In this document: positions 1 to 40,000 of the stretch, in pieces
Position numbering within the stretch: the stretch's first letter is position 1
Layout: every line of letters starts with the position of its first letter
Origin: Leptolyngbyaceae cyanobacterium
GTDB taxonomy: Bacteria > Cyanobacteriota > Cyanobacteriia > Phormidesmidales > Phormidesmidaceae
Direction: 5' to 3'
Assembly: GCA_965263355.1 (NCBI GenBank)
Contig: CBDHHL010000056.1
Location: 882,241-922,240 of the forward strand
DNA length: 40,000 bases
Program-made: the position numbers and the translations under genes
The notes under the pieces: generated by a model
The model's input: only the letters and a program-made list of their open reading frames with translations
Databases searched by the model: none
Told to the model about the DNA's origin: nothing

Positions 1-1962
1 TTAAGTTGGATAATCTCCAACAATCATCCTATAAAAGTCATTATTTTTCCCAAGTTCAATGGCTCCTTCATATGACAAGTGCCCAGCATCTCTATATAAT
101 AGGGCTGAATCAAGGTGGGTTTGACATCGCAATGAATTGCATGTCAGTTTATCGACACGGACAACACGATAATTATCCTTGATAATATCTAACAAATCAT
201 AGGCTCTTAAGCGACTAAATCGCATCTCATCCACAGCGAAATCGCACGCATCTAAGTCTATTCCCATCCATGCGGCGTGTTCTAAGCAGTGACCTAAATC
301 ATTGCCATTGGAAGCTGGGGGAGAAAAGACGACAGGAGTGATTCCCATTATTTCTAGCTCATTAAGTGTATTGGTTAACTCTTTGAGAGCAATCTGAAAA
401 CCAGCATTCAAAAACTCTCCATTGCGAGACAGAAGGGTACTATTTTCTGATAAAAATCTATTATCTAAAGGGGAGGATAGTACGGCATACTTAACTGTAT
501 TGTTTGTTTTTAACCAGTCACGAACTTTGCCGGAAAAATCAAGGCATCCTTCAGACCAGCTGATAGTCTGGTCCGGTGGCTCGAAAGATGCAATATCAAA
601 AAAAGGAGAACAGACTCTTTTAGTCATCTGAATGATTTTTGCATCGGGATTAGATGCCATAATCGCTGGCACTAAATGCATTGCAAACGAGTCTCCCCAA
701 ACGACAATTTCTGGCTGATCACTTGTCCTACAATCAGGCGACAGTGTGAAAGAATTGTCACAAACATTACTCAATCCGGAACTGAGTTCTCGATTGTTTA
801 CCATGGCTTGATTAGAGGGCCCCCTATGGGTGATTCGGGCACTGAACCCACCCGTAATGTCGCCAGCCCACCCTAACAAAGCCAACAGTAACAGTCCAGC
901 GATCGCCAATGAAGTCACTATTTTTGTTTCTACACTTTTTCTAAATGGCGTTTCTACATACTTCCAGCTCAAATAGGCGAGGGGAAATAGCAGTACAACC
1001 AATCCAGCTAACAGTAAACTATTAGGCTCAGTTAAACTTCGATGCCTAGCAAACGCAAAAATAGAATGATGCCAAAGATACAAACTATAGCTAATTAAAC
1101 CAATCCCGACCAATATGTTCGTTCCGAGCAATTGACCAACTAAGGTCTCTGATGAAGAAAATAAAATAATAAGCCCTGCTCCGACCGTTGGTATTAAAGC
1201 ATGGAAACTAGGAAACGGAGTAGCATGATTAAACGCATAGATCGAATATCCAATCATCAGTAGACCAATCAAGCTTATGACTTCATTGATAGCTCTACGA
1301 TCAAATAGAAGAGTAAATCTGGATCTTCCATATAAAAGCAAAAATGCAATAATTGCACCAATGGCAAACTCCCAGGCTCTTGTTGGCAGAATGAAGAAGT
1401 TTGCTGAAGGATGGTGAAATGCTTCCCACTGTGATAGACCTAGACTTGTAAGCGCGATGAGCATCAAGGACGTAAATATCCAACGCTTCTGTAAGCGCCA
1501 CATTAGAAGTAGAAACAGTGGAAAGAGAAGATAGTATTGTTCTTCAATGGCTAAACTCCAAGTATGTAAAAGTGGCTTAAATTCATTGCTTGTTTCCCAA
1601 TATCCTGTTTCTTGCCAGAAAAAAATATTTGAAGCAAATATAGAAACTGCTATCAGGCTACGGGAAAAGGCTTTCATGTCCCATTCTGGTAGCCAAAACC
1701 AGGCAAAAATTAGGGAAGCAAGCGTTACTAAGAATAGTGCAGGGAAAATACGCCTGATCCGTCGCTCATAGAAGTTGAGTAAGGAAAACGTGCCCTGCTC
1801 TTTCTCAGTAAAAATTATGGTTGTAATCAGATAACCACTGATAACAAAAAAGACATCTACTCCAATAAATCCACCTCTAAAATACTGACATCCTGCATGA
1901 AACAAAATTACCGAAATCACCGAAATAGCTCTAAGGCCATCAATTTCAGGACGATATTTCAT
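1..1962 (-). CDS. Membrane acyltransferase family 3 (OafA/YrhL-like) with C-terminal SGNH-type domain
   Basis: Complete 653-aa ORF (ATG at 1960-1962, TAA at 1-3). The N-terminus MKYRPEIDGLRAISVISVILFHAG is the typical AT3 start and is followed by many hydrophobic segments. The C-terminal soluble half carries a GDS block (IVVWGDSFAMH). The gene is visibly AT-richer than the megasynthase genes. Confidence 0.85.
   Translation of the reverse strand: MKYRPEIDGLRAISVISVILFHAGCQYFRGGFIGVDVFFVISGYLITTIIFTEKEQGTFSLLNFYERRIRRIFPALFLVTLASLIFAWFWLPEWDMKAFSRSLIAVSIFASNIFFWQETGYWETSNEFKPLLHTWSLAIEEQYYLLFPLFLLLMWRLQKRWIFTSLMLIALTSLGLSQWEAFHHPSANFFILPTRAWEFAIGAIIAFLLLYGRSRFTLLFDRRAINEVISLIGLLMIGYSIYAFNHATPFPSFHALIPTVGAGLIILFSSSETLVGQLLGTNILVGIGLISYSLYLWHHSIFAFARHRSLTEPNSLLLAGLVVLLFPLAYLSWKYVETPFRKSVETKIVTSLAIAGLLLLALLGWAGDITGGFSARITHRGPSNQAMVNNRELSSGLSNVCDNSFTLSPDCRTSDQPEIVVWGDSFAMHLVPAIMASNPDAKIIQMTKRVCSPFFDIASFEPPDQTISWSEGCLDFSGKVRDWLKTNNTVKYAVLSSPLDNRFLSENSTLLSRNGEFLNAGFQIALKELTNTLNELEIMGITPVVFSPPASNGNDLGHCLEHAAWMGIDLDACDFAVDEMRFSRLRAYDLLDIIKDNYRVVRVDKLTCNSLRCQTHLDSALLYRDAGHLSYEGAIELGKNNDFYRMIVGDYPT
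899..906. repeat. HIP1 palindrome GCGATCGC
   Basis: Exact 8-mer read at these coordinates. Confidence 0.9.
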
Positions 1963-2119
1963 TTTTTACGCATCAGTAATGGTGAAGTTTATAAATTATA
2001 GATTTCTTATCACTAAACTTAGTTGAAAAAACTTCAATATATTGTAGCCCTGAGCACGATATTTTCTGTCTCCATCCCTAATTAACATGCATTTTTATCA
2101 ACCTGAGAATAAGTGCAAC

Positions 2120-3016
2120 CTATTTCCTCACACTCATCCTCTTAATACCCATCTTCTTAGATACCGGTAAGTTCATTTCTGGAATATATTTCCGCATTAC
2201 GGCATCCAATGCAGTGTCACGCCCTAAAGTCAATTGATAGTAAGTAGATACAGCATCAACATTAGAGTGATTAATGAAGTTTTCCGTTAAGGATATGCCA
2301 GCTTCCAAATTTCTTACCTGGTGCCACCATGAGCTGGGAGTAAATACTACATCACCAGATTCCTGAATACAGCTATACCCCATTGCTTTTTTGAACTTGG
2401 GATAGAGAGTAGCGTTCACATTAAAGCCATCAACTGGACTATTGTAACGATTCACTGGGTAAAGATTTTCAGTCTCATCGCCTGAGTAAAATAGCCAAGC
2501 TTTTTTTCCACTCAAAACAGCATTCCAAGCAGACGTATCTAATACATCACGATGCATCGGTGAACCAGTATTTTTTGCACCAATATACATCCAGCGTAGA
2601 AAGTAATCGTAATCTTTTCTCTTAAGAAGATGTGCAGGGATACGCCTTATCCAGTTTTCAAAATAATCTGGAATATCATAATCATTGATCAGTTCAGGGT
2701 AATCAGAGGCAAACCGCCAGGCAGATAAATAATAAGGACGCTCATCTGTAGTAGTTTGCATATACTCCAAGTAATCAGAGAGTGTAAAAATTTTCTCTTC
2801 TAGCTTGGGCACATGTATCCTAGCAATAACTTGAACCTTACCATAGGTTTGGATAAACTCTGGACTTGTCCATTTTTTATAAGCAACCCATTCCTTCGCA
2901 ATTCCTCGTAGTAATACAGGTTTACCCTTTAAAACATACTGCTCCATGACTGTTTGATAGTCTGGATTGTCTAAAATATCGACAGGCTGTAAGTTATCGT
3001 TTGGAGCTACATTCAT
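2120..3016 (-). CDS. JmjC / cupin-8 family Fe(II)/2-oxoglutarate-dependent oxygenase (putative amino-acid side-chain hydroxylase)
   Basis: 298-aa ORF with ATG 3016 and TAG 2120-2122. It has the JmjC-type facial triad context GSPMHRDVLDTSAWNAVLSGKKAWLFY (H155, D157) and SSWWHQVRNLE (H232). Confidence 0.8.
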   Translation of the reverse strand: MNVAPNDNLQPVDILDNPDYQTVMEQYVLKGKPVLLRGIAKEWVAYKKWTSPEFIQTYGKVQVIARIHVPKLEEKIFTLSDYLEYMQTTTDERPYYLSAWRFASDYPELINDYDIPDYFENWIRRIPAHLLKRKDYDYFLRWMYIGAKNTGSPMHRDVLDTSAWNAVLSGKKAWLFYSGDETENLYPVNRYNSPVDGFNVNATLYPKFKKAMGYSCIQESGDVVFTPSSWWHQVRNLEAGISLTENFINHSNVDAVSTYYQLTLGRDTALDAVMRKYIPEMNLPVSKKMGIKRMSVRK

Positions 3017-3097
3017 AATAAGTGACGGGGCAAAGGAAAAACTGAGGAAGCGAGACGATTTGGTTTGAGAAATTCTTGCGCTATTACTTGAGAATAA

Positions 3098-6000
3098 TCA
3101 ATTGAGGTAGGCTTGGAGCTGTTGTGCTAAAACTTTTACATGCTGAGGATCACGCATCATAGACATGTGGTCTCCAGGTACCCAATCAAAGGTGACTTGC
3201 TGAGCTAAATCATGCCAACCCAATGTTGGGTCATCGGCCTGGTTGGCAACACCATCCTTAGCTTGCAGTAGGACTAATTCTCCGGAATAAGGTTGTGGGA
3301 CATAGGTTTGTGCGGCTTGTTCATGTCCGGTTTGAACTTGAACAATACAATTTAATTGTTCTACCCCAAAGCCTGGGCTCAAGGAGATATTACGTCGCTC
3401 GGCTTCCGAGATAATGTAGGTGAGCTGATCTTCCCAGCTCATCGTGCGTAAGTGGCGATTTAACCCATTGAGTTCATCGGAGGGCAACGCAAGGTGACGA
3501 CCGACGAGTTCAGCTAACAGGTCAGTCGCATCAGGAATTTGATCAACCGCCATCAAGGAGTTCACATCCATAAAAATCAGACGAGGCGGTTGTTCGCCAT
3601 TACGCGTTAGTTGCTGAGCCATTTCCCAGGCAATGGTTCCTCCCAAACACCAACCCGCTAGATGGTAAGGGCCTTCAGGTTGAACTGTTTTGATCACTTG
3701 AAGGTAGTCCTTAGCCATGGTCTCAATGCTATTGTCGGCGGGTTGACCGGGTTCAAAACCGCGTGCTTCTAAACCATAGATGGGACGGTCCTGGCCCAGG
3801 TACGAGACGAGCTTTTGATAGTTCAAAACACTGCCACCACCAGGATGGATCAGGAACAGCGGTGGCAAGGTTCCCTGGGGTTGTAATGGTGTGAGCGGTG
3901 ACCAAGTTGGGGGCTCACTACCCTGTTGGATGGTTTGCTGCAATAGCATGGCCTGCTGTTCAATGGTTGCTCCCTGGAATAGGGTCACCAGGGGTAGGGT
4001 ATGCCCAAGCTTCTCGTGGATACGGGACATTAACGATACGGCCAGGAGAGAATGGCCTCCGAGATCAAAGAAGTCGTCTACGATGCCGATGGATTCTACC
4101 TTGAGTACCTCAGACCAAATCTGGCTGAGCTGTAACTCTAAATGGTTGCGGGGTGCAACAAATAGCCGATCGGATGGAGGCTGATATTCTGGAGCGGGTA
4201 GAGCCTTGCGGTTGATTTTGCCGTTAGGGGTTAATGGTAAGGCATCCAAATATACGAAGGCATTTGGCACCATGTAGTCTGGTAGTTGTTCTTTGAGAAA
4301 CTCTCGTAGGGAGATCGGGGAAATATCTTCATTAGAGGTCACTACGTAGACCACTAACTGCTTATTGCTGGGGTCATCGGCTCGGACGATTGCGATCGCT
4401 TCCCGCACCTGAGGATGTTTCTGAAGTGTAGCTTCCAGTTCACCCAGTTCAATCCGGAACCCTCGCAGCTTAACCTGTTGGTCACGACGTCCCAAGAATT
4501 CTACATTGCCATCTGCTTGATAACGGGCCAGATCGCCAGTGCAGTATAACCGTCCTGGGCCAAAGGGATTGCGGATAAACTTCTCAGCCGTCAGCTGAGG
4601 ACGATGTAAATACCCCAGACTCAGACCCGCGCCCCCAATATATAGGTCTCCAGTCACGCCCACGGGCACGGGCTGCATGGCCGGATCGAGAACATATAGC
4701 TGGGTATTGGCAAAGGGCCGACCAATGGGAACGGCCACATCGGCAGCATTATCATCTCCCTGGAGTTCAAAATAACAGCTATCAATAGTTGCTTCGGTAA
4801 CGCCGTAGGAATTGATCAATCGCGTTTGCTCGCCACAGATGCGGCGGAACTTCTGGTATTCAGCCATGGACCAGAAATCAGAGCCCACCACTAAAACCCT
4901 CATAAAATTAAGGTTTTGGTGGCTGTTTTCCAGGTAGTTAGCCAGTTGTCTAAAGACAGCGGGGACAAATTCTGCACAGTCCACAGCTTCTCGGCAGATC
5001 AGACTGTAAAGCTGTTCGGCATCCAGCAGAATTTCCCGAGGACAGAGCACCAGCTTGGCACCGGAACAGAGGGCTCGTACCCAATCTCCAGTAAATACAT
5101 CAAAGGAGAAGCTGGCCATTTGTAAATGGCTGGAAGTACGCTGCTTGAGCTGGTACGCATCTTCCCAGGCAAAATAGGCGTTTACCAAGCTGCGATGAGC
5201 CACCGCCACCCCCTTGGGTTGGCCCGTTGAGCCAGAGGTGTAGATGACATAGGCACGGCTATCTTGGGCCACGGGTGCCACGGGATTCCCCACGGGGGCA
5301 TGGACAATATCTTGATGGGTATCTAAACAAATCACCTGGGCATCCTGCTGCGGCAGACGATCTAGACCAGATTTTTGCGTAATCAACACCGAGACAGCGG
5401 CATCCTGCAGCATGTAAGCAATACGTTCCTGGGGATACCGAATGTCCAGGGGAAGGTAGGCCGCGCCCACTTTGAGAATGGCTAAGAGACTGACAAGTAG
5501 TGCTGGAGAACGTTCCAGATAGATACCCACCAGGGTGTCGCTACCGACACCCTGGGCCTGAAGAGTATGGGCTAGCTGATTAGCTTGGGCATTTAACGCC
5601 TGATAGGTTAGCGTGTCCCCATTAAAAACAACGGCAATGGCATCTGGCTGGCGTTCAACCTGTTGTTCAAACAGTTGGTGAATACACAAATCTTGGGCAT
5701 AGGTGACCTGGGTGTCGTTCCATGACACCAGGACTTGCTGCCGTTCCGCCTGACTGAGCAAGGGTAGCTGGGTAACCTGTAACTGGGGCTGAGCTAAAAT
5801 TCCAGCTAGAAGAATTTGGAAATGGCGGGTTAGGCGCTCAATAGTGTCTGGCTTGAATAAATCGGTACTGTATTCCCAAATGCCTTCAATGCCAGCCTCA
5901 CTTTCTGTCATGGTGAGGGTGAGGTCAAACATCGCCGTGACAGTTTCAGGCTCCAGGGTGGTCATGGTGAGACCAGGCAACTCTAAGGCCGCATTGGATG

Positions 6001-9000
6001 AGCTGTGCCAGTCAAACATCACCTGAAACAGGGGAGAATGGCTCAGATTACGATCGGGTTGTACCGCCTCGACAACTTGCTCAAAGGGAACATCCTGATG
6101 GCTGTACCCCCCTAAGGCTGACTGCCGCACTTGTTCCAGGAGGTCTGTAAAGGTGAGACTGTCGGTGAGCTGAGATCGCAACGCTAGCGTATTGACAAAA
6201 AAGCCAATCAACCCTTCAATTTCAGACCGGTTACGGTTAGCAATGGGGGTGCCCACGACAATGTCATCTTGACCACTGTAGCGATGCAATAACAGACTAA
6301 AGGCCGCAAACAGCACCATAAATAGAGTTGTTCCTGTGGTCTGAGCCAGTCGTTTGAGCTGTGGACATAGCTCTGGGGAAAGAACAAATGTTTGCTGTTG
6401 TCCCCGATAGGTTTGCTGAGCCGGTCGAGGATAGTCTGTGGGTAACTCCAATAGAGCAGGTGCATCGGTTAGATAGTCCTGCCAGTAGGCCAGTTGCCGT
6501 TGTAGTACATCGCCCTGCAACCACTGGCGCTGCCAATGGGCAAAATCTCTATATTGAAGCGTTAACCCTGGCAATGGTGACGATTGCCCCTGGGTAAAGG
6601 CACTATAAAGTGTTGTTAGCTCCTGAATCAGGATGCCCATGGACCATTCGTCGGCCACAATGTGGTGCATCGTGGCTAACAGAATATGGTCCTCAGCCGC
6701 AACCTTTAACAAAACGGTTCGTAGCAGCGGAGCCTTGGCCAGATCAAAGGGGGTGTGGGCATTCTCCGCTAGCTGCTGCTGAATACGACGCGTCTGTTCA
6801 TTGACCTCCACTGTCTGTAGGTCAACCAGCTCCAGGTCGAGGGACACCGCTGGCTCAATCCACTGCATCGGTGTCCCCCCATGATTGCGAAAATAGGTCC
6901 GCAATATTTCGTGACGTTGCACCAGTTCATCTAGGGCCTGCCCCAGCGATGGGATATCCAACGGTCCCTGGAGTTGAATGGCCAGGGGCATGTTATACGT
7001 CGAATTGGGACCCTCTAGCTGATCTAAAAACCACAATCGTTCCTGGGCCCAGCTGAGGGGCAGTGGCTGGTCAGCGACATGCGGAATCGGAACAATGGGA
7101 GGGGCGACCTGTTCTTGATCGCCGGTTAAAGTGTCGTGAATTAAGGTGGCTAGTTCTGCAGGGGTGGGGGCTTCGAATAGGGCACGGAGAGGAATTTCAG
7201 TCTGAAACGTCTGCCGTAGTCTAGAAACAACCTGAGTTGCCAAAAGAGAATGTCCACCCAATTCAAAGAAACTATCATAAGCACCCACCAATGGTGCCTG
7301 AGTATCCTGGCTAAGAACGATGGCAAAACTATCTGCAATTGCCTGCTCAATGGGAGTCCTTGGAACCACCATATCTGCCGTCTGACTTACGTCTACCGTG
7401 GGGGTTGGCAAAGCACGGCGATCGACTTTGCCATTGGGTGTCAGCGGTAATTTTTCTAAGAATGTAAAGGCTGAAGGCACCATATGGGCCGGTAAGGTCT
7501 GCTTCAAAAACTGTCGCAGGTCCTTCGCAGAGAGGGCAGGCTCGGTTGGCACCACATAGGCTGCCAGATAGCTGGACCCTGGCTGATCGTCCCGAGCCAC
7601 AACAATGGCACCACTGACTTGGGGATGGCCTAATAGGACTGCCTCTAGCTCTCCCAACTCAATCCGGAAGCCCCGAATTTTGACCTGATTATCTGAGCGG
7701 CCTAAAAATTCAATATTGCCATCCGCTCGGTAGCAGGCTAAATCCCCGGTCTTATATAAACGCCCTTCACCAAACGGATTGGGAATAAACCGTTCTGCGG
7801 TGAGATCATCACGGTGTAAATATCCACGGGCTAAGCCTGCTCCACCAATATGCAGTTCGCCCACAACCCCCAAGGGCACAGGCTGCGCCCGTTGATCCAA
7901 CACGTGTAATTGGATATTAGAGAACGGACGACCAATGGGCACCGCCATGTCCTGGGGCCATGCCATGGCAGTATCCCCCGGTGCTTCAAAGTAGCAACTG
8001 TCAATAGTTGCTTCTGTGACACCATAGGAATTGATCAAACGGGTTTGAGGTCCACAAATTTGCCGGAATCGCTGATATTCCCCCATCAGCCAGAAATCAG
8101 ACGCCACTACCAAAACAGTCATAAAGTCCAGGGTCTGTTCTGTAGTATCTAGATAACTCACCAGTTCTCTAAATACAGCGGGGACAAACTCTGCACAATC
8201 CACAGCTTCCCGACACATAAGCTGATACAAGAGCGCAGATTCCAGCAAAATTTCCCGAGGACACAGCACAAGCTTTGCCCCAGAGCAAAGGGCCCGTACC
8301 CAGTCTCCGGTAAATACATCAAAGGAGAAACTGGCCATCTGTAAATGACTGGATGTCTGCTCCCTCAAATGATACGCCGCTTCCCAGGCAAAGTAAGCGT
8401 TGACCAGACTACGATGAGCAACCGCAACCCCCTTTGGTTGACCGGTGGAGCCCGAGGTGTAAATAACGTAGGCCAGATTATCCTTAGTTGTTGATAGGCT
8501 GAGATTCTCAGCAGGATGCTCCAAGCGCTGCTGGTTATCATCGATTAACAGAACAGGGGCATTAGCGTGAGTTACAGACGCGGGGAGCGCATCTAAACAA
8601 GATCGCTGACTAATTAGGACGGTTACTCCTGCATTCTCCAGCATGTAAGCAATGCGCTCTTTGGGATAGCTGCTTTCCAGAGGCAAGTAAGCTCCCCCCG
8701 CTTTTAGGACGGCCAAAACACTGATGAGCAAATCGGGGGAACGCTCCAGGCAAATACCCACCATGGCATCGGGGCCAACCCCAACGGATTGAAGTTCATG
8801 GGCTAACTGGTTTGCTTGCTGATTTAATTGTTGATAGGTTAACGTTCTCTCCCCTGAAACTAGCGCGATGGCCTCGGGGGTGCGCTCAACCTGTTGTTCA
8901 AACAGCTGATGGATACCCTCTGTTGGCGAATAGCTGAGGGTGGTGTCGTTCCAGCTGATAAACTGTTGCCGTTCCGCATCCGTAAGCAATGGAAACTGGC

Positions 9001-12000
9001 TGATATTGGCGGTGGGGTTGGCTAAAATGCCTGCCAACAGGGTCTCAAAATGTTGGGTTAAACGAATAATTGTGGCTTGTTCAAACAGGTCGGTATTGTA
9101 CTCCCAAATACCCACTATCTTTGCGTCTTCCTCAACCATGGTGAGGGTCAGGTCGAACTTAGAGGTGACATCATTGGTATGTACAAAGTTCATCGTCAAC
9201 CCTAATACATCCATGGATCTATTCGCAGCGCTTTCCCAATCAAACATCACCTGGAAGAGCGGCGAGTAGCTCAGGTTACGTTCCGGTCGTAGGGCTTCTA
9301 CCACTTGCTCAAAGGGAACATCCTGATGACCATAGCTACCCAGAGCGCCTTGGCGAATTTGTTCCAAGATATCTAGGAAGGAAAGATTGTTGGAGAATTG
9401 CGATCGCAACACCAACGTATTAACAAAAAAGCCAATTAATTGTTCAACCTCTGTGCGATTACGATTCGCAATGGGGGTCCCAACCGCAATATCCTCCTGA
9501 CCGCTATATCGATGGAGTAAGAGGCTAAACGTAGCAAGCATTACCATAAATGGCGTTGCGCCCGTTGACTCTGCCAGTTGCTTGAAAGGCTGTATCAACT
9601 CCTGAGCCAGAGTGAACTGATAGGTTTGTCCCCGATAGGTTTGCACCGCTGGTCGGGGGTGATCCGTAGGTAGTTCTAGCAGGGGGGGCAAATCGGCCAA
9701 ATAGTCACGCCAATAGTCCAACTGCTGTTGTAAAACCTCATCTCGCAACCACTGCCGTTGCCACTGGGCAAAGTCCGCATACTGAATGGTTAATGGCGGT
9801 AGGGGGGAGGGTTGACCCTGGGCAAAGGCTCGATAAAGGGTCTGTAACTCCCGAATAATGATCTCATCAGACCATGCGTCGGACACAATATGGTGTCGAA
9901 TAATCAACAGAAGATAGGCTTCAGGCGCTTGCTGCACAAGTCTTACCCGTATTAGCGGCGGTGCTGACAAGTCAAAAGGCGTTTGATTTTCCTCAGTAAT
10001 CTGCTGCTGGAGCCGCGTTTCTAACTCAGTAGGGGATACCCCTTGCAGATCCACGAACTGTAACTGAAATGGAACGGTTGGCAGAATAACTTGTATGGGA
10101 GAAGCACTATCCTCGGATTGAAAGCAGGTACGCAGCACTTCATGGCGCTGAATAATTTCCTCAAACGCCTGGTTGAGTGAATCCACATCCAGAGGACCTT
10201 GAACCTGTAAAGCCGTGGACATGTTGTATGTGGTACTGGGACCCTCAAGTTGATTTAGGAACCATAGACGCTCCTGTGCCCAACTTAGGGGTACGGGGGT
10301 ATCTGCATCTCTCGGAATCGGAACAATTGGCGGTGCGGTTTCTACTAACTCCTCGGTTAGCACCTCGTCAATCAGCAAACTTAGCTCCATCACAGTGGGA
10401 GCCTCAAACAGGGTGCGTAGGGGAATCTCCAGTTGAAAGGCCTGTCTGAGCCTAGAAATTGCCTGGGTTGCCAGGAGAGAATTGCCGCCTAGTTCAAAAA
10501 AGTTTTGCTGGATGCTAACCGCATCAAAACCCAGAACATTCGCAAAGATATCAGCCGTTGTCTGTTCTGTTGGATTAGAGGGAGCTACAAAACTTACGTC
10601 GTTCTCAAGCTGCGTCGGTGGTAGTGGGAGGGCACGCTGATCAACTTTGCCATTGGGGGTGAGGGGCAACCCATCAAGCTGCACAAAGGCTGACGGCATC
10701 ATGTAATTTGGCAGCTGGACCTTGAGAAAGTTGCGGAGATCGTTCGGATTAATCTGCTCGTCCGAACTAACGAAATAGGCAACCAATCGCTGGTTGCCGG
10801 GAGTATCTTCTCGAACAATGGCAACACTTTGTTGAATTCGAGGATAGGCCGATACAGCTGCCTCAATTTCCCCAAGTTCGATACGAAACCCCCGAATTTT
10901 GACTTGATTATCAATACGACCTAAAAATTCCAGATTCCCATCTGGAAGATAGCGAGCCAGATCTCCAGTTTTGTAAAGACGCCCAGAATCAAAGGGATTA
11001 TCAATAAATCGCTCGGCAGTTATGTCAGGGCGATTTAAATAACCGCGAGCCAACCCGGCACCGCCCACATGAATTTCTCCAGTAACACCAATGGGTACGG
11101 GCTGTAACTGAGAGTTCAGTAGATAAACCTGAACATTACGAATCGGTTTACCAATTGAGATTTCTTGTGCTTGAGTCGTGTCTGAATCAGGCGGTGTTAG
11201 AAAACAACTGGTAGCAACAATGGTCACTTCTGTGGGACCGTAATTATTAACCAACAGAGGGCGGTCTAATCCGTTCTGACTCCAACGATCAGCAATAGTC
11301 TTGTGCCACCGTCGCACATGTTCTAACCGTGCCTTTTCCCCGCCTAAAATCACTAGCCTTAGGAGCTTGGGGATCTCCCATACAGCCAGTGCTAATTCAT
11401 CAACTAATTGATGCCAGTAGGCAGTAGGCAAATCTAGAATGCTTAGTTGCCACTGCTGGCAGGCTTGCATCAGTCCGGGACCAGACGTTAGGAATTCATC
11501 GGTGCGTAGAATCAGAGTGGCACCACAGGTCAGACCGGTATAGATTTCCTCTGCGGAGGCGTCAAAGCTGATGGAGGCAAATTGGAGAATACGGTCATTT
11601 TCATTGATGCCATATTCGGTACGTAGCGATTGGGAAATCTCTAGCAGGGCTCCATGGGGCGTCATTACCCCCTTGGGTTGTCCGGTTGAACCGGAGGTAT
11701 AAATAATGTAAACGAGATTTTCCAGGCTTACTCCACTGGTGGGATTGTTGGTTGGTTGGGCTGCGATCGCAGCCCAATCTGTATCCAGACAAACAACCTG
11801 TGATTGATGGTCTGGCAAACCAGCTACCAATGATTCCTGAGTCACCAGCACAGATACAGCTGAATCAGAGAGGATATACGCCGAGCGCTCCCTGGGATAA
11901 GTTGGATCTAACGGCACATAAGCCCCACCGGCCTTAAGAATGCCAAAGATACCCACCATCATATTGAGGGAGCGCTCAATAGAAATGCCCACCAGCACAT

Positions 12001-13567
12001 CGGGCCCCACTCCCAAACCCCGTAAATGATGGGCCAGCTGATTCGCCAGACTGTTTAACTCTGCATACGTTAGATGCTCCTGGCCAAATTCTATCGCTAA
12101 CTTATCAGGTGTTCGCTTTACTTGAGATTCAAACAATTCATGGACACACAGCCTTTCGGGATAAATTTGCGCCGTGTTATTCCAGTCCACCAATAGCTGA
12201 TGCCGTTCTGCTTGAGTCAGTAATGGCATCTCTCCCACAGGCAACTGCGGTGTTTCTAGAACCGCTTCCAATAACATCGAAAAATGGTTCACCATACGGC
12301 GAACAGTCTCTGCCTTAAACAAATCAACGTTATATTCCCAAATCCCTGTTAACCCCTCTGGGGTTTCTTGCATCGTCAAAGTCAGATCAAACTTCGATGT
12401 GGTCTCTTCAAATTCAAGAGGAGATAGGGTTAGCCCCGGCAGCTCAAGATTACCTTCAGGTGCATTTTGCAGGACAAACATGACCTGAACCAAAGGACTG
12501 TAACTCGGTGAACGCTCCACATTCAGAGCATCCACAACATGAGAGAAGGGCAAATCCTGATGCACATAAGCATCAAGGGTCATCTGACGAACCTGGCGCA
12601 AAAGCTCTTCAAACGTTGAGTTCTCATCAATTTGTAGCCGTAGCGCTAAAGTATTCGCAAAAAAGCCGATGAGAGATTCAAATTCCTTCCGAGTACGGTT
12701 TGCAATCGGAGAACCAATCACCATATCTTTCTGGCCACTGTAACGGCATAGCAGAGTACCGAATACAGCAAGCAGTAACATAAACAGAGTAGTCTTCTGT
12801 TGTTGAGCCAACTGTTTTAAGCGTTGGCTCAAATCCATCCCCAGATTAAACGTAACAGTCTGCCCCTGGCCTGTTTGCACTGCAGGGCGAGGGTGATCGG
12901 TTGGTAGCTCAAGTAAAGTAGGAGCCTCAGTCAACTGGTTGGTCCAATAGTTTAATAATTTGTCAAGGGTCGGTCCTAATAAAAGTTCTCGCTGCCAATC
13001 AGCAAAGTCGCCATATTGAATGGCTAATTCTGGCAAAGTCGGTAATTTGCCTTGGCAGTAAGCTGGATAAAGAACAGAGATTTCCTTCACCATTACGCCA
13101 GTTGACCAAGCATCGGCGATAATATGATGTAACGTGAGCAAGAGTACGTGTTCAGTTGGCTCTAGACGCAGCAACTGAACTCGCACCAAATACGACTGAC
13201 CCAAGTCAAAACCAGTCGTTTCCTCTTCCATCGCCCGTCGCTTCACTTCAGTGGCGGCAGCAGCTGGTTCTAGAGAACTCAAATCAATCAGTGGAAAATC
13301 TAACCAGGCTGTGGGAGAAATAACCTGAACCGCGACATTATCAATAACTTCAATGGTTGTCCGTAGAACTTCATGACGTTCTTGAATGGTCTGGATAGAC
13401 TGCCTCAAAGCCTCAACATTCAGCTCGCCCTGCAGACGAATTACGGAAGAAATATTGTAGGCTGCACTCTCTGGATCCATTTGGTAAAGAATCCAGAGAC
13501 GCTCCTGGGTATACGATAGCGGGTAAATAAAAATTTCTTCCGATAGGGGCGAGACTGTCATGACCAA
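3098..13567 (-). CDS. Trimodular NRPS, (C-A-T)x3 with terminal thioesterase (modules 4-6 of the pathway)
   Basis: 3489-aa ORF. The ORF-track start is TTG at 13567. The first ATG is at 13559-13561, with AAGG 6 nt upstream. Core motifs read: HHxxxD (three times), YTSGSTGQPKG, YKTGDL, IRGFRIELGE, LTPNGKVDR/INR, FFELGGxS, and the TE motifs GWCLGG and GDH. Confidence 0.97.
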   Translation of the reverse strand: MVMTVSPLSEEIFIYPLSYTQERLWILYQMDPESAAYNISSVIRLQGELNVEALRQSIQTIQERHEVLRTTIEVIDNVAVQVISPTAWLDFPLIDLSSLEPAAAATEVKRRAMEEETTGFDLGQSYLVRVQLLRLEPTEHVLLLTLHHIIADAWSTGVMVKEISVLYPAYCQGKLPTLPELAIQYGDFADWQRELLLGPTLDKLLNYWTNQLTEAPTLLELPTDHPRPAVQTGQGQTVTFNLGMDLSQRLKQLAQQQKTTLFMLLLAVFGTLLCRYSGQKDMVIGSPIANRTRKEFESLIGFFANTLALRLQIDENSTFEELLRQVRQMTLDAYVHQDLPFSHVVDALNVERSPSYSPLVQVMFVLQNAPEGNLELPGLTLSPLEFEETTSKFDLTLTMQETPEGLTGIWEYNVDLFKAETVRRMVNHFSMLLEAVLETPQLPVGEMPLLTQAERHQLLVDWNNTAQIYPERLCVHELFESQVKRTPDKLAIEFGQEHLTYAELNSLANQLAHHLRGLGVGPDVLVGISIERSLNMMVGIFGILKAGGAYVPLDPTYPRERSAYILSDSAVSVLVTQESLVAGLPDHQSQVVCLDTDWAAIAAQPTNNPTSGVSLENLVYIIYTSGSTGQPKGVMTPHGALLEISQSLRTEYGINENDRILQFASISFDASAEEIYTGLTCGATLILRTDEFLTSGPGLMQACQQWQLSILDLPTAYWHQLVDELALAVWEIPKLLRLVILGGEKARLEHVRRWHKTIADRWSQNGLDRPLLVNNYGPTEVTIVATSCFLTPPDSDTTQAQEISIGKPIRNVQVYLLNSQLQPVPIGVTGEIHVGGAGLARGYLNRPDITAERFIDNPFDSGRLYKTGDLARYLPDGNLEFLGRIDNQVKIRGFRIELGEIEAAVSAYPRIQQSVAIVREDTPGNQRLVAYFVSSDEQINPNDLRNFLKVQLPNYMMPSAFVQLDGLPLTPNGKVDQRALPLPPTQLENDVSFVAPSNPTEQTTADIFANVLGFDAVSIQQNFFELGGNSLLATQAISRLRQAFQLEIPLRTLFEAPTVMELSLLIDEVLTEELVETAPPIVPIPRDADTPVPLSWAQERLWFLNQLEGPSTTYNMSTALQVQGPLDVDSLNQAFEEIIQRHEVLRTCFQSEDSASPIQVILPTVPFQLQFVDLQGVSPTELETRLQQQITEENQTPFDLSAPPLIRVRLVQQAPEAYLLLIIRHHIVSDAWSDEIIIRELQTLYRAFAQGQPSPLPPLTIQYADFAQWQRQWLRDEVLQQQLDYWRDYLADLPPLLELPTDHPRPAVQTYRGQTYQFTLAQELIQPFKQLAESTGATPFMVMLATFSLLLHRYSGQEDIAVGTPIANRNRTEVEQLIGFFVNTLVLRSQFSNNLSFLDILEQIRQGALGSYGHQDVPFEQVVEALRPERNLSYSPLFQVMFDWESAANRSMDVLGLTMNFVHTNDVTSKFDLTLTMVEEDAKIVGIWEYNTDLFEQATIIRLTQHFETLLAGILANPTANISQFPLLTDAERQQFISWNDTTLSYSPTEGIHQLFEQQVERTPEAIALVSGERTLTYQQLNQQANQLAHELQSVGVGPDAMVGICLERSPDLLISVLAVLKAGGAYLPLESSYPKERIAYMLENAGVTVLISQRSCLDALPASVTHANAPVLLIDDNQQRLEHPAENLSLSTTKDNLAYVIYTSGSTGQPKGVAVAHRSLVNAYFAWEAAYHLREQTSSHLQMASFSFDVFTGDWVRALCSGAKLVLCPREILLESALLYQLMCREAVDCAEFVPAVFRELVSYLDTTEQTLDFMTVLVVASDFWLMGEYQRFRQICGPQTRLINSYGVTEATIDSCYFEAPGDTAMAWPQDMAVPIGRPFSNIQLHVLDQRAQPVPLGVVGELHIGGAGLARGYLHRDDLTAERFIPNPFGEGRLYKTGDLACYRADGNIEFLGRSDNQVKIRGFRIELGELEAVLLGHPQVSGAIVVARDDQPGSSYLAAYVVPTEPALSAKDLRQFLKQTLPAHMVPSAFTFLEKLPLTPNGKVDRRALPTPTVDVSQTADMVVPRTPIEQAIADSFAIVLSQDTQAPLVGAYDSFFELGGHSLLATQVVSRLRQTFQTEIPLRALFEAPTPAELATLIHDTLTGDQEQVAPPIVPIPHVADQPLPLSWAQERLWFLDQLEGPNSTYNMPLAIQLQGPLDIPSLGQALDELVQRHEILRTYFRNHGGTPMQWIEPAVSLDLELVDLQTVEVNEQTRRIQQQLAENAHTPFDLAKAPLLRTVLLKVAAEDHILLATMHHIVADEWSMGILIQELTTLYSAFTQGQSSPLPGLTLQYRDFAHWQRQWLQGDVLQRQLAYWQDYLTDAPALLELPTDYPRPAQQTYRGQQQTFVLSPELCPQLKRLAQTTGTTLFMVLFAAFSLLLHRYSGQDDIVVGTPIANRNRSEIEGLIGFFVNTLALRSQLTDSLTFTDLLEQVRQSALGGYSHQDVPFEQVVEAVQPDRNLSHSPLFQVMFDWHSSSNAALELPGLTMTTLEPETVTAMFDLTLTMTESEAGIEGIWEYSTDLFKPDTIERLTRHFQILLAGILAQPQLQVTQLPLLSQAERQQVLVSWNDTQVTYAQDLCIHQLFEQQVERQPDAIAVVFNGDTLTYQALNAQANQLAHTLQAQGVGSDTLVGIYLERSPALLVSLLAILKVGAAYLPLDIRYPQERIAYMLQDAAVSVLITQKSGLDRLPQQDAQVICLDTHQDIVHAPVGNPVAPVAQDSRAYVIYTSGSTGQPKGVAVAHRSLVNAYFAWEDAYQLKQRTSSHLQMASFSFDVFTGDWVRALCSGAKLVLCPREILLDAEQLYSLICREAVDCAEFVPAVFRQLANYLENSHQNLNFMRVLVVGSDFWSMAEYQKFRRICGEQTRLINSYGVTEATIDSCYFELQGDDNAADVAVPIGRPFANTQLYVLDPAMQPVPVGVTGDLYIGGAGLSLGYLHRPQLTAEKFIRNPFGPGRLYCTGDLARYQADGNVEFLGRRDQQVKLRGFRIELGELEATLQKHPQVREAIAIVRADDPSNKQLVVYVVTSNEDISPISLREFLKEQLPDYMVPNAFVYLDALPLTPNGKINRKALPAPEYQPPSDRLFVAPRNHLELQLSQIWSEVLKVESIGIVDDFFDLGGHSLLAVSLMSRIHEKLGHTLPLVTLFQGATIEQQAMLLQQTIQQGSEPPTWSPLTPLQPQGTLPPLFLIHPGGGSVLNYQKLVSYLGQDRPIYGLEARGFEPGQPADNSIETMAKDYLQVIKTVQPEGPYHLAGWCLGGTIAWEMAQQLTRNGEQPPRLIFMDVNSLMAVDQIPDATDLLAELVGRHLALPSDELNGLNRHLRTMSWEDQLTYIISEAERRNISLSPGFGVEQLNCIVQVQTGHEQAAQTYVPQPYSGELVLLQAKDGVANQADDPTLGWHDLAQQVTFDWVPGDHMSMMRDPQHVKVLAQQLQAYLN
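3101..3874 (-). other. Thioesterase domain with Cys in the nucleophile position
   Basis: aa ~3232-3489: PLFLIHPGGGS, YHLAGWCLGG (Cys3307 codon TGT at 3647-3649, checked base by base), IFMDVN, VPGDHMSMM. Confidence 0.85.
3944..7066 (-). other. NRPS module 6 (C-A-T), Orn-like pocket; paralogue of module 5
   Basis: C: MHHIVADEWS. A: FSFDVFTGDW, CAEFVPAV, LVVGSDFW, NSYGVTEATIDS. The hand-extracted pocket is D-V-G-E-V-G-S-I-D-K. T: FFDLGGHSLLAVS. Confidence 0.85.
4392..4399. repeat. HIP1 palindrome GCGATCGC
   Basis: Exact 8-mer read at these coordinates. Confidence 0.9.
7142..10294 (-). other. NRPS module 5 (C-A-T), Orn-like pocket; paralogue of module 6
   Basis: C: RHHIVSDAWS. A: FSFDVFTGDW, CAEFVPAV, LVVASDFW, NSYGVTEATIDS. 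The hand-extracted pocket is D-V-G-E-V-A-S-I-D-K. T: FFELGGHSLLATQ. Confidence 0.85.
9400..9407. repeat. HIP1 palindrome GCGATCGC
   Basis: Exact 8-mer read at these coordinates. Confidence 0.9.
10370..13528 (-). other. NRPS module 4 (C-A-T), acidic pocket (basic substrate?)
   Basis: C: LHHIIADAWS. A: VYIIYTSGSTGQPKG, FDASAEE, LDLPTAY, VILGGE, NNYGPTEVTIVAT. The hand-extracted pocket is D-A-E-D-I-G-N-I-V-K. T: FFELGGNSLLATQ. Confidence 0.85.
11763..11770. repeat. HIP1 palindrome GCGATCGC
   Basis: Exact 8-mer read at these coordinates. Confidence 0.9.
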
Positions 13568-13597
13568 CCTTTACATTAAAATGAGTTAAAAACTAAG

Positions 13598-14392
13598 TTA
13601 AATTTGAGCTTCGAGCACCATTTCGGGATTTGAACTTTCAATATCAATTGAATTTACTGAGGCAAATTCCTGAGCGAGAAGTGTCAATGGATCTAGAAAA
13701 CTGCGTCGTTGGCCATCACCGTTTTGAGAGAATATCCCATGGTCAGCAAATCGGCTTAGCAAATGCAATTCTGTACAACCAACAATAACTGAATCAACCA
13801 CATACTTTTTTCGTAAATGTTCTACAAAATGGCAGGCAGAACGAATTGATATATCATTAGCCTTAACCTGATATATCATCTCATGAACAGCATCTTGATC
13901 AGCCTTATTTGGGGAAAGGATATAGGGTTCAGCCCTACCCCAAAGTGAGCTTCTCGGAAAGATATCTAACTGACGTGTACCATTGGTACAAAGTAACAAA
14001 TGGGTCGTTTTCCGAACAGCCACCTCACTAAGAATCGTATCAATCAAGCAAATCGTTCGGTCTCGAAGATTAAGGGGAAGCTGGGGCAGCAAATAGTGAC
14101 AGGTGATGCAACAAATGACAATTTTCGAAACCTTTAAATCATGCAAATAATTTAAAGCCTCAATCAGTTTGCTCAGCAAAACATCGTAATTTCCAGTCAG
14201 TAATGCTTGAGTCCGATCGGGAAACGTCGGATCAGAATAGGTGACAACCCTGGGTGCCGCCTGTTCACATTTTCCCCTAAGACCATAGGCATAAATTGTC
14301 TTGAGAAATTCTGCAGAGGCCAAGGGACCCATACCGCCTAAAATACCAAGCAGATCTGCTTCTGATGTTGTTGTCGGCTGTAAATACTTCAC
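13598..14392 (-). CDS. Aspartate/glutamate racemase family protein (McyF-like free amino-acid racemase)
   Basis: 264-aa ORF with a GTG start at 14392 and TAA at 13598-13600. Motifs: LGILGGMGPLASAEF, first Cys motif VICCITCHY (C95), second Cys motif VIVGCTELH (C206). It ends 30 nt upstream of the downstream NRPS start. Confidence 0.85.
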   Translation of the reverse strand: MKYLQPTTTSEADLLGILGGMGPLASAEFLKTIYAYGLRGKCEQAAPRVVTYSDPTFPDRTQALLTGNYDVLLSKLIEALNYLHDLKVSKIVICCITCHYLLPQLPLNLRDRTICLIDTILSEVAVRKTTHLLLCTNGTRQLDIFPRSSLWGRAEPYILSPNKADQDAVHEMIYQVKANDISIRSACHFVEHLRKKYVVDSVIVGCTELHLLSRFADHGIFSQNGDGQRRSFLDPLTLLAQEFASVNSIDIESSNPEMVLEAQI

Positions 14393-14455
14393 ATTAGATC
14401 CGCCAGATAATTTAAACCTTACCCTGCCCAGAACGGTCGTTCTTCCAGTATTGGA

Positions 14456-15271
14456 CTACACACTTTGCATTAACCTAGGCTCTTCTAAAGCATCCTTATG
14501 TAAAGCCTCGATTGCTAGACAATTGCGACTAACTAAAAACTCTGGACGACGATTTTCAGTTTTTACAGGTACATTTTCAACACTGTTGTAGGTAATAATG
14601 ACAATATTGCGAGAAAATGGCGAAATATTATTAGCTGACCCATGAATACAGTTAGGGTGAAACAGTAAAACTGACCCTGGTGCACCAGTAGGCGCAATGA
14701 TGCCATGTTTATGCACTAGTTCCGTCACAGTTTGATGGGGCAGCACATACTTCAGATCAGCACTGACATTTGCCTCCCAGCCGTCACCTCGAGCACCAAC
14801 CTGAATTTTTCCTTCCCGATGGGAATCGGGAATTAGAAATAAAGGCCCATTAAACTGATTCACCTCATCTAGAAAGATAAGAATATTCAAAGCCCTCGGC
14901 GCTAGCATCCCATCTTCTTCGGCCCAAAAGATAAAGTCCTGATGCCAGGGCCAGGAGTCTCCAGAAAAAGAGGCTTTCGTATTAATCTTGAACTGGTAAA
15001 CGTAAACTTGGCTTGCCAAAATTTGAATAGCTGGTTGAACCAATCGAGGCAACCGAGTGAGATCGCTCAAAATGCGATTACGGGCGTGGCTTCCATGGAG
15101 AGCCCGTACGGTTTTTCCACTTTTTTCAAAAACCCGTCCAACGTTGTCTTTTTGGATAAGAGAAGGGATTTCCGATCTGAGTAATTCAATTTCAGCAGAT
15201 GAGAAATAGTTGGACAAAAAAAGATATCCATGCTGCTGATAAAATTTTAAGTCTTCATCAGTTAAAAACAT
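14456..15271 (-). CDS. PhyH-family (phytanoyl-CoA dioxygenase / ectoine-hydroxylase-like) Fe(II)/2OG dioxygenase
   Basis: 271-aa ORF with ATG 15271. The N-terminus LTDEDLKFYQQHGYLFL is PhyH-like. SWPWHQDFIFWAEEDGML resembles the EctD signature FxWHSDFETWHxEDG(M/L)P (HxD = H110/D112). A distal His (FHPNCIHGS) and Arg (SPFSRN) are present. Confidence 0.85.
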   Translation of the reverse strand: MFLTDEDLKFYQQHGYLFLSNYFSSAEIELLRSEIPSLIQKDNVGRVFEKSGKTVRALHGSHARNRILSDLTRLPRLVQPAIQILASQVYVYQFKINTKASFSGDSWPWHQDFIFWAEEDGMLAPRALNILIFLDEVNQFNGPLFLIPDSHREGKIQVGARGDGWEANVSADLKYVLPHQTVTELVHKHGIIAPTGAPGSVLLFHPNCIHGSANNISPFSRNIVIITYNSVENVPVKTENRRPEFLVSRNCLAIEALHKDALEEPRLMQSV

Positions 15272-15383
15272 ACATCTGCCTCTTAGTCGTTAACTTGCAT
15301 GGAATATAAATTGGCTGAACTGCCCCTGAGCAACCTGTCAAATTCCTAAGAAAGTCTTTGACTGCTGAGTATACATAGAAGGG

Positions 15384-18300
15384 CTACGGTTTATCTTTAC
15401 CCCATAATTCCTCCTTAAGATTATCGGGAACAATCAGCGTCCCGTCAGCAGAACGCTGTATTTTCCGTCGTCTCCGCTTTGGAATTAGATTGCTAGTTGT
15501 CGACTCTGTATTCTTTTTACCCTGCTGATGGTCTGCAACTATCTGCGCCAGAGCAGCAACAGTAGGGGATTCAAAAAATGTTCGAAGCGATAGCTCTAAG
15601 CCAAACGTTTGACTTATACGTGCGACAACTTGGGTTGCTTGTAATGAATGTCCTCCCAAGGCAAAAAAGCTATCGTGGATATCAATAGAATCCTGTTTTA
15701 GGATATCGCCCATGATATTTGCCAGACTAATCTCAGTAGGGTTGCGAGGAGGGACAGATAGGGGACGACGTATGGTGAATTCTGGGTCTGGCAAAGCATT
15801 GCGGTCAACCTTGCCACTTGCAGTCAGCGGGAGAGATGTTAACTCCATATAGACAGAAGGAATCAAATGAGCAGGCAACTGCTTGAGTAAATAGGTATTG
15901 AGCTGATCTCGATCAATGCCTTGGGGGGTCTTAGGAACAATGTAAGCCACTAAAACCTGGTTTCCGTCTGGATTAATACGACCAACAATAACAGTCTGAC
16001 CAACGTCTGGATGCTGATGGAGTCTGGATTCAATTTCTCCAGGTTGAACCCGTGTACCTCGAATTTTTAGCTGACCATCCAATCGATCTAAAACTTCTAA
16101 ACTGCCATCTGGCAAGTAACGCCCCTGATCGCCTGTGTAATACAGTAAATCTTCCTGATCGCTGCGGAAAGGATTGGGTACAAAGCAAGGGTTTGAAGTA
16201 GCTGATGTATTGATATAGCCAAATGTTCGAAAGGGTGTACGCACCACAATTTCGCCAATTTCGCCGATGCCACAGGGTTGGTTAACAGCCCTCAATACTA
16301 AATTTTGAGTCTGAGGCAACGGCCACCCTACTGACTGTATGCCTGGTCGCACTTGCTCAGGAATCGGGTAATAGGACTTAACCATGGTTGTTTCCGTAGC
16401 CCCATAAAGATTAATCAGCTTGCCAGATCCTGGGAAAGCTTGCTTCCATTGGCCAATGAGCGTATCCGTTAAAGGTTCACCTGAAAAGAATGTGGCCCGT
16501 AAGGTAGATAGCGTAACGTCATTGGGTGCATTTGAAATCCAGTACTGGGCAACTGTGGGTACTGTATGAATAACAGAAATCTTTTCATTCTCAAGCCATC
16601 TCAAGAGATGTTCACTACTGACCTCATCATCTGGCGGTAAGCAAAGGGTTGCCCCGCTGGTTAGGGGTAAGAAAATATCCCGCAACAGCGCATCAAAGGA
16701 TAATCGAATTAATTGAGCAACCCGATCCCCAGGCCCCACCTGGAAGGTTTCTCGCTGCCAATCAACAAAATGGGCAATTCCTTTATGGGAGCCCATTACC
16801 CCTTTAGGCATTCCAGTACTGCCAGACGTGAAGAAAATATATGCTGGTTGTTCACCATGCACGTGAGGGAGTGACCTATGGATATCATCAACACTGTGAT
16901 TTTCTTGGGGAGAACGCTTGTCCACAGGCTTAATATCTGAGCCAGCCAGTAATTTAATGGATGCTGACAACCAATCCTTGGGAGATTCCGAATCCAGCGC
17001 GATTAGATAACCAACATTAGCTGCTTGCACCATGAGTTGAAGGCGTTGTGTTGGCAAGTTTGGATCAAGCGTCAGCAAGACGGAGCCACTTAGAAGAATG
17101 CCAACAATATGAACAATTAATTCAAAGCACCGATTCCCATAAACCGCTACTACATCTCCTGTCTTAACTCCTGCCTTAATAAGATTCTCTGCCACATGTT
17201 CAGCATAGTTAAATAACTGCTGATAGGTCCAGCTTTGCTCTGCTTGAGTAATAGCAATGTGCTCTGGCTGTTGATTGGACCAACTCCTAATCAGATCCGT
17301 AATAGGAGAAAATTGAGGCTCCTCCAAAGGTAGAACTGGATCAGGTAGCAATGATTTAGTTTTAGGTGTGAGTAAGGAATAGTTCTGAATAGGCTGGTCT
17401 GGCAATAACACAATTTGTTCCAGGAGTGCTTTGAATTGATCCAGGAAAATCTCCATGCGTTCAGCCGAAAAGAGCGAGCGTCGATAAACTAACTCCAGTG
17501 TCAGACCAGTACTTTCATCATCTCTCGGTTCATATACATACAGTGTTATCCAGAACTTAGACTCTAGCTCCGGCATCTCCAGCATTTCAAATTCCAAACC
17601 TTCCATTTCCAGCGCTGTTGCTGTGGGCTGCATCAGGTTTAGCATGACATCAAATATAGGATGACGCTCAAGGGAACGCTCTGGCTGCAGGATTTTTACT
17701 AGTTGTTCGAAGGGCACATCCTGATTGCTATAAGCTGCAAGCGTCACTTCCCGAACATGACTTAATAAGTCTTGGAATGTTGTTATTCCTGACAAATCAA
17801 CACGAATTGGTAGTGTATTAATAAAGAATCCAATCAGATCAGTCGTTCCTGGGTGCTGACGGCCCGCAATCGGTGTCCCTATAATGATGTCAGTCTGATC
17901 GGTCTGACGGGAAAGTAAAAGGTTAAATGCTGCTAACAATGCCATGAAGAGCGTAACATTCTCGCGTTGGCTTAACGCTTTAAGCTTCTGACTAAGAGAT
18001 ACTGACAGCAGACAGGAACACCTTGCCCCTTCGTTGTTTATTTTCTTTAAATTGGTGGAGTCTGTTGGCAACCTCAAAACAGGTAAATCTCCTGACAGGT
18101 GCTGTTTCCAGTAACTCAATTGTGAATCTAGGGTGTCGCTGAGTACATGGCGTTGCCAGTAAGCATAGTCAGCATACTGATTGACTAAGGGAACTAAAGG
18201 AGATATTTGTCGTTGTTGATAAGCACCGTAAAGAGTCACAAATTCTCGAATCAAGATTTCACTTGACCAGCCATCAAAGATGGCATGGTGCAGTGTCAGC

Positions 18301-21300
18301 AGTAAAACATTAGATTGTGGGGTTAAGCGTAGCAGTCGCAAGCGTAACAAGGGTCCTTTAGCAAGACTAAATGGAGCTTGAGCTTCTGCATTAATACTTT
18401 GCTGTAGTATCTCAGGGTGTTGCTCAGCTGAACTATTACTTAAGTCTTCAATTGGAATTGATAAATCAGAAATAGGGGCGATTGCCTGGATTGGTTTTCC
18501 TTCCACCATTGGAAAGGTAGTCCGTAAACTTTCATGACGCGCGATCACTCCGCTCAGGGCAGATTCCAATGCAACAATATCAATCTGACCTGTAATCTTC
18601 AACGCTACAGGAATACTATAGGCCGCATTTGAACCATCTAGCTGCTCCAGAAACCAGAGCCGTTCCTGGGACCAGCTCAGGGGCAATGGGATATCAGCAT
18701 CTCGGGGGACGGCAGTCATGGGAGCAATCGCCCGTCTTGACTGTCCAGTCAGAGCTTGCTGAATTCGCTGATCCAGTTCAGCTACAGTAGGGGCTTCAAA
18801 TAGTTCACGTAATGGCAATTCAAGCTGGAAGGTGTCTCGCAGTTTGGCAATTGCTTGAGTCGCCAACAAAGAATGTCCTCCCAACTCGAAGAAGCTACTG
18901 TGGATACTAATAGAATCTAGCCCTAGCACCGAAGCAAAAATGGTGGCAATGCTCTCCTCAGTAGGGGTGCGAGGGGCCATGAAGTCTCCATCTAAGTTTG
19001 GTTCAAACGTTGGCACAGGAAGTGCCTTGCGATCTACCTTGCCATTGGGGGTTAGAGGCAGGGTCTCTAACTGCACAAAAGCACTCGGCAACATGTAGGT
19101 TGGTAATTGCCCCGTAAGAAAGTCCCGTAACTCTCCTGACGTAAGTTGATTGTCTTGACTAACTACATAAGCAACTAACTGTGGGTCTGCTTGATTATCA
19201 TCTCGAGCAATGACAATAACCTGTTGAACTTTGGGATGGCTAGATAAGATAGACTCGATTTCCCCAAGCTCAATGCGGAAACCGCGAATCTTTACTTGGT
19301 GATCAAGGCGGCCCAAAAATTCAATCTTGCCATCCACCAAATATCGGGTTAAATCTCCGGTTTTGTAAAGGCGACCTGAGCCAAAAGGATTAGGAATAAA
19401 TTTCTGAGCCGTTAATTCTGGACGATTGCGGTAGCCACGGGCTACTCCATCACCGCCAATATACAGTTCTCCCACAACTCCAATAGGCACTGGTTGCAGC
19501 TGAGCATCCAGAATATAGAGCTGAGTATTAGCAATAGGACGACCAATAGGAATAGATGTTGTCAGGTGATCATTGGGGCTAACGTCATAAGTACAGCATC
19601 CAACTACAGTCTCAGTGGGGCCATATTCGTTGATAAGTCTTGTCTCTGGCGCATGGGTCAACCAGGGAGAAATAATATCGTTCGTTAGTGCTTCTCCGCC
19701 AATCACAAAAGCTTGGGTCTGATGAGCTAGCTTTTCTGCTGGCAGAAGAAAAGCGAGAAGCTTTAGATGGGCAGGTGTTAGTTTGACTAGGCTCAATCGC
19801 TCACTAGATTGTAAGGCCGTTGCCAATGCCTCAATATCGGAGTCTGCTGAGAGTAAAAATACCGTTTGTCCCACCAAAAGAGGGGAAAATAAGCCCGTAA
19901 TGGTAGCATCAAAACCTATTGAAGAATGTACCAGCGCTCCAATTCCTTTTGAATTAAAGTAAGTGGTTACACACCAGTAAAGGTAATTGGTTAAACCCTG
20001 ATGGTTAATCTCAACGCCTTTGGGTTGACCTGTTGATCCCGAAGTGTAAATGACGTAGGCCAAATTGTCTGGGTGTACATCACATGCTACAGGTTCGGTA
20101 CTGCATGCAGCAATTTTGGACTCATCTCTACCTAGACAAACCACCTGACTATCGTGGGAGGGCAGTCCTGCCATCAACGTTTCTTGAGTCAGTAACACTG
20201 GCGCAGCAGCATCTTGCAACATGTAAAGGAGCCGCTGCTTTGGATAGTTAGGATCAAGGGGAACATAGGCTCCACCTGCCTTGAGAATTCCCAACAGGCC
20301 GACCATCATGTCGAGGGAACGCTCTAAATACAGCCCCACCAATGTCTCCGGTTTTACCCCTAGTTGCTTTAAATAGTGGGCCAACTGGTTCGCTCGCTGA
20401 TTTAGCTCTCGGTAAGTTAAATGTTGTGAGCCTAGCGTTACGGCTACAGCATCTGGGGTCTTTTTTACCTGAGTTTCAAACAATTGATGAATACATTGAG
20501 TGTGAGGATACTCAACAGTTGTATCGTTCCACTCGACTAACAACTGATTTCGTTCCTGTGGCGTCAACAATGGTAATCGCGACACTGACATCTCTGGGGC
20601 CGCCACTACTGACTCTAACAACTGCTGCAAATGCCCTGACAGTCGGGCAATAGTCTTGGCTTCAAACAAATCAGTGCTGTACTCCCAGCTACCCACCAAC
20701 CCTGACTCTGTTAACTGCATCGACAGCGTCAGATCAAACTTTGTGGTCAGCGTATCTGGTGCCAATGATGTTAAGGCTAACCCAGGCAACTCCAGAACTT
20801 CTTCAGGGGTATTTTGAAACACAAACATCACTTGAAACAGTGGTGCATGACTCAACGAGCGCTCAGGCTGTAATGCCTCCACTATCTGTTCAAACGGTGC
20901 TTCTTGATGGGCATAGCTATCTAAGGTTATCTCACGGACTTGACGTAAAACCTCAGCAAAACTCAAATCGTTCTCTAACTGCAAGCGCAACACTAGGGTG
21001 TTAGTAAAAAAGCCGATCAGTGGCTCAATTTCGGCACGATTACGATTGGCAATAGGAGAACCGATGAGAATATCAGATTGACCACTATAGCGGTAGAGCA
21101 ATGTCCCAAATCCTGCTAACAGAGTCATGAACAATGTCACACCTGAGCTTTGACTCAACTTTTCTAACTGTTGTGTTAACTGAGCACTAAAGTGGAAGTC
21201 TTGACAGGCACCTTGATGACTTTGTAATGCAGGTCTGGGATAGTCTGTCGGTAACTGCAGCAGGTTGGGGGGACTGGCTAACTGTTTTCGCCAATAGGCT

Positions 21301-24300
21301 AGCTGTTGTTCTAAAACATTTCCTTGTAACCAAAGCTGTTGCCATAGGACATAATCCCCATATTGGACAGGTAGGGGAGCAATACCCAAGTCTTGACCTG
21401 CCAACACAGCCTGATATGCTGTAGCGACTTCTCGAATCAGAACGCTGATAGACCAACCATCGGCAATAATATGATGCAAGGTGACCAGCAGTAGTGCTTC
21501 TTCTGTGGAATGCTGCAATAGTTTTACTCGTAACAAAGGACCTGCAGCTAGATCAAAAGGGGCCCGAGCTTCTTCCTGGATTGCCCGTTGGATATGTTTC
21601 TGCCATTCATCTGAATTTAGCGCAAACCATTCTTCTCGTTTGACCGCCACAGTCTGATTTGGAACTATTTCTTGAACTGGTAAACCTGCCACCGCAGGAA
21701 AACGAGTTCTCAATATCTCATGGCGTTCAACCAGAGTCTTAAATGCTTGTTCCAGGGCGTCTACATTTAAGCTACCTGTGAGGTGTAGCGCTGCAGGCAT
21801 ATTGTAAGTTGCTGCTGTGCCCTCCTCCAGTTGATTTAAGAACCACAAACGCTCTTGAGCCCAAGAGAGGGGAAGATGTTGACCTTCTCTGGGGAGAGGA
21901 GTGACTTTGGGAAGCGTAAGGCCTGAATTCTCCTGACGCAATTGCTGCACACATTGGTCTAATTCAAAGATGGTGGGTGCTTCAAACAGAATGCGTAGGG
22001 GAATTTCCAGTTCGAAAGTCTGTCGTAGGCGAGAAATGAGCTGGGTTGCCAATAAAGAATGTCCTCCAAGCTCGAAGAAGGACTGGTGAATACCTACAGG
22101 ATGAACCTTGAGAATGGAGCTGAATAAATCTGCAATCAGTTCTTGGCTAGGTGACTGCGGCGTAACCAACGTCTCAATGCTATTCAGATTTGGATCGGGT
22201 GCAGGGAGAGCTTTTCGATCCACTTTGCCATTGGGCGTTAGGGGAAGGGCTGCCAGCTGAACAAATGCACTGGGAATCATATAGTCTGGCAGCTTGGTCT
22301 TGAGCAGTTGCCTGAGGTCTACAGGCTCTAGCTGGGTATCTGAGTTAACGATATAGGCGACTAGTCGCTTGTCCCCTGGTTGATCTTCTCGGGCAATGAC
22401 GACAACCTGGTTGACCTCAGGATGGTGGGATAATGCTGCTTCAATTTCTCCAAGCTCAATGCGGAAACCACGAAGTTTAACCTGATGGTCAATCCGTCCA
22501 AGATATTCAATATTGCCGTCTTGCAAGTAACGGGCTAAATCTCCTGTTTTGTAGAGACGACCGGGGCCAAATGGGTTAGAGATAAATTTCTCGTTGGTTA
22601 ATTTAGGTCGATTTAAATATCCTCGGGCTAAACTGACACCGCCAATGTGCAGTTCGCCTGCTACGCCAATGGGAACTGGCTGCTGCTGTGAATCTAGCAG
22701 GTAAATTTGAGTATTGGCAATGGGATACCCAATGGGTGGATTACTGGACCATTGGGCCGGGGATTCGGGCAAGATATATGAAGTGACTACATGGGTTTCA
22801 GACGGACCATAGTGATTATGAAAAACACAGTGATCGAGCTGGGAGAAGAGGTCGATCATTTGTGGAGTCACCTGTAGTTGTTCCCCGGTTGCGATCGCTT
22901 CCGTCAACTTAGAAAACAATAAAGGCCGATCACCATACACCTCAGCTAGCTTCTGCCAAAGGACAACGGGCAAAATTGCCTTTTGAATCGGATTTTCAGC
23001 CAAAAAGTGTACCAGTTTATCCAGATCCAGCCGATGGTCTTCGGGAATGAGAAATAACGTCCCTCCAGAACACCAAGCCGCGAACATTTCATGGAAGCTA
23101 GCATCAAAACTAAGGGAGGCAAACTGGAGAATTCCAACGCCCACATCCATCGTCTGTAAATGCCAGTGAATCAGATTTGTCAGGGCTCTGTGAGCTAGCG
23201 CAATGCCCTTTGGTACCCCGGTAGAGCCAGACGTATAAATGACGTAAAGCAAATTATCCGCCTGCACCGCTGACGTTACATTGTCAGTAGACTCAACAGA
23301 CATTAATGGCCACTGGGTATCCAGACAAATCGTACTGACCGTTGAAGACGGTAAAGATTGCAACAACGATTGCTGGGTCAATAAAAGCTCCACCCCTGAG
23401 TCTTGGAGCATATGACTCAGACGCTCATTGGGATAATTGGGATCCAGGGGTACATAGGCCCCCCCCGCCTTGAGAATCCCCAACACCCCCACCACCATCT
23501 CCAGGGAGCGATCCACACAAATTCCCACCCGCGACTCTGGCTTTACTCCTTGGTTTTGCAAATAGCGGGCCAGCTGATTGGCCCGCTCATTCAACTGCCG
23601 ATAGGTCAATGATTCTGCTTCAAATACCACCGCCACGGCATCGGGGCTGCGCTCCACTTGAGCTTCCATTAACCGATGCACACAATGTTCTGGACCATAG
23701 TCCACGGTGGTGTCATTCCAACCCTCTAGCAGTTGATGACGCTCTTCCGCAGTCAATATCGGTAACCGAGAAATGCTCGCAGTCGGCTGGCTGACAACCC
23801 CACGCAATAACGTTTGAAAATGATCCAACCACCGCTCTAGGGTGGTTCCTTCATACAAGTCAGAGTTATAATCGCCGTCTAGGACCAGCCGGTCACCCAA
23901 ATCAATCAGGTTGCAATGTAGCTCATAGGGAGCATAGTGAATGGGACGCGCCGACAACTCAGCGGTTAATTCTGGTAGCGGCGCTAACTGCACTGGCGCT
24001 TCCAAATTAAATGTGGCTGAGACCAACGGCGTACGACTGAGGTCAGGCGGAAGCTGCAGCTGACTCAACAACTCGGCAAAGGGATACTGTTGATGCTCGT
24101 AGGCCGAGATCAGGGTATAACGCACCCGAGCCAGATACTCCCCAAAGGACTCATCAGCTCTATAGTGACTATAAATCGGCAGCAAATGAGCCCCGTAACC
24201 CACCATGCCACCACTGTCAGGCATAGAGCGACCGCTACTAGGCACGCCGACAATTATTTCAGTTTGACCACTCAGACGATGTAGCAGCAGTAGATACACC

Positions 24301-27245
24301 GCTAGCAACACCATAAAGAGTGTACAGTTTTGCTGACGGGCTAATTGCTGCAGCGGACCGTAGAGAGCAGGCGCAATTGTCTGGGTTTGACGTCCACCAC
24401 CATAGGTTTTGAGGGCGGGGCGAGAATGGTCGGTGGGTAATTCGAGGACCGGTACACCATGGGCGAATTGACTGACCCAATACTCTCGACTGCGGGCCAT
24501 GGATTCGGTTTGGGACTGGGCGGTCTGGGCCTGAATATACTCAGAAAACTGCATCACAGGCGGCAGCGCTGGAGTTTCACCCTGCAGTGTGGACCGATAC
24601 AGACTGCACAGCTCTTGTAGCAGCAGACCAATGGACCAACCATCCAAGACGATGTGGTGACCACTGAGGACTAAGATATGGTGGTCTTCCGCCAGTTTCA
24701 ACCCATAGACACGAAACAGGGGGCCTTGAGGCAAGTCATAGGGGGTGGCACTATCCTGACGATACCAGGTGGCCAACTGGGCGGCTTGAGCATCCGTAGA
24801 CAGGCCGCTAAAGTCAACCAGTGCCATGGTTACCGGTTGCGATGGTTCAATCTGTTGTGTTCGGGTATCAGTATGGATAACCGTGCGCAGGGCATCGTGG
24901 CGATGGTACAAGATGGCTAAACACTGATTGAGGCAGTCAATATCTAGTCGTCCTTTGAGGCGAAGACTGAGACTCATGCCATAGGCCAGGGCACCTTCTT
25001 CACTGAGTTCTGACAAGACGGCCAACTGTTGCTGCGCCTCAGTCAGGGGCAACGATACCACTGCAGACGATCCCGAAGATGGTTGACTATCACCCAACGC
25101 CTCTGACGCTCTCAATGACGCAAGGGTTGTTAAAAAACCTGCCTGTTTTAGTTCAGCAATACTTTCCTGAACCGCTTGAAACACATATTCAATATCTTCA
25201 TCCGTATGGGCTGTGGAGATAAAACAACTCCGCCCCTCCCAAACATAAACACCTTTATGGATCAGGTGATAATAGAACAAATCTGGATTTTGCTTAATGA
25301 TGAACCGGAAAAGTGAACCAAAGTGAACAACGTCAATCGGGACCTGATGCTCAGCACATAATCTATTCAACCGATTGACCAACTGTTCAGTGCGCTGGTT
25401 GAGTTCACTCTGTAGGTCCGGTCCGGCGTCTTGCAAATGCTTTAACACTGCTCGCGAAGCCGCCAACCCTAATGCATGTTTGTTGAAGGTTCCCCTGAAG
25501 AATGTGCGGAGTGCTTTCGGGTAAGAATCATCGCCATAGTCCCAAGTGCCCCCATCAATGGCGTCCATAAACCGGGATTTGCCAGCGATCGCAGCACCTG
25601 GCAAGCCCCCAACTAGAACTTTGCCATAGGTGGCGATGTCCGCCTGGACACCGAAATAGGCCTGGGCACCACCAGGATGAATGCGAAACCCTGTGACAAT
25701 CTCATCAAAAATAAGTGCAATTCCACAGTCCTGGGTAAGTTGACGCAAATCATGTAGAAACTGCCGTGGTTGCAATGCTGGATTTAGCCCCTGCACAGGT
25801 TCCACTAACACAGCCGCCAATTCAGCGTGATGGTCACGTATTTCTGCCAATGCCGATTTATCAGCATACTCCAGCACCAAAACATTACGCACCGCATCTG
25901 GGTCAATCCCCTGGGCAATGGGGATGGTGTCTGATGTATTCTCCAGGCGCTGTGCTAGAACACCGTCAGAATGCCCGTGGTATGCATTGCGAAAAACAGC
26001 TATTTTTTGACGACCGGTGGCAGTGCGAGCTAAACGGACGGCCACCATAACAGATTCCGTCCCTGACTGGCAGAAGGTAGCGCGTTCGGCTCCCACTAAC
26101 TCACATAGACGCTGCGATACCTCTTGAGCCAACTGGGCTTGAGGACCAACGGAAATACCTAGCTTGGCCTGGGACTCGACGGCCTCGTTAATAAAAGGAA
26201 CATTATGGCCAAAGAGGTGAACCCCAAATCCCATGGCCAAGTCCACATATTTATTGCCATCTAAATCCCAGAAGTTAGCGGCTTGATAGCGTTGAGCCAC
26301 AATGGGATACACCATGTCTTTAGTAGACAGTCGGAGTGATGATTGACCCGCTTGTTTGAAATTACCCAGAACAATATGCCGACCTTTCTGAGTTGTTAAG
26401 CGAAACCCAGCTGCGGATCGGGAATCCGCTAGCACAGGTCGCGACAGTTGTGCCTGCTGCCGAGATTTTTGAGTGCGCTGAGTATACTGAGCAACAAAGG
26501 TATTGAAATAGGCTTGCTGAGTTGGATTTAAGTCTAAGGGAGGTTGGGAGGCAGCTACTTTTGAGGTATGCCCCCTTGCGGGTACAGATTGTTCAGTAAC
26601 TGGGCTTTCGGGTGAGGTCTTTTGCCCATTTTGTAACAAACTACTGACGCCTGACTGCTTTCCTGAGGCGTTAATACCAGTTTCCCTGGCCTGACTTTTC
26701 AACGCCTCAAGTTGTTCAGCCATAAGCTGAGACATGGCTTGAAGCTGTTGATTCATGATGCGTTCTAGCGAGGTCTGGGAGATCTGAGTCAATCTCGTTG
26801 ACCGTTCGCCACTCCCTGGGTGAATGTCCTTAACTGGATTAGCTCCGGGGACAACATTTTCTGGGGACGGCAGCGGGACAGATGGGTTCGATAGATCTGG
26901 GTGGTCAGTGGAGGAAAAAGTCTCTGGTGCCTGGGCATCATGGGGAGATTTCTCTGCGAGATAGGATGCGATCGCATCCAGAGTCGTCAATTCCCCAAAC
27001 AGCTGATGAAGCGATAGCCTAACCCCAAACGTCTGATCGATCTGGTTAACAGCTTCCGTAAACATTAACGAATCCGCCCCCATTTCTAGGAGAGGTGTTT
27101 GCAGATCTATTTCACCTACAGGCAGTTGCAGAATCCTACCAACAAGAGTGCGCAGGCTTTCAATCACCTGCTCTTTCCGCTGGTGATGTCCATTCTGGGA
27201 CCCAGACTGTTCAATGTGATGGGGGGATAATCCGTTTTGGGTCAT
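15384..27245 (-). CDS. Hybrid PKS/NRPS: ACP - class-III aminotransferase - (C-A-T)x3 (modules 1-3 of the peptide)
   Basis: 3953-aa ORF. ATG 27243-27245 is preceded by GGAGAG. It has an ACP (LLEMGADSL) and an AMT (LNPTQQAYFNTF..., FDEIVTGFR, PLP-Lys in ATYGKVLVGG). Three C-A-T modules follow. The protein ends in a T domain plus a basic tail, with no E or TE domain. Confidence 0.97.
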   Translation of the reverse strand: MTQNGLSPHHIEQSGSQNGHHQRKEQVIESLRTLVGRILQLPVGEIDLQTPLLEMGADSLMFTEAVNQIDQTFGVRLSLHQLFGELTTLDAIASYLAEKSPHDAQAPETFSSTDHPDLSNPSVPLPSPENVVPGANPVKDIHPGSGERSTRLTQISQTSLERIMNQQLQAMSQLMAEQLEALKSQARETGINASGKQSGVSSLLQNGQKTSPESPVTEQSVPARGHTSKVAASQPPLDLNPTQQAYFNTFVAQYTQRTQKSRQQAQLSRPVLADSRSAAGFRLTTQKGRHIVLGNFKQAGQSSLRLSTKDMVYPIVAQRYQAANFWDLDGNKYVDLAMGFGVHLFGHNVPFINEAVESQAKLGISVGPQAQLAQEVSQRLCELVGAERATFCQSGTESVMVAVRLARTATGRQKIAVFRNAYHGHSDGVLAQRLENTSDTIPIAQGIDPDAVRNVLVLEYADKSALAEIRDHHAELAAVLVEPVQGLNPALQPRQFLHDLRQLTQDCGIALIFDEIVTGFRIHPGGAQAYFGVQADIATYGKVLVGGLPGAAIAGKSRFMDAIDGGTWDYGDDSYPKALRTFFRGTFNKHALGLAASRAVLKHLQDAGPDLQSELNQRTEQLVNRLNRLCAEHQVPIDVVHFGSLFRFIIKQNPDLFYYHLIHKGVYVWEGRSCFISTAHTDEDIEYVFQAVQESIAELKQAGFLTTLASLRASEALGDSQPSSGSSAVVSLPLTEAQQQLAVLSELSEEGALAYGMSLSLRLKGRLDIDCLNQCLAILYHRHDALRTVIHTDTRTQQIEPSQPVTMALVDFSGLSTDAQAAQLATWYRQDSATPYDLPQGPLFRVYGLKLAEDHHILVLSGHHIVLDGWSIGLLLQELCSLYRSTLQGETPALPPVMQFSEYIQAQTAQSQTESMARSREYWVSQFAHGVPVLELPTDHSRPALKTYGGGRQTQTIAPALYGPLQQLARQQNCTLFMVLLAVYLLLLHRLSGQTEIIVGVPSSGRSMPDSGGMVGYGAHLLPIYSHYRADESFGEYLARVRYTLISAYEHQQYPFAELLSQLQLPPDLSRTPLVSATFNLEAPVQLAPLPELTAELSARPIHYAPYELHCNLIDLGDRLVLDGDYNSDLYEGTTLERWLDHFQTLLRGVVSQPTASISRLPILTAEERHQLLEGWNDTTVDYGPEHCVHRLMEAQVERSPDAVAVVFEAESLTYRQLNERANQLARYLQNQGVKPESRVGICVDRSLEMVVGVLGILKAGGAYVPLDPNYPNERLSHMLQDSGVELLLTQQSLLQSLPSSTVSTICLDTQWPLMSVESTDNVTSAVQADNLLYVIYTSGSTGVPKGIALAHRALTNLIHWHLQTMDVGVGILQFASLSFDASFHEMFAAWCSGGTLFLIPEDHRLDLDKLVHFLAENPIQKAILPVVLWQKLAEVYGDRPLLFSKLTEAIATGEQLQVTPQMIDLFSQLDHCVFHNHYGPSETHVVTSYILPESPAQWSSNPPIGYPIANTQIYLLDSQQQPVPIGVAGELHIGGVSLARGYLNRPKLTNEKFISNPFGPGRLYKTGDLARYLQDGNIEYLGRIDHQVKLRGFRIELGEIEAALSHHPEVNQVVVIAREDQPGDKRLVAYIVNSDTQLEPVDLRQLLKTKLPDYMIPSAFVQLAALPLTPNGKVDRKALPAPDPNLNSIETLVTPQSPSQELIADLFSSILKVHPVGIHQSFFELGGHSLLATQLISRLRQTFELEIPLRILFEAPTIFELDQCVQQLRQENSGLTLPKVTPLPREGQHLPLSWAQERLWFLNQLEEGTAATYNMPAALHLTGSLNVDALEQAFKTLVERHEILRTRFPAVAGLPVQEIVPNQTVAVKREEWFALNSDEWQKHIQRAIQEEARAPFDLAAGPLLRVKLLQHSTEEALLLVTLHHIIADGWSISVLIREVATAYQAVLAGQDLGIAPLPVQYGDYVLWQQLWLQGNVLEQQLAYWRKQLASPPNLLQLPTDYPRPALQSHQGACQDFHFSAQLTQQLEKLSQSSGVTLFMTLLAGFGTLLYRYSGQSDILIGSPIANRNRAEIEPLIGFFTNTLVLRLQLENDLSFAEVLRQVREITLDSYAHQEAPFEQIVEALQPERSLSHAPLFQVMFVFQNTPEEVLELPGLALTSLAPDTLTTKFDLTLSMQLTESGLVGSWEYSTDLFEAKTIARLSGHLQQLLESVVAAPEMSVSRLPLLTPQERNQLLVEWNDTTVEYPHTQCIHQLFETQVKKTPDAVAVTLGSQHLTYRELNQRANQLAHYLKQLGVKPETLVGLYLERSLDMMVGLLGILKAGGAYVPLDPNYPKQRLLYMLQDAAAPVLLTQETLMAGLPSHDSQVVCLGRDESKIAACSTEPVACDVHPDNLAYVIYTSGSTGQPKGVEINHQGLTNYLYWCVTTYFNSKGIGALVHSSIGFDATITGLFSPLLVGQTVFLLSADSDIEALATALQSSERLSLVKLTPAHLKLLAFLLPAEKLAHQTQAFVIGGEALTNDIISPWLTHAPETRLINEYGPTETVVGCCTYDVSPNDHLTTSIPIGRPIANTQLYILDAQLQPVPIGVVGELYIGGDGVARGYRNRPELTAQKFIPNPFGSGRLYKTGDLTRYLVDGKIEFLGRLDHQVKIRGFRIELGEIESILSSHPKVQQVIVIARDDNQADPQLVAYVVSQDNQLTSGELRDFLTGQLPTYMLPSAFVQLETLPLTPNGKVDRKALPVPTFEPNLDGDFMAPRTPTEESIATIFASVLGLDSISIHSSFFELGGHSLLATQAIAKLRDTFQLELPLRELFEAPTVAELDQRIQQALTGQSRRAIAPMTAVPRDADIPLPLSWSQERLWFLEQLDGSNAAYSIPVALKITGQIDIVALESALSGVIARHESLRTTFPMVEGKPIQAIAPISDLSIPIEDLSNSSAEQHPEILQQSINAEAQAPFSLAKGPLLRLRLLRLTPQSNVLLLTLHHAIFDGWSSEILIREFVTLYGAYQQRQISPLVPLVNQYADYAYWQRHVLSDTLDSQLSYWKQHLSGDLPVLRLPTDSTNLKKINNEGARCSCLLSVSLSQKLKALSQRENVTLFMALLAAFNLLLSRQTDQTDIIIGTPIAGRQHPGTTDLIGFFINTLPIRVDLSGITTFQDLLSHVREVTLAAYSNQDVPFEQLVKILQPERSLERHPIFDVMLNLMQPTATALEMEGLEFEMLEMPELESKFWITLYVYEPRDDESTGLTLELVYRRSLFSAERMEIFLDQFKALLEQIVLLPDQPIQNYSLLTPKTKSLLPDPVLPLEEPQFSPITDLIRSWSNQQPEHIAITQAEQSWTYQQLFNYAEHVAENLIKAGVKTGDVVAVYGNRCFELIVHIVGILLSGSVLLTLDPNLPTQRLQLMVQAANVGYLIALDSESPKDWLSASIKLLAGSDIKPVDKRSPQENHSVDDIHRSLPHVHGEQPAYIFFTSGSTGMPKGVMGSHKGIAHFVDWQRETFQVGPGDRVAQLIRLSFDALLRDIFLPLTSGATLCLPPDDEVSSEHLLRWLENEKISVIHTVPTVAQYWISNAPNDVTLSTLRATFFSGEPLTDTLIGQWKQAFPGSGKLINLYGATETTMVKSYYPIPEQVRPGIQSVGWPLPQTQNLVLRAVNQPCGIGEIGEIVVRTPFRTFGYINTSATSNPCFVPNPFRSDQEDLLYYTGDQGRYLPDGSLEVLDRLDGQLKIRGTRVQPGEIESRLHQHPDVGQTVIVGRINPDGNQVLVAYIVPKTPQGIDRDQLNTYLLKQLPAHLIPSVYMELTSLPLTASGKVDRNALPDPEFTIRRPLSVPPRNPTEISLANIMGDILKQDSIDIHDSFFALGGHSLQATQVVARISQTFGLELSLRTFFESPTVAALAQIVADHQQGKKNTESTTSNLIPKRRRRKIQRSADGTLIVPDNLKEELWGKDKP
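15537..18689 (-). other. NRPS module 3 (C-A-T), divergent A domain with DARH-type pocket
   Basis: C: LHHAIFDGWS. A: AYIFFTSGSTGMPKG, LSFDALLRD, NLYGATETTMV, LKIRGTRVQPGEIE, LTASGKVDR; all of these differ from the other five A domains. The hand-extracted pocket is D-A-R-H-F-S-L-M-V-K. T: FFALGGHSLQATQ. Confidence 0.85.
18762..21878 (-). other. NRPS module 2 (C-A-T), Asn-type pocket
   Basis: C: LHHIIADGWS. A: AYVIYTSGSTGQPKG, GFDATITG, VKLTPAH, FVIGGE, NEYGPTETVVGC. The hand-extracted pocket is D-A-T-K-V-G-E-V-G-K, identical to the classical Asn code. T: FFELGGHSLLATQ. Confidence 0.85.
21951..25052 (-). other. NRPS module 1 (C-A-T), substrate unassigned
   Basis: C: SGHHIVLDGWS. A: LYVIYTSGSTGVPKG, FDASFHE, NHYGPSETHVVT. 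The hand-extracted pocket is D-A-H-I-I-T-H-V-V-K. Its tail resembles Pro-type codes (I-x-H-V-V-K), but positions 236/239 do not. T: FFELGGHSLLATQ. Confidence 0.85.
22891..22898. repeat. HIP1 palindrome GCGATCGC
   Basis: Exact 8-mer read at these coordinates. Confidence 0.9.
25131..26534 (-). other. Class-III PLP aminotransferase (AMT) domain, GSA-aminomutase-like
   Basis: aa ~238-705: LNPTQQAYFNTFVAQYTQRTQKSRQ, CQSGTESVM, FDEIVTGFR, PLP-binding Lys in DIATYGKVLVGG. Confidence 0.88.
25585..25592. repeat. HIP1 palindrome GCGATCGC
   Basis: Exact 8-mer read at these coordinates. Confidence 0.9.
26691..26768 (-). repeat. Helix motif copy 2 (ACP-AMT linker): LERIMNQQLQAMSQLMAEQLEALKSQ
   Basis: aa 160-185. 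See copy 1 at 27531-27608. Confidence 0.8.
26952..27173 (-). other. ACP domain 2 (carrier for the KS-AT encoded by the upstream gene)
   Basis: aa ~25-98 of the 3953-aa ORF: VIESLRTLVGRILQL...LLEMGADSLMFTEAVNQI (Ser59). Confidence 0.85.
26968..26975. repeat. HIP1 palindrome GCGATCGC
   Basis: Exact 8-mer read at these coordinates. Confidence 0.9.
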
Positions 27246-27431
27246 ACCTGCAAACTCTCCTGTTGTAGCCCAGTAGCGTCTTTTTATATAGCTGTCGCAG
27301 TATTTTAATTGTCAGGCCATAGAACTCCGAAAATATTAAAGCAGCAAAAAGTAAAAAATTGGTAAAACTCGACCATTGGCTAATACTTGTGTCAGTAAAT
27401 ACATGTTTCAAAAACTACAAAAGGGCAAACA

Positions 27432-30400
27432 CTAATTGTGCATAGACGGGCGGAGTGGAGATGAAGTAGGTGGAAACGATTCAGATGTGGGAAATGCGGG
27501 CGATTCTTCGGAACTGTCCTGATATACAGATTGACTTTTCAATACATCTAACTGTTGAGATATAAGCTGGGACATTGTCTGGATTTGCTGATTAATCAAG
27601 CGTTCCAGTGGGGTTTCTAACGCTTGATCTGGTGGGGCTATCCAACCGTTATTGCTTAAGCCAACACTCTCTGTCAGTTGTAGCTCACCAATTGAATTCT
27701 CCTGAGGGAGTTTGGACGTATCCTCTTGAGGGATTGTCTGACCGCTGATGGAGGATGGGGACGAAACTGTAGTTTCTGGAGATTGCTCAGATTGATTTAG
27801 GGCTCCATTTGCTGGTACTGCGTCGACTGATTCTGGCAGGTCAAACCAGTAAGGCTTCCTTTGAAAAGGATATGTGGGCAGAGTAACTTGATTGCGTTGG
27901 GGATAGTCTCGCTCAAAGCTTACCCAATCAATGGTAAATCCCTTCAAGTACAACTCACTCAAACTCGTGAGCATCTGTTGCCAATCGCTATATCCAGGCC
28001 TCAGAGAAGGTAGCCATGTGCCTTTATCTACTGACAGACATTGCCGTCCCATGCCTAACAACGTTGGCTTTGGGCCACATTCAACCAAAACCTCACAGCC
28101 TTCCTGGGATAGCGTTTCCATCCCAGCTGCAAAGTTAACGGGGGCAAGAATGTGACGACACCAATACTCAGGGGTAGCAATTTCGCTGGTAATTGCCTGA
28201 CCAGTCACACAGGAAATTAACTTGGTCTGGGGCAAGCTGTAGGTTACTTGTCGAGCTACAGCTTCAAAATTCGCCAGCATCGGTTGCATTAGAACAGAAT
28301 GAAATGCATGGGACACTTGTAGATATTTAGTTGTAATCCCATCCCCTTCCAGCTGAGTCACAACCGTCTGAACAGCAAAGTCAGAGCCCGCAATAACAGT
28401 ACTGGCCGGACCATTGATGGCGGCCACTGAAACCTGATGAGACACCCCTTGACCATCAATCACTGATTTGGCCTGCTCGACAGAGCATCTCAAGGAGACC
28501 ATCACTCCCCCAGCCGGTAGGGCCTGCATTAATCGAGCCCGCTCCGTGACTAACTTGAGACCATCTTCCAGACTAAACACCCCAGCTACACAAGCGGCCA
28601 CATATTCTCCTAAACTATGCCCCATGACGACCTTGGGTTTAATTCCCCAGGCAATCCAAAGTTGGGCTAGGGCATATTCCAAAGCGAAAAGAGCCGACTG
28701 AACATCAGTTGCCTGATCCAGCCCTTTAACTTCGCTGTCTGATGGTTCAATCTCCGAGTTAGGATACAAAATCTCGATCAGGGGCTGTTTCAGCTCAGAG
28801 CGCAAAATAGCATCACAGTTATCCAGAATCTCTCGAAATAAAGGTTGGGTTTCGTAGAGTTGACGCCCCATATTAACGGAGTGGTCTCCCTGGCCACTAA
28901 AGAGAAAAGCTACTTTAGGGAAGAGCCCTGGTGTTGCAACATTAAACTTTGGCTCTAATTCCAATGCTTCAGAAGTGGTTAAAAGGTCTAGCTGAGCCCC
29001 TAAATCACTCAAATTTGAGGCAATCAGAGCAAATCGATATTTAAATGGAGTACGACCTGTGTTGGCGCTATAACAAATGTCAGCCAGATCACTATCCTGA
29101 CAATGTTCCAGGTGCTGACGATAGCGATTAGCCAATGCTTTCAAGGCAGCTTCACTCTTAGCAGACAGTGTCAGAAGATGTAGAGAGCGCTCAGGCAGAG
29201 CACTGGATTCTGGGGAGGGCGATGTGTTGACTGATTGAGGCGCTTCCTGCACGATAACGTGGGCGTTAGTACCGGTAGCACCAAAGGAATTCACGACGCC
29301 TATGCGACTACCGGACTGCACTTCCCAAGGAACAACCGTATCGGGAACAACAACAGAAACATCCTGCCAATTGAAATGTTCTGTAGGTGTCTTTAGATGA
29401 AGATGAGGGGCAATCTCACGGTGTTGCAACTGCAATATCACCCGCATGACCCCAGCTACCCCTGCGGCTGATTCCACATGGCTAATATTGGTTTTGGCGG
29501 AGCTAATGTAGAGGGGGCTCTCAGGAGAATGACCGGGCCCATACACTTTTGCCAAGGACCGTAATTCGATGGGGTCTCCCAGGGGCGTACCGGTACCATG
29601 GGCCTCGACATAGCTAATGTCCGCTGGGTCAAGCTTAGCCTGCTTTAGGGCTTGACGCATCACGGCCTGTTGTGAAATACCGCTGGGTACAGTCAGACCG
29701 CTACTTGGACCATCTTGATTAACCGCAGAACCACGGATAGTAGCCAGAATACGGTCACCATTGGCTTGGGCATCGGAAAGCCGCTTCAGCACCAAAATTC
29801 CACAGCCTTCACCTCGACCAATGCCATCCGCAACCGCATCAAAGGTTTTACAACGCCCGTCAAAAGACAGCATTTTAGCTTTAGATGTGGCAATCATGCT
29901 ATCGGGCAACAAGATCAGATTCACCCCTCCTGCCAGGGCCATTTCGCATTCCTGTTGTCGCAAGCTCTGGCAGGCCTGATGAATGGCGACCAAAGATGAT
30001 GAACAAGCTGTATCAATGGCCATGGCAGGCCCCGTAAAACCAAAGGTATAGGAAATACGACCAGCGGCGGCATAGGAGGGAGAGCCAGTAACACCATGAA
30101 TTTCAAACTGGGGATTGGCAACACTTGGAGATTGGGTCTGCAGTTCCGCTTGAGCCTGTTTACCAATAAGACCATAGTCATCAAGGGTGATGCCCACAAA
30201 GACACCTGTGGAACTTCCCTGATCGCGCTCTACCGGATAGCCTGCATTTTCTAGTGCCTCCCACGCCACCTCCAGCAACAGACGATGCTGTGGATCAATA
30301 CTGACAGCTTCACGGGGAGAGATGCCAAAAAATTGAGGGTCAAACTGCTCAACCTGCTCTAGAAAACCACCGCTGCGGCTGTACATTTTGCCCGGCACGT

Positions 30401-30662
30401 CGGGATCGGGATCGTAGTATTTATCAATGTCCCATCGAGTCGCAGGAATTTCAGTAACCCCATCTCCCCCTTGGCGCAATAGTTGCCAAAACGATGCCGG
30501 ATTGTCTACACCACCTGGAAAACGGCAACCCATACCAACAATGGCAATGGGCTCACGTTTGGCGTACTGTAGACGCTCAATCTTAGCTTCTAGGGTCTCA
30601 ATTAATAAAAATGAGCGCTGTAGAGGAGAGAGCTGTTCGGCCTGCACAGAATCGTTTGCCAT
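27432..30662 (-). CDS. Type I PKS, KS-AT only (second extension module, carrier domain missing)
   Basis: 1076-aa ORF. ATG 30660-30662 lies 1 nt after the upstream TAG. It has an N-terminal docking helix (LSPLQRSFLLIETLEAKIERLQ), a KS (DTACSSS, EAHGTGT, NISHVE) and an AT (GHSLGE, HAFHS = malonyl type). A ~135-aa low-complexity tail follows, and no ACP motif is present. Confidence 0.95.
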   Translation of the reverse strand: MANDSVQAEQLSPLQRSFLLIETLEAKIERLQYAKREPIAIVGMGCRFPGGVDNPASFWQLLRQGGDGVTEIPATRWDIDKYYDPDPDVPGKMYSRSGGFLEQVEQFDPQFFGISPREAVSIDPQHRLLLEVAWEALENAGYPVERDQGSSTGVFVGITLDDYGLIGKQAQAELQTQSPSVANPQFEIHGVTGSPSYAAAGRISYTFGFTGPAMAIDTACSSSLVAIHQACQSLRQQECEMALAGGVNLILLPDSMIATSKAKMLSFDGRCKTFDAVADGIGRGEGCGILVLKRLSDAQANGDRILATIRGSAVNQDGPSSGLTVPSGISQQAVMRQALKQAKLDPADISYVEAHGTGTPLGDPIELRSLAKVYGPGHSPESPLYISSAKTNISHVESAAGVAGVMRVILQLQHREIAPHLHLKTPTEHFNWQDVSVVVPDTVVPWEVQSGSRIGVVNSFGATGTNAHVIVQEAPQSVNTSPSPESSALPERSLHLLTLSAKSEAALKALANRYRQHLEHCQDSDLADICYSANTGRTPFKYRFALIASNLSDLGAQLDLLTTSEALELEPKFNVATPGLFPKVAFLFSGQGDHSVNMGRQLYETQPLFREILDNCDAILRSELKQPLIEILYPNSEIEPSDSEVKGLDQATDVQSALFALEYALAQLWIAWGIKPKVVMGHSLGEYVAACVAGVFSLEDGLKLVTERARLMQALPAGGVMVSLRCSVEQAKSVIDGQGVSHQVSVAAINGPASTVIAGSDFAVQTVVTQLEGDGITTKYLQVSHAFHSVLMQPMLANFEAVARQVTYSLPQTKLISCVTGQAITSEIATPEYWCRHILAPVNFAAGMETLSQEGCEVLVECGPKPTLLGMGRQCLSVDKGTWLPSLRPGYSDWQQMLTSLSELYLKGFTIDWVSFERDYPQRNQVTLPTYPFQRKPYWFDLPESVDAVPANGALNQSEQSPETTVSSPSSISGQTIPQEDTSKLPQENSIGELQLTESVGLSNNGWIAPPDQALETPLERLINQQIQTMSQLISQQLDVLKSQSVYQDSSEESPAFPTSESFPPTSSPLRPSMHN
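27531..27608 (-). repeat. Helix motif copy 1 (C-terminus of the KS-AT protein): LERLINQQIQTMSQLISQQLDVLKSQ
   Basis: aa 1019-1044. It is 17/26 identical to copy 2. The DNA is 57/80 identical in an ungapped hand alignment at an offset of 840 nt. Confidence 0.8.
28023..28910 (-). other. AT domain 2 (malonyl-type)
   Basis: aa ~585-880: FLFSGQGDH, GHSLGEYVAA, VSHAFHS. Confidence 0.85.
29247..30551 (-). other. KS domain 2
   Basis: aa ~38-472 of the 1076-aa ORF: [40 protein letters not shown]. Confidence 0.9.
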
Positions 30663-30663
30663 G

Positions 30664-33600
30664 CTAATCTCCCTCCAGCGCTTTTGCTAATTTTTTACTA
30701 ATCAAATCATCTAAACTCTCTTCTGATAATGTCCGCAGCTGATCAGAAAGTTCGGGTATTTCAGATGGGGATTCCACATCAACGCTAGAGACATCAAAAT
30801 CGGCATGGGAAAGATCAGGATTATTAGCGGCTCCCCATTCTAAAACGTCGACCATAATATACTTGGCCAAACTTAAAATATTAGGATGTTCAAAAATGAG
30901 CACAGTCGGCAAGGCTATTGCTAAACTGGCTTCTAACTTGTTTTTGAGCGCTACCGCCATAAGGGAATCCATACCCATATCAAAGAATCCGCGATGGGGA
31001 TCGATCAACGATGCGCCTTCCCGGTGACCAAGTGCTTGCGCAACAGTCCGTTGTAAATAAAGCACCACCTGCTCTTGGCGCTCATCCATCTGGGGGATTT
31101 TCTCTAGCTCTTGCCACAATTCATCTTGCTGCCCCAAATTGATTTGATTATCCCCATGGCCGATTTCAGTGAGGAGACGCTTACCGGTAGTACTCTCATA
31201 CAGAGGCTTGAAGATCGACCAGTCCATCTCAGCTACAATCAGGTTGGTTACCGGACCTGATGTTGAGCTATTTTGACGATCCGGCAGAATAAATCCGCCT
31301 GCTACATCAAGTAAATTCTCAGGTGTGGTGAGATGCAAGCCAATTTGAGTTGTATACTTTTCACCTTCAGGCGATGCCAACGCCATGCCGCCACCCGCTA
31401 AGGCCCCCACATTAACCGTCAGACCAGGTAAATCCAGCTGTTGCCGATAAGTAGCAAAGATATCGAGGAAGTAATTGGCAGCGGCATAATGTCCCAACCC
31501 CTGGGAACCAAAGATGGGAGACATGGAAGATGTGCAGAAGAAGAAATTCAGATCCAAATCGAGGGTCAGCTGATGCAGATTCCAGGTGCCCCAAACCTTA
31601 GGACGCAGCATTGCTGTTAAATCAGTCTCTGTAATCTCTGGAATGGTCTTTTGCTGTGTTGCCCCTGCAATGTGAAAAATCCCTTTAATGGGTGGTGCGA
31701 TCGCTTGCACTGTCTCAATGGCTTCTGCCATCGCCGCTGCATCCGCGACATCAGCCTGCAAGACCTGAACATTGACACCGTTCTGTTGTAATGTTTCGAT
31801 CACCTGCAAGGCTCGACCAGAAGGGGCTCGACGACCAGTTAATGCCAGGGACTTAACGCCCTTACTAGCTAGCCACTGGGCACTTCCCAGGCCGAAGTGT
31901 CCCAATCCGCCGGTAATAAGATAGGTCGCATTGGTGCTGAAGGTAATGGCTTCGGGGGGTACCTGCGTTTTTGCACTACGAACCAATCGCACGATGTAGC
32001 GCTGGCCATTGCGGAACACAATCTGAGCGTCAGCGCTAGGGCTGGAGGGTCTGAGGAGCTGATGTTGCAGTTGCTGAACGCTCCCAGAGAGCGGAGCCGT
32101 ACTGTCAAGATCGATGAGTCCACCCCAGAACTGAGGAAATTCAGTGGCAGCAACTCGGCCTAACCCCCACATGGGCGCTTGGGCAATTGAGCGTGGTGTT
32201 ATTTCTGCAGCGGTCTCCCCACCGACCGTTTGCACGTCTTCTGTGATAATCCAAAGCTTAGGAGGAGACGTTGTTGCCAGGTTGGCATTGGGGGTGACTG
32301 TGGTGACCGATTGGACTAGATGTAACAGACTGGTGACGGTCAATGCCTGGTCAGCTTGTAGGCTCGCCAGGGTAGTTTTCTGGCTGGGGGTAACGTCTAA
32401 ACTCCAGAGGTGAATAATCCCCTTGCAAGGGGGTTTATCCGCCGACAACAATTGTTTGAGGAGATTATCCATCGCCCTAGGATCGGTTGGGTCCAGGCTG
32501 TGAATAGAGGAACGCTCTAGCCCAATGTCAGCAGGCGTGTCGATGATTTCGGATGTTTCAGCGCCTTGACAATATACCAACTCACAGACATGTCCCTGGT
32601 TCTGAAGCTGGGTAGCAAGGGTGGTGCCAAGGTTTTTGCGATCGCAAAAAATAATCCAACGCCCCGTTGCCTCTTCCTTTACTCTGTCGTCTGTGGCACC
32701 AATATCGTCCAGGGGAGCCAGCTGCCATACCAACTCATACAACCAGTCATGGCCTAACGGTGGGGTTTGGTCAGAGTCGGCCATGGGGCTAGTCCGTTGC
32801 ATCTGTAGCCCCAACACTTCAACCGTCACCTCGCCAGCAGCGTTGAAGATACGCACATCCCCCTGAATCGTATCTTGATTCTCTCCACCGAGCTGTTTTA
32901 AGACAGCATGGCTCCACCCTTCTCTCCCCAAAGGTCCATGCACCTCAAAACTATCAATTCTTGTGGGCAAATAAAGAGAATCTGGCTCCGAGAACCCGTT
33001 ATCAAGCCCATCATTACCGTCTGGGGGACTACTGCCTCCTAGCGGGGTAAACAATGTAGCCCCCAACACCTGATGACAAGCATCCAGCACAGGTGCATAG
33101 ACCTCCAGGGCATTGGTATTTGCCACGATCCCCGCTGGCGTTTTTATCTCAGCCAAAACCTCCTGGTGCCCCAGCCAAAATTGCTGGATGCCCCGGTAGG
33201 TTTCTCCTAGCTGCAGACCGTGCTTTGCCAGGAGCTGATAGAAGTCTGCGCCACTCTGACGAGCTTGACAACGGGCACGTACCTCTTCGAGGCTAGCTTT
33301 GGCAATACTGGAGTTGCCTACCGACGTAGCGCCTTGACTGGCCGACGACCTGACCAGATTGTCATAGGCTCCACTGTCTGCCACTGATACCCGTTGGACA
33401 TCCACCTGACGATACCGTTCTTTTAATTCGTTCAGGTAAGGTAAATGCTCAATCACCGCTTGCTTACTGGGTCCAAAGTCCAGCAAACAGGCAATCTCAT
33501 CAACCCCAATCTGATCGAGATCCCTCACCAGCTCCAAACAACTCTCGGGTGTTCCAATTAGCCCCCTGGAGGTGGCAAAGCGCTCGTACAGGAAATTGAC

Positions 33601-34449
33601 AAATGTATCGAGATCGCGCTCCGACAATGTGGCGAAGTCAATATCTTGTCCTCGACTCTGGGCCAACCCCCGCAGTAAGCCAATATTAGATTTGAGATAG
33701 TCACAGTAGGGCTTACGGGCCTGTTCGCAGACTGTCGCAAATTCCTCACCGACAAAGGTATGTAACATCAGGGAAACAATCCCCGCTTCGGGATCATGAC
33801 CATGTTTGGCCCGTGCCTGCCGATAGAGGGCAATCTTTTCCGCCAGGGGTTCAATACCCTGATCGAGTAAATGGGTCAGTAAATTAGCACCGATTTTCCC
33901 GGCGTTAGCAAAGGTTTGGGGATTACTCGCTGCGGTGATCCAAATGGGCAGTTGGGGCTGAATTGGTGTGGGATAAATGCGCACCGTTGTGGGTTGTCCC
34001 TTGCCATTGGTAACAGCAATGCTCTCCCCTTGCCAGAGTTGATTTAAGGTGATGATGTTTTCAAACAACAGCTGATGCCGCTGTTCATAAACCTCTGGAC
34101 ACCAGGCAAAGTCATCGGGGTTCCAGCCCGAGGCCAGGGAAATACCCACCCGACCATTAGACAAATTGTCCACCATAGCCCAAGCTTCTGCCAGGGCCAG
34201 GGGATGGTGTAATGGCATAACAACGCTGCCTGCCTGCAGCCGAATACGCTCGGTTACCTGGGACAACGCCGCATTTAAGACCGCTGGATTGGGGTATAAA
34301 CTCCCAAACTGGGTAAAGTGACGCTCCGGGGTCCAAATGCTGGAAAAGCCGTGCTCATCACCAAACTTAGCGCTGTCGATTACCAGACCGTATTTCTCGT
34401 CAGCCAGGGCATCTTCAGTGCTGGCAAAAAACATAAGACCAAATTTCAT
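30664..34449 (-). CDS. PKS subunit: luciferase-like monooxygenase - DH second half - KR - ACP
   Basis: 1261-aa ORF. ATG 34447-34449 lies 4 nt after the upstream TAG. It contains an LLM domain (MKFGLMFFAS...LHHPLALAEAW...), DH C-half motifs (HGLQLGETYRG, VLDACHQV, LYLPTRIDSF), a KR (YLITGGLGHFG, GHYAAANYF) and an ACP (FFDMGMDSL). The C-terminus is an acidic docking tail. Confidence 0.93.
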   Translation of the reverse strand: MKFGLMFFASTEDALADEKYGLVIDSAKFGDEHGFSSIWTPERHFTQFGSLYPNPAVLNAALSQVTERIRLQAGSVVMPLHHPLALAEAWAMVDNLSNGRVGISLASGWNPDDFAWCPEVYEQRHQLLFENIITLNQLWQGESIAVTNGKGQPTTVRIYPTPIQPQLPIWITAASNPQTFANAGKIGANLLTHLLDQGIEPLAEKIALYRQARAKHGHDPEAGIVSLMLHTFVGEEFATVCEQARKPYCDYLKSNIGLLRGLAQSRGQDIDFATLSERDLDTFVNFLYERFATSRGLIGTPESCLELVRDLDQIGVDEIACLLDFGPSKQAVIEHLPYLNELKERYRQVDVQRVSVADSGAYDNLVRSSASQGATSVGNSSIAKASLEEVRARCQARQSGADFYQLLAKHGLQLGETYRGIQQFWLGHQEVLAEIKTPAGIVANTNALEVYAPVLDACHQVLGATLFTPLGGSSPPDGNDGLDNGFSEPDSLYLPTRIDSFEVHGPLGREGWSHAVLKQLGGENQDTIQGDVRIFNAAGEVTVEVLGLQMQRTSPMADSDQTPPLGHDWLYELVWQLAPLDDIGATDDRVKEEATGRWIIFCDRKNLGTTLATQLQNQGHVCELVYCQGAETSEIIDTPADIGLERSSIHSLDPTDPRAMDNLLKQLLSADKPPCKGIIHLWSLDVTPSQKTTLASLQADQALTVTSLLHLVQSVTTVTPNANLATTSPPKLWIITEDVQTVGGETAAEITPRSIAQAPMWGLGRVAATEFPQFWGGLIDLDSTAPLSGSVQQLQHQLLRPSSPSADAQIVFRNGQRYIVRLVRSAKTQVPPEAITFSTNATYLITGGLGHFGLGSAQWLASKGVKSLALTGRRAPSGRALQVIETLQQNGVNVQVLQADVADAAAMAEAIETVQAIAPPIKGIFHIAGATQQKTIPEITETDLTAMLRPKVWGTWNLHQLTLDLDLNFFFCTSSMSPIFGSQGLGHYAAANYFLDIFATYRQQLDLPGLTVNVGALAGGGMALASPEGEKYTTQIGLHLTTPENLLDVAGGFILPDRQNSSTSGPVTNLIVAEMDWSIFKPLYESTTGKRLLTEIGHGDNQINLGQQDELWQELEKIPQMDERQEQVVLYLQRTVAQALGHREGASLIDPHRGFFDMGMDSLMAVALKNKLEASLAIALPTVLIFEHPNILSLAKYIMVDVLEWGAANNPDLSHADFDVSSVDVESPSEIPELSDQLRTLSEESLDDLISKKLAKALEGD
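30850..31077 (-). other. ACP domain 1
   Basis: aa ~1125-1200: VVLYLQRTVAQALG...GFFDMGMDSLMAVALKNKLE (Ser1162). Confidence 0.85.
31697..31704. repeat. HIP1 palindrome GCGATCGC
   Basis: Exact 8-mer read at these coordinates. Confidence 0.9.
32639..32646. repeat. HIP1 palindrome GCGATCGC
   Basis: Exact 8-mer read at these coordinates. Confidence 0.9.
32785..33297 (-). other. DH C-terminal hot-dog half
   Basis: aa ~385-555: FYQLLAKHGLQLGETYRGIQQFW (GYxYGPxF-type motif), YAPVLDACHQV (DxxxQ/H motif; the Asp codon 33082-33084 was checked as GAT), LYLPTRIDSFEV. Confidence 0.7.
33415..34449 (-). other. Luciferase-like (FMN-dependent) monooxygenase domain of the PKS/NRPS-embedded type
   Basis: aa 1-~345 of the 1261-aa ORF: MKFGLMFFASTED...FSSIWTPERHF...LYPNPAVLNAAL...MPLHHPLALAEAWAMVDNLSNGRVGISLASGW. 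The N-terminus is the native start of this domain family. Confidence 0.85.
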
Positions 34450-34453
34450 GTCC

Positions 34454-37400
34454 CTATTTTCCCCCCTTTACTGCTGTCATCCGTCCGGCAGAGCCATTCC
34501 TGGTAGATCTCATTGGCATCTCTCCTGATGATTTAGGGGGACCGGCACCGATGGACTTGCGCCGACTGACATTGGCATCGGCATACAGCGTCCAATCCTC
34601 TGCTGCATCGCCTTGAGTCAGTCGGCAGCTATAGATCTGCAGCTGGCATTGATCGGCTGCTCGGGGGGTCAAGACCACCTGTACCCGTTGATCCCCCTGG
34701 CTGGATAAAAACAGGGGATAGTAAAGCTTGAGGTTGGTAATTTGATTCCAGGGTTCCTGAAACGCCGCCTGGGTCGCCTCCAGGGCAATTTGCAAATAAC
34801 CAGTATGGGGCATAATCACCGTGTGCCAGACCTGATGATCCTTAAGCCAGGTGAGATAGGTGTCATCGACAACAACATCCCAAACATACGCATCAGCCCA
34901 GGGAGCCGGAGGAGACAAGCGGTACCCTAAAATTGGGTGGCGCTCTCCAGAATAGAGTGATGATTTCCTAATGTCTGGGTCAGATATTGAACTGGCTGCA
35001 GAATCACACCAATAGCGCTGTCGCTGGAACGGATAGGTAGGTAGGGCAATTTTTTGACGTTGGGGTGCATCCGGATAAACACCGTGCCAATTGATTTTCA
35101 CACCTCTTATGTACAGCTCACCCAGGCTCGTGAGCATTTGTTGCCAGTCATTTTGTCTAGGTCTTAGGCTAGGCAACCAGGCTTTTCCATCTGCCGGTAA
35201 AAACTGTTGCCCCATGCCCAACAAAATCGGCTTTGGTCCACATTCAAGAAAGATATCACAGGTTTGATGTAGTGACTTGATGCCTGCTGCAAAATTAACG
35301 GGAGAAAGGATGTGCTGGCACCAATAGTCAGGGCTGGCAACAGCATCTGTTGCCAGCTGCCCCGTGATATTGGAAACAAACTTACGTTGGGGCAGAGCGT
35401 AACTGACCTGTTGAGCCACTGCCTTAAACTCCGCTAACATGGGTTGCATTAACGAAGAGTGGAAGGCGTGGGAGACCTGTAGTATTTTATGCTTCACGCC
35501 ATCCTTATCTAACTGGGTGACAATACCCTGAACAGCAGACTCCGGACCAGAGATAACAGTACTGCTGGGGCCATTGATAGCTGCGATCGCAACCGTCTCC
35601 TCTCCAGACAATGCAATGGCTGCCCTAACTCGCTCCACTGAGGCCATCAGGGAAACCATCCCCCCCCCTGATGGTAACTGTTGCATCAATCGACCGCGGG
35701 CGGCAATCAGCTTCAGTCCATCCTCCAGACTAAAGACGCCTGCGGCCCAGGCAGCCACATACTCGCCAACACTATGCCCCATAAAGACTGTAGGCTCGAT
35801 TCCCCATGACTCCCACAGTTGATACAACGCATACTCTAGAGAAAACAATGCAGGCTGCGCATAGGCCGTTTGGTGAATCAGCGTTGCCGTATTAGATGAG
35901 CCATTACTTGAACTATCACTGGGGTGTTGAGGATACAACACTTGCAACAATGGGATGTCCAGCCAGGCATCTAGAATCTCACTACACCGATCCAATGCCT
36001 GACGAAAAACCGACTGTGTAGCATAGAGTCGTTTACCCATATCTACATACTGGGAACCTTGTCCCGTAAATAGACAGGCAATTTGGAGAGATTTCTGCAG
36101 ATTGACACCCCCATTGCTTTTGAGATAGCCAACTGCCTCTTCCTGACAAACAACTGCTTCGAGTTGCTGAGTTAGCTTCTGAACCGAATCATGCACCAAG
36201 GCTAATCGATGATCAAAATGGGACCGCCCCGTATTGGCACTGAAACAAAGATCGACAACAGAGACGTCAGGATGGTGAAGCAAAAACTCACGATATCGCT
36301 GCGCTAAGGCCCGCAATGCACCCTCATCTTTAGCAGAAATTGTCAATAGATGAAGGTCATGTTGTAGCACAGAGGCCCCCAAGCTGTTTGTCTGACAATC
36401 AGGGCCAGAGCCCGCAAGCTTGGCAATACCAGCTAGTCCAGACAAGACCACATGGGCATTGGTACCGCCAAACCCAAAGGAACTTATCCCCGCGACCCGA
36501 CCTGTTTCAAGGGGCCAGTCTGTCAGGGCTGTGGGAATCTTTAAAGGCGTATTCTCTAACTTGATATAAGGATTTAGTTGCTTGAAGTGTAAATGGGGGG
36601 GAATCCGACCATAGTGCAAAGATAAGACCACTTTAATCAACCCTGCAATACCCGCTGCAGCTTCTAAATGGCCAATATTGGTTTTGAGAGAGGCAATCCA
36701 ACAAGCCGAATCCTGCTCTCTCTCCTGCATCAGTACGGTTTTAAGCGCATTCATCTCAATGGGATCTCCCAGGGATGTACCGGTGCCGTGTGCCTCTACA
36801 TAGCTCACCTGGGAAGGTTCTACACTCGCATTGTTAAGTGCCTGACGAATCACATCCTGCTGGGCGAGGCCATTGGGAGCTGTTAGACCATTACTACAGC
36901 CATCCTGGTTAATGGCTGAGCCTAAAATAACCCCGAAAATAGAATCGTTATCTGCGATCGCGTCTGCCAGACGCTTGAGCACTACCATTCCACACCCTTC
37001 CCCTCGCACATAGCCATTGGCATCCGCGTCAAAGGCCTTACAACGGCCATCAGGAGCCATCATCTGGGCCAGAGAAAAGGTGGTTGTAAGCTGATGCGTC
37101 AGCATTAGATTAACGCCTCCCACAAGGGCCAGGGAACATTCCTCCTGTCGTAGACTTTGACAGGCCTGGTGAACCGCCACCAGGGAAGAGGAACAGGCAG
37201 TATCGATGGCCAAACTAGGACCCCGAAAATCAAAGGCATAGGAAAGGCGATTGGCTGCAATACTCAGGGCATTGCCGGTGCCAACATAGGCATTAAGTTG
37301 ACTCAAATCATTGAGCTGCAGTTGAGCATAATCTGACGTACTAATGCCGACAAACACCCCTGTTTGACTACCTGCCAGATCGGCTGGGGCCAAATTCGCA

Positions 37401-39865
37401 TTTTCTAAAGCTTCCCAGCTCACTTCTAAAAGCAGCCGCTGCTGTGGATCTAAGCTGGTAGCCTCGCGGGGAGAAATACTGAAGAACTCTGCATCAAACT
37501 GATCAACATCACTCAAGAATCCTCCCCATCGACTGGTATTGAGTCCAGCAAGTGCACTGACATTCCAACGCTCATCGGGCACTTGAGTAATGGCATCCTG
37601 CCCAGTTTGTAGCAATTCCCAGAATGCCTCCGGAGTGGGCGCCCCTGGAAAGCGACAGCCAACACCAATGATGGCAATCATGTCTGGATCGACCTGAGGG
37701 GAACCCAACCCATTTGATGCAGGGGAAGAGGAGGGCACTTGATTTGCCTGGGCTGGGGAGGACACTGAATCACCAGACAAATATTGCGTCAAATTGGCCA
37801 GGGTTGGATAGTCGTAAAGCAATGTAGGGGAAATCTCTTGCCCTAGCCAATCTTGCAACTGCCCCGATAATCCCACCGCTACCGCAGAACTGAGCCCATA
37901 GTGGGCCAAGGGTTCATAAATATCAATCTCATGGGGAGCCACCTGCAATTGTGCCGCCACCTGAGCAATTAACCAAGCCTGAATCGTTCCTGCATCGGGA
38001 AAATCAAGCACTTTAACGGGCTGCTTTTCCACCTTTGGTAAAGGAACTCGGCTTGTTTCACCCAGCTGCCAACTCGCAACAGAATTCAAGCCATCGTTGG
38101 CAAATTCAGCTTGACATGTTCGTCGCCTCACCTTGCCGCTGGATGTTTTCGGCAAACTACCCGGCTTTAGCAGTTGAACTGCATATAGGGGTAAATCATG
38201 GTACTCAGATACAGCCCTGCGCATCTGGCAAAAAATCTCATCAGGAGCCAGTTTGCGCAAATAGCGACGCTCCACTTCATGAACCACCACCAGCTGTTCT
38301 TGTCCTTCAATTTCAAGTCCAAAAGCGGCCCCACCACCCGCTCGCAGGGCCGAATGACTGCGCTCAATGGTCAATTCAATATCCTGGGGGTAGTGATTTC
38401 GTCCCTGGATAATAATAAGATCCTTAATCCGTCCAGTGACAAAGAGTTCTTTATCTCGAAAAAAACCTAAATCACCTGTTCGCAAAAATGGTCCTTCTCC
38501 GGTGTCTGCAGTAAAGGCTTGAAAGGTCTCTCTTGTCTCCTGAGGGCGTTGCCAATACCCCTGGGCAACATTGCCACCTGCCACCCAAATTTCACCTACC
38601 TGCTCAGGCAAACAGCGGGTTAAATCTTCAGGATTAACAATAATAATCTCTTGCTCTAACCAGGTTTGCCCACATCCAACAATCCCTTTACTATAAAGCT
38701 GTTTAACAGCTTGATTTTCATCGGCTACAACTACTTGGTTCTGACTTAACGCATCCTCCTGAACCTCGAAGATCACGGGTGCTTGTGCCTTTAATCCTCC
38801 CGAAACCAACAAACTGGTTTCTGCCATACCATAACAAGGATAAAAGGATTGCCAATGAAACCCACAGGACTCAAAAGTAGCTGAAAACCTCCGTAAGGTG
38901 TCTTCCCGTACGGGCTCTGCGCCACTATATGCTACATCCCAAGAACTCAAGTCTAGGCTCGCTCGTTGTTCAGCAGTAGTTCTCTGAATACACAACTCAT
39001 AGGCAAAATTAGGGGCACCACTGGTGGTGGCACGATAGTGGGAAATAGCCTGCAACCACCGCAACGGTTTTTGTAAAAATGCAACCGGTGGCATTAGAGC
39101 ACAAGGAATACCTAAATAAAGAGGCTGCAGAACATTACCAATCAATCCCATATCATGATGTAGGGGAAGCCAACCGACAAAAATAGTCTGATCGGTATGC
39201 CCAAAGGCAGCCTCAATCATGCGTTCGTTGTACATCAAATTGGCATGGGTCAGCATGACGCCTTTTGGAGTACCGGTTGACCCAGATGTGTACTGCAGGA
39301 ATGCCAATGTTTTTGCAGTGATACCGGCATCTTGCCAGGGGAACACCTGCTCGGTGAGAAGATCCTTATCAGTCACCAACCATTGAACAGGAGAAGAACA
39401 CCCAGGAGACACTAAATGCAACTGGAGTTGCGCCAATAACTTGGTGGTTGTAAGGACTACACTAGCATCAGCATCGGCAACAATGGCCTGCAGTCGGATT
39501 GCATTCCGGTTAGCCCGAGGAGGATATGCAGGCACAGCAACCAAGCCTGCATAGAGACAACCAAAAAAGGCCGCTATAAATTCAAGACTTGACGGATAAA
39601 CCAGGAGTGCGCGCTCCCCTGGAGTGCAGGTCTGCCGAAGTTGAGCAGCAATGACACGAGCCTGACAATCCAGCTCTAGATAAGTTAAACGACCCGATTC
39701 AGACTCCCCATCTTGGAGAAAAATATAAGCAGTTTGGTGCGGTTGATGCTGGGCTCGATAGCGCAACAGATCTATCAATGTATCGGAACAAGCTGGCCTG
39801 CTCGAACTACATTCCTCATCTAGATAACTCTTGCCTGAATTCGCCCTCATTGATATCTTCACCAA
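34454..39865 (-). CDS. Loading/first-extension PKS: FAAL - ACP - KS - AT - DH first half
   Basis: 1803-aa ORF. The ORF-track start is TTG at 39865, and the first ATG is at 39848-39850. It contains a FAAL ([51 protein letters not shown]), an ACP (YGLSSAVAV), a KS (DTACSSS, EAHGTGT, NIGHLE) and an AT (GHSVGE, HAFHS). Only the N-terminal hot-dog half of a DH follows. Confidence 0.95.
34568..34939 (-). other. DH N-terminal hot-dog half only
   Basis: aa ~1643-1766: HPILGYRL...[27 protein letters not shown]. The catalytic His codon is at 34835-34837 (checked: CAT on the minus strand). A 37-aa basic tail and the stop codon follow. Confidence 0.75.
35186..36082 (-). other. AT domain 1 (malonyl-type)
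   Basis: aa ~1262-1560: [26 protein letters not shown] (the HAFH motif associated with malonyl-CoA selectivity). Confidence 0.85.
35583..35590. repeat. HIP1 palindrome GCGATCGC
   Basis: Exact 8-mer read at these coordinates. Confidence 0.9.
36440..37687 (-). other. KS domain 1
   Basis: aa ~727-1142: [13 protein letters not shown], active-site Cys in IDTACSSS (C891), [19 protein letters not shown]. Confidence 0.9.
36954..36961. repeat. HIP1 palindrome GCGATCGC
   Basis: Exact 8-mer read at these coordinates. Confidence 0.9.
37775..37993 (-). other. Loading ACP
   Basis: aa ~625-697: [13 protein letters not shown]...[25 protein letters not shown]. The serine motif is GLSS rather than GxDS. 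Confidence 0.75.
38096..39784 (-). other. FAAL (fatty acyl-AMP ligase) domain
   Basis: aa ~28-590 of the 1803-aa ORF. Adenylation core motifs are present, plus the FAAL-typical [20 protein letters not shown] and the [10 protein letters not shown] tail. An ACP follows directly. Confidence 0.85.
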
Positions 39866-40000
39866 TAAAAATTTTCACGAAGCCTGGTCAAGCCAAATAC
39901 TCAATAAACCCTTCAATTAAAGTGTTATACCCCAACACTACGTCAAAAAACAGGGCACACTTCTTATCTCAAATCATTTCAGAAAAGAGAAACACGCGTC

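Follow-up and report, generated by a model that had tools for sequence, protein, structure and literature searches.

The locus considered here raises the question of whether its genes encode a complete assembly line for a lipopeptide built on a beta-amino fatty acid and, if so, whether that pathway corresponds to one that has already been characterized. The biosynthetic logic of beta-amino lipopeptides has been described for puwainaphycin and iturin (PMC4219810), as well as for laxaphycin, the cluster of which carries cupin_8 genes (PMC7524897). The DNA analyzed, referred to below as the window, is a stretch of 40,000 nucleotides in which HIP1 was observed 11 times where 0.32 occurrences would be expected, and its nearest relatives are cyanobacterial. 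Very probably, this cyanobacterial DNA carries an intact hybrid assembly line for a beta-amino-fatty-acid lipopeptide of the iturin/puwainaphycin/laxaphycin kind.

Nine intact minus-strand genes fill 98% of the window (ORF total of ∼39.2 kb out of 39.9 kb), a coverage that is beyond chance, and they are separated in the order g1 to g9 by gaps of 4, 1, 186, 112, 63, 30, 81 and 157 nt. The preliminary description had reported nine same-strand genes with short gaps, and the three gaps that it quoted (1, 4 and 30 nt) were exact on an ORF recount; its bounds of 3098–39865, however, omit the JmjC gene (g8) and the AT3 gene (g9), both of which are counted in its text. The genes and their Pfam-based contents are as follows.

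34454..39865, minus strand, g1, 1803 aa: FAAL-ACP1-KS1-AT1-DH(N)
30664..34449, minus strand, g2, 1261 aa: LLM-DH(C)-KR-ACP2
27432..30662, minus strand, g3, 1076 aa: KS2-AT2
15384..27245, minus strand, g4, 3953 aa: ACP3-AMT-(C-A-T)x3
14456..15271, minus strand, g5, 271 aa: PhyH/EctD/GriE-type Fe(II)/2-oxoglutarate hydroxylase
13598..14392, minus strand, g6, 264 aa: McyF-like PLP-independent aspartate racemase
3098..13567, minus strand, g7, 3489 aa: (C-A-T)x3-TE
2120..3016, minus strand, g8, 298 aa: Cupin_8/JmjC Fe(II)/2-oxoglutarate oxygenase
1..1962, minus strand, g9, 653 aa: membrane acyltransferase (AT3) with a fused SGNH domain

Each domain of this series had been read in the same order before and was borne out by Pfam. 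The core route proposed from it, consisting of FAAL priming, two malonyl extensions, an embedded class-III aminotransferase (AMT), six NRPS modules in collinear order and a TE at the end, is supported by Pfam, NCBIfam and motifs. The polyketide part comprises the following features, all on the minus strand.

g1 aa ∼28–600 (nt 38066–39784): FAAL (Pfam; the top NCBIfam matches are fatty-acyl-AMP ligase models)
g1 aa 631–696: ACP1 (Pfam)
g1 aa 730–1094: KS1 (Pfam; DTACSS, HGTGT, NIGH)
g1 aa 1265–1589: AT1, malonyl-type (Pfam; GHSVG and HAFH)
g1 aa 1643–1746 (nt 34628–34939): N-terminal half of DH (Pfam)
g2 aa 1–343 (nt 33421–34449): LLM domain (Pfam; TIGR04020)
g2 aa ∼384–560: C-terminal half of DH (DACHQ present)
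g2 aa 841–1018: KR (Pfam; Lys/Ser/Tyr residues present)
g2 aa 1132–1198: ACP2 (carrier motif GMDSL)
g3: KS2 and malonyl-type AT2, PKS module 2 (DTACSS, HGTGT, NISH; GHSLG, HAFH)

The Cys-His-His set is present in each KS domain, and GHSxG together with HAFH was found in both ATs, as expected for two malonyl extensions. Read from the domain order, PKS module 1 is made up of the end of g1 and g2, while g3 is without a carrier domain of its own. By sequence, the FAAL adenylates a free fatty acid and loads it onto ACP1, after which module 1 (KS-AT-DH(N) of g1 with LLM-DH(C)-KR-ACP of g2) adds malonate and module 2 (KS-AT of g3 with the ACP that opens g4) a second malonate. The LLM domain of g2 scored 490 bits against TIGR04020 (MupA/Atu3671-family FMN-dependent LLM; cut-off 244), and an alpha-hydroxylase role within PKS modules has been proposed for LLM domains (PMC8739492). 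The g2 domain would oxygenate the intermediate of module 1 at its alpha carbon, the later C4, and the KR would yield a 5-hydroxyl, whereas the DH may be active or merely a scaffold.

The DH motifs are degenerate. A stretch in g1 that fits the HxxxGxxxxP pattern is the N-terminal HPLL-type motif and not the catalytic His; in the catalytic-His motif of g1 the G is replaced by H, and LGETY stands instead of YGP. Since, in addition, the KR matches no A-type or B-type signature, it is uncertain how C4 and C5 are oxidized. Degenerate DH motifs, together with the lack of visible transporter, PPTase and MbtH genes within the window, are what could be expected of a silent or decaying cluster without a product. 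That this is such a cluster is nevertheless extremely unlikely: the ORFs of 3953 and 3489 aa are unbroken; the catalytic residues of the KS, AT, KR, carrier, AMT, C, A, TE, PhyH and JmjC domains are all present, including the serines of seven of seven carrier domains; and the degenerate DH motif is shared by a relative (HQVWDTVIMP in L081), which makes it a lineage trait rather than decay.

The unusual division of this module is also not peculiar to the window, as 11 other loci, which come from three phyla, have conserved the gene boundary between KS-AT-DH(N) and LLM-DH(C)-KR-ACP. Split-DH relatives are 57–67% identical to g2 overall and 76–88% in the LLM domain. Two clusters, in Dolichospermum flos-aquae CP051206 and on Tara scaffold_258, have the same in-DH boundary and LLM insert, but differ downstream, where the former encodes a KS-AT-ACP-LLM-... 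megasynthase of 4225 aa and the latter an LLM-KR-C-A-T protein; the closest relative of g2 (67%) lies on a Tara contig. Both are uncharacterized orphan clusters. Furthermore, Burkholderia LLM/PS-DH/KR/ACP proteins of 1107–1110 aa share 40% identity with g2 along 95% of its length and, judging from length and species, are probably OcfI. The gene ocfI of the occidiofungin/burkholdine cluster (3324 bp, annotated as a flavin-dependent monooxygenase) adjoins the hybrid NRPS-PKS responsible for a polyhydroxylated beta-amino fatty acid; however, the ocf cluster has no FAAL fusion, makes an octapeptide and also encodes a glycosyltransferase, a halogenase and two TEs.

The second half of the assembly line, again on the minus strand, is arranged as follows.

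g4 aa 20–83: ACP3 (Pfam)
g4 aa 313–691 (nt 25173–26309): class-III aminotransferase, AMT (Pfam; PLP lysine in DIATYGK)
g4 nt ∼21876–25073: module 1, C-A-T, pocket DAHI(I/A)(T/G)HVVK, Pro-like
g4 nt ∼18696–21881: module 2, C-A-T, pocket DATKVGEVGK, Asn
g4 nt 15384–18695: module 3, C-A-T, pocket DARHFSLMVK with Arg at position 239, D-Asp-type
g7 nt 10313–13567: module 4, C-A-T, pocket DAEDIGNIVK, Lys-like
g7 nt 7073–10312: module 5, C-A-T, pocket DVGEVASIDK, Orn/Dab
g7 nt 3893–7072: module 6, C-A-T, pocket DVGEVGSIDK, Orn
g7 nt 3098–3892: TE, nucleophile Cys (GWCLG)

The pocket codes were extracted from the A domains of the window by a procedure that reproduced the GrsA code, and the McyE code was read from locus L150; the remaining reference codes used for substrate assignment are those that we take to be established. 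The A2 pocket is the canonical Asn code, the A6 pocket is one conservative change away from the Orn code and the A4 pocket holds two acidic residues, whereas the substrate predictions for A1, A3 and A4 derive solely from pocket residues. The peptide is predicted to be Pro-like, Asn, D-Asp-type, Lys-like, Orn, Orn. This agrees with the order Asn, acidic, basic, Orn, Orn given earlier, and the preceding residue X, previously left unspecified, would be Pro-like by the A1 code. Modules 5 and 6 of g7 represent an old tandem duplication. The AMT would convert the 3-keto thioester to a 3-amino acyl chain, which C1 would couple to the Pro-like residue before the others are added in turn.

How a D-residue could enter is less obvious, since the reported absence of E domains holds: the six C domains leave no room for one, and none of them has a dual E/C motif. 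The racemase g6 offers an explanation. Among PDB entries it matches McyF best (E = 2.8e-37) and aspartate racemases next, it scores 92 bits against TIGR00035 (asp_race), and in an alignment its sequence is conserved around both catalytic Cys positions, which are presumably those assigned for its two-Cys racemase family. A3, in turn, belongs to a large Arg239 pocket family. Metagenomic loci picked solely by a g6-like racemase were compared with control loci, and an Arg239-type A domain was found in 25 of the 30 racemase-selected loci having any A domain. Such domains made up 27 of 55 A domains in the selected loci against one of 26 in the controls (Fisher p = 3e-5, with loci that are non-independent and include several near-duplicates). 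The sole control case (L014, DARAFSLMVK) also adjoins a racemase 51% identical to g6, and a mcyE-F-G-H locus in the selected set has its Arg239 A domain in McyE. Beside three A3-family neighbours that were looked up, no racemase was within view. The racemase would make the D-Asp-type residue as a free D-amino acid that A3 loads directly, so that no E domain is needed; a free McyF-like racemase with a synteny link to A3-type domains would account for the lack of E domains. The residue may be linked via its side-chain carboxyl, as in microcystin. By sequence, C3, the acceptor of the A3 residue, stands apart from the other five C domains.

Two oxygenases accompany these enzymes. The PDB matches of g5 are GriE (E = 8e-69; 41% identical), a 7E01-type protein (1e-68) and EctD (1e-42), and its HxD...H triad indicates a hydroxylase and not a halogenase. 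It would act on a free amino acid, which could be either of Asp type or an aliphatic one from which residue 1 derives. For g8, which has HRD...H residues, the matches are JMJD6 (2e-26), JMJD5 (1e-22) and FIH (4e-10), and the enzyme probably hydroxylates a peptide-bound residue, either Asn or Lys/Orn. The gene g9 follows g8 after 157 nt with no change of strand, has a G+C content of 40% against 44–53% in the core and showed no conserved association across 165 related loci; its membership of the cluster is uncertain.

An Asp-type residue and two Orn on a fatty tail resemble marinobactin-type siderophores. The preliminary description had considered an amphiphilic siderophore; in such a product, hydroxy-Asp (an alpha-hydroxy-carboxylate ligand) and two Orn hydroxamates would bind Fe(III). 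In addition to this residue set, g5 directly adjoins the Asp racemase, and the same order recurs in another lineage (L133, L139 and L142, with PhyH genes 46–48% identical to g5), which makes 3-hydroxy-Asp plausible; cyanobacterial beta-OH-Asp lipopeptide siderophores such as cyanochelins are also known. However, the A5/A6 pockets, DVGEV(A/G)SIDK, are those for plain Orn, with both acidic residues that hold the charged delta-amine, and one bidentate ligand is insufficient for a siderophore. The window has no Orn/Lys N-monooxygenase or TonB-dependent receptor, as stated before, and also no N-acyltransferase, TauD-type Asp hydroxylase or siderophore exporter. Furthermore, the cyanochelin B paper mentions no aminotransferase, and the aspartate beta-hydroxylase in it has a dedicated gene. 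A siderophore is therefore unlikely. The Cys nucleophile of the TE noted earlier was confirmed, and AB3403, the nearest TE of solved structure, likewise carries Cys (GWCFG). Release would most likely occur by macrolactamization onto the 3-amine, as in iturins, although another mode could be used.

The remaining question is whether this pathway is already known. The cyanobacterial puwainaphycin/minutissamide (puw) and laxaphycin/scytocyclamide (lxa) clusters and the iturin/mycosubtilin clusters of Bacillus share with the window FAAL priming, PKS extension, an embedded class-III AMT giving a beta-amino acyl thioester, a collinear NRPS and a terminal TE, and lxa also shares cupin_8 genes and a PKS module split across proteins. 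However, in puw the FAAL and ACP are separate, the first module is fully reducing and C-methylating, an oxygenase domain adjoining the AMT gives a 2-OH and the peptide has ten residues, and lxa has one extension, 11 or 12 residues and E domains. The window differs from puw, lxa and iturin in its two malonyl modules, an LLM in module 1 that would oxygenate C4 and not C2, six residues including three basic ones, a free racemase supplying the D-residue and a Cys-TE. Microcystin biosynthesis likewise uses a PKS module with an aminotransferase to make a beta-amino acid and a free McyF-type racemase to feed a D-acidic residue to an Arg239 A domain without an E domain, but it has a phenylacetate-type starter, four PKS modules and neither FAAL nor LLM, and McyF is only ∼39% identical to g6.

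It is very unlikely that the locus encodes a compound described before or is a near variant of some characterized cluster. The protein-search match lists seemed confined to proteins of up to ∼1.75 times the query length, so long orthologues of g4 and g7 may have been missed; but the six window proteins checked are all singletons at 90% identity among ∼15 billion sequences, the best relative of g2 (67%) has different genes downstream, and the puw, lxa, ocf, mcy and cyanochelin clusters have other numbers of modules, other tailoring domains and other residue sets. Among the matches listed, the AMT region reaches 42–47% and A3 42–62%, mostly about 50%. The earlier statement that no characterized pathway matches therefore stands, whereas its unusual features are less singular than was thought, as the DH split, Cys-TE, Cupin_8 and free racemase have precedents. 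Judged from its genes, the locus would give a cyclic lipoheptapeptide that is cationic, so far undescribed and probably membrane-active. It is a useful lead for genome mining, with biology that is of a well known type and not new.

Nine genes (g1-g9) are arranged on the minus strand of the window, with the following domain content according to Pfam.

g1, 39865-34454, minus strand: AMP-binding, PP-binding, KS, AT and PKS_DH_N
g2, 34449-30664, minus strand: Bac_luciferase, PS-DH, KR and PP-binding
g3, 30662-27432, minus strand: KS and AT
g4, 27245-15384, minus strand: PP-binding, Aminotran_3 and three C-A-T modules
g5, 15271-14456, minus strand: PhyH
g6, 14392-13598, minus strand: Asp_Glu_race
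g7, 13567-3098, minus strand: three C-A-T modules and Thioesterase
g8, 3016-2120, minus strand: Cupin_8/JmjC
g9, 1962-1, minus strand: Acyl_transf_3 and SGNH

The intergenic gaps from g1 to g9 are 4, 1, 186, 112, 63, 30, 81 and 157 nt. The three gaps quoted in the preliminary description agree exactly with these values, and every element of its domain string is borne out by the Pfam order; the span it assigned to the cluster (3098-39865) omits g8 and g9, although both were counted in its text. No coding-strand intergenic terminators were found in the window, and an Rfam scan of the window gave no match. The HIP1 sequence GCGATCGC, a hallmark of cyanobacterial DNA, occurs at 11 sites (window 899-36961) versus 0.32 expected from shuffles. 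This excess points to DNA of cyanobacterial origin, and the taxonomic placement of the closest homologues agrees with it. The G+C content is 40% over g9 (window 1-2000) versus 44-53% across the synthetase genes, and a conserved association of g9 with the cluster was found in none of the related loci examined. Gene g9 may lie outside the cluster, with the drop in G+C marking the cluster edge.

The proposal that these genes encode a pathway to a beta-amino fatty acid lipopeptide is supported by three features of this class. Firstly, the N-terminal region of g1 (amino acids 28-600) comprises an AMP-binding domain and a DIP2-like C-domain fused to an ACP and a KS, and its best NCBIfam matches are FAAL models. 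Secondly, g4 begins with an ACP (amino acids 20-83), which is followed by a class-III aminotransferase (AMT; Aminotran_3, amino acids 313-670, E = 1e-50) and then by the first condensation domain, C1. Thirdly, three plus three collinear C-A-T modules are followed by a terminal TE. The same logic underlies the iturin, puwainaphycin and laxaphycin systems, whereas the content of the window cluster differs from that of each (PMC4219810, PMC7524897). The puwainaphycin cluster has a C-methylating, fully reducing first PKS module, an oxygenase beside the AMT and ten NRPS modules (PMC4219810); in contrast, the window cluster has no MT or ER domain, carries its luciferase-like flavin monooxygenase (LLM) domain in module 1 rather than beside the AMT, and has six NRPS modules. 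The cluster is an orphan pathway of a known kind, each part of which has precedent, and macrolactam closure through the beta-amine is a predicted class trait of its product.

All of the catalytic motifs checked are present. These are the Cys-His-His set in both KS domains, GHSxG and HAFH of the malonyl type in both ATs, the Lys, Ser and Tyr residues of the KR together with its GGxGxxG motif, the carrier serines (seven of seven), the PLP lysine of the AMT (in DIATYGK), HHxxxD(G/A/E) in all six C domains, the A10 lysine in all A domains and HRD...H in the JmjC protein g8. C1 is only 29-35% identical to the other C domains, as expected for a C domain that takes a beta-amino-acyl donor; C3 is also an outlier (39-43%). 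The nucleophile of the TE is Cys instead of Ser (GWCLG), with the distal His present, and the nearest solved TE, AB3403 (4ZXH), has GWCFGG aligned at the same place; the Cys-TE is thus unusual but with precedent in AB3403.

The six adenylation domains (A1-A3 on g4 and A4-A6 on g7) were aligned to the GrsA pocket, by which the control code DAWTIAAICK was reproduced. The codes obtained and the predicted substrates are as follows.

A1, DAHI(I/A)(T/G)HVVK: nearest match is the Pro code DVQLIAHVVK
A2, DATKVGEVGK: canonical Asn code
A3, DARHFSLMVK: family with Arg at pocket position 239 (Arg239), predicted D-Asp-type
A4, DAEDIGNIVK: two acidic pocket residues, basic (Lys-like) substrate predicted
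A5, DVGEVASIDK: Orn/Dab type
A6, DVGEVGSIDK: Orn

Modules 5 and 6 (g7, window 3893-10312) contain stretches of 240-300 nt that are 71-81% identical in nucleotide sequence at a spacing of ~3.2 kb, and at the protein level C5 and C6 share 62% identity; the two modules appear to have arisen by an old tandem duplication. An amphiphilic siderophore of the cyanochelin or marinobactin type is a weak alternative for the product, because unmodified Orn suits the pockets of A5 and A6 and the window contains no Orn N-hydroxylase, no TauD/DOX-type Asp beta-hydroxylase, and no uptake genes or receptor. Cyanochelin itself was ruled out, since the cyanochelin B paper reports a DOX Asp hydroxylase and makes no mention of an aminotransferase. 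A beta-amino lipopeptide remains the preferred reading.

The best PDB match of g6 is McyF (E = 2.8e-37), followed by aspartate racemases, and neither catalytic Cys motif has been lost. The pocket codes of the A3 homologues fall into one coherent family, D[AVP]R[HTSA]F[ASV]L[LM][AV]K. No racemase was in view near three A3-family homologues, and a metagenome scan using g6 alone as the query found nothing. Two independent tests nevertheless connected the racemase with A domains of the A3 type. In the first, a locus from a Phormidesmis MAG that was found via its LLM protein (L014:18844-20656) encodes an NRPS with the code DARAFSLMVK in its second A domain, directly followed by a racemase that is 51% identical to g6. 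In the second, a metagenome scan using an alignment of g6, this racemase and McyF as the query yielded 80 loci (L086-L165). An Arg239 A domain is present in 25 of the 30 racemase-selected loci that hold any A domain. When counted by domain, Arg239 occurs in 27 of 55 A domains in the racemase loci versus one of 26 in LLM-selected controls (Fisher p = 3e-5, with several loci being near-duplicates and hence not independent); the sole control case is the Phormidesmis locus, which is itself racemase-linked. In most cases, the Arg239 A domain opens the NRPS gene that immediately follows the racemase, and the pattern of this first A domain next to McyF-like racemases is D[AGP]RHL[AS]LM[TVA]K. Two of the retrieved loci, L150 (181-20605) and L151, have the domain order of mcyE-mcyF-mcyG-mcyH. 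The McyE A domain reads DPRTIVVVGK, and this code in L150 differs from the one expected for McyE but also has Arg239.

The window likewise places a McyF-type racemase beside an NRPS with an Arg239 A domain. From the pocket code and this gene context, we conclude that A3 is predicted to load a D-Asp-type residue made by g6. Such loading would explain why the cluster lacks E domains: none would fit among the NRPS modules, and dual E/C domains were ruled out as there is no second HH motif. Linkage of this residue via its side-chain carboxyl is possible by analogy with microcystin. More generally, the racemase and the Arg239 A domain look like a reusable cassette for D-Asp-type residues.

The top PDB match of g5 is the leucine 5-hydroxylase GriE (E = 8e-69), equalled by a 7E01-type PDB protein and followed by EctD. 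By sequence identity, g5 is closer to the PhyH genes of three racemase-selected loci (L133, L139 and L142; 46-48%) than to the 7E01-type protein (45%) or GriE (41%); in these loci the PhyH gene immediately precedes that of the racemase, as g5 precedes g6. The three loci share 86-88% identity with one another and so count as one further lineage. A halogenase function of g5 was ruled out by its HxD triad (HQD...H), which indicates a hydroxylase. A role as a GriE-like supplier of 4-methylproline to A1 was downgraded, because g5 is closer to the racemase-linked PhyH proteins than to GriE; although GriE is the top PDB match, the identity is only 41% and A1 is only Pro-like by code. The substrate of g5 could be either an Asp-type residue, giving 3-hydroxy-Asp, or an aliphatic precursor of residue 1, both of which are live options. 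In the L133 lineage (L133, 1545-17940; also L142 and L139), PhyH, the racemase and the Arg239 NRPS stand in a row, alongside a fused glutamate (methylaspartate) mutase and an AsnB-type amidotransferase. The lineage, which represents an uncharacterized small NRPS cluster, also has SbnA/SbnB-like genes for a PLP-dependent enzyme and a member of the ornithine-cyclodeaminase family, which together would make diaminopropionate.

The second oxygenase, g8, best matches the lysyl and arginyl hydroxylases JMJD6 and JMJD5 (~1e-26 to 1e-22); the asparaginyl hydroxylase FIH is a more distant match (4e-10). For the laxaphycin cluster, Cupin_8 proteins have been put forward as the enzymes that form 3-OH-Asn and 3-OH-Leu (PMC7524897).

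The first PKS module is divided between two genes within its DH domain. The product of g1 ends in the N-terminal hot-dog half, whereas that of g2 begins with the LLM domain and continues with the C-terminal half containing DACHQ, so that the LLM is embedded in the module between the two DH halves. It matches TIGR04020 (the MupA/Atu3671 family) over the full model length with 490 bits versus a cut-off of 244. The end of g1 has an HPLL-type motif and then the catalytic-His motif with its G replaced by H, and the YGP motif of the DH is degenerate (LGETY). In addition, neither the LDD nor the Trp stereochemical signature was found in the KR. Owing to these degenerate DH motifs and the atypical KR, dehydration and the C5 configuration are not fixed by the sequence.

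An identical gene boundary, with DH(N) closing one ORF and the LLM opening the next at -35 to +99 nt, recurs in 11 further loci, which belong to cyanobacteria and to two MAGs, one of Herpetosiphonaceae and one of Bryobacterales; this recurrence indicates that the split is widespread and is not an assembly artefact. Furthermore, g2 shares 40% identity with Burkholderia proteins of 1107-1110 amino acids that have all four of its domains. The split unit is conserved in cyanobacteria, Chloroflexota and Acidobacteriota, and probably in Burkholderia too. In the occidiofungin cluster, which directs synthesis of a polyhydroxylated beta-amino fatty acid, ocfI (3324 bp) is described as a 'flavin-dependent monooxygenase'; from their size and species, we infer that the Burkholderia homologues of g2 are OcfI. 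We know of no published biochemical study of a split LLM-DH module. LLM domains in PKS modules have generally been proposed to be alpha-hydroxylases (PMC8739492), and the chemistry of the split unit may be, for example, coupled dehydration and oxygenation leading to a 4,5-dioxygenated 3-amino acid. A further arrangement was observed in an uncharacterized cluster of Dolichospermum flos-aquae (L081; CP051206, 4236561-4260184), where Cupin_8, MFS, FAAL-ACP, KS-AT-DH(N) and LLM-DH(C)-KR-ACP are followed by a 4225-amino-acid protein (KS-AT-ACP-LLM-...), giving two LLM domains in one line.

The preliminary description could not match the cluster to a characterized pathway, and this still holds in large part. 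At 90% identity, six of the window proteins remain singletons in a set of ~15 billion sequences. The best relative of g2 (67% identical) comes from a Tara scaffold with other genes downstream, and the next (57-58%) are from Nostocales. The AMT region reaches at most 47% identity among the matches found, and the A3 matches are 42-62% identical (mostly ~50%). The known clusters are set apart from that in the window by their descriptions. The claim is less firm for megasynthetase orthologues: the protein search gave no match exceeding ~1.75 times the query length, and sub-fragment queries did not retrieve the long proteins of the window itself, so negatives for such orthologues should be treated with care. 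The source cyanobacterium is probably marine, and a Tara scaffold carries the nearest PKS relative.

A more far-reaching joint reading is that the split unit, with its DH double hot-dog broken between polypeptides and a flavin monooxygenase at the break, is a distinct type of PKS module, that the racemase and Arg239 A-domain pair is a general and predictable E-domain-free cassette for D-Asp-type residues, and that the product is a new cationic cyclic lipoheptapeptide scaffold. This combination is put forward tentatively, the odds being judged to lie somewhat against it. The findings on the racemase cassette and the split module leave the current understanding of these pathways unchanged. Nevertheless, the LLM-split DH module is widespread and merits biochemical study, and a McyF-like racemase beside an Arg239 A domain without an E domain predicts a D-Asp-type residue in other clusters. 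If expressed, the cluster would be expected to yield an undescribed cationic beta-amino lipopeptide; beta-amino lipopeptides are often antifungal or membrane-active. The cluster is a reasonable target for genome mining.

Follow-up and report, generated by a model that had tools for sequence, protein, structure and literature searches.

The window, a 40,000-nucleotide stretch of cyanobacterial DNA, carries on its reverse strand, within a lipopeptide gene cluster, two adjacent PKS genes whose products divide between them the dehydratase (DH) of module 1 (Table 1). Protein 1 stops after the first hot-dog half of this DH, and protein 2, which is identical to the database protein P0121, opens with a luciferase-like FMN monooxygenase (LLM) domain followed by the second half. 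The junction between the two genes reads ...AAAGGGGGGAAAA TAG GGAC ATG AAA. Downstream lie a KS-AT protein and a 3953-aa ACP-AMT-(C-A-PCP)x3 protein (15384-27245), which includes an aminotransferase domain.

Table 1. Features of the divided module 1 and of its downstream partners in the window.
Feature	Position	Strand	Basis
Protein 1, FAAL-ACP-KS-AT-DH(N half), 1803 aa, TTG start, TAG stop	34454..39865	-	ORF list, translation, Pfam and NCBIfam domains
DH N-terminal hot-dog half (DHn), aa 1643-1746 of protein 1, from HPIL motif	34628..34939	-	PF21089
Catalytic His codon, HxxxGxxxxP motif (His1677)	34835..34837	-	computed coordinates
C-terminal tail of protein 1, 57 aa, basic, Gly/Ser-rich, after last DHn strand	34457..34627	-	translation
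Junction: TAG (34454-34456), 4-nt spacer GGAC (34450-34453), then protein 2 ATG	34450..34456	-	sequence
Protein 2, LLM-DH(C half)-KR-ACP, 1261 aa	30664..34449	-	ORF list, translation, Pfam and NCBIfam
LLM domain, aa 1-345	33415..34449	-	TIGR04020, 6KET, model
Return linker from LLM to second hot-dog half, aa 346-383	33301..33414	-	between LLM and PS-DH matches
DH C-terminal hot-dog half (DHc), aa 384-561	32767..33300	-	PF14765
Tyr of YGP-like motif	33196-33198	-	computed coordinates
Catalytic Asp codon, DxxxQ motif (DACHQ; Asp456)	33082..33084	-	computed coordinates
Gln of DxxxQ	33070-33072	-	computed coordinates
KR catalytic subdomain, aa 841-1018 of protein 2	31396..31929	-	PF08659, E 1.1e-58
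Module 1 ACP, aa 1132-1198 of protein 2, Ser in DSL at aa 1162	30856..31056	-	PF00550, E 1e-13
Module 2 KS-AT protein, 1076 aa, takes module 1 product	27432..30662	-	Pfam
Class-III aminotransferase domain, aa 313-670	25236..26309	-	PF00202, E 1.2e-50

An earlier note on this DNA had described protein 1 as ending with a single hot-dog half, the next gene as opening four nucleotides on directly with the LLM, and the second half as following after about 380 amino acids, ahead of KR and ACP. The domain searches bear this out. In protein 1, PKS_DH_N (PF21089) matched over positions 1-102 of its 103-position profile (E 1.4e-19), with no second half; in protein 2, the Pfam Bac_luciferase match covers aa 1-318, the NCBIfam family TIGR04020 (MupA/Atu3671 LLM) aa 3-343 with 490 bits for a cut-off of 244, and PS-DH (PF14765) begins at aa 384 (E 2.5e-25). 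Aligned to solved DHs, DHn falls on residues ~4-142 (GphF, CurK and AlnB DH) and DHc on residues ~132-302 (CurJ, CurF and CurK; for CurJ DH, 135-302 with E 4.3e-16), so that each segment is one DH half and the two together are complementary, non-overlapping parts of one double hot-dog. The catalytic His and Asp are carried by different proteins, with the LLM lying between the halves; the computed coordinates agree with the codons first given for both residues and with the replacement of the motif Gly by His (codon 34823-34825). The motif around the catalytic His is the same in the homologue L083, which shares 72% identity and comes from an independent marine metagenome, and the Gly position is Asp in the closest genome locus, that of Calothrix anomala (L051). 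The tail of protein 1 is equivalent to the first part of the linker joining the hot-dog halves; in other split loci such tails measure 8-45 aa and are unconserved in sequence.

The TIM barrel of the LLM starts at residue 1 of protein 2 and resembles the OX domain of PuwE (PDB 6KET; E 2.8e-117, TM 0.92 to the model). N-terminal to the KR catalytic subdomain, the KR structural region extends from about aa 567 (NF047870 KR prefix, aa 568-667). The AlphaFold modelling that had been suggested was confident for the LLM (pLDDT mostly >90) and for DHc (85-95) and of low confidence for DHn (~45-60), the tail (<50) and the return linker, whose length differs among homologues. Compared with solved DHs, the modelled fold has the correct order and a poor geometry (TM 0.47-0.50), and the physical reassembly of the halves is proposed here with low model confidence for DHn.

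The same layout recurs widely. More than 100 database proteins carry LLM-DHc at their N-terminus, and none of the best 120 matches to a DHn+LLM+DHc query includes DHn, each having the LLM at its start. Both split and fused forms were found in our survey: 21 loci from six or more phyla (in Cyanobacteria, Ktedonobacteria, Streptomyces, Burkholderia, Acidobacteriota, Bacteroidota and Myxococcota) break exactly where the window's genes do, mostly through ATGA overlaps or closely spaced stop/start codons with short gaps, and five loci (L012, L018, L020, L026 and P0236) encode DHn-LLM-DHc as a single ORF. Because the split loci share their break point and fused single-ORF versions exist, the layout is an insertion of a MupA/PuwE-family LLM into the loop that links the two hot-dog halves; fission of the gene at the DHn/LLM boundary came later, in most lineages including that of the window. 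This common, barely described arrangement would be a route to an extra hydroxyl on a fatty-acid chain. The uniqueness that the earlier note had implied for a cis-AT DH split in this manner is not supported: besides these proteins and the fused versions, a split DH without insert was already known from cremimycin (CmiP3/CmiP2, PDB 6K97), and the LLM-inserted split form occurs in the characterised occidiofungin cluster (OcfJ/OcfI). In the cremimycin 3-aminononanoate PKS, the cis-AT DH shared by the consecutive polypeptides CmiP3 and CmiP2 dehydrates its substrate once the halves are connected (PMC11284099). The window's halves aligned to this 'Fusion DH' in the expected order, the N half to residues 60-176 and the C half to residues 200-267. 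The cremimycin DH has no insert between its halves, whereas that of the window hosts the LLM, and it works as a dehydratase, supplying an enoyl product that the pathway needs, whereas the window's product would, by analogy, keep its beta-oxygen.

The comparison with occidiofungin (burkholdine), an antifungal PKS-NRPS product of Burkholderia contaminans/ambifaria, gives a chemical frame for this module. The locus L008 has ocf synteny and encodes a 1467-aa FAAL-ACP-KS-DHn protein and a 1107-aa LLM-DHc-KR-ACP protein; since this synteny is accompanied by sizes matching those published for ocfJ (4428 bp) and ocfI (3324 bp) (PMC9494966), we identify them as OcfJ and OcfI. In that publication OcfI is labelled only 'flavin-dependent monooxygenase' and OcfJ 'NRP synthetase', and the split DH is unmentioned (PMC9494966). 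As in the window, OcfJ ends after the first hot-dog half and OcfI starts with the LLM, followed by DHc-KR-ACP (LLM-DHc identity ~50%), and both lines would provide a cyclic lipopeptide with a beta-amino polyhydroxy fatty acid, an aminotransferase acting later in the line. The differences are that OcfJ lacks the cis AT of the window (KS-linker-DHn), that Ocf DHc presents DxxxR and a Phe in the YGP motif where the window has DxxxQ and Tyr, and that the Ocf aminotransferase stands alone instead of being a domain of a larger protein. The occidiofungin lipid NAA2 carries C3-NH, C5-OH, C6-OH and C7-O-xylose (PMC10897925), a pattern that can be assigned to the KR and LLM of module 1, the KR of module 2 and an amination that follows module 3. 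Its 5,6,7-oxygens fit a KR and an alpha-hydroxylating LLM acting with no dehydration overall, the putative function of OcfI following from product structure and domain logic. The extra KR module of Ocf places its oxygens at C5-C7, against C4-C5 predicted in the window.

We lean towards, and hold as probable though far from assured, a reading in which module 1 of this FAAL-primed lipopeptide line is an OcfJ/OcfI-type alpha-hydroxylating module. The half-folds would reassemble non-covalently into a double hot-dog, which would join protein 1 to protein 2 in place of conventional docking domains and keep the LLM at the DH position with the module ACP in reach. On the model of occidiofungin, MupA and PuwE, a fatty acyl starter would be extended once with malonate, the KR would reduce the beta-keto group and the LLM would hydroxylate the alpha carbon, giving 2,3-dihydroxyacyl-ACP with no net dehydration. 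Module 2 (KS-AT / ACP-AMT) would then extend the chain, its beta-keto group being converted into a beta-amino group by the aminotransferase, as predicted from the domain. Since the dihydroxyacyl unit would be extended and transaminated in this way, the line is predicted to make a 3-amino-4,5-dihydroxy fatty acid and to pass it to a six-residue NRPS; the C4 oxygen that the earlier note had anticipated is supported by the occidiofungin analogy.

The biochemistry of related LLMs is consistent with this scheme. MupA, from the same TIGR04020 family, hydroxylates in vitro the alpha carbon of an ACP-bound thioester, beside a KR-derived hydroxyl (PMC10952193), and PuwE of puwainaphycin biosynthesis makes a 3-amino-2-hydroxy acid (PMC4219810). 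The PuwE OX domain belongs to the same LLM subfamily as that of the window, with related Ox domains in microginin MicD, ralsolamycin RmyA and floridanemamide/tychonamide, and like the window's LLM these PuwE-type domains work in FAAL-primed PKS-NRPS lines making hydroxylated beta-amino fatty acids. They lie in the last PKS module, beside the aminotransferase, yield 2-hydroxy-3-amino acids, and are neither flanked by DH halves nor N-terminal in their protein, whereas the window's LLM is both.

The main alternative, which we consider distinctly less probable, is that the DH is rebuilt in trans as an active enzyme working together with the LLM. KR and DH would form a 2-enoyl (or isomerised 3-enoyl) thioester for peroxyflavin oxygenation by the LLM, either through nucleophilic epoxidation and opening to the diol or through dienolate alpha-hydroxylation to a 4-hydroxy-5-ene; in a second version, the His/Asp pair would be the base enolising the thioester for the LLM. 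Conservation speaks for it: the His is kept in 21 of 27 homologous loci and the Asp in 163 of 195 LLM-DHc proteins (84%; lost in ~16%), across phyla, and the window and its closest relatives keep His, YGP Tyr, Asp and Gln, a full canonical set which suggests selection for the active site. OcfJ/OcfI also keep His and Asp, so the product structure would be compatible with a route to the diol that dehydrates first and then reoxygenates. Once its halves are joined, the cremimycin split DH is active, and in myxoglucamide biosynthesis the alpha position of an intermediate whose beta,gamma double bond stems from a DH is oxygenated by an FMN monooxygenase (PMC13638107). Against it, occidiofungin keeps the C7 beta-oxygen beside the LLM-derived C6-OH, for which direct alpha-hydroxylation is simpler, MupA and PuwE-type LLMs need no DH, and the HxxxG glycine has become His or Asp in the window's clade. 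Since a KR-less LLM-DHc-ACP subgroup and members lacking His or Asp exist, the dyad is dispensable for this module type, DH catalysis being possible for the window's own DH. Of the two options that had been offered at the outset, an active DH and a scaffold for docking or positioning, the scaffold fits the comparative data better because of these KR-less members, the His losses (6 of 27), the LLM modules without DH halves and the beta-oxygen retained in occidiofungin.

It is unlikely, in turn, that the halves are vestigial and serve neither docking nor catalysis, the proteins meeting through other contacts (such as LLM-AT or KR-KS interfaces) and the LLM alone setting the chemistry. Such a situation would agree with modules in which the LLM lies directly between AT and KR with DH halves undetectable (P0027, P0257 and the second LLM modules of L051 and L012) and with the decay of catalytic residues in several lineages, strongest in the fused Acidobacteriota clade. 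In every split locus examined, across more than six phyla, however, both halves are recognisable as full-length half-folds and no domain follows DHn in the upstream protein; no alternative docking element is visible in the translations at the C-terminus of protein 1 or the N-terminus of protein 2, and the two-chain double hot-dog is known as a stable assembly from cremimycin (PMC11284099). Finally, it is very improbable that the two genes are really one fused gene, broken by a recent pseudogenising frameshift or by a mistake in sequencing or assembly: natural fused homologues exist and deleting one G from the G6A4 run immediately 5' of the protein 1 stop (G6 at 34461-34466) would join its frame to the LLM with no stop between, but in L083 the window's TAG + 4 nt + ATG junction recurs behind a shorter run of G, the Calothrix locus (L051) breaks at the same point through an ATGA overlap, this locus, L004, L005 and ~17 further loci share one domain boundary with differing junction sequences, and the more than 100 database proteins start at the LLM methionine. 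Because L083 and L051 break at the same point, the stop/start junction appears genuine, with the G6 run as a caveat.

Two other families of megasynthases help to situate this architecture. In trans-AT PKSs, both in the alpha-hydroxylation bimodules of mupirocin, calyculin and oocydin and in split modules that contain an oxygenase, a module is likewise shared between polypeptides, but the break lies between domains instead of inside one, and MupA is a free-standing enzyme recruited to a KS0-ACP bimodule whereas the window's LLM is covalently part of a cis-AT module. In the MtaG/MelG NRPS of myxothiazol and melithiazol (C-A-MOX-A-T-TE), the MOX domain alpha-hydroxylates the tethered unit (PMC11411415) and is, as in the window, an LLM-type monooxygenase inserted within another catalytic domain; its host is an unsplit adenylation domain rather than a split DH, and the reaction leads through oxidative cleavage to a terminal amide.

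The dehydratase (DH) of the first PKS module of this cluster is divided between two consecutive proteins, protein 1 (1803 aa) and protein 2 (1261 aa), with a luciferase-like FMN monooxygenase domain of the MupA/PuwE type (LLM) lying between its two hot-dog halves. Pfam and NCBIfam profiles bear out in full the description in the earlier note: the N-terminal half (DHn) ends protein 1, the LLM opens protein 2, and the C-terminal half (DHc) with KR and ACP comes after it. PKS_DH_N (PF21089) matches protein 1 at aa 1643-1746 (E 1.4e-19, HPIL motif present), and PS-DH (PF14765) matches protein 2 from aa 384 (E 2.5e-25), KR and ACP being next. The codons of the catalytic His and Asp and the change of the HxxxG Gly to His also fall exactly where that note had placed them. 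In the HxxxGxxxxP motif of DHn, His1677 and the Pro are kept and the Gly is replaced by His, and DHc retains Tyr418, Asp456 and Gln460, with YRG at the YGP motif. The protein 1 segment aligns to residues ~4-142 of solved DHs and that of protein 2 to residues ~132-302 (135-302 for the CurJ DH); judged by sequence, the two segments are complementary halves of one double hot-dog. They are not contiguous: each sits on its own ORF, and a stop codon, 4 nt and the 345-aa LLM with its linkers lie between them. Protein 1 continues after the PKS_DH_N match with a 57-aa tail up to its TAG, and the N-terminus of protein 2 (MKFGLMFF), 4 nt past this stop, coincides with the first position of the Pfam luciferase model and also with that of TIGR04020. 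No conventional docking elements were found at the C-terminus of protein 1 or at the N-terminus of protein 2.

A G6A4 homopolymer run directly precedes the TAG of protein 1, and because the loss of one G fuses protein 1 in frame with the LLM, a sequencing or assembly error is conceivable at this junction, where a single indel distinguishes the split from the fused state. Comparison with related sequences nevertheless speaks strongly against it. A homologous locus from an independent marine metagenome (L083, 72% identity) has the same TAG, 4 nt and ATG with a shorter G run, and its DHn retains the His-motif sequence of the window and a basic tail of similar length. The two ORFs of the closest genome locus, L051 from Calothrix anomala, likewise meet at this domain boundary, where they overlap as ATGA. 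The replacement of the Gly next to the catalytic His is clade-specific: His in the window and L083, Asp in L051, with Gly kept in most other family members. The two proteins belong to a complete FAAL-primed PKS-NRPS cluster on the minus strand, and both of its PKS modules have cis AT domains (PF00698, E 2e-54 and 6e-47).

Genes of the FAAL-primed PKS-NRPS cluster and sites of the split dehydratase (positions in the window)
Feature	Position	Strand
FAAL-ACP-KS-AT-DHn (protein 1)	34454-39865	-
LLM-DHc-KR-ACP (protein 2)	30664-34449	-
KS-AT	27432-30662	-
ACP-aminotransferase-(C-A-PCP)x3	15384-27245	-
PhyH dioxygenase	14456-15271	-
Asp/Glu racemase	13598-14392	-
(C-A-PCP)x3-TE	3098-13567	-
JmjC/cupin hydroxylase	2120-3016	-
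AT3-SGNH acyltransferase	1-1962	-
DHn catalytic His codon	34835-34837	
DHn motif Gly replaced by His	34823-34825	
G6A4 run	34457-34466	
DHc catalytic Asp codon	33082-33084	

The oxygenase domain is clearly assigned: TIGR04020 scores 490.1 bits on protein 2 (cut-off 244.45) over model positions 1-341, and the LLM shares 48-55% identity with the OX domain of PuwE (PDB 6KET, E 2.8e-117). Its model superposes on 6KET with a TMt of 0.92 and an rmsd of 2.8 Å over 345 columns, that is, a TIM-barrel like that of PuwE OX. The 2-hydroxyl of 3-amino-2-hydroxy fatty acids has been attributed to PuwE-type Ox domains (PMC4219810), and MupA, the namesake of the LLM family, alpha-hydroxylates an ACP-bound thioester in vitro (PMC10952193). 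By analogy with MupA, PuwE and the occidiofungin lipid, the LLM of the window would be an FMN-dependent alpha-hydroxylase of a carrier-protein thioester.

The association of the two DH halves was approached through structure models. When DHn, tail, LLM and DHc were modeled with AlphaFold as one chain, the LLM and DHc reached pLDDT values of 85-98 and DHn only ~45, because no input sequence covered DHn. The model of the halves joined without the LLM (pLDDT 68.5, pTM 0.59, DHn again low) had only PKS DH domains as its best PDB matches, over ~280-330 columns (CurJ, E 1e-14), with TM values of only 0.41-0.50; given this poor geometry, it bears out no more than the fold order. The DH may reassemble in trans.

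The architecture recurs widely. Searching with LLM-DHc gave 3357 relatives at E<=1e-20, and every match containing PS-DH starts at the LLM; more than 100 database proteins of LLM-DHc-KR-ACP composition do so. For an artificial query joining DHn, tail, LLM and DHc, the best 120 matches, which include the window's own protein P0121, cover only 58-78% of the query, so DHn is present in none of these 120. They are mostly LLM-DHc-KR-ACP proteins of 1050-1270 aa, with LLM-DHc-ACP, LLM-DHc-cMT, LLM-DHc-ACP-TE and LLM-DHc-ACP-C as variants. A genome scan with one genome per species returned 78 loci, about 25 of which have an LLM followed by DHc, and in 21 of these the module is split, DHn being the last domain of the upstream ORF with a stop between DHn and LLM. 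The 21 split loci come from Cyanobacteria, Ktedonobacteria, Streptomyces, Burkholderia, Acidobacteriota, Lewinella, Myxococcota and Corallococcus. Stop and start meet as ATGA in some of them; in others the ORFs overlap by up to 35 nt or are separated by a few to a few dozen nt (314 nt in locus L009). Fused homologues occur as well: DHn-LLM-DHc occupies a single reading frame in the protein P0236 and at four loci, of which two are from Vicinamibacterales, one is from another member of the Acidobacteriota and one from Bradyrhizobium oligotrophicum. The fused forms occupy at least two positions in a neighbor-joining (NJ) tree of the LLM domain, a crude tree without support values. P0236 is the only fused protein found in the large protein database and has Gly instead of the catalytic Asp in its DHc; on the contig that carries it (L082), the neighboring PKS genes are broken up into numerous short ORFs, which points to an assembly prone to frameshifts.

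In still other proteins the LLM lies directly between AT and KR without DH halves: P0027, P0257 and the second LLM modules of L051, L012 and L083. P0027 (AT-linker-LLM-KR), which the NJ tree groups together with the fused forms of Acidobacteriota, and P0257 (linker-LLM-KR-ACP) have the DH entirely replaced by the LLM. A second LLM is found downstream in related clusters, namely at 11984-13021 of L051 and 16437-17459 of L012 (both KS-AT-LLM-KR without detectable DH halves), at 19116-20144 of L013 (after an NRPS condensation domain) and from 17256 onward in L083 (with KR, opening a downstream NRPS protein); therefore the same pathways use flanked and unflanked versions of the oxygenase. In Scytonema sp. 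PCC 10023 only the last ~50 residues of DHn (ending in ISFSIYSRLANNSADAWICHATGKIDNEHQLIGA, then a stop) lie upstream of an LLM-DHc-ACP gene (L001 1-322 and L002 1-294), with an in-frame stop ahead of these residues and genes of the IS605 family close by. The partner gene has probably been truncated, and these loci tell nothing about the partner protein. The simplest history would be that the LLM entered the linker between the hot-dog halves, that the gene was then cut, early on or more than once, where the insert begins on its N-terminal side, and that in some lines the DH remnants decayed or were lost.

The His and Asp of the two halves are retained in most members. Among 195 LLM-DHc proteins the catalytic Asp is D in 163 and E in 16, the position four residues further is Q in 88, R in 76 and L in 17, and the Tyr of the YGP motif is F in 130 and Y in 19. 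The DHn His is kept in 21 of 27 halves and lost in L007 (Asn), L012, L022 and L026 (Tyr), L047 (Ser) and L018, and one residue of the His/Asp dyad is absent in four of the five fused forms. A KR-less LLM-DHc-ACP subgroup (P0004, P0007, P0008, P0016, P0025, P0032 and P0039) has WDNC as its Asp motif where LDACxQ would be expected; in this subgroup the DH cannot serve as a dehydratase and the LLM probably acts on a beta-keto thioester. The most canonical members are the window and its nearest relatives, which retain all four of His, Tyr, Asp and Gln and have only the motif Gly changed (to His or Asp). The dyad is therefore dispensable for this type of module, but here it is not obviously freed from selection.

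A counterpart with a known product is the occidiofungin cluster (ocf) of Burkholderia. In Burkholderia sp. LMG 32019 (chromosome 3, locus L008), genes for a thioesterase, an epimerase, an aminotransferase and a TauD protein precede a 1467-aa FAAL-ACP-KS-linker-DHn protein, a 1107-aa LLM-DHc-KR-ACP protein and a protein beginning KS-KR-ACP-KS-AT. This order agrees with the published table, which lists ocfN, M, L and K, ocfJ (4428 bp), ocfI (3324 bp, "flavin-dependent monooxygenase") and the hybrid NRPS-PKS gene ocfH (PMC9494966). Annotated proteins of B. contaminans, B. ambifaria, B. vietnamiensis and B. ubonensis are also 1107 aa long and nearly identical. The OcfJ homologue (L008 5601-10004) has a KS and a KS-AT linker and no AT domain before DHn; OcfJ, FAAL-ACP-KS-DHn by sequence, is listed as an "NRP synthetase" in the published annotation. 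In occidiofungin the lipid is NAA2, a C18 acid that carries C3-NH, C5-OH, C6-OH and C7-O-xylose in 3R,5R,6S,7S configuration (PMC10897925). Taking a C12 starter that is extended three times, we infer from the structure of the product and the order of the domains that C7 corresponds to the beta carbon (KR) and C6 to the alpha carbon (LLM) of module 1, and C5 to the beta carbon of module 2 (KR), with C3 aminated after module 3. This mapping therefore implies that the OcfJ/OcfI architecture gives an alpha,beta-diol with no net dehydration, although OcfJ keeps HxxxGxxxxP and OcfI keeps the Asp. Since the window shares the DHn end of the upstream protein and the LLM-DHc-KR-ACP composition, from the LLM start, of the next one, it is a newly found cyanobacterial member of the OcfJ/OcfI kind of module. 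Hassallidin, which has a 2,3-dihydroxy fatty acid, does not add another characterized example: in the available texts, hasG/H/L are the only lipidation genes listed and no LLM-PKS is mentioned.

The earlier note knew of no cis-AT DH bisected in this way, but the division as such has a precedent: in the cremimycin 3-aminononanoate PKS the DH is divided between CmiP3 and CmiP2 (PMC11284099), therefore a cis-AT DH on two consecutive polypeptides, as in the window, was already known. The artificially joined cremimycin DH is active and its structure has been solved (PDB 6K97, "Fusion DH"; PMC11284099); 6K97 matches both DH halves of the window in the expected order. The window departs from this precedent in the LLM between the halves: the cremimycin halves are directly adjacent and their enoyl product is used by the pathway, whereas in the window a 345-aa LLM precedes DHc and the downstream logic (KS-AT, then ACP-aminotransferase) does not require an enoyl intermediate. 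In the alpha-hydroxylation bimodules and oxygenase-containing split modules of trans-AT PKSs, a KS that lacks an AT is combined with a non-elongating KS0-ACP and with an oxygenase that is free or lies between domains; the window, in contrast, has cis ATs, no KS0-ACP pair and an LLM fused inside the module. MtaG/MelG provide a precedent for insertion of an LLM into another domain. LLM Ox domains, a split DH and such an insertion are thus each known singly; in the literature searched, neither the insertion of an LLM in a DH nor the two-protein DH that results from it, as a recurrent architecture, was found described.

In the mechanism that we propose, DHn and DHc would complement each other non-covalently, forming the subunit interface and mounting the LLM in the DH slot. 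On the intermediate of module 1, the LLM would hydroxylate the alpha carbon and the KR would reduce the beta-keto group, in either order, so that after module 2 and transamination the lipid would be a 3-amino-4,5-dihydroxy fatty acid. The main rival, possible if doubtful, is that the intact dyad takes part, through enolization or through dehydration followed by oxygenation; the conservation of the dyad, the activity of the split cremimycin DH and the DH/FMN-oxygenase interplay in myxoglucamide biosynthesis (PMC13638107) argue for it. A bolder version, which we consider unlikely, makes the two-chain DH half of a composite active site, where the dyad would enolize or dehydrate the ACP-bound intermediate and the LLM would oxygenate the enolate, enoyl or dienolate. 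Such "dehydratase-assisted oxygenase" chemistry would be previously undescribed, would explain the retention of the dyad in most of the LLM-DHc family and would yield a stereodefined vicinal diol or a 4-hydroxy-5-ene.

The arrangement shows how a cis-AT PKS module can gain a tailoring domain with its architecture undisturbed, by insertion into the inter-hot-dog loop of the DH; the gene can afterwards be cut at the insertion site, where fold complementation would hold the subunits. This would offer engineering a natural, portable intramodular split site, possibly a non-helical docking device, and a tractable system for fold complementation as docking, neat rather than astonishing to the specialist. 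A clear genome-mining rule also follows: a protein ending in PKS_DH_N, then one that starts LLM-PS-DH-KR-ACP, predicts an alpha,beta-dihydroxy unit. The oxygenase of this kind of module would also explain, at the level of domains, how the occidiofungin lipid gets its C6 hydroxyl, and the cluster of the window predicts, for a cyanobacterium that is probably marine, an unreported lipopeptide with a 3-amino-4,5-dihydroxy fatty acid.

Module 2 of the window is also split, between AT and ACP, with the KS-AT protein followed by the ACP-aminotransferase protein after an unusually long intergenic spacer of 186 nt (27246-27431). The four tailoring genes, encoding the AT3-SGNH O-acyltransferase, the JmjC/cupin hydroxylase, the Asp/Glu racemase and the PhyH dioxygenase, suggest hydroxylated and D-configured acidic residues plus an O-acylation, the target of which is possibly one of the lipid hydroxyls.
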